Positions 1 to 37,225 of a DNA stretch of 37,225 nucleotides are shown piece after piece. Where the stretch lies: IMG/VR virus record IMGVR_UViG_3300037359_000088, positions 1-37,225 of that record; one strand, given 5' to 3'. How positions within the stretch are numbered: the stretch's first letter is position 1; each line of letters starts with the position of its first letter. The translations under genes and the position numbers were made by a program. Below the pieces are notes generated by a model, which saw nothing but the letters and a program-made list of their open reading frames with translations, did not search any database and had not been told where the DNA came from. This stretch comes from a virus (taxonomy: Duplodnaviria > Caudoviricetes).

Positions 1-2
1 CG

Positions 3-472
3 GTTACCAAGATCAATCTCTCCACATTCCTGACTGTCGGTTCAGCCCTTGCAGTCGGCCAGGGCCCCCATGCCATCGCCATCGACCCCACCGGCACGTA
101 CGCCTATGCGGCGAACATGTACGACAACACCGTCACCAAGATCAATCTCTCCACATTCCTGACTGTCGGTTCAGCCCTCGCAGTCGGCTATTACCCCCAG
201 TCAATCGCCATCGACCCCACCGGCACCTACGCCTACGTCGTAAATGACGGCAACAACTCGGTTACCAAGATCAATCTCTCCACATTCCTGACCGTCGGTT
301 CAGCCCTCGCAGTCGGCTCAGGCCCCGACTTAATCGCCATCGACCCCACCGGCACCTATGCCTACGTCGTAAATGACGGCGACAACACCGTAACCCAGAT
401 CCAGCTCTCCACCTTCACCGCAGTTGGCTCAGCCCTTGCAGTCGGCAATGGCCCCCACTCAATCGCCATCGC
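3..472 (+). repeat. 129-bp tandem coding repeat (about 3.6 copies visible), beta-propeller blades
   Basis: Units start at 3, 132, 261 and 390; long identical DNA stretches such as accaagatcaatctctccacattcctgac and atcgccatcgaccccaccggcac. Confidence 0.9.
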
Positions 473-3002
473 CAAGGCTTATACTCCGGCGGTCCTCAGT
501 CAGACTGCCAGCGACACGGCTGTTGCCTCGGACGCGGCTACCCGGGTGGAAGTGGAGACACGATCGACCAGTGACGCTGCTGTCGCAAGCGATACCGCCA
601 CTCGGGTTCTAGTCCAGACAAGGACTGGATCTGACGCCGCCACCGCCTCGGACGCGGCTACCCGGACCCAGATCTTCGCTCGCACGACTTCGGACACGGC
701 GGTCGAAACCGACACGGCAACACGTCTGGCGCAGGCGTTTGTCCGGACAGCGGTCGACACGGCGACCGTCTCTGATGTCGCGACCCGGGCGGTCCAGTTG
801 TTCGTTCGCAATGCAACCGATGGAGCGAACGCAACGGACACGGCTACTCGGGCAGCCCTACTGTTTGGCCGGTCGTCCAGCGATGGAGCCGTAGTTTCGG
901 ACGTCGCTACCAGGGCAGCTACTTTCGGTCGTTCGGCAGGCGATGGAGCGGCCGCCTCTGATAGCACCACGCACACGCTGGCCTTTGCCCGCTCAACAGG
1001 TGATGCCGCCGTTGCGAACGATTCTGTTACCCGGCTGGCGCAGGCGTTCATCCGGACCAGCTCTGATGGTGCCACGGCATCGGATGGTGCGATCATCACC
1101 GCTCAGCCTGGTCACGCAGCAGACACAGCGACATGCAGCGATTTGGCGGCTACGAACCAGCCGGTCTCTAGCCGCACAGCATCCGACATCGCTATCGAGT
1201 CGGATGTGGCCACGACCAACCAGCCGGTATCCAGTCGTACCACTTCCGACACAGCTGTTGCCTCGGACGCGGCAACAGTCAATCAGCCGGTCCAATCGCG
1301 CACTGCGTCCGACACGGCGATCGAGTCCGACGCGGCCACGCGAGCAGCGCAGCTCTTCGTTCGCACGACAAGCGATACGGTTATCAGCTCTGACGTCGCT
1401 GGCCGGGTGGAGGTGGGAACCCGGGCTACCAGCGACACAGCCGCTATCTCGGACACCTGCTCTCGTGGTCTGGTCCAGGCGCGCCAGTGCTCCGACTCAG
1501 CGGTTGCTTCTGATGTCGCCACGCGCCTGCTTCGGTTTGCTCGGACCACGTCCGATACGGCCGTTGCCTCTGACTCCGCCACTCGACAGCTTACGCTGAC
1601 ATGTCAGTGCTCTGATACGGTCATCGAGACTGACGCCGCAACCAGGCCGCTCTGCTTGGCTCGGAGCACTTCGGACACAGCAATCGCATCGGATATCGTC
1701 ACTCGGCAGATCACCTTCGCTCGGTCTACTGCAGACACGGCAGTTACGACCGATGTAACCACCCGGAACATCGTCCTGGTTCGCTCGGCATCCGATACGG
1801 CCGCCGCTTCTGATACCGCTCACCTAAATGTCCAGCTCACTAGGTCCACGAACGACACGGCAGTTGTCGCGGATACCGCTTCGGCGGTCGTGTGGATTCC
1901 GATGTTTGACAGGACAGCCACCGACTCGACGTCTTCGGTGGACGCTGCAGTCCGGATCACCCTGGGTTCCGGTTTTGCCTTTGACACTGCTTTGGCCTCT
2001 GATCTCGCTATGGGCGGGAGTGGGCTGTACTCAACTGGTGCAGACACCACGATCGAGTCGGACATCGTCACACGGATAGTGAAGACCGACCGTACCGCCA
2101 CCGATATGGCGATCGTGGTCGACACAGCCACGAGGTTCCAGCTGTTTGCTCGCAGCATCAGTGACGTGGCCGATACCAACGACGCCGTCAGCCGAAATAT
2201 CCCGCTCGACCGGTCAACAACCGATGAAGCAAACGCTTCTGATACCACCACTCGAAACATCCTGCTGGCACGCTCATCAAACGACGAAGTGGCTGTCAGT
2301 GACGCAGCTACGCCGTACCACACGGAACAGCGCCAGTCCAGTGACAACGCGGGTGCGGCAGATGCCACCACACGCGAACTGCTGGCATCCCGCTATACCA
2401 CCGACGCCGTTTCGGCCGTAGACAGTACCACCGAAGCACGGGAGCTGGTGCTATTCGCCACGGACGTGTGTCAGCCGAGCGACGTCGGTATCCGGATTGG
2501 ATACTTTGCCCGGCTAGTACGCGACGCCGCCAGCACTTCGGATCTGGCCAGCATCTACCGCGAACTGTTGCGTGCCTGCTCGGACACGGTATTTGCCGTC
2601 GACTCCACCGGACAGGTCACGATCGTAGCCCGTGTCTCGGCGGACGTCGCTCTGGCCATCGACCTTGCCATCCGCTTCGCGGCATACCTCCGAGCCGCCA
2701 GCGACAATATCTTGGTCAGCGACCTGGCCTCCTGGCCATACCCTCGCCCGCGGTCCAGCTACGACTCGATAAGCATTTCCGACCTGGCGACCTTCATCCT
2801 GATAGCGGTACTGCTTAAGAGCGCCATCGCTATGTCCGAATCCGGACTGGTCTGGCGCGCAGAAAGCTCCGAGAGCCTGCTGTGGAGTGCTCAGGGGTCC
2901 GAGGAACTACTAGAAGGGTCTGCGCCAGCCGAGGGACTCGTAGGGCTCGCTGGGTGCGAGGAAAGCCTAGTTGGGGGAAGCTTGGCCGGTGAAGCGCTTT
3001 AA
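3..3002 (+). CDS. 5'-truncated fibre/adhesin-like virion protein: YVTN/YncE-type beta-propeller repeats followed by a long Ser/Thr/Asp/Ala repeat stalk
   Basis: Frame is open from base 3 (VTKINLSTFLTVGSALAVG...), so the ATG at 117 is internal. 43-aa blades IAIDPTGTYAYVVN..NTVTKI, then many RxxSDxAxxSDxxTR repeats; stop TAA at 3000-3002. Confidence 0.7.
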   Translation, partial: VTKINLSTFLTVGSALAVGQGPHAIAIDPTGTYAYAANMYDNTVTKINLSTFLTVGSALAVGYYPQSIAIDPTGTYAYVVNDGNNSVTKINLSTFLTVGSALAVGSGPDLIAIDPTGTYAYVVNDGDNTVTQIQLSTFTAVGSALAVGNGPHSIAIAKAYTPAVLSQTASDTAVASDAATRVEVETRSTSDAAVASDTATRVLVQTRTGSDAATASDAATRTQIFARTTSDTAVETDTATRLAQAFVRTAVDTATVSDVATRAVQLFVRNATDGANATDTATRAALLFGRSSSDGAVVSDVATRAATFGRSAGDGAAASDSTTHTLAFARSTGDAAVANDSVTRLAQAFIRTSSDGATASDGAIITAQPGHAADTATCSDLAATNQPVSSRTASDIAIESDVATTNQPVSSRTTSDTAVASDAATVNQPVQSRTASDTAIESDAATRAAQLFVRTTSDTVISSDVAGRVEVGTRATSDTAAISDTCSRGLVQARQCSDSAVASDVATRLLRFARTTSDTAVASDSATRQLTLTCQCSDTVIETDAATRPLCLARSTSDTAIASDIVTRQITFARSTADTAVTTDVTTRNIVLVRSASDTAAASDTAHLNVQLTRSTNDTAVVADTASAVVWIPMFDRTATDSTSSVDAAVRITLGSGFAFDTALASDLAMGGSGLYSTGADTTIESDIVTRIVKTDRTATDMAIVVDTATRFQLFARSISDVADTNDAVSRNIPLDRSTTDEANASDTTTRNILLARSSNDEVAVSDAATPYHTEQRQSSDNAGAADATTRELLASRYTTDAVSAVDSTTEARELVLFATDVCQPSDVGIRIGYFARLVRDAASTSDLASIYRELLRACSDTVFAVDSTGQVTIVARVSADVALAIDLAIRFAAYLRAASDNILVSDLASWPYPRPRSSYDSISISDLATFILIAVLLKSAIAMSESGLVWRAESSESLLWSAQGSEELLEGSAPAEGLVGLAGCEESLVGGSLAGEAL
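500..2790 (+). repeat. Degenerate ~20-aa coding repeat array (consensus approx. RTTSDTAVASDAATR plus a short linker)
   Basis: Dozens of recurrences in the translation, e.g. RSTSDAAVASDTATR, RTTSDTAVETDTATR, RTTSDTAVASDSATR. Confidence 0.85.
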
Positions 3003-3351
3003 GGACGGAGGGCTCGTCCAAGTCAGAAACACCTTCGTCGAGAACGATCCAGACGCCAGCCAGGCCCAAGTGCTCGGCCGAGACAACATAGACCCGGACC
3101 AAGTGTTCTTCATGTTCTCATTGACGCCGCAAGGCGCGTCCGCTCAGAGCGGGAGCGCCACCTTCCAGTACAACGTCGGCAACGAAATCGTCAGAGACGA
3201 TGTCGGCCGATATCACATCAACCTATCTACAACTGGCTGGACGTCAGGTGGCATGGCTACCTATGTCGCCTGGAAGTGGAAGGCCGAGGGAAATGGGCAA
3301 TCCGTGGACGAAGGCGAGTTCCTAGTGGAGCCGACGGCGTTCAGCCCATAG
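2989..3351 (+). CDS. Probable small virion structural protein (beta-rich, Ig/BppU-like by inference)
   Basis: GTG at 2989 after GGGGGAAG, overlapping the end of the fibre gene; pattern VRDDVGRYHINL...WKWKAEG...EGEFLV. Confidence 0.55.
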   Translation: MKRFKDGGLVQVRNTFVENDPDASQAQVLGRDNIDPDQVFFMFSLTPQGASAQSGSATFQYNVGNEIVRDDVGRYHINLSTTGWTSGGMATYVAWKWKAEGNGQSVDEGEFLVEPTAFSP

Positions 3352-3358
3352 TTTGCCG

Positions 3359-3466
3359 GAAAAGTGGGTCCTCTTTGGGCGCCAGACGCTTGCAAGCACA
3401 CATAGTAATGGGATGGTAGTGGGCCGCGGCTCATCGTAAAACAACGCCTCTAGCAGCTCTTTTGCT
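3359..3466. repeat. Intergenic imperfect repeat, copy 1 (copy 2 at 5719-5830)
   Basis: gaaaagtgggtcctctttgggcgccagacgct vs gaaaagtaggtcctctttgggctccagaggct (29/32); second block gtagtgggcc(g/a)cggctc. Confidence 0.8.
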
Positions 3467-4035
3467 CAGTGAAGGTGATTTACGCTCGGGAAGTGCTGAT
3501 GAAACTTCAGCCCGTGCTGGAGAGCGTAGTTCACCAGGTGCCCGTCACAGTGTTGCCAGGTCCGGCTCGGCACACCGTCCGGCGGTCCGGCCCAGAACGG
3601 CGCAGCCGAGTACTGCTTGGTCACTTCCCAGACTTCGGGTGTCCAGAGCCCAGGCGTCCTGAGAATGAAGTTCCGGCTGAACTTCACGCAGCCCATGTAC
3701 GAGCCGTTCCCAAACTTCTCATTGAACCCATAGGCGAACGTGCACCACTCCTCGACGCAGTTCCAGATCTCAACCAGCGCTCCCGGCCAGGGCAGCACGT
3801 CGTGTTCCAGGTTGAGGAACGGTAGTCCCTCTTCCCAGCGCCGGACTAGAAAGTCAGGATAGCTGTCCTCGGCCGTCATCCTAACGCTAGTCCAGCCAGC
3901 CGTCAGCCCGTTGAACGACGGAAAGCTGTCGAGGTGGTACCTCACGGCCGGGTGAATCTTTGTGAAGGGCACAAAGACTCTGACTGGCGCGCCGTCCCGG
4001 TCAGGATGCGTGCCGCGGTCCGCGTAGTCGCTCAT
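3466..4035 (-). CDS. Glycosyltransferase-like protein (GT-A fold)
   Basis: FLNLEHDVLPWPGAL (DxD-like EHD), GCVKFS, WQHCD and terminal HQH..VNHLH. Start placed at ATG 4035, 7 nt after TGG-TAGCAT (leaderless). Confidence 0.55.
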   Translation of the reverse strand: MSDYADRGTHPDRDGAPVRVFVPFTKIHPAVRYHLDSFPSFNGLTAGWTSVRMTAEDSYPDFLVRRWEEGLPFLNLEHDVLPWPGALVEIWNCVEEWCTFAYGFNEKFGNGSYMGCVKFSRNFILRTPGLWTPEVWEVTKQYSAAPFWAGPPDGVPSRTWQHCDGHLVNYALQHGLKFHQHFPSVNHLH

Positions 4036-4061
4036 GAATATCATGCTACCAGAGTGATTAA

Positions 4062-4181
4062 CGGCGCCGGGGCTTTGCCTGCTCCCCATCCCCCCGGTAC
4101 TCCCTTTTCAGGGCGGAGGCATGGTTTGGCAATGGAGCACCCCGGCGCCGGAAGGCTCGGCGTCGACAGCCTGCCTTCAGT
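4062..4181 (-). ncRNA. Candidate structured non-coding RNA (family unknown)
   Basis: Extended -10 TGCTATGAT at 4196-4188; GAAGGC/GCCTTC hairpin; long nested stem CGGCGCCGGGG/CCCCGGCGCCG, TGCTCC/GGAGCA, CCAT/ATGG, CCTCCG/CGGGGG, CCCT-GAAA-AGGG; no credible ORF. Confidence 0.5.
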
Positions 4182-4216
4182 GACTAGATCATAGCATAGC
4201 GGAGCTAGGAAGGTGC

Positions 4217-4360
4217 TTAGATGTCGGACTCGGTGACGAGCGCGCCGCATTCCTCACAGATGTCAGGGTGGTCATCCTCGCCGTAGTCGATCACGGTGCC
4301 ACATGGGCAGTCGACTCGCCATACCCGGTATGCAGTGGCTCCGTCACTCTCTGGTGTCAT
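4217..4360 (-). CDS. 47-aa zinc-ribbon protein (below ORF-track cut-off)
   Basis: Manual translation MTPESDGATAYRVWRVDCPCGTVIDYGEDDHPDICEECGALVTESDI*; CxC...CxxC. Confidence 0.55.
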   Translation of the reverse strand: MTPESDGATAYRVWRVDCPCGTVIDYGEDDHPDICEECGALVTESDI

Positions 4361-4508
4361 TGGAGATCATGCCTTCGCCCGCTGGCGAGCCTTGTACTCG
4401 CGTTTCGCTTTGGTCGCCGTTGCGACGCGGACTGTGCTCGGGACAATACCAAGCGTTTCCGATGGCCTGAAACTGTGCTCCACATTTTCGACACTCTCTG
4501 GTCTTCAT
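4344..4508 (-). CDS. 54-aa zinc-finger protein (below ORF-track cut-off), possibly frameshifted
   Basis: Manual translation MKTRECRKCGAQFQAIGNAWYCPEHSPRR...; CxxC...YCxxH; -10-like TAGACT 8 nt upstream of the ATG. Confidence 0.5.
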   Translation of the reverse strand: MKTRECRKCGAQFQAIGNAWYCPEHSPRRNGDQSETRVQGSPAGEGMISNDTRE

Positions 4509-4527
4509 GACTAAAGAGTCTAACCCG

Positions 4528-5649
4528 TTAGCTCCCTTGAACCTGCTCGGTAATCGTCAACTGGTCACCCGAGGCCGCCATAGTGGCGGTCGCGTTCAGC
4601 GCCGTGTGCCACATCATGGTGTCCGTGGTGTCGCCCGGAGTCATCGAGTTGAACACACCGATTGCAAAGACGGTGACCGGCAGCGAGTCGGAGCCGTTGG
4701 CCGTGTAGACCGGTGTCAGGGTGAACGTCACCGGAGTCGTGGCCACCGTGATGGCGAACGGAGCGATCTTGCGAACCAGGCCACCGCTAGCCGTCGTGAT
4801 CTCGCCGGTCAGAGAGGTGTCGCCAGCTGCGGCGGCGGTCGTGGTCGCTGTCAGCCCCACGAACCAGTTCGAGATCGCGCTTCCGCTGATCACGTAGTAA
4901 TAGCCGGAAGCCGGAGTCGTTGCGGCTGTGGTCGTCCAGCTCGTTCCGCCTTCCAGGTACCAGCGGTCAACGGTGTAGACAGGGGTGGTGCCCGCGGTGT
5001 GCGAGATGATGTTGCCCCACACGATGTTCGTCCCGTTGTAGACGTAGATCCTCATTCCGGCAAAGTAGTTCGCCGTCACAGTGGCGACTGAGCCGGAGGT
5101 CAGGGTCGTCGAGGTAGCCGACGTGCCGGTACCGACCAATCCAACCAGTCCGCCGCCCATGGCGTTGGCGAATAGGGTGCGGCCGACGTTCGTGAACAGG
5201 GCCTCCGCGTCAACGGCGGCGTTCGGCACGACACCCGGGGCGAGAGACTTCAGACCGAACCGGGTCCAGTACCTTTCTTCAAGGTCGTCCGGGCGCTCGG
5301 CCGGGCACTGAAAATGCTCCGAGAGCTGTTGCGCGAGGACCTCGTTGTCGGAGTACACGTAGGTCGGCGCCGTGTCACTGTGGAAGCGCCAGAGCCCGCC
5401 GGGGTGCACGACGGCCAAGTAGGCTTCGTGCTTCTCACTGGTCTCATCCTCCATACGGGTGATCCCGTAGCGATCTTGGTCGCCGTACGGGTCGTGCGCC
5501 TTGACAACGGCGGCCTTGAGCCCGGCGACGTCACCCACCGCTTCCGATGCATAGCTGTCGTCGATGGTGACGTAGGTGACCCGGAGGTCCTTTTCCGTTC
5601 CTGGGAAGGGACGGGCCTTGGTCGAGGCGTTACCGAGTTCTAGGAGCAT
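4528..5649 (-). CDS. Probable virion structural protein (acidic N-terminal domain plus Thr/Ala/Gly-rich beta domain)
   Basis: RBS GGAGGT; TNVGR...FVGLTATTTAAAAGDTSLTGEI...GLVRK...AIGVFN...GDQLTIT resembles tail/collar-type proteins; shares the upstream promoter motif with capsid and protease genes. Confidence 0.6.
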   Translation of the reverse strand: MLLELGNASTKARPFPGTEKDLRVTYVTIDDSYASEAVGDVAGLKAAVVKAHDPYGDQDRYGITRMEDETSEKHEAYLAVVHPGGLWRFHSDTAPTYVYSDNEVLAQQLSEHFQCPAERPDDLEERYWTRFGLKSLAPGVVPNAAVDAEALFTNVGRTLFANAMGGGLVGLVGTGTSATSTTLTSGSVATVTANYFAGMRIYVYNGTNIVWGNIISHTAGTTPVYTVDRWYLEGGTSWTTTAATTPASGYYYVISGSAISNWFVGLTATTTAAAAGDTSLTGEITTASGGLVRKIAPFAITVATTPVTFTLTPVYTANGSDSLPVTVFAIGVFNSMTPGDTTDTMMWHTALNATATMAASGDQLTITEQVQGS

Positions 5650-5681
5650 AGTCCTACCTCCAATGTCTTGAACATGCTCCT

Positions 5682-5711
5682 ACCTTGCCACAGTGGCTTA
5701 TCCCTAGCGGG
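5682..5711 (-). promoter_or_regulatory. Candidate late promoter CGCTAGGRA-N13-SANNNT, copy 1
   Basis: CCCGCTAGGGA-TAAGCCACTGTGG-CAAGGT upstream of 4528..5649. Confidence 0.55.
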
Positions 5712-5718
5712 CGCTCCT

Positions 5719-5830
5719 GAAAAGTAGGTCCTCTTTGGGCTCCAGAGGCTCGCTGGCGCCGTCTGAATGTAGTAGTAGTGGGCCACGGCTCTTGGAAAAA
5801 CAGAGGGACTCCCGGGGCCCTCTTTGTGCT
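5719..5830. repeat. Intergenic imperfect repeat, copy 2 (copy 1 at 3359-3466)
   Basis: Same orientation and nearly the same block spacing as copy 1; offset 2360 bp. Confidence 0.8.
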
Positions 5831-5841
5831 GCTAGACCGCT

Positions 5842-6051
5842 CTAACGGTCCGGAACGTACTCTGCGCCCTCTACCAGGGCTTCCAGCACGCGCTGGTCGT
5901 GCTCGCGCTCCATCTGTGACTGAGGCAGGTCAAAGAGTGGGTCGTGCTTGAGGACGACCGGCTCAATGACGAGCGGCTGCAGCGTGAGGCCGCTCCGGAT
6001 GAACAGCGCGTTGTCGCGCATCTGATTCTTGATCTGCTCTCTGGTCTGCAT
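5842..6051 (-). CDS. Hypothetical protein (69 aa)
   Basis: ATG at 6051 after GAGGAAG, 2 nt downstream of the preceding stop. Confidence 0.5.
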   Translation of the reverse strand: MQTREQIKNQMRDNALFIRSGLTLQPLVIEPVVLKHDPLFDLPQSQMEREHDQRVLEALVEGAEYVPDR

Positions 6052-6053
6052 GA

Positions 6054-6374
6054 CTAAACTTCCTCTCTGTAAATACTGATGGCGAACATCGTCATTGGCT
6101 CGGTCCAAATACCCTTAGGCACCGTGACCGGCTTGACCATGGTCCCAAACTCTTCCTCGATGCCTCCGCCCGGGAAGTACATGGTCCAGTCATACGGCCC
6201 GCCTTCCCAGACGATCGACGGGCAGGGCCCGTAGCCGAGCCAGTCCCAGTCCATAATCAGGACCGGGCTGTTGCTGCCATCGGCCGAAAGCCATGCTCTG
6301 AACTGACGCTTGACGGCAGCCAGAACCTGCTCGGCTTGACGCTTCGTAACTTTGGGAGTCGTGGTCTTTGTCAT
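6054..6374 (-). CDS. Hypothetical phage protein (106 aa), leaderless
   Basis: ATG 6 nt after TGCTATAAT; Trp-rich core PVLIMDWDW...SIVWEGGPYDW. Confidence 0.7.
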   Translation of the reverse strand: MTKTTTPKVTKRQAEQVLAAVKRQFRAWLSADGSNSPVLIMDWDWLGYGPCPSIVWEGGPYDWTMYFPGGGIEEEFGTMVKPVTVPKGIWTEPMTMFAISIYREEV

Positions 6375-6380
6375 GCCTTC

Positions 6381-6389
6381 ATTATAGCA
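6381..6389 (-). promoter_or_regulatory. Extended -10 promoter TGCTATAAT
   Basis: Consensus TGnTATAAT directly after the capsid terminator. Confidence 0.75.
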
Positions 6390-6410
6390 CGTTTTAGGCA
6401 CAAGACGCGC

Positions 6411-6434
6411 AAGAACCGCCCCGAAGGGCGGTTC
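6411..6434 (-). terminator. Intrinsic terminator-like hairpin after the major capsid gene
   Basis: GAACCGCCC-TTCG-GGGCGGTTC-TT: 9-bp perfect stem with C(UUCG)G loop, 22 nt after the capsid stop; U-tail is short. Confidence 0.8.
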
Positions 6435-6456
6435 CTGTTCAAATCTTGTCGGGTGG

Positions 6457-7854
6457 CTAGGCGCCGAAGGTGACGGTGACGAAGGACTCTGGGCGCTTCG
6501 TTGCCACGGTGACACGCTCTTCAGCCAGAACGACGATGGCGTCGCGCAGGAAGAAATCGGCGTGCTGCTCGGCGATCCGGATGCTGGACTCCTCACGGTC
6601 GTAGAGCGTTGCGCCCAGACCGAAGGAACCAACAAGGGCCGTGCCCTGAGCGATGGCCGGGGTGTCGACCACCGGAAGCCGCCAGATGCGCTGCTCGCCA
6701 CCGACCGCGATTGCGATCGCCACGATGTAGGCACCGGTCGAGTCCTTCAGGGTCTCGATCGCTTCCCAGTCGCTCGGGTGCATGACCACGCCGGTCGGCT
6801 CGTAGTAACTCAGGATGACCTGAGTAGCTGCCCGACGGACGTCGTCAGCCTTGGTGTCGGTCGCAAGACCAGCGCCCGAGCCGGAGCGCTTGCCGGAGGT
6901 ACCAGCGTTCAGAGCGAGATACGTCTGGACGTCCGGGGTGTTCAGGATACCGAGCAGGTCGGACCCCGTGCCGGTGCCGTTGAGCAGCTGGTTGTCTTCG
7001 GCGAGCCGGAGACCGTAGAGCAACTCGGTGTCGATGATGCCCTGCAGCTGAGGGACGTCTTCGAGCACGTGGCGGTGAGCGGCTTCCCAGTGGGCGATGG
7101 TGCGCACGGGAGCCTGGACACCTTCAAAGTTGAGGCTCGTGTGCGGCGCCAGGCCGAAGTTGGCCGGGCTCTGGGTCGTGTCCCACTCAGGGACGGTCGA
7201 CGCAGCGTTGTCGGTCACGAATCCGGTGACCCGGAAGAACTCGATGACCGCGGCATCCGTCGGCTGGACCGGGAACAAGTCACGGACCCTGACCTTACGG
7301 AAAGCCTGGACGACGATCGGGTCACGCCAGAGAGGCGCGAAGCCGAGTGGCGGGCCGCCGGTCGGCTCGGACGTATAGACGTCCTTGGTCTGGAGCCCCT
7401 TGTTCTCGACGCCACGAGTGGCGGAGAACATGCCTCCGAGGTCCTTGACCCCGAGTGCCTTCCAAGGCGCACGCATCGTGGCGCCACCCGAGGACCTCAT
7501 CTCCTCGAAGTCCTTGGACTCGACGAACTGCTGGCCGAGTGACTTGTAACCACCGCGGTTACCGGCGGCACCGGCCGCTGCAGCTAGTGCGACAGAGCCG
7601 CTGGCGGGAGCGTTGCCCCACTCGGACAGGTCCTTCTGCTCCTTGAGCAGCGAGAGGCTGGCCTTGATCTCGCGCATGACCGCGAGGTTCTTGGAAAACT
7701 CGGTACGGCGGGCTTCGTCGATCACTGTGGTCTGGACGCCGTTAACCATCTGTACCGGCGCCGTGCCGACGAGGGTGTTGTTCGCCGCCTCACGGGTCTT
7801 GAACTCGGTCGTGAGTTCCTTGACCCTGTCTTCGATCTCACTTGCATTGGGCAT
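6457..7854 (-). CDS. HK97-fold major capsid protein
   Basis: RBS GGAGGT before MPNASEIE; coiled N-terminal delta domain; VRDLFP, VRTIAHW, LEDVPQLQGIIDTELLYGLRLAEDNQLLNGTG, MHPSDW, IWRLPVV, AEERV...RPESF. Confidence 0.95.
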   Translation of the reverse strand: MPNASEIEDRVKELTTEFKTREAANNTLVGTAPVQMVNGVQTTVIDEARRTEFSKNLAVMREIKASLSLLKEQKDLSEWGNAPASGSVALAAAAGAAGNRGGYKSLGQQFVESKDFEEMRSSGGATMRAPWKALGVKDLGGMFSATRGVENKGLQTKDVYTSEPTGGPPLGFAPLWRDPIVVQAFRKVRVRDLFPVQPTDAAVIEFFRVTGFVTDNAASTVPEWDTTQSPANFGLAPHTSLNFEGVQAPVRTIAHWEAAHRHVLEDVPQLQGIIDTELLYGLRLAEDNQLLNGTGTGSDLLGILNTPDVQTYLALNAGTSGKRSGSGAGLATDTKADDVRRAATQVILSYYEPTGVVMHPSDWEAIETLKDSTGAYIVAIAIAVGGEQRIWRLPVVDTPAIAQGTALVGSFGLGATLYDREESSIRIAEQHADFFLRDAIVVLAEERVTVATKRPESFVTVTFGA

Positions 7855-7910
7855 GTCTTGGCTACCTCCGTAGCAGTGAGCGAGCACGGTGCCGCTCGAT
7901 CCGTGCACTA

Positions 7911-7940
7911 AGACTCCACGACTTTGACTTCCCTAGCGGG
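7911..7940 (-). promoter_or_regulatory. Candidate late promoter CGCTAGGRA-N13-SANNNT, copy 2
   Basis: CCCGCTAGGGA-AGTCAAAGTCGTG-GAGTCT upstream of the capsid gene. Confidence 0.55.
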
Positions 7941-8048
7941 CAAGGATGTAGGCGTGACTAACGACGGCGATCACGGCGATCACAGCTACGCAAATGCCCA
8001 GCTGGCACACCTGGTTTGCAACCTACGCAAAGGCGCTAAGGTGGCAGT

Positions 8049-8252
8049 GTGAGTACATTGAGCGATTCGCTCGGAGTAGCCAAGGACGCGAAGATCGTTC
8101 GGCAGCATGAAGCCATCGACCGTCGAGAGGCTGCCGCCCTGGTCGTGACCGGTAAACCGATCACTCCGAGGCAGCGTAAGCTGCTCGGGATCAAAGGCAA
8201 GGAGCCCTCTGCGTCCGAAATACAAAAGGCCCGCAAGCTTCTCGGGGTCTAG
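8049..8252 (+). CDS. Small basic protein on the opposite strand between protease and capsid genes
   Basis: GTG 6 nt after TAAGGT with TTGCAA upstream; fills the intergenic gap; its TAG overlaps the protease TAG in CTAG 8249-8252; K/R-rich. Confidence 0.55.
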   Translation: MSTLSDSLGVAKDAKIVRQHEAIDRREAAALVVTGKPITPRQRKLLGIKGKEPSASEIQKARKLLGV

Positions 8253-10813
8253 TCGTCGTCGAGACTGAGCGTCAGAGCCTGGAAGGCCAAGATTTCATCC
8301 ATGGGCAGACCCTTGATGCCCTTGGCCTGAACCGCCTGAATCGGAACACCCTCTTCGTCATTCCCTGACACGACGTTCTGAGGCAGGCCGAAACTTGCCG
8401 GGACAACACCCTCCTGAGCAAGCACGGCCTGGATCGAGGCGTGTGCGGCCTTCAGCTTGTCCATGTCGAACTCAGGGGCGACTTCCTCGGCCGGGGCCGC
8501 CACCGCCTTGGCCTTCCACTGAAGCACCGCTACTGAGGCATCGGCGAGATCACTCAGCACCTGGTCGGGGTCAAATGCCTTGCCTGCCGAGTGGAACCGA
8601 GCCCCACCCAAAACCGACTGGCGCTGACGCACCTGATCCAGCAGCGACGGCTTGCCATTTTGGCCAGGGTTCGCCGGGTCGCTCGGGCCGCTCTGGTTCG
8701 CCGTGAATCCGGCATTCTGCTTTGCCGGGTCATCGGGCTTGGTGTCGGCATCCGCGTTGTCATTCACCGTCGGCCTGCTCAGGTCGGCCGGATTGGTTGC
8801 CTTCGTCTCACCCTCTGGGTGGCTGGCCGTGCTGAGGCTGCCAGGTCCGTTACCGGCGGCGTTCTGTAGCGGCGGCTCGTCGGCGAGCGCCAGCGTGCCA
8901 GGCTGGTGAGCCGGGATATCAAGCGCCGGGGCTGGCTGGTCGCCGAGCTGGTACGAGTCCGGCATTGCCACCCCAGCGATCGGGCCAACGGTCGAATCGC
9001 CGAGGTTCATCCAGTCGGTGCTCACACCAATAGCCGTAGGCGTGAGGTTGCCAGCGTCGTCCAAGTAGTACGTTCCGGCCACGACCGCTGGCGCTGGCTG
9101 GTCACCAGCGTGGTCCAGGTAGGACGAACCGACCGGCGTCACCGTTGGCGGGTTCGTGAAGTTGTTGCCAGGACCAGCACCACCCTCAGGCATCGTGTCC
9201 ATGATGTTGTCGAGGTAGCTCGGGTCACCCGCTGCCGGGATCATGCCGCCGCCAACACCCATCTTACTGATCTGATCCTCCGTGAGGCCAGTGGACGAAA
9301 CATCCTGACCAAACGCACGATCGAGCAGGAGGATACGGCGGCGAATCCGCGTCGCGTTCTTCTGCCCGTAGGCGATCGTCTCCTCTAGGCTCAGCACCTG
9401 CAGAGCCGGGCCAGCATTGACGCCAGCAGGCTTGACCACGGCGACACCCGTGATATCCACAGCCGCAGGGGTACCGAAGGTGTAGCTGTCATTCGCCGTG
9501 TCACGGGTGTACGGCACCTGCCAAAACTCCTTCTGGCGCGGTGCGCACGGGTCGTCATTGTCGCCGCTGTACCAAACGCCGAGAATGACGTGGTCAGGGT
9601 AGGTGGCCTCGATCCAACAACCGGCGTCGAGCAGCATCGGCACCTGCCCAGCGAACCACCGCTGCGCCATGTCGTTAAGATCGTCGGTCGTGTCCTCATA
9701 CGATCCCTCAAGGCAGACGTGAGCCTTGCTCTGGAGCGCTGCGCGCATCGACTTGGTGGTGGACATCTGAAGGTTCTCCTTCCAGACTTGAGTCTGGCTA
9801 TCTGCTGCGTCGGACTGTTCTCGTGCGAGTAGGGCGGCCTCGTGTGACTGCGGAGGCCAGTTGTTCGTGACCGGGGTCACTTCTGGATCGTCAGCGCTGT
9901 GGCCATGGGCGTGAGTGACGTCAAACCCGTCAGGCAGGCCGGGAGTGCCGTGGCCGTAAGAACCGGCCTTGCCGTGAGTGTGGGCGTGGTCGTGCGTGCT
10001 GTCACCGTGGGCGTGCTCATGGGAGTGGTCGACAGCCTTAGTCTGACGATCGGCGCCTCCATCCTTCTTCCACGGCGGGGCGGAAGCCTTCGGCTTCCAG
10101 TCGGAAGCGACGACACCGGAACCGCTGCAACTCTTGCAGGTCACGTTGCCGTTGAGGATCTTGCCGGTGCCGTCACAAGTCGGACATACCTTCTTGCCAT
10201 CTGCCGGATCTTTCGCCGCGGCCGTCATAGGCCCCTTGGCCTTGCTCTGCACGGCGGCGAGCAGCGGAGCGAAGCGCTTGATATCGGTCGTGCCGGTCAG
10301 TGGGGCGGCGCCGAACAAAACCGGACTCATCTCGAAAAGCGTCAGCGCGGAGATCTCGCGGATGCCGTGCGAGTTCATCTTCGACTGGCCGGAACCAGGA
10401 GAGGTGCAGTCGTAGCCGATCGACCATTCGCCCTGATCGCCGTAGAACGCCACGTCAGAGTAGGCATCCCGGCCGCGCTCAGTGCCCATGTTGAACTGAA
10501 GACGCGCCTTTAGACAGCCTGCTCCGACTTGATTCAGACGAGCCGGGAGCCGAGGATCGCCAGGCATCAGCTCCTCGGCGGCCAGGACCTTGCCGACCGG
10601 CTGGTCCCAAGAATGGTTGAACACGACCTTCGGCATCCGCTTGGTCAGCGTGGCGCGATAGGCACCAGGCAGGATGATGTCACCGACTTCGTCGATGATG
10701 TTTGTCACCGAGACGATCGCCTCAACAATGCCCTTGGCCTCGTCGACAATCTTGGTCTCGGTCTGTGGGCCGTTGAGCCGCTTCTCTTCGAGCATCATTT
10801 CTGCGGTTGGCAT
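8249..10813 (-). CDS. HK97-family prohead protease with a long C-terminal extension (Zn finger, His-rich tract, scaffold-like region)
   Basis: GIVEAIVSVTNIIDEVGDIILPGAY, VFNHSWDQPVGK, WSIGY, LFEMSPVLFGA; then CPTCDGTG/CKSCSGSG and HSHEHAHGDSTHDHAHTH. Confidence 0.9.
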   Translation of the reverse strand: MPTAEMMLEEKRLNGPQTETKIVDEAKGIVEAIVSVTNIIDEVGDIILPGAYRATLTKRMPKVVFNHSWDQPVGKVLAAEELMPGDPRLPARLNQVGAGCLKARLQFNMGTERGRDAYSDVAFYGDQGEWSIGYDCTSPGSGQSKMNSHGIREISALTLFEMSPVLFGAAPLTGTTDIKRFAPLLAAVQSKAKGPMTAAAKDPADGKKVCPTCDGTGKILNGNVTCKSCSGSGVVASDWKPKASAPPWKKDGGADRQTKAVDHSHEHAHGDSTHDHAHTHGKAGSYGHGTPGLPDGFDVTHAHGHSADDPEVTPVTNNWPPQSHEAALLAREQSDAADSQTQVWKENLQMSTTKSMRAALQSKAHVCLEGSYEDTTDDLNDMAQRWFAGQVPMLLDAGCWIEATYPDHVILGVWYSGDNDDPCAPRQKEFWQVPYTRDTANDSYTFGTPAAVDITGVAVVKPAGVNAGPALQVLSLEETIAYGQKNATRIRRRILLLDRAFGQDVSSTGLTEDQISKMGVGGGMIPAAGDPSYLDNIMDTMPEGGAGPGNNFTNPPTVTPVGSSYLDHAGDQPAPAVVAGTYYLDDAGNLTPTAIGVSTDWMNLGDSTVGPIAGVAMPDSYQLGDQPAPALDIPAHQPGTLALADEPPLQNAAGNGPGSLSTASHPEGETKATNPADLSRPTVNDNADADTKPDDPAKQNAGFTANQSGPSDPANPGQNGKPSLLDQVRQRQSVLGGARFHSAGKAFDPDQVLSDLADASVAVLQWKAKAVAAPAEEVAPEFDMDKLKAAHASIQAVLAQEGVVPASFGLPQNVVSGNDEEGVPIQAVQAKGIKGLPMDEILAFQALTLSLDDD

Positions 10814-10819
10814 AAGCCC

Positions 10820-10849
10820 ACACTGGCCGACCCGGAGGTTCCTAGCGCG
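10820..10849 (-). promoter_or_regulatory. Candidate late promoter CGCTAGGRA-N13-SANNNT, copy 3 (leaderless)
   Basis: CGCGCTAGGAA-CCTCCGGGTCGGC-CAGTGT-GGGCTT-ATG; no RBS before the protease ATG. Confidence 0.55.
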
Positions 10850-10866
10850 TGACGAGTCTTACATGC

Positions 10867-11448
10867 TTACATGCTGGCTTTGGCTACTACACGCTTTCTG
10901 TCATTTGCCCTGCGCTCGCGCCAGAAATCCCGGACGCACCCTTTATGCCAATCCTGCCGTCCGCTCGCTCGCGCCCTGTTCTTGCCGAACTGATCAAACG
11001 GCAAGAACTCGCAGCACCGGGAACACCAGGCCGTACCCTCTGGCCCGAGGTGGATCTGGGCTCGGGCATAGTGGGCTCGCTCTTTGCGACGGGGTTGGTC
11101 GTCGCCATGTCGTCGGACGACTTCCCGGGTGGCCCAGTCCAGCTCTTGGACTGTCGGCGGCGGAGTAAGTAGGGAGGTCAGCGCGTTGAGCGCGAGAGGT
11201 GGATTGAGCCGGGCACGCATAAGCAAGACGACTCCCTCGGCTCGGCCTTGTCTCACCTCGAACTGTCGGTCCACGATGCCGTGCTGCAGACGCATCCGGG
11301 CCGTCTTGACATCGCCCTGGTCAACCTCCAGAACTGCTGCCAGCTGCTTCACGGTGACAAACGGATAGAGCACGGCCGTCAGCACCGCCAGGAACACCTC
11401 GGCCCGGCCGATGGCGTGAAAGGCGGAGGCGGCTAGAGCCAGATCCAT
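10867..11448 (-). CDS. Putative DNA-binding protein (HTH-like N-terminus plus Zn-finger-like C-terminus)
   Basis: VTVKQLAAVLEVDQGDVKTARMRL; WCSRCCEFLPFDQFGKN...GRQDWHKGC. Confidence 0.55.
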   Translation of the reverse strand: MDLALAASAFHAIGRAEVFLAVLTAVLYPFVTVKQLAAVLEVDQGDVKTARMRLQHGIVDRQFEVRQGRAEGVVLLMRARLNPPLALNALTSLLTPPPTVQELDWATREVVRRHGDDQPRRKERAHYARAQIHLGPEGTAWCSRCCEFLPFDQFGKNRARASGRQDWHKGCVRDFWRERRANDRKRVVAKASM

Positions 11449-11493
11449 ACGCTCGTGAGCTTACAAGTGTAACTCTGACCGTGTCAATGACCG

Positions 11494-12033
11494 TTAGCCA
11501 GTCTTGGCCAGCTCCTCAGGATCGACCCATCCCTCCAGGTACTCTTCCTCAGGATCGACCCATCCCTCCAGGTACTCTCTCGTCCGGGTGCCGAACAAGA
11601 GATTCAGGTCATAGCTCGTATCCGGAAACAGATCATTGGCGTCGAGCCCGCCGTATGCGCTGGGCCGAGGGACGTGGCCGTGGAGCAGGACACGACCGGC
11701 GTCGGCGATCCGCGTATACCCAAGCCAGGTCCACATTGTGCTGTCCACATCGTTATATCCCAGCCCGGCGCCCCAGTAGAAGTGCACCTGATCGGGCTCG
11801 CACCCGCCCAGTACCATCCGACGGCAGATGAGCCGGAACCGCTCGTACTCTCCCAGGCGCCAGAACCAGTCCCACTCCCCGTGACCCGGTGAGCGAGACC
11901 GGCCGTCCCGGTCCCGGTAGCGCCGACCCGGGCGCGTAAGCACCGGACAGGTATAGAGCATGGACTCCGCCCAGTCGACGGCGTCGACGATGTCTCTCTG
12001 AGCGGCCCGGCGGTGAAGGCTGATGTCGGTCAT
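11494..12033 (-). CDS. Hypothetical protein (179 aa), leaderless
   Basis: ATG 7 nt after TGCTATAAT (12049-12041). Confidence 0.65.
   Translation of the reverse strand: MTDISLHRRAAQRDIVDAVDWAESMLYTCPVLTRPGRRYRDRDGRSRSPGHGEWDWFWRLGEYERFRLICRRMVLGGCEPDQVHFYWGAGLGYNDVDSTMWTWLGYTRIADAGRVLLHGHVPRPSAYGGLDANDLFPDTSYDLNLLFGTRTREYLEGWVDPEEEYLEGWVDPEELAKTG
11513..11578. repeat. Perfect 33-bp tandem duplication (EYLEGWVDPEE x2)
   Basis: tcctcaggatcgacccatccctccaggtactct at 11513-11545 and 11546-11578. Confidence 0.95.
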
Positions 12034-12040
12034 ACCACCT

Positions 12041-12049
12041 ATTATAGCA
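12041..12049 (-). promoter_or_regulatory. Extended -10 promoter TGCTATAAT
   Basis: Consensus TGnTATAAT 7 nt before ATG 12033. Confidence 0.75.
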
Positions 12050-12067
12050 TCCCGGGCGTTGGGCCGC

Positions 12068-12196
12068 CTATTTCTTGGGCGGCGGTTCCGGGATCGGGTG
12101 ATCAGGGGGCTTCATGCCCATAAGCACGGCCAAGGGGTCGGACTCGGTCTCGAACCACTTCTCAAACGCTGCGTCGAAATCGGTGTCAGCACTCAT
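12068..12196 (-). CDS. Small ORF 7 of the post-toxin operon (42 aa), candidate immunity peptide
   Basis: MSADTDFDAAFEKWFETESDPLAVLMGMKPPDHPIPEPPPKK*; ATGA overlap with the upstream stop at 12193-12196. Confidence 0.55.
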   Translation of the reverse strand: MSADTDFDAAFEKWFETESDPLAVLMGMKPPDHPIPEPPPKK

Positions 12197-12498
12197 GGCT
12201 TGAAAAGTACCTTCGTCCCTGTGTCCTTAGGAGCGCCAGGTGCCATGCCGCGTGGCCAGCACGCGACAGCGCAGTTCGTCCAGCCGGTCAGGTAATCCAT
12301 CGGGTCGTAGCCCAGGAGCTGAGGACGGCGAAGCAGGCAATCCAGCTCCTCGGGTGTGCAAGTGATTGTGCCGCGGCGACCGCCGCGCCGGATGATCGTA
12401 CCGAGCTTCGTCCAGGGCGTCCCGTTGTTGACGGCCCAGACCTCCAATGACTCGGAACCCTGCGGGATCGGAGGGGGAGTCTTCGTAGGTTCGGCCAT
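12193..12498 (-). CDS. Small ORF 6 of the post-toxin operon (101 aa), candidate immunity protein
   Basis: RBS GAAGGAG before MAEPTKT... Confidence 0.6.
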   Translation of the reverse strand: MAEPTKTPPPIPQGSESLEVWAVNNGTPWTKLGTIIRRGGRRGTITCTPEELDCLLRRPQLLGYDPMDYLTGWTNCAVACWPRGMAPGAPKDTGTKVLFKP

Positions 12499-12520
12499 TA
12501 TGCTGTCTCCTTCCTGGTCC

Positions 12521-12691
12521 TCATGTGACAATGGTCCCGTCGGGGTTCGTGATCGTTATGTCGCCAGGCTTCCAGACAAAGCGCTCAGCGATCCGCTTAG
12601 CCTTTTCGTCGTCGGTGAGCGCGGCCTCCTGCGTGGCTGCAGCCAGCTTATCGGCCCCGATTTGTTCTGGTGTCTTCTTAGGGTTTGCCAT
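12521..12691 (-). CDS. Small ORF 5 of the post-toxin operon (56 aa), candidate immunity peptide
   Basis: MANPKKTPEQIG...RFVWKPGDITITNPDGTIVT*; GGAG RBS; 14-nt overlap with the upstream ORF. Confidence 0.6.
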   Translation of the reverse strand: MANPKKTPEQIGADKLAAATQEAALTDDEKAKRIAERFVWKPGDITITNPDGTIVT

Positions 12692-12830
12692 GGCTCTCCG
12701 TTCCATCCTCGTACTCCGTATATCCGCCATCGAGGCGGTCATGAACGGCTTTGATCTTCGGGAACGCACCTTCGTCCCTCAACTTGGCGTCGCTCGCCTT
12801 CACTGCCTTCGACAACTCTTCGGGGGTCAT
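12678..12830 (-). CDS. Small ORF 4 of the post-toxin operon (50 aa), candidate immunity peptide
   Basis: MTPEELSKAVKASDAKLRDEGAFPKIKAVHDRLDGGYTEYEDGTESHGKP*; ATGA overlap at 12827-12830. Confidence 0.55.
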   Translation of the reverse strand: MTPEELSKAVKASDAKLRDEGAFPKIKAVHDRLDGGYTEYEDGTESHGKP

Positions 12831-12988
12831 GATGCGCTCCAGTCAATGTCGCCGAAATACTTGTCGACCAACCTGGTTACCTCCGCCTGCTGCGTAGCGT
12901 TGGCAGGAGGCTCGTTGCTCGGCGGCGCCGTGGGCAGCGGATCGAGTGAGAACGTGTCAACGATGCAGGTCGCCGGGTCTGGCTTCAT
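12827..12988 (-). CDS. Small ORF 3 of the post-toxin operon (53 aa), candidate immunity peptide
   Basis: MKPDPATCIVDTFSLDPLPTAPPSNEPPANATQQAEVTRLVDKYFGDIDWSAS*; ATGA overlap at 12985-12988. Confidence 0.55.
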   Translation of the reverse strand: MKPDPATCIVDTFSLDPLPTAPPSNEPPANATQQAEVTRLVDKYFGDIDWSAS

Positions 12989-13215
12989 GGTGACACCTTA
13001 CCAGGGCTAGGCGTATTCAGGTCCTTGAGCAACTGTACGAGCGCGGCCGGGAGGTCGGCGGGAGGATCGTTCCAGTAGCCCAGGTTCGCCAAGGTGCCAG
13101 CGTTCTTCGGCTCGTAGAGCCAGTCTTCGTCGGCGTCATATATCGACGCGGTGCCGTCGTCATAGTCGACCAGGTACTGGTCGTCCCCCCTAAAGCCGGT
13201 GACAGTGATAGTCAT
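12985..13215 (-). CDS. Small acidic ORF 2 of the post-toxin operon (76 aa), candidate immunity protein
   Basis: ATGA overlap at 13212-13215; Asp/Tyr/Trp-rich. Confidence 0.65.
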   Translation of the reverse strand: MTITVTGFRGDDQYLVDYDDGTASIYDADEDWLYEPKNAGTLANLGYWNDPPADLPAALVQLLKDLNTPSPGKVSP

Positions 13216-13436
13216 GGCAGCACCTGGACTGTGTCCGGGTCGACGTCGTAGTCGTTTATCGTGTGCTTGTCATAGTCGATGCCAGCCAGCTCGACGTGAA
13301 CGTGACGAATCACGTACTCGCCGGTCTGCCACTCGTCAAGCCCCTCGTAGGTGGGCAGGGCCGGGTCAGGGTAGTCCTCCTTGTTATTCGCCATCGCCTC
13401 ATCGTAGTCAGCAAGGCGCCCTCTGGCCCTCGTCAT
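13212..13436 (-). CDS. Small acidic ORF 1 of the post-toxin operon (74 aa), candidate immunity protein
   Basis: RBS AGGAGG 6 nt before the ATG; follows TGCTATAAT; D/E-rich. Confidence 0.65.
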   Translation of the reverse strand: MTRARGRLADYDEAMANNKEDYPDPALPTYEGLDEWQTGEYVIRHVHVELAGIDYDKHTINDYDVDPDTVQVLP

Positions 13437-13459
13437 CTTCTGCCTCCTGTCCTAACCTC

Positions 13460-13468
13460 ATTATAGCA
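13460..13468 (-). promoter_or_regulatory. Extended -10 promoter TGCTATAAT for the small-ORF operon
   Basis: 3 nt after the giant gene's stop codon, followed by AGGAGG and ATG. Confidence 0.8.
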
Positions 13469-13471
13469 CAT

Positions 13472-16400
13472 CTAGCTCGATTCTACCACCTTGACATCGT
13501 TCACCCACCTAATCTGACTGTCATCGCGCCGGTGGTTGCACTTGTTACAGGATGGGAGCAGATTAGCGATCTTGTACCGCCCACCCTGCACGTTCGTGAA
13601 GATCTTATCCTGAGTCAACGACTTCGGGGTAAGGGTGACTCCGCACCAGACGCAAGGACAGGTCGTACCATCGCCAAACTCGGTGAGCAGCTTCGCCGTG
13701 CGACGGTGCCGGTCTGTATTGTTGCCCCGCTTCTCTCCGCCTGCGCGCTTGCTGTGGGCTAGGTCATACGCGTTCGACGCCCGGTCAGCATCCGACGGCA
13801 CCGGGGCGGCGGCGATCTTGTCGGCAGCCTGTTTCGCTATTTGGCTCTGGTCCCATGGAGCGAGCCGGGCCGACGCCTGGATGCGCTCGGGCTCCTTAGG
13901 GGTATTGATGATCGAGTCAAACGGCACCTTCTGGACACTCAGGTTCGGCGCCGGGTCCCACTTCCACTCAATGCCAGCGGCATCGAGCTTGTCCGTGATC
14001 GCCTTGGTCGGCTTGGCGCCGCTAAAGTAAACTTTCTGGATGTCGCTGAGCTGCGGGCGGTCGGCAAACTGGACCTCGACATATTTGCACTGACGGCCAT
14101 CCGAGTAGTCGAGACAATACGGTGGCCGTGGAACGGCCTTGCCGATCGGCACCCTCGGGTCAGCGGTGGCTGCGAGCTTGGCCGGTACACCCAGGAGTCG
14201 ATCGTCCAATGAGTCCCCGCCAGTTACCGTCGCCATGTCAAGCGTCGAATCCTTCATGACCACCTCGACGTCGCCGTACTGACAGGCCCGGAACTCCCGG
14301 TTGGCGTAACTCACGACCGTGTCAGCGTTCAGATTGCCATGACCATCGCCGAGCGAGTAGTACCGAAGCTTAGGCATCCTCGTGGCGTACCGATCAGTAT
14401 CCCAAGGCTTCCGGAGCGCATCACGCGCCTGCGCATCAGCGTATCGCGTTCTCAGGTACTCCCGACTGACCACGTCGATATAATCGCCTTCACCGGCGTT
14501 CATCGACGACGGGGTTATCTCGATGAGCCATCCGTCCGGGTCGGCGCGAATGGCGTCAAGGTCGCCCTTGTTAGTGGGAAGGTAGTCAAGCGCCGATTGC
14601 ACGTCATCCGGGTTGTCAGCGTGCAGGAAGTCACCCGCACCTTTCGGGGCAAGGAAACCGTAAACCGGGCGCTCTGTGGCGGCGGCCGTCTTCGGGATGC
14701 CGAGAGATGACTCCTCACCCTGGAGACGCACGTCGTGATACCACGGCTTCGCCGACATGGAGGTACCGCCTCCGGTCTCGAAGCCGTTCCGGATCTCACC
14801 ATCATCGAGCACCTTCTTGAATGCGGCCGCTTTCATCCGAATCGCTGGGTCGGTCTGAGCCATCCAGGTGGCAAGCGCTTCGCGGGCCTTACCTTGACGT
14901 TCAAAACTCGACTCCGGGTCCTCAGCCGCCCAGTTGTTGCCCAGGCGTTCGCCGGTGGGCTGGAACCCCGATGGGTAGTCAGCAGCCGTAAGGCCACCCC
15001 GATCAGCGTAGGGGATCGGGTGAGGCTGCTCGGCGGTCGGGAAATCGTCGGCCAAGGGAGTACCATCCTTCGCCCATCCGACTGGCGGCAGGGCGGCGTT
15101 GCGTGCGATCGTCTCTTCCAGCGCGCCCGGTACCGCCTGAGACGCTTCCTGAACAGCACTCACGGCCGTTGCTAAGCGATCCTGGCCGACCTTTGCTACC
15201 GTGCCAACCGCTGCAGCCTCAGCTTCGGTTGCTCCGAGGTCACCGACCTTGGCCGCCTCGACTACCGGCGTGATACGGGACGGAGTGAGCAGACTCGGGT
15301 CACAAATCGTGGTTTCGGGGAACTTATTACCAGGTGAGATGTGACTCACGCCTTGGTATCCGGCCTTGTCGAGCGCCGCGTCGAGTGGTTCCTTGTCAAT
15401 CTGGGCCTGGAGCTGGATGCGCCGATACTCGGCGTCACCGCCCGGCAAATCGCGGTTCAGGATATTGATGCCGTCGCCCGCGTGTACTGTAACACTGAGA
15501 ACCTCGTGGTCGGCCTGCCAGGTGGACATGTGTGTGGCATACTCGTTGTCGGCGGCGAGGTACACGCCCGGTCCGCTCTCGCCCATTTTCGACGGCTTCA
15601 GACCATTCTTCAGGATGTCCGGCACGTAGTAGCTGGCCGTCGTGTGATAGTAGGTCTGGTCGCCGGTAAGGCGCGTCGTCCAAGCGTCGGCAGCCATAAC
15701 GGCCTTTTCTGGGGCAACAGGTGGGATCAGGGCCGAGTGGCCGGACACTTTCTCGTAGCCCAGATATGTCAGGTGCACGGTGCCGTCGCCGTCCACCGAC
15801 TCGACCCGGAACACAGACCCGCGGGGGAGCAAAAACTCATCCTCGGCGCTCTTGATTCCGACGTCGTTCATCACCACGCCTGGTGTCCCGGCTGGCAGGT
15901 CGATGACCAGCTTCGTCTTGTCGAACGCGGTGAAGCCCTCAACGTCTCTCGACGTCGACACGTACGCCTTGTCTCGGAACGTCTGGCCTGGCTTCCCCTT
16001 CCAGTTCTTGTGCTCAATCCACCGGACAACCGTCATCGGTTCGTCGGTCGTATCCTTCAGGACAGCCCGGTCCAAGGTTGGCACTTCATCCAGCGCCCGC
16101 CATCCAGGCATCGCCTCCGCATCTTTGGCCAGGGTCAGACCCTTACGCAGCGAACTGTTTATCCGGGTGTAGGCCGCCTGCTGGTAGGCGCCCAGAGCGT
16201 GGGTCTCTTCGGCATCATACTCAGGAGCCAACTTGGCGGCGCCCGCCTCCACAACGGGATTCTTGATTACGACGATGTTCTTCGGATCGAACACGACCAG
16301 GCTCGACCCGGTGCTGATACCGTCGTAACCCTCCTCGGTGGCCAGCTTCTGGACAAGAGCGGGGTCCAGCCTTGGCTCCGTCTGGCTGGCCGAAGCCCAA

Positions 16401-19400
16401 CCCGCGCTGATGGCTTCGGGGCTGGCTCGCGGCTCGTCTTTCCAGCTTCGGGCTACGATATCCCGAGTCGCTTCGGGAGAGGCGACATTGTGCAGGTTGA
16501 CGCGCACCTCCATCAACGCTCCGCCCTTCTTCGGGTCCATGAACTCCTCGTCTCGGGCGAACCCGGCGGCCGTACCTTGCTCCTTGGCAAGGTAAACGCC
16601 GTCTCCGTACATGCGTCCCGTTGTCGCACGCAGTGTCGGATCGAAGCCATTCTCCTCGATCGACTTCTCAGCCTTGAGGGACGTGCCGTGCCAGAACGTA
16701 CCGATCTCGGAGCCCGACGACGTCGACCGCGTCTTGGCAATCCACGCGTCGGCCTCGTCCGAAGTCATAACCGGCTTCCACTCCGGGCCTTCTTCGGCCA
16801 GCTTGGCTGCACCCGTGACCGCCTTCTCCGGTTCCGTGACGGCCTTCACAGTGAGGATCACGGTCGGATTTTCGCCCTCCGAGTGCAAATAGCGATCTAA
16901 GCCAGTGGCCTCGTCCGAAGCTGCCGACGCCCCGGAAAGCACCTCGACATGGGTCACCTCCAGCTTCTGACCTACGAGCCACTCACTCTCGCCCGTACTT
17001 GAGAGGGCTGCGATGTCCAGCGCTCTCGCCCCACCAGTGTCGAGCGTGATCTTCACTCCGCCTTTACCCATGAACAGACGGATGTAATCCTCGTCCGAGC
17101 TGAACGACGCCGCCGTGCCGATGTAGTCGCCGTCAATCACGGCGCCCACCTGCATGTGGGTGAACCTCTCAATCATAGCGAAGTCCGTACCCTCCGCTCC
17201 TTGACCTGGCTGGGTGAACCGCATCCCGCGAAACAGCGGCACGTCATTCCGTGGGGCTTCTTGAACAGTCTTGAACAGGAACTGAGCCGCCTCGTCCGGG
17301 TTCGCCCGCATGGCGGCAATCTTCGCCATGCCTCTACCAGCCCATTCGTCGATACCATCTTTCAACTTCTGAGCGTCCGGATGATCCGCCATCCAGGTTG
17401 CCACCCGGTCGTCAAGCTCCTGTACCTCTTCTGTGCTCCCCCGAGTCAGATGGCTACCCTGCCACTTCAATCGGCTACCCTGCCACTTATCGCTGGAAGC
17501 ACTCAGATCATTCAGAGCCGAGGCTAGATCAGCTGGCGTCTCCTCGGCCAACTTGGCGGCACCGATGGCTGGCGCCTCGGTCAACGCTTTGGCGGGCTTG
17601 AGCTGGACCGTGACAATCGTAGCTGAGTGAGTGAATCCGCCCGCTCTCGGAACATCCCCGGTCCGAACAGACAGAACCTCGAACTGAGAATCACGTGGGA
17701 GCAGGGCCTCAGCTTCGTTCTGGAAATCCATCCTGATCGGAAGCGCCGCCGATCCCTTCGGCAGCCGAACCTCTATGAGCACGCTGTTGGAACCGCTTGC
17801 CCAGTTCGATGAGAATGACCTATCAAGCGAAGTCGAGACGAACCCTTTATCGCTGATGATCTGACCTGGCTTCAGGTCGTGCCAGACGATCTTCTCACCA
17901 CCAACAAGCGTCGTGTCCTCTGCCTGCAGCCCACGCCATGCGGTCAGGTCCTCCGTCGTGTGCGTGTCAGCGATCACCTTGTCCAGTTCAGCGACATTCT
18001 TGTAGAACGCCGGTTGCTGAAGCGTCTCGGTACCAGGCTTCCATTGTGACGGATCTCGGAGCAGCCGGTCGTAAGTCTGCCCAGCCCTGTAGTAGTCATC
18101 AACGGCCTTCTCGGCATCACCGACCTTGGCAGTCATGCCAATCTCAAGACCACGCCCCTCGAACAGCCTATCTATGGCTGCGCGCTGCGCGTCTTTGGCC
18201 GCCCGTCGATCTGCTGCCAGGGAGCCAAGCGGGAGCACCTGCCAATCCTCTGGCTTCGGGAACTCCTCGGGGGCCAGCTTGGCGGCACCGATGGCTGGCA
18301 CCTCGGTCAACGCTTTGGCGTCACGTATCTTCTCCAGCCGGGCGGTCGTATCGTCAAACGCCTGGCTCCACGGCACGACGGCAGGCGGCCAGCCTCTGCT
18401 AAACGACCCGGCCGCCTCGAAGTCTGGGCGAAGTGGCTCGATAGCGTCGATCATCCCCTGGACGTCAACAGCCGAAATCTTCGGCGTGGCCATAGCCAAG
18501 TCAAACAAAGGATCGGCCTTGTCGGGCCTCAAATCCTCAAACGTCCTGCCGTGGTCGATCCCGACCAGGGTTTTCCCGTCATCGACCAGCAACACATTGG
18601 CAACGTTCCGGTCGCCGTTCGCCACCGCATAATCGAAAACCCTGAGCCGCTGCCCGTCGATCGAGTTCCATGCCCGCGTCGTGTTCTGCGGCTTCGGCCT
18701 ACCAGTGACCGGGTCGCGCTTGCGTGGCGTGCTATCGACAAACCTCTCCGCCACCGTAGTATCGTCAACACGCACCACCGCCGGAACCGGGGCGCCCATG
18801 GCTAGACCAAGTTTCGAGGCGAGCACTTCCTGATCGGTGGTGTTCGGGAGATCACCGCCGTAGCTCACCTTCGTGACGCCGGTCGAACCGTCGGCGAACC
18901 GGACACGATAAACGTTGCCCTCAGCTCCAGAGCCGACGACCTCCCCTCTCACAATAGAACCATCTATGGCCGCACTCAGTGAGTCGACATCCTTCCAGTC
19001 TTCGGCTAGCTTGGCAGCTCCAACCAACGGCTCGGTGACCACTACGAGACTCTTCGGGTCCAGAACGACCATTATCTTGTCTATGCCCATGATCGCGTCG
19101 TGGCCGTCAGCCCTAGCCAACTCAGTCACCCTGGCAGCGTATGGTGCCTCGCCGAGCTTCAGATTTTCCTTGATGGCAGCACACATGTACTTCTTCGTCT
19201 GATCGAACGTAGTCGGGTTCTGAACATTGACCCGGATCTTCAGCACTTCACCCGGGACTTCCTTGCGAGCACCAAGACCCGCCCGACCTGGCGTCACATA
19301 TTCGGCGTAGTCCCTGGCCTGCCGTTCGCCCGGCGTGACGTACACTCCGCCACCAAAAGCCTGAACTCCGACCCCAGTCCCACCCTTAGACAAATCGAAC

Positions 19401-22400
19401 CCGGTGTCCCGGATAGAGGCAGCCGTTCCCGGGGTAGCGGTGCCGTGGTACATCAGGTCCTTGACAACGCTGTCAGATGCCCATGCGTCGGCCTCGTCCG
19501 AAGTCATAACCGGCTTCCACTCCGGGGGTGCCAGCTTGGCAGCTCCGGTAGTCGCCCGGAGGGCCTCCCGCTTGGCATCCTCGACTTCCATGAGTCGGCT
19601 GACCGAGTCGTCAAGGAATGGCACGTCAGCGCCGAAGGCGGGTTCCAGCGCCTGGAGCTTCACGATCATGGCGTGCACCTCATCAGGTGAAATGTCCTTC
19701 GTGGCCTTAACTACGTCGTCTAGCCCAACCTCCTCATACTTCTCAAACTTCAGCCCCGAGATAAACGGGCTATTGACCCCCGAGTCAGGCTGCCAGATGA
19801 TTCCATGGTCAATACCAACCGGACCGTCAGCCGTCAGAATCCAGTTGCCCTCGTTGCGGTCTGCATTGCCGACGGTCCAGTCAAACAAACCAAGCCGCTG
19901 GCCTTGCGCTGAGGCGAATGCTACCTCCCTATCATGATCTTCGACCAAAGTTCCAACAGTTCCCTTGACGAACCTCTCGGCGACAGTCCTCGGCATCCCG
20001 GGGATCAGGAGCACAGCAGGGACAGGTGCCCCCATCACGGCCCCGATCTTCGAGGCAAGCATCTCGTCGCGGGCCTGAGTGTCGCCTTCCGCTGAGCTGG
20101 TGAACCCCTTGAGCACGCCACTGGTACCGTCGGCGAACGTACAATCGTAGACATCCGCCTGTGCGCCGTCACCGATCATGTCTCCTCGGGTGATCTCTCC
20201 AGCATCAAGAGCGCTCTGGAGGGCGACCGCGTCGTGAATGTCCACTTCGGGTGCCAACTTAGCGGCACCCGTTACCGGAACTACACCCAACTTGACGTCG
20301 CGAAGCTGTTCCAGCCTACTGGTCATCTCGTCGTAAATCTGGCCGTACGACGCCTCATCGTAGGCGTAGTGGGGGAGAGGTGTCTCTAGGTGCTGATATC
20401 TGGACACGGTCCCAGCCTTAGCGAAATCTCCCTTCAGCGGCTTGATATCGTCCAGCATCTTCTGGACATCCGCTGCCGAAATGTCCGGCGTCTCCTCGAA
20501 CGCCTGACGCTTCACCACGAGGCTGACGGTGCCCGGGTTCCTGAAGACCAGGCCGTGGTCGATGCCAACTATCTTGCCGTCCGTTCCCAGCATTATGTTG
20601 GTGACGGACCGGTCATTGTTGCCGACAGCCCAGTCGAACACCTTGAGCCGCTGTCCAGCTTCAGATGCCCTGGCCGCGTCCGTGACATCCATCGGTAGAC
20701 CCTGAAATGTCGAACCAGCCACGAGGCGCTCCACGATGGCGTTCGGTGCCGAGCGCAAAGCGGCCGGAACGGGTGCTCCTATAGCCAGGCCGACCTTCGA
20801 CGCCAAGACCTCGGTCTCGCTCTCCTCTCCGCGAGTAGGCGTAAAGACCTTCTGAACACCGGTCGTGCCATCAGCGAACGTGACCTCTGTGACCGTGCCT
20901 TCGGCGCCCGAGCCGATCTCGCTGCCGACCTTGAACGCTCCGACGTCCAGCGCCTTCTGCAGAGCAGGGGCGTCGTCATAGTCAGAAGCCAACTTGGCGG
21001 CACCCTGCCACGCGGCACCGGTGACAACGCGGGCTGGACCTTCCCCGGGTCCGTACTCGACCAGCTTGAGTGAGACCTGCCGGACACCTTTGTCGTCGAC
21101 GGTGTTCGACAACACCGTGAACTTGGACATCCGGGGCAGCAACACCTCTCCTTCTTCCGCTACCCCCATCGCTCCTATCGGCAGAACGTGAGAACCCGCT
21201 GGAACCTCGATCGTGAGCAGAACCGGGTGAGGGGTTTCTCCCGCGTGCACATTGATGCCGGTAAACGACTGTGCTGAGCCCTTGTCCCACGTAGTCGAGA
21301 CAAAACCTTTGTCCATAAAGGTGTCGTCAACCTTCAGCTTACTGAGATCCCAGTCCATTCCGCGGTACACCGTGACGTCGGCCTTGGCGGTGTTGGCCGC
21401 GATGATCGCGTCCATCTTCTTGGCAATCGGGATATCCACGGTAGGATCAGAACGGCCCGGCGCCCAGTGCCAAGCGCGCAGGTTCTCGTTCCAGTCCACT
21501 CCAAAGTCCGAGTATCCCTCGATGACCTTGTCGGCGCCCGGCAGCTTCACAGCGGTGAAATCAGCCGCCGTGGCAACCTTCGCTGCCTCGGTGACCTCTG
21601 CCTTAGCCGTACGTCCTGTAAGCCTGTCGAGTGCCGCTGCATAAGTACGCAGACGTTGCTGGGCTTCAGCTGACAAATCAGAGATTCCGCCGGGCCGGTT
21701 GAACAACATGAAGGTCTCGGCATCGAACTCAAGATCATTCTTGTCAGCGGCGTATCCTGAAATGTCTTCCGAAATCAGCTTGCGAACGCGTGCCCCGCCT
21801 TTGTCTGCGTAGCCCGCTTCCTGCATGGCCTGGCGGATAAGTGATCGTTCAAGATTGACGTCTATCGGAGCAACGGCCTGAGCCATGTCCAGTCCCTGAC
21901 CAGGGATCTGTCTCATCCAGGCCGTCGAGTTCTGCATGACATGACCCATCTCGTGGATGTAAGCGTCCTCGACGCTCCTGGCTGCGTTCGTCCCTCCACG
22001 AATCGCGTCCGCTAGTTGTTCGTCGGTGAGGTTCCTAGAAATGTAAAGCACGCTCCGGGTCGTCGGATGCAGAGCAGCGCCCATTATATTCGGGCGCCCA
22101 TTCGCGTCGATGCTCCCGACACTTGCGGCTTGGCCTATCTCGCCAGGCTTATAGTCGATAGTTAGATCGTCCGACAGTCCAGGATATTTTGCATCGAGCT
22201 TGTCGATGACGCTCGTCACGGTCTTCATTGTGTCGACCGAAATATGCGCTTCGAGGTTCGAGTCAATCTTGATACCCTTAGCGACGCCCCAGGCATTGAC
22301 ATCGACCCAGTTCTCAATCTCAGCCGCCGTGGCAACCTTCGCTGCCTCTGCCTTCGCTACCTCGGCGACCAGCGGCTTTGTCTTTTCCAGATCCCTCAGG

Positions 22401-25400
22401 TCGTCCATGACATTGAGGTACTCGTCCTTCCGTCCCGCCGCCGAGAGACGCGCCTCGTACTTGTGCGAGAACTGGGACCGGAGTGTAGCAACGTCAGCCT
22501 TCGTCACCGCCGAAGCGGCGCCAGCCCTCGTGTCCTCGATGGCCTTGTCGAGTGGATCGACGACAGTGACAGCGGGCTCGGCAGGCTTCAGTGGGGGCAG
22601 GATCGAGTCCGTCGCCCTGACGGGCTTCAGAACCTCTTCTGGTTCTTTGCCTGCCACGCGCCAGTGGAACGCCTCGCCGTACAACTGGGCCGCCTTGTCC
22701 TTGGTAGCTCCTCCTGTCAGGTGCCACTCAGCCCAGCACTCGGCGTACGCCTCTTCAGGGTTCGTCTGCCCATAGGCACTCAGGCCGGTCAACTGGGCCG
22801 CTTTGGACCGCGCAGCATTGGCGTCGATCCATTCCGTGCTGAATGGCTTCAGCTTCGCCAGATCCACCGGGCTAAGGTAGTCGGGAACATTGGCCTTAAT
22901 GTTGGCCATCAGATCGTCGTACACCTGGCGGAAAACTTGGCCCTGGTGGAACAAGACCGCCGGAGTCTGGGCTGTCTCAACCCCGTCCCTCCAGCCCGAA
23001 ATATAGGACGCGTGACCAAACTCGTGGAAGATGTTGTACCGGATCTCGGTTACGTCATTCCGGGCAGGCATGTGCCAGTCCCCGGCATGTGCACCCTGCC
23101 ACGCCTTCTTCTCGTTGAGGTGGATAACGCGAGCTTCATCGCCCCTCATCATCACCCAACCCTGGGCTTCTATCTTGCCCGTCGCCGTCTGCATGATGGC
23201 GTCCTCGCGGATCTCAACCTCGATCGACGGCATCTTCTTGTCGGCAACGCCATAAACGTAGGAGATCTTGTCGCTGTACTGGTCCACGCAGTCGGCCAGA
23301 GCATCGAGGGCCGCCTGGGCGTCTCTCGCCGACGGATAAGGGTGGACACCTGAAGCGATGTGCAGGATGAGCTGTCGACCCTCTTCGTCCTGCATGGCGA
23401 ATACGGTCTTGCTGACCGCGCTCTGGTCGGGCCAGGGATCACCGTTGGGCTTCTTCGGCATGACCAGCGGGCGCATGTCGGGACTGGTAATCCCGCCTAG
23501 TATCGGTGGCTCCTTGGCCAGCTGGGCAGCGCCAGTGGTGACGCCGGGTGAAATCAGCTTCCCGCTCTCATCCTCATAACCCATGTACGTCAGATGAGCG
23601 CTGCTATCGCCGACCGAGTCCACCCGAAACACCGAATCGCGTGGGAGCAGAAACTCGTCCTCTCTGTCCAGCGTGGTCTGAGACACCAACCATTTCCCGC
23701 CGAGGGCGTCCTTCAATACCGCACCCGGAGTACCGACCGGCAAGTCGATCGTCAAACCTGTATTACCGAACAGGCTGTACGTCCCCGGGGACGAAACCGC
23801 CCTTGCAAAATCGGGATCTCTCGACGTCGACACGTACGCCTTATCCCGGAAATCCTGACCCACCTTCATCTTCTTGAGCACCGACAGGTCGACGCATCTC
23901 GAAACAGTCATCGGTTCGTCGGTCGTATCCTTCAGGACGGCTCGATCCAAGACAGCCACATCCGGCTTCTTTCCGTCGCGAAGCTCCTGGTTAATCTGGA
24001 AGTAGCTCTCCGGATCGTTCGAACTAGAGGCATAACCTGCCAGGGCCTTAAGCTCATCGTCGCCATACTCTGGAGCCAGCTTGGCCGCGCCAGAGACCGA
24101 AACGGATGGCTCCACGGTGACATACCAGATGCTGTTCTTGTACTCGGCGCTCGTAACCACCATTGACTGCGAGGCCAGCAGAACTTCCTTTTCCTCGGGA
24201 TAGGTGGACCATTCGGCCACGTCACGACCGACTACTTGCCCGTTAGTGGTGAAAATCACCTTGTTGACACCGGCGCCGTAAGCGGCAACCCTGTCCCTGT
24301 CGGCGGTGAAAGACGTCATCGGCGCCGTCAGGTCGACGTGTGCGCCTACGACCGGAGCGTCGCCGAACATCCTCTCAAAGCCATCGTCGTCGAGACCGAG
24401 CGAGCGGTAGACGGGCCCGTCATAAGTGCCACCGCGAACCCAGGCGGCGGCAGCGTCCATCTGCTTAGGCTTGATAGGAACGCCCCAGTCGCCACCCTTG
24501 GCCGTGTAGTGCTTGATGCCAGCTATCGCATCGGCGCCCGGTCCCCCGGCAACCGACACGACTTCTGGCTTCGGAACCGATGGCTTCGGAACCGATGGCT
24601 TCGGGACGGCGGGCTTTGCCTCAGGAGGTGAAACGACCGTCCCATCGCCCCGGTCGTAGCCCGTGTATGTCGCATGAACATTGCCGTCCGCATCCACCGA
24701 GTCAATCCTGAACGTCGAGCCATGTGGGAGTAGCAGTTCCTGCTCGCTCTCGCGGGACATCTCTTCCGGAACGTCTCGGTATTTCTGGTCCAAGGTGGGC
24801 ATCCACGCTCCCGGCGTCCCGGTCGGCAAGTCGATGATCATCTTGTAGTCGTGCTCCGGATTTCCCCACACAAAGTCGAGGTCTCTCGATGTCGAGACGT
24901 ACGCCTTGTCTGTGAACGTCTGGCCAGCCTCCAACGCGATCCGGTTGCCGTGAGCGTCGTTAAAGCCCATCCACCGGAGAACCGTCACCGGCTCGGTAGT
25001 CGTGTTCTTCGCTATAGCGCTGTCCAGGGGCGCTAAAGTCCGAGCCGACGTCCAGGCCGAGGACTCGCCCTCGCGTAGCGCCTCATTGATGTGCTGAAAA
25101 GTCACATCCTGGTAGTCCGACAGAGCGTAAACCTCGTCTTGAGTCCAGGCCCTATCGGTAACTGGAGCCAGCTTGGCGGTGCTCGCCACGGGCACCGCGG
25201 GCTTGGCGAGCTTCTCTGGCACAAAGGGCGTGATCCGTTCGTCGGGCTTCAGCACGTCGGCCAGCTTGGCCACCTCTGGCTCGGCCGCCTCCTCGACCGG
25301 CTTGATGCTGGCTGCCATCCTATCGAGCGTGTTCTTGTCGAAGTACCTGTCAATCACTCCAGGAATAACCAGGTGACCCTTGTCCTTGCCATAGATCTTC

Positions 25401-28400
25401 GCTCCAGCGGCACGCTGGACTGCCGTGGCAGCCGTGCTCCGTTCCAGATCTTCCTGCGCCGCCCGTACCGCGTCCGGGTGAGCGTTGGCTATGCCCTGGA
25501 GCACCCGGTTCTGAACGTCCGAGTCCTCCCCAGCTTTCAAGTCGTACGTGCGGCCGACCGTGACGATGTTCTCCTCATCGAACACGACGATCACGTTGTC
25601 GGCGGTCAGGGAGTCGTAACCGAGTGCCCGCGCCTTCGCCGTCACATTCTCGGCGTATTTCAACTGCTCGGCTCCGGTGCCGAACCAGCTAAAGCCGGGA
25701 CCCATCTCCTTCACTGTCTCGCTCATCAACCGCTGCGTGACCCCGGCCGGGGCCGGGTTCTTGATGTTGAGCCGCAGCTCCAGCATGTCGGTACCATAAG
25801 ACTGGACGTCCTCGGGCAGCTCTCCCGTGTAGACGCCTACCCCCATCGAAGCGCCCGTCGTCGACTTGCGCGACAGATCGAACCCGGACTCCCTAACACC
25901 CCTTGCCCCGGCCTTCGTCGTCGCATGGAACACAGGGGTCTGCCGAACCGAGTCGGCTGCCCATGCGTCGGCCTCGTCCGGAGTCATAACCGGCTTCCAC
26001 TCCGGGGTTTCCTCGGCCAGCTTAGCGGCACCCGCGACCGGCTCGGCTGCTACGGAGAACGCCTCAGCTGACCGCTCCTTGAAGTTGTCCTCGGCGTCCT
26101 TGAGTTTAGCGAGGATCGTGTCGTATTCTGAACTCCTGCCTGCCGCCGCAAAGTCTGTCTCGTACTGCTCGAAGTCCTCCCTCATATCCGTGATCGCGTT
26201 CACGGTGGGCTTTCCGCTGGCGCCCCACCCGTGCGTAAGGTTGTATGGGAGGTTCCTGTTTATCTTCTCGATCTCTTTGTCGAGGTCCTCCACCTTCGAC
26301 GGAAGCCACTTCGGTAGCGGCGCCTCTTCAGCCAGCTTGAGTGGCTCGGCGGCTTCTTCGGTCAACCGGACCGTGACCTGCTGGACTCCGCTCTTGTCAA
26401 CCTTGATCGAAAGCACCTCAAAGGCTTGGCCTCGTGGAAACAGGACTTCGTTTTCTTCACCACCCAGTGCCAAAGCGGTAGAACCCTTCGAGACCTGGAT
26501 CGTGACCAGTGCCGGATGCTCGGAGCCAAGGTACTCGAACGCCTCTGCGTTCTTCTTGACCAGCGAGGTAGAAACAAACCCGTCATCCCGGAACGTAGCT
26601 CCGACCTTCAGATTGCTGAGATCGAGATCCATTCCTCGAAACAGGGTCACGTCCTCCTTAGTGCTGCTGTCCGCTATCGCCTTGTCAAGCGGAGCGCACA
26701 CCTTGAGTAGGGCGGTTCGTTCCTTGCGCGTACCAACCCTCAGGATCTCGTTCCAATCACTCCCACCTGGCCCGCTGACCGCAATACCACTTTCATCGGC
26801 CGTCACCTGACCGGCCTCGCCCCTGTACCCCTCAACAGCCCGCTCGGTCTTCGCGTCAAACTCCGCTTCGTTCCGAGGCCCAGAGAACGTACCGGTAAAC
26901 AGGCGGGACATCTCTTCCTGAGTAGGGCCTTCTTCGGCCAGCTTGGCTGCACCCGTGACCGCTTCTCTTGTGACCTTGCCATCCACCACTGCCTGGAAAC
27001 GGGCCATCATTTCCTTGTAGGCATCTTCGCCGTAGGTGTTGCCCATCCGTACGGCCACGAAATCCGGCTCCAGCGCCTTGACCTTGACGATCATCGTCCG
27101 GACATCCTCAGCCGAAATGTCCGGCGTAGCGGCGAAGATGGCTTTGATCGTCCCGGCGTCGACAGACGGGACGTTATCGCCAGAGACGAAGACATTCCCG
27201 TACCGTGCGCCCGCGTCGCCGTGACTCCAGCAAATGCCGTGGTCGATACCAACCGGCCCATCTTTGGTCAGTATCCAGTTCGACGGGTTCCGGTCCGAGT
27301 TGCCGATGACGTAGTCAAACAGGGCGAGCTTCTGACCTCCAGAGGATGCTATCGCCTCTTCCCTGTCCATCCGGGTTTCTATGCCACCACCTGAGATGGC
27401 TGAGGCGAAGCTGCGCCAAAACTTCGGATCAGAGCCGTTCGTGCCCTCTACCAGACGCATAACCACACTGTCAAGGTTCTCGGGCGGCGGTGTCTCAACA
27501 ACCCTACCTGTGAATCTTGCAAGCCCGCCCGGGAAGTTATCGTCTATAGCCTCGACAACGTGAGCATCTGAGGTAGCACGGGATACGGGAACCCCGAACG
27601 TATCCGACAGCCAGTCCCGCGCTTCATTGAGCTGTGCATCGGTCAGTGCGACCTGCCCGGGTCGGACCACCACCGCTGCCCGGATGACGGCCGGTACCGG
27701 GGCGCCCATAGCCACGCCTACCTCAGAAGCAAGTACCTCGCTGTCGATCTTTTCGTCGTGATAGCCCTTCGGGCCAAAGAAGTCTTTGATGACTCCCGTC
27801 GAGCCGTCACCGAACTTGATCTCGGTGACCTTGCCCTCAACACCGTGACCCAGCTCCGTTCCGCGACTCACGATTCCGGAGTCAAGTGACACCTCCAGGG
27901 CGCTACGGTCGCTGATGTCCTCGGCGAGTTGGGCGGCGGCCACGAACGGCTTACCCGCGATTACCGCCTCCGTCTTGAGCTTCTCATCTCGGATGAAGCC
28001 GAGATACGCGTTCACGTGGACGTCGACGTTCGGGATCTTGGCGACGCTGTCCATCATCTGCTGGATGTCGGCAGCCGAGATATCGGGTAGGACCTTGGCG
28101 ACAGACTCTACGGCATCGGCAGCACCTGCCGGTAAGAACGGTGTGTAGCAAGTCTCGCCGTATGAGAATGAGAACCCGTGGTCGATGCCAACCGGACCAT
28201 CCGTCGTCATGATCCAGTTCGACGGGTTGCGGTCAGTGTTGCCGATGACGTAGTCGAACAGTCCAAGCCGCTGGCCCGCCGGACTCTTCAGCAGGTCTTC
28301 CTCAGCCTTGTCGGCTACGGCGTGGAAGTCTACCCTCCAGTCCCCTCCGCCCTTCGCCAGTTGTAGTCGGTGCCAGGCATTCCCATCCGGACCCTCGACG

Positions 28401-31213
28401 AACCGCTCGGCCAGCGTGTGATTGTCAATCTTCACCACAGCCGCGACCTTTACTCCCATGGCGACTCCAACCTCGGAAGCCTCCACTTCCTTATCGAGGT
28501 TGAACTCTGTAGCGCTATAACCAGTTCTGTACGATCCCAGGTAGGTCTTTACAACGCCGGTCGTCCCGTCCGCAAAGGTGGCCTCCTTCACGGTGCCCTG
28601 GACGCCGCTGCCAACCTCATAGCCTTCCTTGTACGGCCCGGCGGCCACCGAGTCCTTCAGGGCGTCGATGTCATAGATGTCGACCTTGGCCAGCTGAGCC
28701 TCGGCGTGATACGCGGCGTCGATCCGGTCGACCGTAGCCGACATATCGGCGTAGACAGCGTCCGCTTCGGTGCCGTCCCAGCCGAACAACGCGGCCATCT
28801 TTGTAGACAGCTCGTCCGTGCCTCCGAGGACGTAGTTCGCGTGCGTCTCACCGATCGCCTCGATAAGACTTCCGCCTCCGTACTGGGACAGGTCGGTCGC
28901 CTTGCGCAGGTCTACCCACGCCGCAGCAGCCTGCTCCTGAAGATCGGCCAGCACGGGAAGGGAGTCCAGGGGGCCGCCGATATCTGCGGCCAACCTCGAC
29001 AGATGGGCGTCGTCATAGAACTTCCAACCTTCACCCGGCTCCCCGATCAGCTCCGCCAACAGGTCGCTTGCTGCGATGTTGGACTTGTCGACGGCGATCG
29101 ACATCTGGAACTGGAACTGGTGACCTGTCTCGTGAGCCATCAGGTAGCGGCCCTCACCAAGGGCGGAGACCGTAGCGTCGGGCGACGTGAGCGCAGCCTG
29201 CGGCATGAACCAATCCGGATGAGACTGGTTGTAGCCGTACCAATCTCTAGTCTGGCTCGCCCGGCCTCCAACCTCGATCGTCCTGGGGTTGTCGGACATG
29301 ACACAGGCCAGGTCCTTTTTCGCCATGGCGTTCTCGCCACCGAAGACGACCGTTGTGCCGGGAGCAGCAAACTCATTGGCACCCCGCATGTAGTCGAGAA
29401 CTAGCGGGTCGTCGGCCGTCCAGCCCGATCCCGCCCTGATCTCGCCCTTGATGCGGCCAAGGTCGACATTGATCGAGCCACCCGGGCCGGGCCGCTTAAG
29501 TGGTGTACCCCAGCGCTTCGGCACCTTCACCTCGTGAGCATCCGCCTCGCTCATGTGTGTGCCGGGACGCCGCACCGTATCGAGGGGCCGAGCGGTAGCC
29601 TTCGCGGCTTCCCCTGCTCCTGTGGCTTCCTTCTCAACTCCCTCGGTGGTGACCTGTTCCGCTACTGCTGACGGCGGCGGTGTGTAGACGCCTCCAGGCC
29701 CCATATTTTCTAGTCCAGTAGTCGGAACATCCGGATTCACTTCCGGCTCTTCGCCTTCATCAGCAGTCGAGTCCGTCGTTAGGGGCGCGGATGACGTGAT
29801 CACGTCGCACCGGCAGCTCGGATGTCCAGGTGGGGCGGTGTCACCGCTCGGAAAGTCGTCCTCAAGCGGGATCGGCCCAGACTCGACGTTCTGCATACAG
29901 TAGTCGCACGGCATCCCCTCTGTGGCGATCCACGCTTTGGCGGTCGAGCCCGCGGCTTCCCCAACTGCCAAGGTTGACGAGCAGGAAGCGGAGCAGGACT
30001 CCGTGCGGGCGATCGTCTCGGCACGGCTACCCGACGCCTGAGTGAACACCTTCTGGACGGCGTCCTGCATATCGCGAGTACCACCACCGGCCTGCTGCGT
30101 CTTCAGTATCGCGTCCTGAATCTGCCGGTACGTCGTGTCCTCACACCCGACGATCCGGTTAAGCTGGGCGTCGTACGCGGCCTTCAGTCCCGGGTCAGCC
30201 TTTCCAAAGGTGATCTGGAGCCGATTCGCCTCGTCACCGGCAAAGTCGTTCATCATCCCGTTCAGCCAGTTCCCGGCGTCATCGGCCAGCTTCTGGCTCA
30301 TCTCGTCCGTCGGGAAGATAGCCTCGCCAACCGCCTCGGCCTGGGACTGGCCCGCCTGACCGGCCATCTGCATGAAGTTGGCGACGTTCTGTGCCTGGTT
30401 CTGGGCGGCCTGTTGCTGCGTCTCTCCCTTCGTGGGGAGGTTCACCGGCGAGAAGTTTTCGAGCAGCCGCTTCAGCGTATCGTTAAACTTCTCATTCGGA
30501 TTGGCCAGAGCCGCCACCTGGGCATTAGCCGACGTCTGGGCAGCAACAGCCGACTGGACCTGCGTCCAGGCCGCCTCCTGTTCATCGGGTGTAGTGGCAG
30601 CTACCTGAGCGGAGCGAGCGGCGATGATCTTCTGGTTAGCTTTTCCGTAATCAGCTAGAGCTTTCTGAGCTTCCTGGCGGGCCTCTTCTTCGGCGGCTTC
30701 CCTACGAACCTCAGCTTCCGTCCGGGCAACTTCTGCCTCTTGCGCCGCCCTTACCGCCGCCTCGCGCTTTGTTATCTCCTCTTCTTCTTCAGTGGCTCCA
30801 AGGGCGACGGCGGTGATCTCGTCACCGGGCCCGGCGAAATACTGGGTGGCGGCCTGTTGCGGCGTCTCTCCCTGCTGGGCCTGCCCCGCCTTAGGCTTGG
30901 GCTTATCGGCCTTGACCTCGGCCACCGAAAGCCCTTTGGTCCCAGTGGCCAGGTGGTGCAGGTTGGCCAGGACGACCCGCTGCTCATACGCAAAGTGAGC
31001 GCGCATGTAGTGCTTGATCGTCTCCTCCCACACGCCGATCTTATGACGACGCCGGGCGATGTAAGTGAGCAGATCCTTCTCTGTGAGTGGCTGCCCGTAG
31101 AGGGTGTGGGAGGTGAACTTAGGTGCAGCCTTCTCTCCGCGCCGGAACCAGGGAGTTACCGGAAACGGGATCAGAACCGAAAGCGCTCTGTGGGGGGCCG
31201 TGATCATCGACAC
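13472..31213 (-). CDS. Giant (5913 aa) MuF/SPP1 gp7-like head morphogenesis protein fused to about 22 toxin/effector domains (polyvalent protein)
   Basis: GTG abuts the portal stop; located between portal and protease; MuF motif RAETIARTE...KAWIA...CDYC...PPGHPSCRC; repeated ART, kinase, HExxH and HNH motifs. Confidence 0.9.
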   Translation of the reverse strand: MSMITAPHRALSVLIPFPVTPWFRRGEKAAPKFTSHTLYGQPLTEKDLLTYIARRRHKIGVWEETIKHYMRAHFAYEQRVVLANLHHLATGTKGLSVAEVKADKPKPKAGQAQQGETPQQAATQYFAGPGDEITAVALGATEEEEEITKREAAVRAAQEAEVARTEAEVRREAAEEEARQEAQKALADYGKANQKIIAARSAQVAATTPDEQEAAWTQVQSAVAAQTSANAQVAALANPNEKFNDTLKRLLENFSPVNLPTKGETQQQAAQNQAQNVANFMQMAGQAGQSQAEAVGEAIFPTDEMSQKLADDAGNWLNGMMNDFAGDEANRLQITFGKADPGLKAAYDAQLNRIVGCEDTTYRQIQDAILKTQQAGGGTRDMQDAVQKVFTQASGSRAETIARTESCSASCSSTLAVGEAAGSTAKAWIATEGMPCDYCMQNVESGPIPLEDDFPSGDTAPPGHPSCRCDVITSSAPLTTDSTADEGEEPEVNPDVPTTGLENMGPGGVYTPPPSAVAEQVTTEGVEKEATGAGEAAKATARPLDTVRRPGTHMSEADAHEVKVPKRWGTPLKRPGPGGSINVDLGRIKGEIRAGSGWTADDPLVLDYMRGANEFAAPGTTVVFGGENAMAKKDLACVMSDNPRTIEVGGRASQTRDWYGYNQSHPDWFMPQAALTSPDATVSALGEGRYLMAHETGHQFQFQMSIAVDKSNIAASDLLAELIGEPGEGWKFYDDAHLSRLAADIGGPLDSLPVLADLQEQAAAAWVDLRKATDLSQYGGGSLIEAIGETHANYVLGGTDELSTKMAALFGWDGTEADAVYADMSATVDRIDAAYHAEAQLAKVDIYDIDALKDSVAAGPYKEGYEVGSGVQGTVKEATFADGTTGVVKTYLGSYRTGYSATEFNLDKEVEASEVGVAMGVKVAAVVKIDNHTLAERFVEGPDGNAWHRLQLAKGGGDWRVDFHAVADKAEEDLLKSPAGQRLGLFDYVIGNTDRNPSNWIMTTDGPVGIDHGFSFSYGETCYTPFLPAGAADAVESVAKVLPDISAADIQQMMDSVAKIPNVDVHVNAYLGFIRDEKLKTEAVIAGKPFVAAAQLAEDISDRSALEVSLDSGIVSRGTELGHGVEGKVTEIKFGDGSTGVIKDFFGPKGYHDEKIDSEVLASEVGVAMGAPVPAVIRAAVVVRPGQVALTDAQLNEARDWLSDTFGVPVSRATSDAHVVEAIDDNFPGGLARFTGRVVETPPPENLDSVVMRLVEGTNGSDPKFWRSFASAISGGGIETRMDREEAIASSGGQKLALFDYVIGNSDRNPSNWILTKDGPVGIDHGICWSHGDAGARYGNVFVSGDNVPSVDAGTIKAIFAATPDISAEDVRTMIVKVKALEPDFVAVRMGNTYGEDAYKEMMARFQAVVDGKVTREAVTGAAKLAEEGPTQEEMSRLFTGTFSGPRNEAEFDAKTERAVEGYRGEAGQVTADESGIAVSGPGGSDWNEILRVGTRKERTALLKVCAPLDKAIADSSTKEDVTLFRGMDLDLSNLKVGATFRDDGFVSTSLVKKNAEAFEYLGSEHPALVTIQVSKGSTALALGGEENEVLFPRGQAFEVLSIKVDKSGVQQVTVRLTEEAAEPLKLAEEAPLPKWLPSKVEDLDKEIEKINRNLPYNLTHGWGASGKPTVNAITDMREDFEQYETDFAAAGRSSEYDTILAKLKDAEDNFKERSAEAFSVAAEPVAGAAKLAEETPEWKPVMTPDEADAWAADSVRQTPVFHATTKAGARGVRESGFDLSRKSTTGASMGVGVYTGELPEDVQSYGTDMLELRLNIKNPAPAGVTQRLMSETVKEMGPGFSWFGTGAEQLKYAENVTAKARALGYDSLTADNVIVVFDEENIVTVGRTYDLKAGEDSDVQNRVLQGIANAHPDAVRAAQEDLERSTAATAVQRAAGAKIYGKDKGHLVIPGVIDRYFDKNTLDRMAASIKPVEEAAEPEVAKLADVLKPDERITPFVPEKLAKPAVPVASTAKLAPVTDRAWTQDEVYALSDYQDVTFQHINEALREGESSAWTSARTLAPLDSAIAKNTTTEPVTVLRWMGFNDAHGNRIALEAGQTFTDKAYVSTSRDLDFVWGNPEHDYKMIIDLPTGTPGAWMPTLDQKYRDVPEEMSRESEQELLLPHGSTFRIDSVDADGNVHATYTGYDRGDGTVVSPPEAKPAVPKPSVPKPSVPKPEVVSVAGGPGADAIAGIKHYTAKGGDWGVPIKPKQMDAAAAWVRGGTYDGPVYRSLGLDDDGFERMFGDAPVVGAHVDLTAPMTSFTADRDRVAAYGAGVNKVIFTTNGQVVGRDVAEWSTYPEEKEVLLASQSMVVTSAEYKNSIWYVTVEPSVSVSGAAKLAPEYGDDELKALAGYASSSNDPESYFQINQELRDGKKPDVAVLDRAVLKDTTDEPMTVSRCVDLSVLKKMKVGQDFRDKAYVSTSRDPDFARAVSSPGTYSLFGNTGLTIDLPVGTPGAVLKDALGGKWLVSQTTLDREDEFLLPRDSVFRVDSVGDSSAHLTYMGYEDESGKLISPGVTTGAAQLAKEPPILGGITSPDMRPLVMPKKPNGDPWPDQSAVSKTVFAMQDEEGRQLILHIASGVHPYPSARDAQAALDALADCVDQYSDKISYVYGVADKKMPSIEVEIREDAIMQTATGKIEAQGWVMMRGDEARVIHLNEKKAWQGAHAGDWHMPARNDVTEIRYNIFHEFGHASYISGWRDGVETAQTPAVLFHQGQVFRQVYDDLMANIKANVPDYLSPVDLAKLKPFSTEWIDANAARSKAAQLTGLSAYGQTNPEEAYAECWAEWHLTGGATKDKAAQLYGEAFHWRVAGKEPEEVLKPVRATDSILPPLKPAEPAVTVVDPLDKAIEDTRAGAASAVTKADVATLRSQFSHKYEARLSAAGRKDEYLNVMDDLRDLEKTKPLVAEVAKAEAAKVATAAEIENWVDVNAWGVAKGIKIDSNLEAHISVDTMKTVTSVIDKLDAKYPGLSDDLTIDYKPGEIGQAASVGSIDANGRPNIMGAALHPTTRSVLYISRNLTDEQLADAIRGGTNAARSVEDAYIHEMGHVMQNSTAWMRQIPGQGLDMAQAVAPIDVNLERSLIRQAMQEAGYADKGGARVRKLISEDISGYAADKNDLEFDAETFMLFNRPGGISDLSAEAQQRLRTYAAALDRLTGRTAKAEVTEAAKVATAADFTAVKLPGADKVIEGYSDFGVDWNENLRAWHWAPGRSDPTVDIPIAKKMDAIIAANTAKADVTVYRGMDWDLSKLKVDDTFMDKGFVSTTWDKGSAQSFTGINVHAGETPHPVLLTIEVPAGSHVLPIGAMGVAEEGEVLLPRMSKFTVLSNTVDDKGVRQVSLKLVEYGPGEGPARVVTGAAWQGAAKLASDYDDAPALQKALDVGAFKVGSEIGSGAEGTVTEVTFADGTTGVQKVFTPTRGEESETEVLASKVGLAIGAPVPAALRSAPNAIVERLVAGSTFQGLPMDVTDAARASEAGQRLKVFDWAVGNNDRSVTNIMLGTDGKIVGIDHGLVFRNPGTVSLVVKRQAFEETPDISAADVQKMLDDIKPLKGDFAKAGTVSRYQHLETPLPHYAYDEASYGQIYDEMTSRLEQLRDVKLGVVPVTGAAKLAPEVDIHDAVALQSALDAGEITRGDMIGDGAQADVYDCTFADGTSGVLKGFTSSAEGDTQARDEMLASKIGAVMGAPVPAVLLIPGMPRTVAERFVKGTVGTLVEDHDREVAFASAQGQRLGLFDWTVGNADRNEGNWILTADGPVGIDHGIIWQPDSGVNSPFISGLKFEKYEEVGLDDVVKATKDISPDEVHAMIVKLQALEPAFGADVPFLDDSVSRLMEVEDAKREALRATTGAAKLAPPEWKPVMTSDEADAWASDSVVKDLMYHGTATPGTAASIRDTGFDLSKGGTGVGVQAFGGGVYVTPGERQARDYAEYVTPGRAGLGARKEVPGEVLKIRVNVQNPTTFDQTKKYMCAAIKENLKLGEAPYAARVTELARADGHDAIMGIDKIMVVLDPKSLVVVTEPLVGAAKLAEDWKDVDSLSAAIDGSIVRGEVVGSGAEGNVYRVRFADGSTGVTKVSYGGDLPNTTDQEVLASKLGLAMGAPVPAVVRVDDTTVAERFVDSTPRKRDPVTGRPKPQNTTRAWNSIDGQRLRVFDYAVANGDRNVANVLLVDDGKTLVGIDHGRTFEDLRPDKADPLFDLAMATPKISAVDVQGMIDAIEPLRPDFEAAGSFSRGWPPAVVPWSQAFDDTTARLEKIRDAKALTEVPAIGAAKLAPEEFPKPEDWQVLPLGSLAADRRAAKDAQRAAIDRLFEGRGLEIGMTAKVGDAEKAVDDYYRAGQTYDRLLRDPSQWKPGTETLQQPAFYKNVAELDKVIADTHTTEDLTAWRGLQAEDTTLVGGEKIVWHDLKPGQIISDKGFVSTSLDRSFSSNWASGSNSVLIEVRLPKGSAALPIRMDFQNEAEALLPRDSQFEVLSVRTGDVPRAGGFTHSATIVTVQLKPAKALTEAPAIGAAKLAEETPADLASALNDLSASSDKWQGSRLKWQGSHLTRGSTEEVQELDDRVATWMADHPDAQKLKDGIDEWAGRGMAKIAAMRANPDEAAQFLFKTVQEAPRNDVPLFRGMRFTQPGQGAEGTDFAMIERFTHMQVGAVIDGDYIGTAASFSSDEDYIRLFMGKGGVKITLDTGGARALDIAALSSTGESEWLVGQKLEVTHVEVLSGASAASDEATGLDRYLHSEGENPTVILTVKAVTEPEKAVTGAAKLAEEGPEWKPVMTSDEADAWIAKTRSTSSGSEIGTFWHGTSLKAEKSIEENGFDPTLRATTGRMYGDGVYLAKEQGTAAGFARDEEFMDPKKGGALMEVRVNLHNVASPEATRDIVARSWKDEPRASPEAISAGWASASQTEPRLDPALVQKLATEEGYDGISTGSSLVVFDPKNIVVIKNPVVEAGAAKLAPEYDAEETHALGAYQQAAYTRINSSLRKGLTLAKDAEAMPGWRALDEVPTLDRAVLKDTTDEPMTVVRWIEHKNWKGKPGQTFRDKAYVSTSRDVEGFTAFDKTKLVIDLPAGTPGVVMNDVGIKSAEDEFLLPRGSVFRVESVDGDGTVHLTYLGYEKVSGHSALIPPVAPEKAVMAADAWTTRLTGDQTYYHTTASYYVPDILKNGLKPSKMGESGPGVYLAADNEYATHMSTWQADHEVLSVTVHAGDGINILNRDLPGGDAEYRRIQLQAQIDKEPLDAALDKAGYQGVSHISPGNKFPETTICDPSLLTPSRITPVVEAAKVGDLGATEAEAAAVGTVAKVGQDRLATAVSAVQEASQAVPGALEETIARNAALPPVGWAKDGTPLADDFPTAEQPHPIPYADRGGLTAADYPSGFQPTGERLGNNWAAEDPESSFERQGKAREALATWMAQTDPAIRMKAAAFKKVLDDGEIRNGFETGGGTSMSAKPWYHDVRLQGEESSLGIPKTAAATERPVYGFLAPKGAGDFLHADNPDDVQSALDYLPTNKGDLDAIRADPDGWLIEITPSSMNAGEGDYIDVVSREYLRTRYADAQARDALRKPWDTDRYATRMPKLRYYSLGDGHGNLNADTVVSYANREFRACQYGDVEVVMKDSTLDMATVTGGDSLDDRLLGVPAKLAATADPRVPIGKAVPRPPYCLDYSDGRQCKYVEVQFADRPQLSDIQKVYFSGAKPTKAITDKLDAAGIEWKWDPAPNLSVQKVPFDSIINTPKEPERIQASARLAPWDQSQIAKQAADKIAAAPVPSDADRASNAYDLAHSKRAGGEKRGNNTDRHRRTAKLLTEFGDGTTCPCVWCGVTLTPKSLTQDKIFTNVQGGRYKIANLLPSCNKCNHRRDDSQIRWVNDVKVVESS
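13500..13770 (-). other. Domain: C-terminal Zn-binding HNH-like nuclease
   Basis: CPCVWCG...LTQDKI....GGRY..ANLLPSCNKCN; the usual DH dyad appears as DK. Confidence 0.7.
13955..14900 (-). other. Domain: DUF3626-like (possible ART-fold) domain with a long insertion
   Basis: VLDDGEIRNGFETG, R...E..SLG, RPVYGFL, QYGDV, TVTGGDS, YVEVQ, L.DI..V; family recognised from memory of the motif order. Confidence 0.55.
15285..15690 (-). other. Domain: His-type ART-like domain 4
   Basis: YYHTT...ILKNGL, GPGVYLA, GYQGV, PETTICDP. Confidence 0.7.
15755..16220 (-). other. Domain: VIP2-like ART 8
   Basis: ALGAY..INSSLR, VVRW, DKAYVSTS, EDEFLLPR. Confidence 0.85.
16265..16787 (-). other. Domain: His-type ART-like domain 3 (ART-PolyVal-like)
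   Basis: FWHGTS..GF, YGDGVYLA, AGFA, GYDGI, LVVFDP. Confidence 0.75.
16845..17530 (-). other. Domain: compact R-S-E ART 7
   Basis: LFRG, ASFS......F, DIAALSSTGESEWL. Confidence 0.75.
17600..18260 (-). other. Domain: VIP2-like ART 6
   Basis: YDRLLR, AWRG, DKGFVSTS, EAEALLPR. Confidence 0.85.
18320..19000 (-). other. Domain: HipA/PI3-PI4K-like kinase 5
   Basis: GSGAEG, GVTK, EVLAS, FDYAVANGDRNVAN, GIDHG. Confidence 0.85.
19040..19526 (-). other. Domain: His-type ART-like domain 2 (ART-PolyVal-like)
   Basis: MYHGT..GF, GGGVY, RDYA, NVQNP, GHDAI, MVVLDP. Confidence 0.75.
19570..20245 (-). other. Domain: HipA/PI3-PI4K-like kinase 4
   Basis: GDGAQA, GVLK, EMLAS, FDWTVGNADRNEGNW, GIDHG. Confidence 0.85.
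20285..20980 (-). other. Domain: HipA/PI3-PI4K-like kinase 3
   Basis: GSGAEG, GVQK, EVLAS, FDWAVGNNDRSVTN, GIDHG. Confidence 0.85.
21060..21550 (-). other. Domain: VIP2-like ART 5
   Basis: WNENLR, VYRG, DKGFVSTT, EGEVLLPR. Confidence 0.85.
21610..22315 (-). other. Domain: zincin metallopeptidase 3
   Basis: YIHEMGH ... ISGYA....LEFDAE. Confidence 0.8.
22660..23480 (-). other. Domain: zincin metallopeptidase 2
   Basis: NIFHEFGH ... LSAYGQTNPEEAYAE. Confidence 0.8.
23575..24070 (-). other. Domain: VIP2-like ART 4
   Basis: ALAGY..INQELR, TVSRC, DKAYVSTS, EDEFLLPR. Confidence 0.85.
24110..24535 (-). other. Domain: compact R-S-E ART 3
   Basis: VYRS, TSFT..R.VA..Y, DVAEWSTYPEEKEVL. Confidence 0.75.
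24566..24604. repeat. 15-bp tandem repeat encoding a PKPSV linker
   Basis: tggcttcggaaccga x2 plus a partial third copy. Confidence 0.9.
24655..25150 (-). other. Domain: VIP2-like ART 2
   Basis: ALSDY..INEALR, TVLRW, DKAYVSTS, EQELLLPH. Confidence 0.85.
25560..26006 (-). other. Domain: His-type ART-like domain 1 (ART-PolyVal-like)
   Basis: VFHATT..GF, GVGVY, SYG, NIKNP, GYDSL, IVVFD. Confidence 0.7.
26360..26900 (-). other. Domain: VIP2-like R-S-E ADP-ribosyltransferase 1
   Basis: TLFRG, GFVSTS, ENEVLFPR. Confidence 0.85.
26970..27915 (-). other. Domain: HipA/PI3-PI4K-like kinase 2 (with insertion)
   Basis: GHGVEG, GVIK, EVLAS, FDYVIGNSDRNPSNW, GIDHG. Confidence 0.85.
27960..28670 (-). 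other. Domain: HipA/PI3-PI4K-like kinase 1
   Basis: GSGVQG, GVVK, EVEAS, FDYVIGNTDRNPSNW, GIDHG. Confidence 0.85.
28740..29470 (-). other. Domain: zincin metallopeptidase 1
   Basis: YLMAHETGH ... LSQYG...IEAIGE. Confidence 0.75.
29795..30330 (-). other. Domain: MuF (Phage_Mu_F) head morphogenesis domain
   Basis: RAETIARTE, KAWIATEG..CDYC..N, F.SG...PPGHPSCRC. Confidence 0.9.
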
Positions 31214-33421
31214 TCATCGTCTCTTCCATTCGATCGGCGTACCGCCGAGAGCGTAGTCCTGCCAGTTCTCCTCAATGGCCACCGTGATCGTCGACTGTAC
31301 CCAAGTCAAGGACGGCGGCAGACTAACGCCTTCCTCATCCGAGCCGTCCAGATAAGCAAGCGTCATGTGCGGCGTGAAGCCGTGCGAGTTGTCGAACCCA
31401 AACCCGGCCGAAGCCAAAGCTTGAGCAAGGCGCGTCCTCATTTCGGTGATTCCTACCGAGTCGATCAGGGCGACCAACGCGTCCTGTCTCTCGGCGCCGT
31501 TGTGGAACCGGCCAAGTCCGGCCACCCTCATATTGAGCGGCGGCATCCCGCTGGCAAAGGCGGCCACGGCTCCCTGCAGCGTGCCTACCGCTGTAGGTGA
31601 ATCGACTTCCGTCATTGGAATGACGCCGAGCGTTATGTGCAGCGCTTGAGCGGGCTCGGTACCATGGGTGGCCATCTGTTCGGTTATGGCCGACGGCGGG
31701 TCAAAACACACCATACACATCGTATCGTGGCGACCCTGCTCTGCGGCAGTCTTCGCGTCGATCTGGCGACGGCGCTGACGCTGACCTTCATGGGCTCCAA
31801 CGTACTGATCCATCGGAAGGTTGTCTCGCGCCGCCCGCGCATTGATCTCGGCTGCGGTCTCCTGATCTTCGGCGTCCTCCTCACCCTCTATGTCAGGTGG
31901 CTTCGCTCCCTTGCCTCTGATGTCGGGCCGGTAGCGAGTGGTCTCGGACAGCGACGGGTGGGCTGCTCCAGGACCCAAGGACGGAACCGCCTGCCACTGT
32001 GGTGACGGCATCAGCTCAGGGATGGCTTCCTGGACGGCCTGAGTGATCTGCGCGAAACCAGTGACAGAACCGCCAGTGATCGACGCCTCGGTCGTGAGCA
32101 TGTAGAGCTGGTCGGCTCCGCCGGTGCCGTCGGTCGGACCGATCGCCTCCAACTCGCCAGTGGCTTCACGATATTCGTTCGGTGTCCGTGTTCCGCCTGC
32201 GACTTCCTTCAGCCAGAACGTCTTCTTAGCCACCATGTCCAACTGCAGCACCGAGACCGAGCTGAGGTCGTAGGTGTAGAAAATCTTCGGGTCCGGGTCC
32301 AGCACGTCAAGAGCGTTGCCGATCGTGGTCAGGTGATCCAGCATGGAGTCCTGCCAGAACGTCTTGCGCTCCTGATCGGCGTTGTCGAACGTGCGGCCGG
32401 ACGCGTTACCAGCGACCGACTCCGGCACACCGAAGGCCATGAGGATCTGCTCACCGGAGGTCTCACGTGCCTCGATATACGCCGCCTCACGTGGCGACTG
32501 GGCGGTGTCGACAAAGCTTGCGTCATCGCCCTCGATAATCGAAACGCGCCCGGCGCCCATGACACCCGAGCCCGACGGACCCAGGAACCGGCGGCGCAGT
32601 TCGTCCATGTCGTCGTCCAGGACGTTGCCCTTGAGAACCAGCAGACCACCCGGGCGTCCGTCGTTCTGCAGGAAGTTCCGGTTGTAGAGCCGGGCGTACC
32701 AGTCGATCTCAACGTCGATTCCAGCCGCCTCTAGTGGCGTCAGGCCGGAGTAGGGATCGGTCGGATGCGGCTCGCGAATCCAGATGACGTTTTCGGCTGG
32801 GAGGTCGAAATACGCCTTGCCTGGCATCTGTACCCGATAGGCGGACACGAACGTCTGCTCGCTCGGGACCGGCCAGGTGTAGCCAGCCGGGAGCAGGTAC
32901 AGGGCGAGCGGGTCGCCGAGATTGTTCCGCACCACCTCGACGAACGCGCCCTGCTTGTTCAGTAGGAGTTGCTGGCTGAGTCGCTTCCTGAAGACGTACG
33001 CCTGCTCGTACAGCGACGTCTGATAGTTGAACTTGTCCAGGAGCGGATGCTCCGTGATTATGTCACCGTCCCAGCGATTCCCACGCCGGAAGCAAATCGG
33101 GATGCGAGCGGCATTGTCCGAGATCGCCTTGACGGCCCGGTAGACCCAGACGCTCTTCGTGAACGCCGAGGTGACCGCTCTGTTGACGTCCCAGCTGTCG
33201 CGGTACGGCTTACCTGACTGGCCAGGTGGGACCGGGTAGGGCGGAACCCACGGATTGTACGACGGCGCCGCGACCAGGTCCTTACGACCAGTCCGGAGGC
33301 TGGCGGCGAACGGGCGGCGCGGCGAAGTGAATGACAGCCCCGGGTCTCGCCACGATCCACTCGGAGCGGCCCGCAGTTGTTGTCCGGCCGGACGATAGGG
33401 CCTCTCATTCCAGCGAGCCAT
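31214..33421 (-). CDS. HK97-type portal protein fused to a C-terminal 2H phosphoesterase
   Basis: WVYRAVKAIS, LLLNKQGAF, LYLLP, IWIREPHPTDPYSGLTPLEAA, NFLQNDGRPGG, ILMAFGVP, TPNEYRE; C-terminal LHITLG and FTPHMTLAY (two HxT motifs). Confidence 0.9.
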   Translation of the reverse strand: MARWNERPYRPAGQQLRAAPSGSWRDPGLSFTSPRRPFAASLRTGRKDLVAAPSYNPWVPPYPVPPGQSGKPYRDSWDVNRAVTSAFTKSVWVYRAVKAISDNAARIPICFRRGNRWDGDIITEHPLLDKFNYQTSLYEQAYVFRKRLSQQLLLNKQGAFVEVVRNNLGDPLALYLLPAGYTWPVPSEQTFVSAYRVQMPGKAYFDLPAENVIWIREPHPTDPYSGLTPLEAAGIDVEIDWYARLYNRNFLQNDGRPGGLLVLKGNVLDDDMDELRRRFLGPSGSGVMGAGRVSIIEGDDASFVDTAQSPREAAYIEARETSGEQILMAFGVPESVAGNASGRTFDNADQERKTFWQDSMLDHLTTIGNALDVLDPDPKIFYTYDLSSVSVLQLDMVAKKTFWLKEVAGGTRTPNEYREATGELEAIGPTDGTGGADQLYMLTTEASITGGSVTGFAQITQAVQEAIPELMPSPQWQAVPSLGPGAAHPSLSETTRYRPDIRGKGAKPPDIEGEEDAEDQETAAEINARAARDNLPMDQYVGAHEGQRQRRRQIDAKTAAEQGRHDTMCMVCFDPPSAITEQMATHGTEPAQALHITLGVIPMTEVDSPTAVGTLQGAVAAFASGMPPLNMRVAGLGRFHNGAERQDALVALIDSVGITEMRTRLAQALASAGFGFDNSHGFTPHMTLAYLDGSDEEGVSLPPSLTWVQSTITVAIEENWQDYALGGTPIEWKRR

Positions 33422-33630
33422 TAGCTAACACCAAGCACGAAAGCAACGATCAGGAAGGCTACGGCCAGCGCAGCAAACCCGATCGACATCATGAAACCAG
33501 CGAGCCCAGCACACGCACAAAACGCAACAAGCGCTGCCATCGCAGCCACATCGAGGCGGTCGATGCCAGGGCTTTCATCGTCCTCGGCGTCTGGTACTCC
33601 GCCGAGCCTGTCGGCAAGTGTCTCGGCCAT
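33421..33630 (-). CDS. Small two-helix membrane protein preceding the portal
   Basis: Acidic N-terminus then about 45 hydrophobic residues; TAATG overlap with the portal start; -10-like TATGTT 6 nt before the ATG. Confidence 0.75.
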   Translation of the reverse strand: MAETLADRLGGVPDAEDDESPGIDRLDVAAMAALVAFCACAGLAGFMMSIGFAALAVAFLIVAFVLGVS

Positions 33631-33706
33631 GGCTCAAACATAACCCAGCTAGGAGCATTATCTGGGGCTCTAGGTCAAGCTGGCTTGCTTACAAGCGGGC
33701 ACTCCG

Positions 33707-34018
33707 TCAGTTTGGAGCGCCCGGATTCCTGCTCGTGAACGTCTCGCCGAGCGAGACGCCTTGCGTGAGACCTTGCTGCGTGAGATCGGACCCGGTCGGG
33801 TCTGGTTCGACCTCAATGGGATGCAGAGAAGCCTTGAACCGGTCCGCCTGCCAGTCGCCAGCCTGGCTCAGCTGCTCTTGCCGCTTAGTGACGCACCTGA
33901 CGCACAGAAACGCTTCTGAGCGGTGGTCGTGGGCAACGACCGATAGGAACGCTCCGCAGTCGGTACACCTCTGCACCGGCTTCAGGCAACTAGCGCACCG
34001 CTGAAAGCCGATCGGCAC
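33707..34018 (-). CDS. Cys-rich (3 x CxxC) hypothetical protein
   Basis: GTG at 34018 after GGAGGT; CASC, CTDC, CVRC. Confidence 0.55.
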   Translation of the reverse strand: MPIGFQRCASCLKPVQRCTDCGAFLSVVAHDHRSEAFLCVRCVTKRQEQLSQAGDWQADRFKASLHPIEVEPDPTGSDLTQQGLTQGVSLGETFTSRNPGAPN

Positions 34019-34439
34019 CGAGCACCTCCAGTTCCAACTCGATCCGAGGCGGCCCGCCCACGCCCCGCCGGACGCGCAGGTCGTCGATCGACTGGTCATC
34101 CCAGATGATCCCGCCCTCTCTGGCCTCGCCCTTCGGCGCCATCATGGCATCCTCAACCGACTTGACCAGGTTAGACAGGTCAGCCGACGTGGAGGCGCCC
34201 ACGAATGTCACCCAGAACCGAAGCCGAGATTTGCCGAGCCATGGGAAGCCGATCCGCTTCTCCTTGTTGACTCCGTGAGGCCCGTCGTGCTCGACGATAA
34301 CCTCACCAAATCGAAAGCTCTCCCTGAGTCTCTTCTCCTCGTCCAGGGTCCGCTTCGGTGTGTACGTGTGGCCCTTCGCGAACCTCGGCCTGGCTTTCGG
34401 GATCGGCTTGCCTGGAATCGTGAGCCGATAAACGCTCAT
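33990..34439 (-). CDS. rusA: RusA-family Holliday junction resolvase
   Basis: IPGKPIPKARPRF..GHTYTP, DLSNLVKSVEDAM, WDDQSI. Confidence 0.88.
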   Translation of the reverse strand: MSVYRLTIPGKPIPKARPRFAKGHTYTPKRTLDEEKRLRESFRFGEVIVEHDGPHGVNKEKRIGFPWLGKSRLRFWVTFVGASTSADLSNLVKSVEDAMMAPKGEAREGGIIWDDQSIDDLRVRRGVGGPPRIELELEVLGADRLSAVR

Positions 34440-34674
34440 CATGATCATCATCGTCGTGGCTAGGGGCTGGCTCCGTCCACTCGGTCCGGATCACCAGATT
34501 CAGGGCACAATCGACGCCGCAGGCAATCTCAACGCGGGTGTGAAGCTTGCGATCTTCATCTGAGCACCAGGTGTGGTGAAGCGTATGCCAGCCCGCTGGC
34601 AACGGACACCACTCCTGCAGGGCGAGGATCTGGCCGCACGCGGCGCAGACCCAGTCGAAACCGTCAGTCGCCAA
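34303..34674 (-). CDS. Hypothetical Zn-binding protein
   Basis: WVCAACG...LPAGW...ACGVDC; 3' part overlaps rusA, so the end is uncertain. Confidence 0.5.
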   Translation of the reverse strand: MATDGFDWVCAACGQILALQEWCPLPAGWHTLHHTWCSDEDRKLHTRVEIACGVDCALNLVIRTEWTEPAPSHDDDDHDERLSAHDSRQADPESQAEVREGPHVHTEADPGRGEETQGELSIW

Positions 34675-34852
34675 CGGAAGCAGATTTAATGCGATCCGCT
34701 ATATCCTGAGCAGGAACGCCGTCTATCATGACCTGGTCGCCGAAGGCCAGCGAGAGCACCCGTGCCAGATGGTCCAGCAACTTGGCCTTTACCCCTTTCG
34801 AGCCATAGATCGTGACAGCGACCACGAAGTAGCACACGCGCTCCTTATCCAT
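34664..34852 (-). CDS. Hypothetical protein (62 aa)
   Basis: Tiles between neighbours with short overlaps. Confidence 0.45.
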   Translation of the reverse strand: MDKERVCYFVVAVTIYGSKGVKAKLLDHLARVLSLAFGDQVMIDGVPAQDIADRIKSASVGD

Positions 34853-35117
34853 CGCACACCGGGCCGGTACCACGAGGGTGGGACGCCTCCGAGTTGGCCT
34901 TGGTGCAAGCCGGACAGTGACAGCCCCAGTTCACATAGGTGCTGTGCTTCCCATGCGTAGGCGACGCGAGCCCGGCCAACAGCCGCAAGCGGCGTTCGAG
35001 CCGAGCGCCCACCTGATAATCAGCATTGGCGCTCCGGCACCGGTCGCAATGACAGGGGCCGTTGACATACCTCGACCTCGTACCGTGTACCGCTCTCGTC
35101 GTTTCAATCGCCATCAT
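34845..35117 (-). CDS. Small protein with two HGxxxxY..GCxCxxC zinc-finger repeats
   Basis: HGTRSRYVNGPCHCDRC and HGKHSTYVNWGCHCPAC; RBS GAAGGAG. Confidence 0.75.
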   Translation of the reverse strand: MMAIETTRAVHGTRSRYVNGPCHCDRCRSANADYQVGARLERRLRLLAGLASPTHGKHSTYVNWGCHCPACTKANSEASHPRGTGPVCDG

Positions 35118-35355
35118 TCTCCTTCTTACGGCGCCAGAACCGGCGCCCACTCCGGGTGTCGACGCGAGCGACGCTCACCCATTCTGGCGGGAAGTGGAAA
35201 AGGCCGTGCTCGCCTTTCTTGCCTCCTACCGCCTCTACCCACGCCTTGTTACCAGACATACAGAAAGCCACAAACCGATACGTCCCACGCACGCCCTTGA
35301 CCTGCAGGAGTGTGCCTGCAGCGATCCCTTCCCAGTTCGTCACCCGAATGATCAC
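35104..35355 (-). CDS. Hypothetical SH3-like beta protein
   Basis: ATGA overlap with the upstream WhiB gene; GTLLQVKGVRGTYRF...WVEAVG. Confidence 0.6.
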   Translation of the reverse strand: MIIRVTNWEGIAAGTLLQVKGVRGTYRFVAFCMSGNKAWVEAVGGKKGEHGLFHFPPEWVSVARVDTRSGRRFWRRKKENDGD

Positions 35356-35891
35356 ATGAACCTGGGCTTCGGCGCCGCGACCAGGTGGTTCCCGCGGTGG
35401 AAACCGGGAGCATAGAAGGGCTTCGTCTTCGGGAACGCCACTTCATCTTCTTTCACGTTCACCATCATAGCACGGCCACGGCCTTGGAGCTGAGCTGCCC
35501 GCTTCTGAGCCGAGGCACGCCTCTCGTTGCGACTACCGGTCACGCACGCCTCGCAGGGCTCTTCGCCTTTGGCCTTATGAGCTTTGAACCCCCGATCTGT
35601 GCCTTCACGCCCGCCAGCGTGAGGATGATCTTCCGGGCCGAGGTGAAACCGGACATCACCATATCGTCGGCGAAACTCCACTTGCCGCTCCGTCGGCGTC
35701 ATATCGCCCCGGTAGCCAAACCGCCACTTCGGCATCTCCTCTTCCATCGCCAGATCAAGGCAGATGCCTTTGACGGGACAACCACTACAGACAGCTCGCG
35801 CTCTGTCGTAGTTGACGTTCCCTGAGGAGTCCAGATAGAACACGCTGACATCAACGCCGAGGCAGTTCCTCTTCTCTAGCCAGTTCTTCAC
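35352..35891 (-). CDS. whiB: WhiB-family transcription factor with extra His/Cys finger
   Basis: WLEKRNC..VDVSVFY, ARAVCSGCPVKGIC, FGYRGDMTPTER; then GTDRGFKAHKAKGEEPCEAC; GTGA overlap start. Confidence 0.85.
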   Translation of the reverse strand: MKNWLEKRNCLGVDVSVFYLDSSGNVNYDRARAVCSGCPVKGICLDLAMEEEMPKWRFGYRGDMTPTERQVEFRRRYGDVRFHLGPEDHPHAGGREGTDRGFKAHKAKGEEPCEACVTGSRNERRASAQKRAAQLQGRGRAMMVNVKEDEVAFPKTKPFYAPGFHRGNHLVAAPKPRFM

Positions 35892-36457
35892 CGGGGCCCG
35901 GCGAGATCTAACTTCCATCTGCCGTCCGTGTGAACCAAAAAATCATTGGGGTTGATCCCGAGACTCTTCAATCCTGGTGTCTGCTTCGTCGGGTCGCCCT
36001 TACGCCACTCCGGACGGGCGATCTCGAACGCCCTGTCAGCGGCTCTTCGGGCGGCCTGTTGAGCGATCAGTTCACCACCAAAGTCGATGGCGACTTCGCG
36101 GGCAATACGCGCAGCTACCTCAGCGGGCAGCTGGTCCTTGTCCCAGGTGTCCGTGCCTAGCCGGTGGCCGGACAAAATGCCAATGCCGTTGACCTCGATC
36201 GCGTTCTTCTGGATCACCGTGGCCAGGTGTTCGTCGAACGTCTCGGTCAGAGTCTTGACAGTGCTGAGGATCTTCGTTAGGTCGTACCAGATCCGCACAA
36301 GTTCTTCGACCGTGCCAAGTTGACCGACGTCCAAGCCGACATCGCTGAGAAGGTGGTCTAGGTCATCGCTGATCAACTCGACGTCAGCGTGAACCAGGGA
36401 TGCGGTGCTGTCAGGATCTATCACGACCGCGACTCTACCACCAAGGAACGGGGCCAT
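35888..36457 (-). CDS. Hypothetical phage protein (start uncertain)
   Basis: Helical ORF whose stop is coupled to the whiB start; follows a promoter and hairpin leader. Confidence 0.65.
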   Translation of the reverse strand: MAPFLGGRVAVVIDPDSTASLVHADVELISDDLDHLLSDVGLDVGQLGTVEELVRIWYDLTKILSTVKTLTETFDEHLATVIQKNAIEVNGIGILSGHRLGTDTWDKDQLPAEVAARIAREVAIDFGGELIAQQAARRAADRAFEIARPEWRKGDPTKQTPGLKSLGINPNDFLVHTDGRWKLDLAGPR

Positions 36458-36472
36458 GCCGGACGCGCAAAT

Positions 36473-36528
36473 AGCGCAGGCCCGGACGCCTCTGAGTCAT
36501 ATTTGGGAACCTCAGCCGGACCTGCGCT
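36473..36528 (-). promoter_or_regulatory. Long hairpin in the 5' leader (attenuator/terminator-like)
   Basis: AGCGCAGGTCCGG / CCGGGCCTGCGCT plus CTGAG/CTCAG, followed by ATTT. Confidence 0.5.
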
Positions 36529-36552
36529 CGTGTTGCTTTTGCGCCTACCTTC

Positions 36553-36561
36553 ATTATAACA
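36553..36561 (-). promoter_or_regulatory. Extended -10 promoter TGTTATAAT
   Basis: Consensus TGnTATAAT just after the upstream whiB stop. Confidence 0.7.
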
Positions 36562-36566
36562 CAGAT

Positions 36567-36977
36567 CTACTTGAGCCGTCGACCTTTTGCTGCGCGACTT
36601 CCGCACGGTAAACTACAGTAAGGCCAATCTCCCGAAACCACCACCGTGTCGTGCCCACAACCGGCACAGGTGAGCGCAACTCCATAGGCACCGGGTTGCG
36701 AATATCGCAACTGTGCGATCCGGTCCCTCTGGTTGTCAGTGGCGCCTCCCCAGACGCCGAAGTGATCGCCCTCGTTAATGGCATAATCGAGACACTCGCG
36801 CCGAACAGGGCAGGCAGCACAGATGGCCTTCGCCTTCGCCGTGTCGTGCGGCTGATCATCAACTCCGTAGAAAATGAGCGTGGCATCTTTGGTTCCTCTG
36901 CAGGCACCGTGCTCGATCCACGAGCCAGCCGGAGCTACTGCGCGGATGCCGAGCTGGTCGACTCTCCCGATATGCAC
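36567..36977 (-). CDS. whiB: WhiB-family transcription factor with C-terminal Zn ribbon
   Basis: WIEHGACRG..IFY, AKAICAACPVRREC, FGVWGGAT..QR; CAGC...YCSLPC. Confidence 0.92.
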   Translation of the reverse strand: MHIGRVDQLGIRAVAPAGSWIEHGACRGTKDATLIFYGVDDQPHDTAKAKAICAACPVRRECLDYAINEGDHFGVWGGATDNQRDRIAQLRYSQPGAYGVALTCAGCGHDTVVVSGDWPYCSLPCGSRAAKGRRLK

Positions 36978-37136
36978 TCACAGAGTCTGCGTGCGAGGAA
37001 CTGCGCCTTCAAGAGGCATAAGGACAAGCGTACGGGATGAGCGTGGTCAAATCCTCCTCAGGACACTTCCTCAGCTCAAGTCCGGAGTAGCCATGGCTAC
37101 ATGTTAGCAGAATCAGCGCCCGAGACGAACTCCGCC

Positions 37137-37223
37137 TCACACGGCGATGCGAACTGGGACGGTGTCGCCGCCGCAGTTCGGGCACTTCTCCGCCAGCCGG
37201 GGAGAGTAGTGGACCTCGATCGG
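37137..37223 (-). CDS. 3' end of a truncated Zn-ribbon ORF
   Basis: ...PIEVHYSPRLAEKCPNCGGDTVPVRIAV*; runs off the window edge. Confidence 0.4.
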   Translation of the reverse strand, partial: PIEVHYSPRLAEKCPNCGGDTVPVRIAV

Positions 37224-37225
37224 CA

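Follow-up and report, generated by a model that had tools for sequence, protein, structure and literature searches.

The proteins closest in design to the one analyzed here are the Phage-type polyvalent proteins, in which 2 to 15 domains are combined in a single chain and for which processing into single units by an MPTase has been proposed; a plasmid-encoded polyvalent protein reaches 12,242 aa (Iyer 2017, PMC5512222). Fusions of MuF to ART domains and of the portal to 2H have already been reported as well, in 2022 (PMC9503650). In MuF polymorphic toxins, the muf gene lies right after the portal gene, carries a C-terminal extension with one toxin domain and is followed by a small ORF (Jamet et al. 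2017, PMC5576092). A virion-borne ART that serves host takeover is known from T4 (Alt; PMC5512222), and in the T4 gp21 and SPN3US gp245 systems the head protease cuts packaged cargo at a short motif (AXE), removing propeptides (PMC10052503). Head maturation in HK97 involves removal of an N-terminal polypeptide (PMC9024508).

The window, that is, the whole stretch of DNA that was analyzed, is the 37,225-base record of an uncultured virus of bacteria from peat soil and contains no N. Its minus strand carries an ORF of 17.7 kb (31213 to 13472; 48% of the record) without internal stops, which encodes 5,913 aa (~635 kDa) and, as the sequence-only reading had it, is a single ORF between the portal and prohead protease genes. 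By its predicted domains, the product is a MuF-anchored polyvalent protein with 22 putative enzyme domains, an extreme member of the published class with a domain count that exceeds the published range. The surrounding features are the following.

6457..7908, minus strand: HK97-type major capsid protein, with K175-D176 kept in each of 58 distinct relatives
8249..10813, minus strand: S78 prohead protease with scaffold-like region, 854 aa (PF04586, E 1.4e-9)
12193..13436, minus strand: four small ORFs (74, 76, 82 and 112 aa) after the giant gene, candidate immunity or accessory genes
13472..31213, minus strand: giant MuF-anchored polyvalent protein, start GTG at 31213 or ATG at 31207
31214..33421, minus strand: portal, 735 aa, with C-terminal 2H phosphoesterase (PF04860, E 8e-47; 2H families, E 4.5e-8)

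The gene order on this strand is two WhiB-like genes and RusA, portal, giant, six small ORFs, S78 protease and capsid protein; the portal ends at the base immediately before the giant ORF, and the protease lies 2.7 kb downstream of it, with the six small ORFs in the gap. A terminase-like ORF was read from the sequence upstream in contig L081, which comes from a second assembly. The giant thus belongs to a phage of the portal-terminase kind and lies among its virion genes; it shares this module and the portal-2H fusion with the Phage-type polyvalent proteins (PMC5512222). The position directly downstream of the portal, the C-terminal extension and the small ORF that comes next (74 aa) are shared with MuF polymorphic toxins, unlike which the extension spans 5,400 aa and 22 domains. 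The giant could be viewed as such a toxin, directed mainly against competing bacteria or superinfecting phages instead of serving early host takeover, and accompanied by downstream immunity genes, given that four small ORFs follow it and that ORFs of <150 aa follow 89.4% of MuF toxins (PMC5576092). However, four small genes are too few to pair with 22 domains, and no family match or homologue was found for any of them, so that we consider this explanation improbable.

The nearest cultured capsid proteins (46-48%) are those of Brevibacterium phage Cantare and of Gordonia phages; given these relatives and the WhiB genes, the host is likely actinobacterial. No integrase was detected among the scanned ORFs of this 37-kb fragment and no close prophage in the genome contigs searched; a search for tRNAs found none, PADLOC gave one weak match among 19 proteins, and a simple scan of 12000-13600 found neither a promoter nor a same-strand terminator.

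The contiguity of the ORF is borne out by several lines of evidence. Contig L081 shows one mismatch in 14,904 nt to positions 22322-37225 of the window. In each of four runs not marked as source (three runs are marked as possible source of the record), 30 of 30 bins of 12900-32000 are covered without an indel, and the same holds for 16000-20500 in four further runs, for eight runs overall. The longest exact repeat within the ORF is 42 nt, the paralogous domains have diverged to 28-51% identity in BLAST segments, and GC3 is 0.62-0.80 for every segment of more than 100 codons. An assembly chimera of cassettes from several strains would be suggested by single contigs that hint at strains without one cassette and by two joints at 38-42-nt repeats that are unbridged outside the source assembly: judged on the contig pieces listed, these and L081 bridge the whole ORF except 16745-16823 and 19484-19515, both located at short repeats and spanned by the window itself only. 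Given the identity of L081 across half of the ORF, the even cover and lack of indels in the eight runs, and the fact that the only other path, which opens at the 42-nt repeat present in two copies, would require a free circle of 2.7 kb with the depth of the genome, a chimera appears extremely improbable.

For the domain analysis, the protein was split at linkers into 24 segments, 23 of which were scanned (a 31-aa linker was left out). From the N-terminus to the C-terminus, it contains the following regions.

29780..31126, minus strand: MuF region, aa 30-478, with the Pfam core at aa 364-472
28700..29536, minus strand: zincin 1 (HETGH, aa 694), by motif
26984..28678, minus strand: kinases 1 and 2 (PI3/4K-HipA-like), by profile and alignment
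26354..26776, minus strand: R-S-E ART 1 (PF03496, E 1.6e-14)
25289..26311, minus strand: helical module 1, His-type ART 1 and helical module 2
23564..25156, minus strand: R-S-E ARTs 2, 3 and 4 (ART 3 from motif and alignment only)
21605..23446, minus strand: zincin 2 (HEFGH), helical module 3 and zincin 3 (HEMGH)
21044..21550, minus strand: R-S-E ART 5 (PF03496, E 9.8e-10)
18314..20983, minus strand: kinase 3, kinase 4, His-type ART 2 and kinase 5
16838..18256, minus strand: R-S-E ARTs 6 and 7 (ART 7 from motif and alignment only)
15278..16792, minus strand: His-type ART 3, R-S-E ART 8 and His-type ART 4
13904..15061, minus strand: SopF/DarT-like ART-fold domain (domain 21), by structure model
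13499..13816, minus strand: HNH with the first His replaced (QDK; HNH_5, E 4e-7)

On motifs and profiles, this order of 22 post-MuF domains is exactly the one claimed from the sequence alone. Altogether there are 3 zincins, 5 kinases, 8 R-S-E ARTs, 4 His-type ARTs, the SopF/DarT-like ART fold and the HNH, with core motifs kept in the predicted domains; the total of ART-fold domains is 13 because the model of domain 21 matches SopF, Tpt1 and DarT. The chain therefore holds at least two biochemically unrelated enzymatic domains and all three hub domains (MuF, zincin MPTase and ART), although the zincin lacks a match to PF18818, and it resembles the Phage-type polyvalent proteins in that zincin MPTase, ART and kinase are joined to MuF; it differs from them in the 22 enzymatic domains plus MuF (versus 2-15), mostly a result of paralogue expansion, in the PI3/4K-HipA-like nature of the kinases and in a repeated junction word (PMC5512222). 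The claim of unusually many copies per enzyme class thus stands, and that of novelty stands for the domain count but not for the class, the MuF-ART fusion or the single-unit processing, which were proposed in 2017 and 2022. Given the 12,242-aa plasmid protein, length alone is no record. The word 'linker' has no occurrence in the main text of PMC5512222, the FTP architecture files of which may hold comparable MuF proteins, and the literature searched, most subscription papers lying outside it, yielded no account of junction words or of a 22-domain architecture.

The anticipated ART, kinase and zincin folds are supported by motifs throughout, but the strength of the profile matches varies. The R, S-T-S and E-x-E motifs are present in all eight R-S-E (VIP2/Alt-like) ARTs (ARTs 3 and 7 carry a TSFT/ASFS variant of S-T-S), six of which pass PF03496, and their profile matches Vip2 (E 2e-15). 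All five kinases match PI3_PI4_kinase, two of them above the cut-off, and keep the Gly loop, K, E, D-R-x-x-x-N and IDHG. HxT and GVY are found in each of the four His-type (H-Y-E, PARP/diphtheria-like) ARTs, three of which match PARP/ART-PolyVal (one above the cut-off; PARP10, E 7e-6); in the four-sequence alignment, the last-strand catalytic Glu is visible only in His-type ART 4, and the other three could be of a mono-ART or hydrolase type. None of the three zincins has a Pfam match, but HExxH and a distal S-x-Y..E..E are kept in all of them. Zincin 2 reaches 0.95 in Atlas to a cluster named Pro-Pro endopeptidase and is also linked to ATLF and M90 clusters; the model of zincin 1 is poor (pLDDT 43.5), and its top match, the lethal-factor catalytic centre (Z 5.5), was not counted as proof. 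Two of the three helical modules between domains are alike (E 1e-7). The QDK replacement of the HNH, for which D-H is the usual form at that site, also occurs in the HNH modules that the Gordonia phages Chidiebere and GMA6 encode. Members of the R-S-E ART and HipA-like kinase families act on proteins, and nucleic acids are possible substrates of DarT-like folds.

The domain labelled 'DUF3626-like' in the sequence-only reading exists, but the fold nearest to its model is SopF. This model (pLDDT 64.7) would place it with the Salmonella SopF/DarT ART clade (PDB 7dn9, 7omv), with Z 10.5 to SopF and rmsd 4.1 A over 189 residues, at 17% identity and in a phage context. Four homologues were found at 39-46%. 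Assignment to DUF3626 (PF12294) was rejected, as there was no Pfam match and the profile hit 0 of 5 alignment members; DUF3626 itself lies within SopF (PMC6682159).

The MuF match (PF04233, E 2e-6) scores 29.0 bits, just under the cut-off of 29.6, and the region has 3,900 relatives, the closest of which, P0002 (54%, 776 aa), consists of MuF and two ARTs and lacks the junction word. No MuF-bearing ORF exceeds 1,136 aa among 189 in the fetched loci or 1,291 aa among the best 150 representatives, a survey that gives no record because many of the ORFs end at contig ends. Homologues of 3,252-10,348 aa were absent from 1,037 candidates in a weak search, zincin 3 from 4,824 longer proteins and the kinase profile from 182 metagenome contigs. 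In the ART and kinase trees (weak support), ARTs 2, 4 and 8 are related yet far apart in the chain; such placement of related ART and kinase copies suggests duplication and shuffling.

The feature most informative for the mechanism is a short word that recurs at the domain junctions.

13859..29608, minus strand: 23 junction words, (A/L)-(K/Q/R)-(L/V/A)-(A/G), 11 of them exact GAAKLA
26936-26947, 20252-20263 and 16796-16807, minus strand: example junction words

Neither this word nor the single in-frame TGA after the portal had appeared in the sequence-only reading. GAAKLA occurs 11 times in the giant, compared to a mean of 0.007 and a maximum of 1 in 300 shuffles, and A[KQR][LV][AG] occurs 25 times against 3.3 expected. 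With the pattern widened by two variants (LKLA, AAKA), the word is found at 21 of 25 domain boundaries and four matches lie inside domains; this count is partly circular because the word was already known when the boundaries were drawn and because the pattern had been broadened. PAKLA at aa 5678 was discarded as a joint since it lies inside a conserved core. The centre of the word is K in 19 of 23 cases, R in one and Q in three, in otherwise intact words. Comparison of the 11 exact copies shows synonymous differences at 158 of 330 codon pairs and a loss of identity to background level within two residues outside the word, which indicates that the word is kept as a peptide. Third-position difference within the word is nevertheless 0.41, compared to a gene-wide expectation of 0.61, so the copies appear to be related by descent, and at a few joints exact identity extends over 29-42 nt. 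The word has no match in the portal, protease/scaffold or capsid protein of the same phage (best profile score 1.9): compared to the Lys site of the capsid and scaffold, the Lys is common and the flanks are not, so the two sites are not equal. Sites of the head-protease Lys type number 37 within the cargo against 50.9 expected (p 0.017 with an ad hoc pattern, 0.10 with a plain one), a deficit that we do not rely on. A DNA pattern for GAAKLA-x-E retrieved 72 loci from IMG/VR, 3 of them from the second assembly; each of the 12 long ORFs inspected contained one chance copy.

Giant head-module proteins of relatives carry words of their own. Three capsid relatives (G001-G003) encode several giants of 1,754-3,472 aa between the protease and capsid genes, with GMxS 7-17 times in each of four G001 giants, [SGA]TRS 5-11 times in each of four G002 giants and GMxS 5-16 times in the three G003 giants seen. 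Near portal relatives, a strong word (log10 p <= -6.5) was found in 8 of 23 non-redundant ORFs of at least 1,200 aa (RLSSG, KLSSG, GFAS, AGM[AS], GxMSS, SGxM) and none in the other 15; near capsid relatives, 5 of 53 ORFs of at least 800 aa have one. Across the words of the family (KLA, RLS, KLS, GFA, GMS, GMR, STR), just one element is common to all, a hydrophobic residue with a small residue or Arg after it. For seven S78 domains taken from phages that differ in their words, identity to one another is 76-91%, and identity to the S78 domain of the giant's phage is 44-47%.

Lys sites mark structural joints in this group of phages. They are present in the capsid protein of all 58 relatives and, as [WI][DE]xK[AES], in 45 of 62 portal-MuF fusions at the joint, and K-R is found at both flanks of the S78 protease of the giant's phage (K-S/A/D in relatives); in HK97, the protease cuts after Lys103. 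The head modules of the cultured phages Chidiebere, GMA6 and Cantare resemble that of the giant, with 2H, VIP2-like ART (in two of the three), HNH and zincin between portal and protease, but differ from it in that the cargo is encoded in separate genes of up to ~1,040 aa, whose ART, HNH and zincin modules each carry at their start a Lys site together with a common leader, a tag that the giant lacks; in GMA6 and Cantare, the portal and MuF are also fused. The Lys site and leader further occur at internal joints in these cultured kin, with large residues after the Lys, and at the start of free-standing homologues of the SopF-like cassette.

It appears somewhat more probable than not that the chain is cut at the junction word by one protease or another. 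As a tentative full reading, we propose that the S78 head protease cuts after the Lys of the word. This choice of protease is favored by the Lys in 19 of 23 words, the Lys in the cargo leaders, and prohead activation, which would provide the timing; the portal-MuF-protease-capsid context, the Lys sites at structural joints, the K-R flanks of the phage's own protease and the cutting of packaged proteins by the SPN3US head protease (PMC10052503) also support it. It is weakened by the absence of the word from the portal, protease/scaffold and capsid proteins, the three Q variants, the four boundaries without a word and the partial circularity of the count, and by relatives with S78 domains of 76-91% identity to one another that use Lys-free words (GFAS, GMSS, AGMA, RLSSG). 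The parallel with T4 and SPN3US is limited in that ~20 internal cuts, here proposed, would free separate enzymes, and that the protease motif differs.

Several of these weaknesses would be accommodated if the word were read by one or more of the giant's own zincins, which would cut before the hydrophobic residue (K/Q-L/V), possibly after ejection, with S78 handling the structural Lys sites. The three zincins keep HExxH and the distal Glu, zincin 2 resembles ATLF and Pro-Pro endopeptidase clusters, and many zincins prefer a hydrophobic P1'. This reading better accounts for the words with Q in place of Lys, for the lack of the word in structural proteins and for the relatives' words that contain no Lys; the family words share just the hydrophobic and small/Arg residues, while S78 barely changes. 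Processing by an MPTase is also what Iyer 2017 (PMC5512222) proposed. We nevertheless regard it as unlikely, given that no HExxH is present in the part seen of the word-bearing giants L372, L217, L354 and the first L390 ORF or in two of the four G001 giants, that the profile of the three zincins found no homologues in uncultured relatives, and that a latency mechanism would be needed in the producing cell. An extended form, also unlikely, would be two-code proteolysis, with S78 acting at structural Lys and a fast-changing, genome-private word (AKLA here; GMxS, STRS, RLSSG and GFAS in relatives) read by cargo zincins, such that ~20 toxins are released after entry as in RNA virus polyproteins; leaky TGA readthrough might also attach the chain to roughly one of the twelve portal subunits.

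Alternatively, the chain might be packaged and ejected whole, the word being a binding or threading signal (for the capsid wall, portal or a chaperone) or a duplicated linker. In phage N4, the virion RNA polymerase contains a zincin and is nevertheless packaged intact, which also counts against cutting by S78, and ArdC and TraC1 travel uncut (PMC5512222); P1 DarB (251 kDa) is a head protein (PMC9024508), and the shared ancestry of the word copies fits a duplicated linker. However, the sharp conservation of six residues before unrelated domain classes points to selection on the peptide, which excludes a relic but not a binding role, and genome-private words across separate genes fit a co-evolving reader, so that an uncut chain seems rather unlikely.

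The portal and the giant are in the same frame, with a single TGA between them. Of 106 distinct portal relatives, 21 of which end at a contig end, 64 have the portal fused to MuF, and in 27 non-fused cases the next ORF is in frame in three, one of which is the giant's phage. Coupled restart of the giant after the portal stop is favored because an ATG lies 6 nt past this stop and the leader that follows resembles the own leader of P0002; readthrough of the TGA appears hardly probable. Slip sites are not enriched at the 62 fused joints (2.28 versus 2.21 per kb). The split would fit the need to avoid 635 kDa on each of twelve subunits.

By analogy with SPP1 gp7, for which about one or two copies are reported, the giant is very probably packaged via MuF; one chain amounts to 1.2% or less of a head with an inner radius of at least 25 nm. 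Under the S78 reading, the giant would be loaded into the prohead at the portal, the head-maturation protease would cut after the Lys of each word, and the separate enzymes would be ejected with the DNA to ADP-ribosylate, phosphorylate and cut host targets, with the defence and expression machinery of the host affected at an early stage of infection, in a manner comparable to T4 Alt. Growth of the array would have come from duplication, within it, of cassettes made of a word and a domain, and from acquisition of cassettes that are free-standing in other phages. The phage spends 17.7 kb on one predicted delivered protein, which bears on the cargo capacity of the MuF anchor, and the 13 ART-fold domains and 5 kinases are candidate anti-defence enzymes against actinobacterial hosts. 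Processing of polyvalent proteins has been a proposal since 2017, and the giant offers a testable signal for it: one candidate cut site is repeated ~20 times within a single chain, and the natural K-to-Q variants and the joints that lack the word can serve as internal controls. Of the 24 sequencing runs listed, 19 hold at least half of the sampled sequence words, and all of these are labelled peat or permafrost.

A single TGA (window 31214-31216) parts the portal gene from the ORF of the giant MuF-anchored polyprotein, and the reading frame is the same on both sides (CGA-TGA-GTG). The portal and MuF regions are fused in 64 of the 106 distinct portal relatives. In one of the portal-relative loci (L378), they are fused apart from an in-frame TAG within the MuF half (3424-3426), which represents either a nonsense change or an assembly error. 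The features of the portal, the giant and the region behind it are as follows.

Features of the portal-giant region (window coordinates)
about 31330-31660: 2H phosphoesterase, portal C-terminus (portal aa 590-699)
26048-26311: helical module 1 of the giant
25289-25546: helical module 2
22358-22561: helical module 3
12193-13436: four small ORFs after the giant

The portal-borne 2H phosphoesterase is a candidate counter-signalling enzyme; portal-2H fusions are already in the literature (PMC9503650). The helical modules span 70-90 aa each, and modules 1 and 3 resemble each other (E 1e-7). Contigs show length variants of the giant, all in frame, at 16876-16930 (51 nt lost net, in two runs), at 15259-15715, where one short-sided contig would remove the fourth His-ART domain (net 432 nt), and at 22593-23425, where one would remove the second zincin (831 nt). 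These variants hint weakly at cassette polymorphism. No homologues of the four small ORFs were found; these are candidate immunity genes.

Two capsid relatives, G001 (contig C1, 6303-50933) and G002 (C1, 6454-52591), encode four giants each, of 1.7-3.5 thousand aa and in identical order. The short peptide at the domain boundaries is switched wholesale between them (GMxS vs STRS), despite 89% identity of their S78 proteases, which makes this the best natural pair for finding what reads this junction word. The S78 protein of the present phage (8249-10813) contains a zinc-finger-like stretch (CxxCxGxG), a His-rich stretch and, in its scaffold region, many Lys sites.

In cultured Gordonia and Brevibacterium phages (L408 1428-5431, L409 5360-9501, L410 5874-8996), cargo genes begin with a Lys and a common leader, V-R-x-V-R-(D/T)...G-x-P-x-G, a combination that also occurs internally and is a putative, testable capsid-targeting tag.

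On the strand opposite to the head module, a 961-aa protein (117-3002, +) without a PHROG match combines N-terminal beta-propeller-like repeats with long Thr/Ala/Ser/Asp repeats. The second-assembly contig of this phage (L081) carries the genome past the end of the window and, as read from sequence, includes a terminase-like ORF with two apparent inteins (1-3096).

Follow-up and report, generated by a model that had tools for sequence, protein, structure and literature searches.

A reiterated hexapeptide at the module joints of a giant MuF polyvalent protein as a probable inter-domain signal

Results

The window analysed here, the whole 37,225-nt stretch of IMG/VR record IMGVR_UViG_3300037359_000088, stems from an uncultured phage. 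Its giant gene is situated between the portal and the prohead protease, among packaging and head genes, and profile searches divided the encoded protein into 25 segments with 24 joints.

6457..7908 (-), HK97-fold major capsid protein (PF05065), with Lys175-Asp at the predicted delta-domain end
8249..10813 (-), HK97-type S78 prohead protease (PF04586, E 1.4e-9), whose long extension has many [EQ]-x-K sites
13472..31213 (-), giant MuF polyvalent protein, 5,913 aa, 635 kDa, about 25 modules, mostly enzyme domains
31214..33421 (-), portal fused to a 2H phosphoesterase, immediately upstream of the giant gene
29798..30124 (-), MuF (SPP1 gp7-like) head domain, aa 364-472 (PF04233, E 2.3e-6, 28.7 bits; TIGR01641 and PHROG head families)
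28706..29599 (-), zincin-like module 1 by sequence motif, HETGH at aa 694; YGGGSLIEAIGE
26954..28687 (-), kinase modules 1-2 (PI3/4K-HipA-like); N-x-D-R and IDHG motifs in 5/5 kinases
22607..23515 (-), zincin-like module 2 by sequence motif, HEFGH at aa 2730; YGQTNPEEAYAE
21590..22330 (-), zincin-like module 3 by sequence motif, HEMGH at aa 3087, with EAAKVA at either side
20270-20986, 19547-20251 and 18290-19003 (-), three further kinase modules with N-x-D-R and IDHG motifs
15716..26935 (-), six VIP2/Alt-type ADP-ribosyltransferase (ART) modules at aa 1427, 2017, 2381, 3215, 4315 and 4997 (PF03496; R/STS/ExE motifs)
within 15716..26935 (-), two ART-like modules at aa 2201 and 4557 (R/STS/ExE motifs)
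15260..26014 (-), four PARP/ART-PolyVal-like modules at aa 1734, 3896, 4807 and 5167 (domain searches)
15260..15715 (-), the last PARP-like module, missing from a natural in-frame variant (joint 15259/15715)
13475..15241 (-), uncharacterised module (aa 5325-5764) and C-terminal HNH nuclease (domain searches)

The MuF match falls slightly below the Pfam cut-off, yet three libraries back the call. The polypeptide combines several enzymatic domains of unrelated families with a MuF domain, its gene lies among those for packaging and the head, and three HExxH motifs are followed by a downstream Glu; as judged from its sequence, it is a variant of the phage polyvalent proteins of the MuF type. From what is known of this family, it would be loaded via MuF and ejected. 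The zincins had no match to PF18818 (MPTase-PolyVal) and no family-level match in the libraries searched, zincin 1 had no significant Pfam match, no homolog of zincin 3 was found, and sequence search returned no related solved structure. Look-alikes of zincin 2 in the ESM Atlas include Pro-Pro endopeptidase, M90 and ATLF clusters, which are leads only.

The initial annotation had described a hexapeptide, GAAKLA, as reiterated between the domains. All 11 exact copies were confirmed, each within about 10 nt of where they had been placed, as were the variants GAAQLA, AAAQLA, AEAQLA, EAAKVA (twice), EAAKVG, PLKLA, VAKLA and TAKLA; VPEKLA (aa 1998) was found in addition. The variant copies span 15242..28705 (-).

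26936..26953 (-), GAAKLA at aa 1421, exact copy
26015..26032 (-), GAAKLA at aa 1728, exact copy
24074..24091 (-), GAAKLA at aa 2375, exact copy
20987..21004 (-), GAAKLA at aa 3404, exact copy
20252..20269 (-), GAAKLA at aa 3649, exact copy
19529..19546 (-), GAAKLA at aa 3890, exact copy
19004..19021 (-), GAAKLA at aa 4065, exact copy
18272..18289 (-), GAAKLA at aa 4309, exact copy
17546..17563 (-), GAAKLA at aa 4551, exact copy
16796..16813 (-), GAAKLA at aa 4801, exact copy
16226..16243 (-), GAAKLA at aa 4991, exact copy
28688-28705 (-), AEAQLA, variant copy
27923-27940 (-), AAAQLA, variant copy
26330-26347 (-), EPLKLA, variant copy
25259-25276 (-), EVAKLA, variant copy
25205-25222 (-), VPEKLA, variant copy
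25166-25183 (-), STAKLA, variant copy
23516-23533 (-), GAAQLA, variant copy
22331-22348 and 21572-21589 (-), EAAKVA, variant copies
15242-15259 (-), EAAKVG, variant copy

The expected number of GAAKLA copies is 0.004, and 300 shuffles yielded no 6-mer with more than two occurrences. The broader pattern A[KQ][LV][AG] has 24 matches against 2.1 expected, 19 of them at joints and 5 elsewhere. The tag sits between domains at 19 of the 24 joints; two further joints bear a weak look-alike (EAAKAT at aa 535, SARLA at aa 5781), and three have none (ART2 to ART-like, zincin 2 to helical, and ART6 to PARP4). Three copies share one linker (aa 1980-2016), and the flanking sequence is rich in Pro, Glu and Val. 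Over 19 copies, the fourth position is Lys in 16 and Gln in 3, the fifth is always hydrophobic (Leu 16, Val 3), and the residue that follows is always small (Ala 18, Gly 1). No GAAKLA-like site was present in the protease, capsid or portal of the same phage. Pieces of 20-30 kDa, as previously proposed, account for 11 of the 18 internal pieces, but the full range is 11.6-43.5 kDa.

Selection on the peptide itself was borne out, as pN/pS is 0.27 (0.21-0.27) over the 19 copies versus 0.95 and 0.81 in the flanks; the partial choice of copies for peptide likeness biases the ratio of the copies downward. Codon positions 1 and 2 are conserved, and third positions are mostly near background. The synonymous codons are varied, as had been noted, with 10 distinct 18-mers among the 11 exact copies, but their likeness exceeds gene-wide usage (0.52 vs 0.375, p=0.0013), so the copies also share DNA ancestry. 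Stretches of near-identical DNA (43/44 nt, 58 nt at 91%, and 29/29 nt) run across joints at which the domain families differ, and such linker DNA probably also acts as a recombination joint for module swapping. A natural in-frame variant without one whole module (15260-15715) occurred in 4 of 8 runs, and one of its breakpoints is the first base of EAAKVG; RNA runs, with only 5-7% of words, were left out of this analysis. The joints 22660/25997, 22581/25933 and 22593/23425, seen in single runs with sides below 30 nt, were rejected as likely artefacts.

Stand-alone homologs of the modules start downstream of the tag. AlphaFold2, given a 31-row alignment, modelled kinase 4 at pLDDT 87 with its upstream copy as a low-confidence coil, whereas the downstream copy continues the C-terminal helix that precedes it (about 70 in pLDDT); a single-sequence model was uninformative (pLDDT 37). 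On the homolog starts and the predicted coil, an integral N-terminal helix of each domain was rejected as the nature of the tag. Because it lies outside the folds, once per module, and at the edge of a module indel, the tag is probably a selected inter-domain signal marking candidate cut sites.

The recurring Lys sites that had been pointed out in the protease and capsid are real, but their pattern is [EQ]-x-K and not AAK. The His and the Ser of WSIGY, which we take to be the catalytic residues of the S78 protease, are invariant in 6/6 sequences, and the capsid delta-end Lys is invariant in 126/126 aligned capsids. [EQ]xK[^P] is enriched in the protease (10 vs 3.0 expected) and the delta domain (6 vs 1.4), and depleted in the giant protein (15 vs 30.9), which has the lowest ratio among 29 long ORFs. 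This avoidance is an indirect hint that the giant protein may be packaged and injected. At 926 sites in relatives, the residue after E-x-K is enriched for Ser (2.2x) and Ala (1.5x), and depleted for Leu (0.49x). The tag offers A-A-K↓L, whereas the S78 substrates have [EQ]-x-K with a small or acidic P1', and in a noisy profile built from the proteases and delta domains of 6 relatives, GAAK↓LA places 257-267 among 318 Lys sites. Relatives with near-identical S78 proteases have Lys-free linkers, G-[MFL]-[RA]-S and TG[AS]M. The low rank, the depletion of Leu and the Lys-free linkers together disfavour the earlier proposal that the Lys-specific prohead protease cuts at AAK↓LA; the initial annotation is upheld in so far as the tag is a selected signal between domains that probably serves cleavage, but not in its first choice of cutter, and its second option, the protein's own zincins, would now fit better.

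Among 38 relatives, for each of which at least 3,500 aa were scanned, 8 have both a hydrophobic-centred linker and HExxH, 7 have HExxH only, none has the linker only, and 23 have neither. The eight co-occurrences amount to about two independent lineages only, three of the eight genomes were found via the zincin itself, and the blind scan alone, without the window, gives p=0.052; two of the genomes, G047 and G079, have one identical ORF in common. The linker-bearing relatives rank among the largest cargo sets. In three genomes reached via one zincin ortholog, G[MLF][RA]S occurs 19, 21 and 11 times against about 1 expected, and the zincin family linked to these linkers has no detectable relation to the zincins of the window. 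Zincins also occur as ordinary cargo in Lys-tagged polyproteins. The L464 linker, R-[ST]-GRATRR, does not centre on a hydrophobic residue. In L456, L461, L468 and L446, G-[LM]-[RA]-S copies occur, and the 10 kb examined lack HExxH.

More distant MuF polyproteins carry a different tag. His/Gly tags (K↓GD..GH.FHGNQ and similar) were present in 50 other proteins among 151 examined; in the giant protein, the sole match sits inside an ART domain. The residue preceding G[DE]xxGHxF[HR]GNQ (n=237) is Lys in 174, Leu in 37, Ala in 13 and another residue in 13 cases, never Gln (0/237). It is genome-specific, with a within-group agreement of 0.95 versus 0.61 after shuffling, and tracks the head protease, being Lys with S78 or S78_2 (4 genomes) and Leu or Ala with Mu-like or DUF2213 proteases (3 genomes); searching 40 tagged genomes with PF04586 gave 1 match and lacked sensitivity.

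No giant homolog was found among 985 candidates scored. A phmmer search against 1.84 billion representatives gave 807 matches at E<=0.001, and the best 150 of these comprised one identical fragment and others at most about 50% identical. The MuF search gave 2 weak matches, and scanning viral contigs for the protease, portal and kinase returned nothing or just one near-identical record. Of the 108 loci from a DNA motif scan, only those in the near-identical record and two chance pairs had several copies in frame. None of 165 capsid-clade loci had an ORF with at least two AA[KQ][LV][AG]; the window sits on a very long branch (3.54) of the capsid tree, and this placement was left unused. Literature searches, with most subscription journals and all supplements outside their scope, found no publication on such joint linkers and none on His/Gly-tagged head cargo, and the word 'linker' has no occurrence in PMC5512222.

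Discussion

We tentatively propose, as a plausible reading that falls short of being probable, that one of the protein's own three HExxH zincins cuts candidate A-[KQ]↓[LV]-A sites. Zincin autoprocessing of polyvalent proteins has already been proposed (PMC5512222, section 8). Passages of PMC7948416 describe zinc proteases with a preference for hydrophobic residues at P1'; the Leu/Val position, hydrophobic in 19/19 copies, fits this if the scissile bond is assumed to precede it. MuF would load the chain of about 25 modules into the prohead, where its avoidance of [EQ]-x-K sites would let it survive capsid maturation by the prohead protease. A zincin with a hydrophobic S1' pocket would then cut on the N-terminal side of Leu/Val, either within the head or once the chain is ejected, to release about 20 enzymes of 12-44 kDa, and the freed ADP-ribosyltransferases, kinases and nuclease would target the bacterial host early in infection. 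For the clade as a whole, it is possible, though we hold this with some doubt, that there are two proteolytic codes, S78 clearing the scaffold at E/Q-x-K and a later, lineage-specific zincin cutting giant cargo polyproteins at the linkers, which would double as in-frame DNA joints where effector modules are gained and lost. The linkers under this two-code reading would be AAK↓LA here, and G↓MRS, G↓FAS and TGA↓M in relatives. Cleavage after the tag (KLA↓) was set aside since Pro comes next in 6/19 copies, and a Gly-P1 protease since Gly is found in only 12/19.

Putative cleavage by an own zincin now fits better than cleavage by the S78 protease. That the latter cuts after Lys during head maturation, with the Gln copies as dead sites, is unlikely, although Lys is the commonest P1 of the tag (16/19), HK97 is cut at K103/S104 according to passages of PMC10275583, and P3 at the capsid Lys175 is variable, with Ala in 2/76. 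The dependence of the pre-tag residue on head protease type in the distant MuF polyproteins also speaks for it, as does P0012, in which a K↓GD tag precedes a PARP-like module at the same joint. Against it stand, besides the low rank of GAAK↓LA, the disfavoured Leu and the Lys-free linkers, the lack of the tag in the phage's own protease, capsid and portal, and the tolerance of Gln (3/19 copies), which never precedes the His/Gly tag. We also doubt that the tag is left uncut and docks the modules on the inner capsid wall or scaffold, the chain being ejected whole or cut elsewhere. This would be analogous to encapsulin cargo-loading peptides, which in passages of PMC8229669 are about 10 aa long, follow linkers rich in Ala, Pro and Gly, and bind with an avidity that rises with their number; the Pro/Glu/Val-rich flanks, the Lys/Gln exchange and the linker with three copies agree with it, and N4 virion RNAP is packaged unprocessed despite having a zincin (PMC5512222). 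However, MuF by itself would be expected to anchor the chain, a single copy for each module is better suited to release, and the linkers are wholly different in a clade whose capsids share about 50% identity.

It seems improbable that the tag is a mere spacer, spread by duplication or gene conversion and serving as a DNA recombination joint: the near-identical DNA over joints, the codon likeness and the natural indel ending at the tag would be expected, but not the conservation of codon positions 1 and 2 with third positions mostly near background, nor the low pN/pS. We likewise give little credence to cleavage by a host protease after ejection, as lineage-specific motifs suggest a phage-encoded reader, or to internal starts formed by GGTG/GGAG and CTG/TTG in the linker DNA. 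GGT/GGA is present in 9/11 and CTG/TTG in 10/11 exact copies, but shared ancestry explains this codon bias, Val copies have GTT/GTC, and the products would be nested and long rather than single modules.

MuF polymorphic toxins carry a variable C-terminal toxin. The giant protein resembles them in combining, in the head module, MuF with C-terminal enzymatic effectors, and passages of PMC5576092 on these toxins make no mention of cleavage. Known MuF-fused polyvalent proteins likewise join MuF, ART, kinase, zincin and nuclease in one head-gene chain and have an adjoining portal-2H fusion, but were described with 2-15 domains, against about 25 modules here (PMC5512222, PMC9503650); the reiterated hexapeptide at the joints is a further difference. 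The T4 internal proteins and Alt are also head-packaged effectors, including an ADP-ribosyltransferase, and are processed at a short motif. Prohead protease motifs are L/I-x-E for T4 gp21, S/A-x-E for phiKZ gp175 and A-x-E for SPN3US gp245 (PMC9026906, PMC10052503). In these phages the prohead protease trims propeptides and the capsid shares the motif, whereas the motif here is internal, repeated and absent from the capsid. The HK97 system, in which gp4 (S78) cuts the capsid delta domain, shares the protease and capsid families and the conserved Lys at the predicted delta end, but the linker here misfits the Lys-site pattern inferred for the clade. Encapsulin peptides, as described in parts of PMC8229669, are also short motifs in flexible linkers within an HK97-fold shell, but are usually terminal and on small cargo, unlike the internal tags here.

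The passage of 300-600 kDa polyvalent head proteins through portal and tail, and their processing by zincins, has been an open proposal since 2017. In the giant protein the candidate site is exact and repeated, with three candidate enzymes to cut it, one rival protease, and a module that a natural variant has lost. Short fragments in E. coli are therefore enough to test how the protein is processed. If own-zincin cleavage holds true, HK97-type heads would have a second processing code that acts with a delay, and new sequence-specific proteases would be gained; if the two-code reading does, this would be a self-processing bacteriophage polyprotein that releases about 20 enzymes from one gene.

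The giant protein and its reiterated linker

The giant MuF polyvalent protein is encoded among the head genes, whose order on the minus strand is portal–2H, giant ORF, small ORFs, S78 prohead protease and HK97-fold capsid:

31214–33421, minus: portal with C-terminal 2H phosphoesterase
13472–31213, minus: giant ORF, 5,913 aa
8249–10813, minus: S78 protease with long extension
6457–7908, minus: HK97-fold capsid

The window, a linear virus record, has an estimated completeness of 34%; another viral record agrees with it at 14,903 of 14,904 bases, and 16 peat and permafrost metagenome runs, three of them possibly its source, contain at least half of its sampled DNA words. Two ORFs (35352–35918 and 36567–36977), which we take from their motifs to be WhiB-like, suggest an actinobacterial host. 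Two proteins gave no Pfam match: a long (S/T)-D-x-A repeat protein on the strand opposite to the head genes (3–3002, plus) and a Thr-rich, virion-like protein past the capsid (4528–5649, minus). Beyond the window, locus L157 holds a terminase-like ORF with an apparent intein and homing endonuclease, read by eye (L157:1498-5034).

Pfam and self-comparison divide the giant into 25 segments, namely MuF, three HExxH modules (zincins), five kinases, six VIP2/Alt-type ADP-ribosyltransferases (ARTs), two ART-like and four PARP-like modules, two small helical modules, one unknown and HNH, and catalytic-type motifs were found in these modules. By architecture it is a predicted member of the polyvalent class, although the description of that class, which also proposes processing by zincins, gives 2–15 domains (PMC5512222). 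MuF–ART fusions have been described (PMC9503650). The unknown 440-aa module (13922–15241) also occurs in the tagged polyproteins P0024 and P0124, with DUF3626 as a weak Atlas lead (0.83).

The initial annotation had reported 11 exact GAAKLA copies and several variants lying between domains, and all of these were recovered: 0.004 exact copies are expected, no 6-mer exceeded two copies in 300 shuffles, and 19 of the 24 joints carry the motif, with a weak look-alike at two and none at three. By calculation, cutting at all 19 copies would give 18 internal pieces of 11.6–43.5 kDa, an N-terminal piece of 89.6 kDa and a C-terminal piece of 64.1 kDa. Our literature search, which covered papers without their supplements, where such proteins may be listed, found no paper on such reiterated linkers.

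The motif is not part of the module folds, because it sits upstream of four unrelated families at fixed spacing (41–44 aa to the core anchor in kinases, 9–11 aa in PARP-like modules), is absent from stand-alone homologs, and its upstream copy is a low-confidence coil in an AF2 model of kinase 4, one of the PI3/4K-HipA-like modules, with both flanks (31 alignment rows, pLDDT 87). An integral N-terminal helix of each domain, the structure that would speak against a cleavage signal, is thus not what was found. In the same model, an atypical, RIO/PI4K-like kinase fold, the last helix continues into the downstream copy (pLDDT about 70).

The motif is real and under selection, with a pN/pS of 0.27 over the 19 copies (core 0.21) vs 0.95 and 0.81 in the flanks, the motif's own value being biased downward as copies were picked by likeness. 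Motif codons vary but resemble each other more than gene-wide usage predicts (p = 0.0013). Since near-identical DNA stretches of 29–58 nt also span joints between differing domain families, the copies share history at the DNA level as well. In four of the eight runs examined (four study codes), contigs carry a joint at which 23 nt stand in place of 455 nt. This change keeps the frame, costs 144 codons net, removes the last PARP-like module (15260–15715) and breaks at the first base of EAAKVG; the shorter side of the joint is 30 nt long in three runs and 189 nt in the fourth. Modules are therefore gained and lost, the motif forming one boundary and staying with the downstream module. Two of the eight runs also show a 17-codon in-frame indel within the second ART-like module (16877–16929).

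Which protease would cut the linker

Head proteins are processed in T4, phiKZ and SPN3US (PMC9026906, PMC10052503), and the HK97 cleavage site has been described (PMC10275583); the passages of PMC5576092 concerned do not mention cleavage. Among the giant and the best 150 of 807 matches, His/Gly- or Pro/Arg-rich tag patterns occur in 51 of 151 proteins, often once per module; the only match in the giant falls inside a domain. One tag, G[DE]xxGHxF[HR]GNQ (216 loci, 237 contexts, 130 groups), is preceded by Lys in 174 contexts, Leu in 37, Ala in 13 and other residues in 13, with a within-group agreement of 0.95 vs 0.61 when shuffled (maximum 0.77 in 5,000). Among genomes with an identified protease, the four with S78 or S78_2 have Lys before the tag, and the three with Mu-like or DUF2213 proteases have Leu/Ala there; no protease was identified in the remaining genomes scanned. 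By analogy, this makes joint cleavage look well founded as a general interpretation, and initially it favoured S78. The tag is widespread (loci L158–L373, e.g. L194, L180, L389), its preceding residue being K, L/A or E in a genome-specific manner, and our literature search found no paper on this tag.

For the motif itself, cleavage by S78 after Lys, as initially proposed, fits poorly and we consider it unlikely. Lys sites do recur in the protease and the capsid delta domain, but their pattern is [EQ]-x-K (not before Pro; enriched at 10 vs 3.0 and 6 vs 1.4 expected, respectively; absent from the mature capsid), and the motif is missing from the window's protease, capsid and portal. The giant contains half the expected [EQ]-x-K sites (15 vs 30.9; none of 2,000 local shuffles reached so low a count, and the homolog control gave 528 vs 642), the lowest ratio among 29 long ORFs from the clade. 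By motif, it does not look like an S78 substrate. All 126 aligned capsids have the Lys corresponding to Lys175, the predicted delta-domain end, always followed by Asp, with P3 variable. After E-x-K in 33 relatives, Ser is 2.2-fold and Ala 1.5-fold represented, but Leu only 0.49-fold, and GAAK↓LA ranks 257–267 of 318 Lys sites in a six-relative profile that is noisy because most training Lys are not sites. Furthermore, Gln replaces Lys in three of 19 copies but never precedes the distant tag. The S78 extension itself contains a zinc finger of the DnaJ type, a stretch rich in His following QTK↓A, and an AGK↓AFDPDQ site resembling relatives' tag starts.

Close S78 homologs accompany capsid relatives in 24 of 28 and 9 of 16 records, and some of these relatives have reiterated linkers that contain no Lys. 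When 33 relatives were scanned blind for 4-mers, three linkers were called, TGAM (genome G041), GMRS (G042) and GFAS (G065); CPPG, which belongs to a conserved tag domain, and a PARP rich in proline, barely above its null, also came up. An orthologous HExxH domain common to G042 and G065 retrieved loci L631 and L632 and genomes G079 and G072; G[MLF][RA]S occurs 19, 21 and 11 times in L631, L632 and G079 (about 1 expected), and LSSG 5 times in G072 (0.18 expected). Across 38 relatives (at least 3,500 aa scanned each; eight smaller ones dropped), eight have linker and HExxH, seven HExxH only, none linker only and 23 neither, a co-occurrence for which the nominal p, 1e-4, is too favourable: only about two lineages are independent, G047 is a duplicate of G079, the G047 and G072 calls were not blind, and cargo size is a confounder. 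The blind set alone gives p = 0.052. All of these linkers place a hydrophobic residue among small ones, like AAK-L-A, and zinc proteases, thermolysin and ZMPSTE24 among them, favour hydrophobic P1′ residues (PMC7948416). Against a zincin as the cutter, the window's zincins show no detectable relation to the HExxH family of these relatives, zincins also occur as plain cargo in Lys-tagged polyproteins, and four incomplete metagenome loci have G-[LM]-[RA]-S linkers and no zincin visible in the covered stretch.

The conserved, unannotated HExxH...E[GL][MS]AEL family (L583:16710-17522, L585:8304-9056, L631, L632, L634, L640) appears to be inherited together with G-[MFL]-[RA]-S linkers and, judged from sequence, is a good candidate for a protease devoted to polyprotein processing. 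Elsewhere, S78 is fused into a 3,918-aa ORF with 14 G[FL]AS linkers (L586:2227-13980), and a giant ORF with eight R-[ST]-GRATR copies (L464:3-7754) has a basic GRATRR-type linker unexplained by the zincin model.

A proposed model for the giant polyprotein

Taken over all candidate enzymes, the motif is probably cleaved by some protease. An uncut motif docking on the shell, by analogy with encapsulin peptides (PMC8229669), seems as unlikely as cleavage by S78; improbable still further are a mere spacer or recombination joint, the shared DNA history and module-edge position notwithstanding, and, to the same degree, a host protease or internal starts.

The single reading to which we give most weight, though tentatively, is that MuF would bring the chain into the head, the chain would outlast S78 maturation, and one of its own zincins would cut before Leu/Val, releasing the enzymes. 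An N-terminal Leu is a bacterial N-degron residue. We speculate that a cut before Leu (26942–26953 and other copies), which would leave Leu at the N-terminus, may act as a timer for the freed enzymes.
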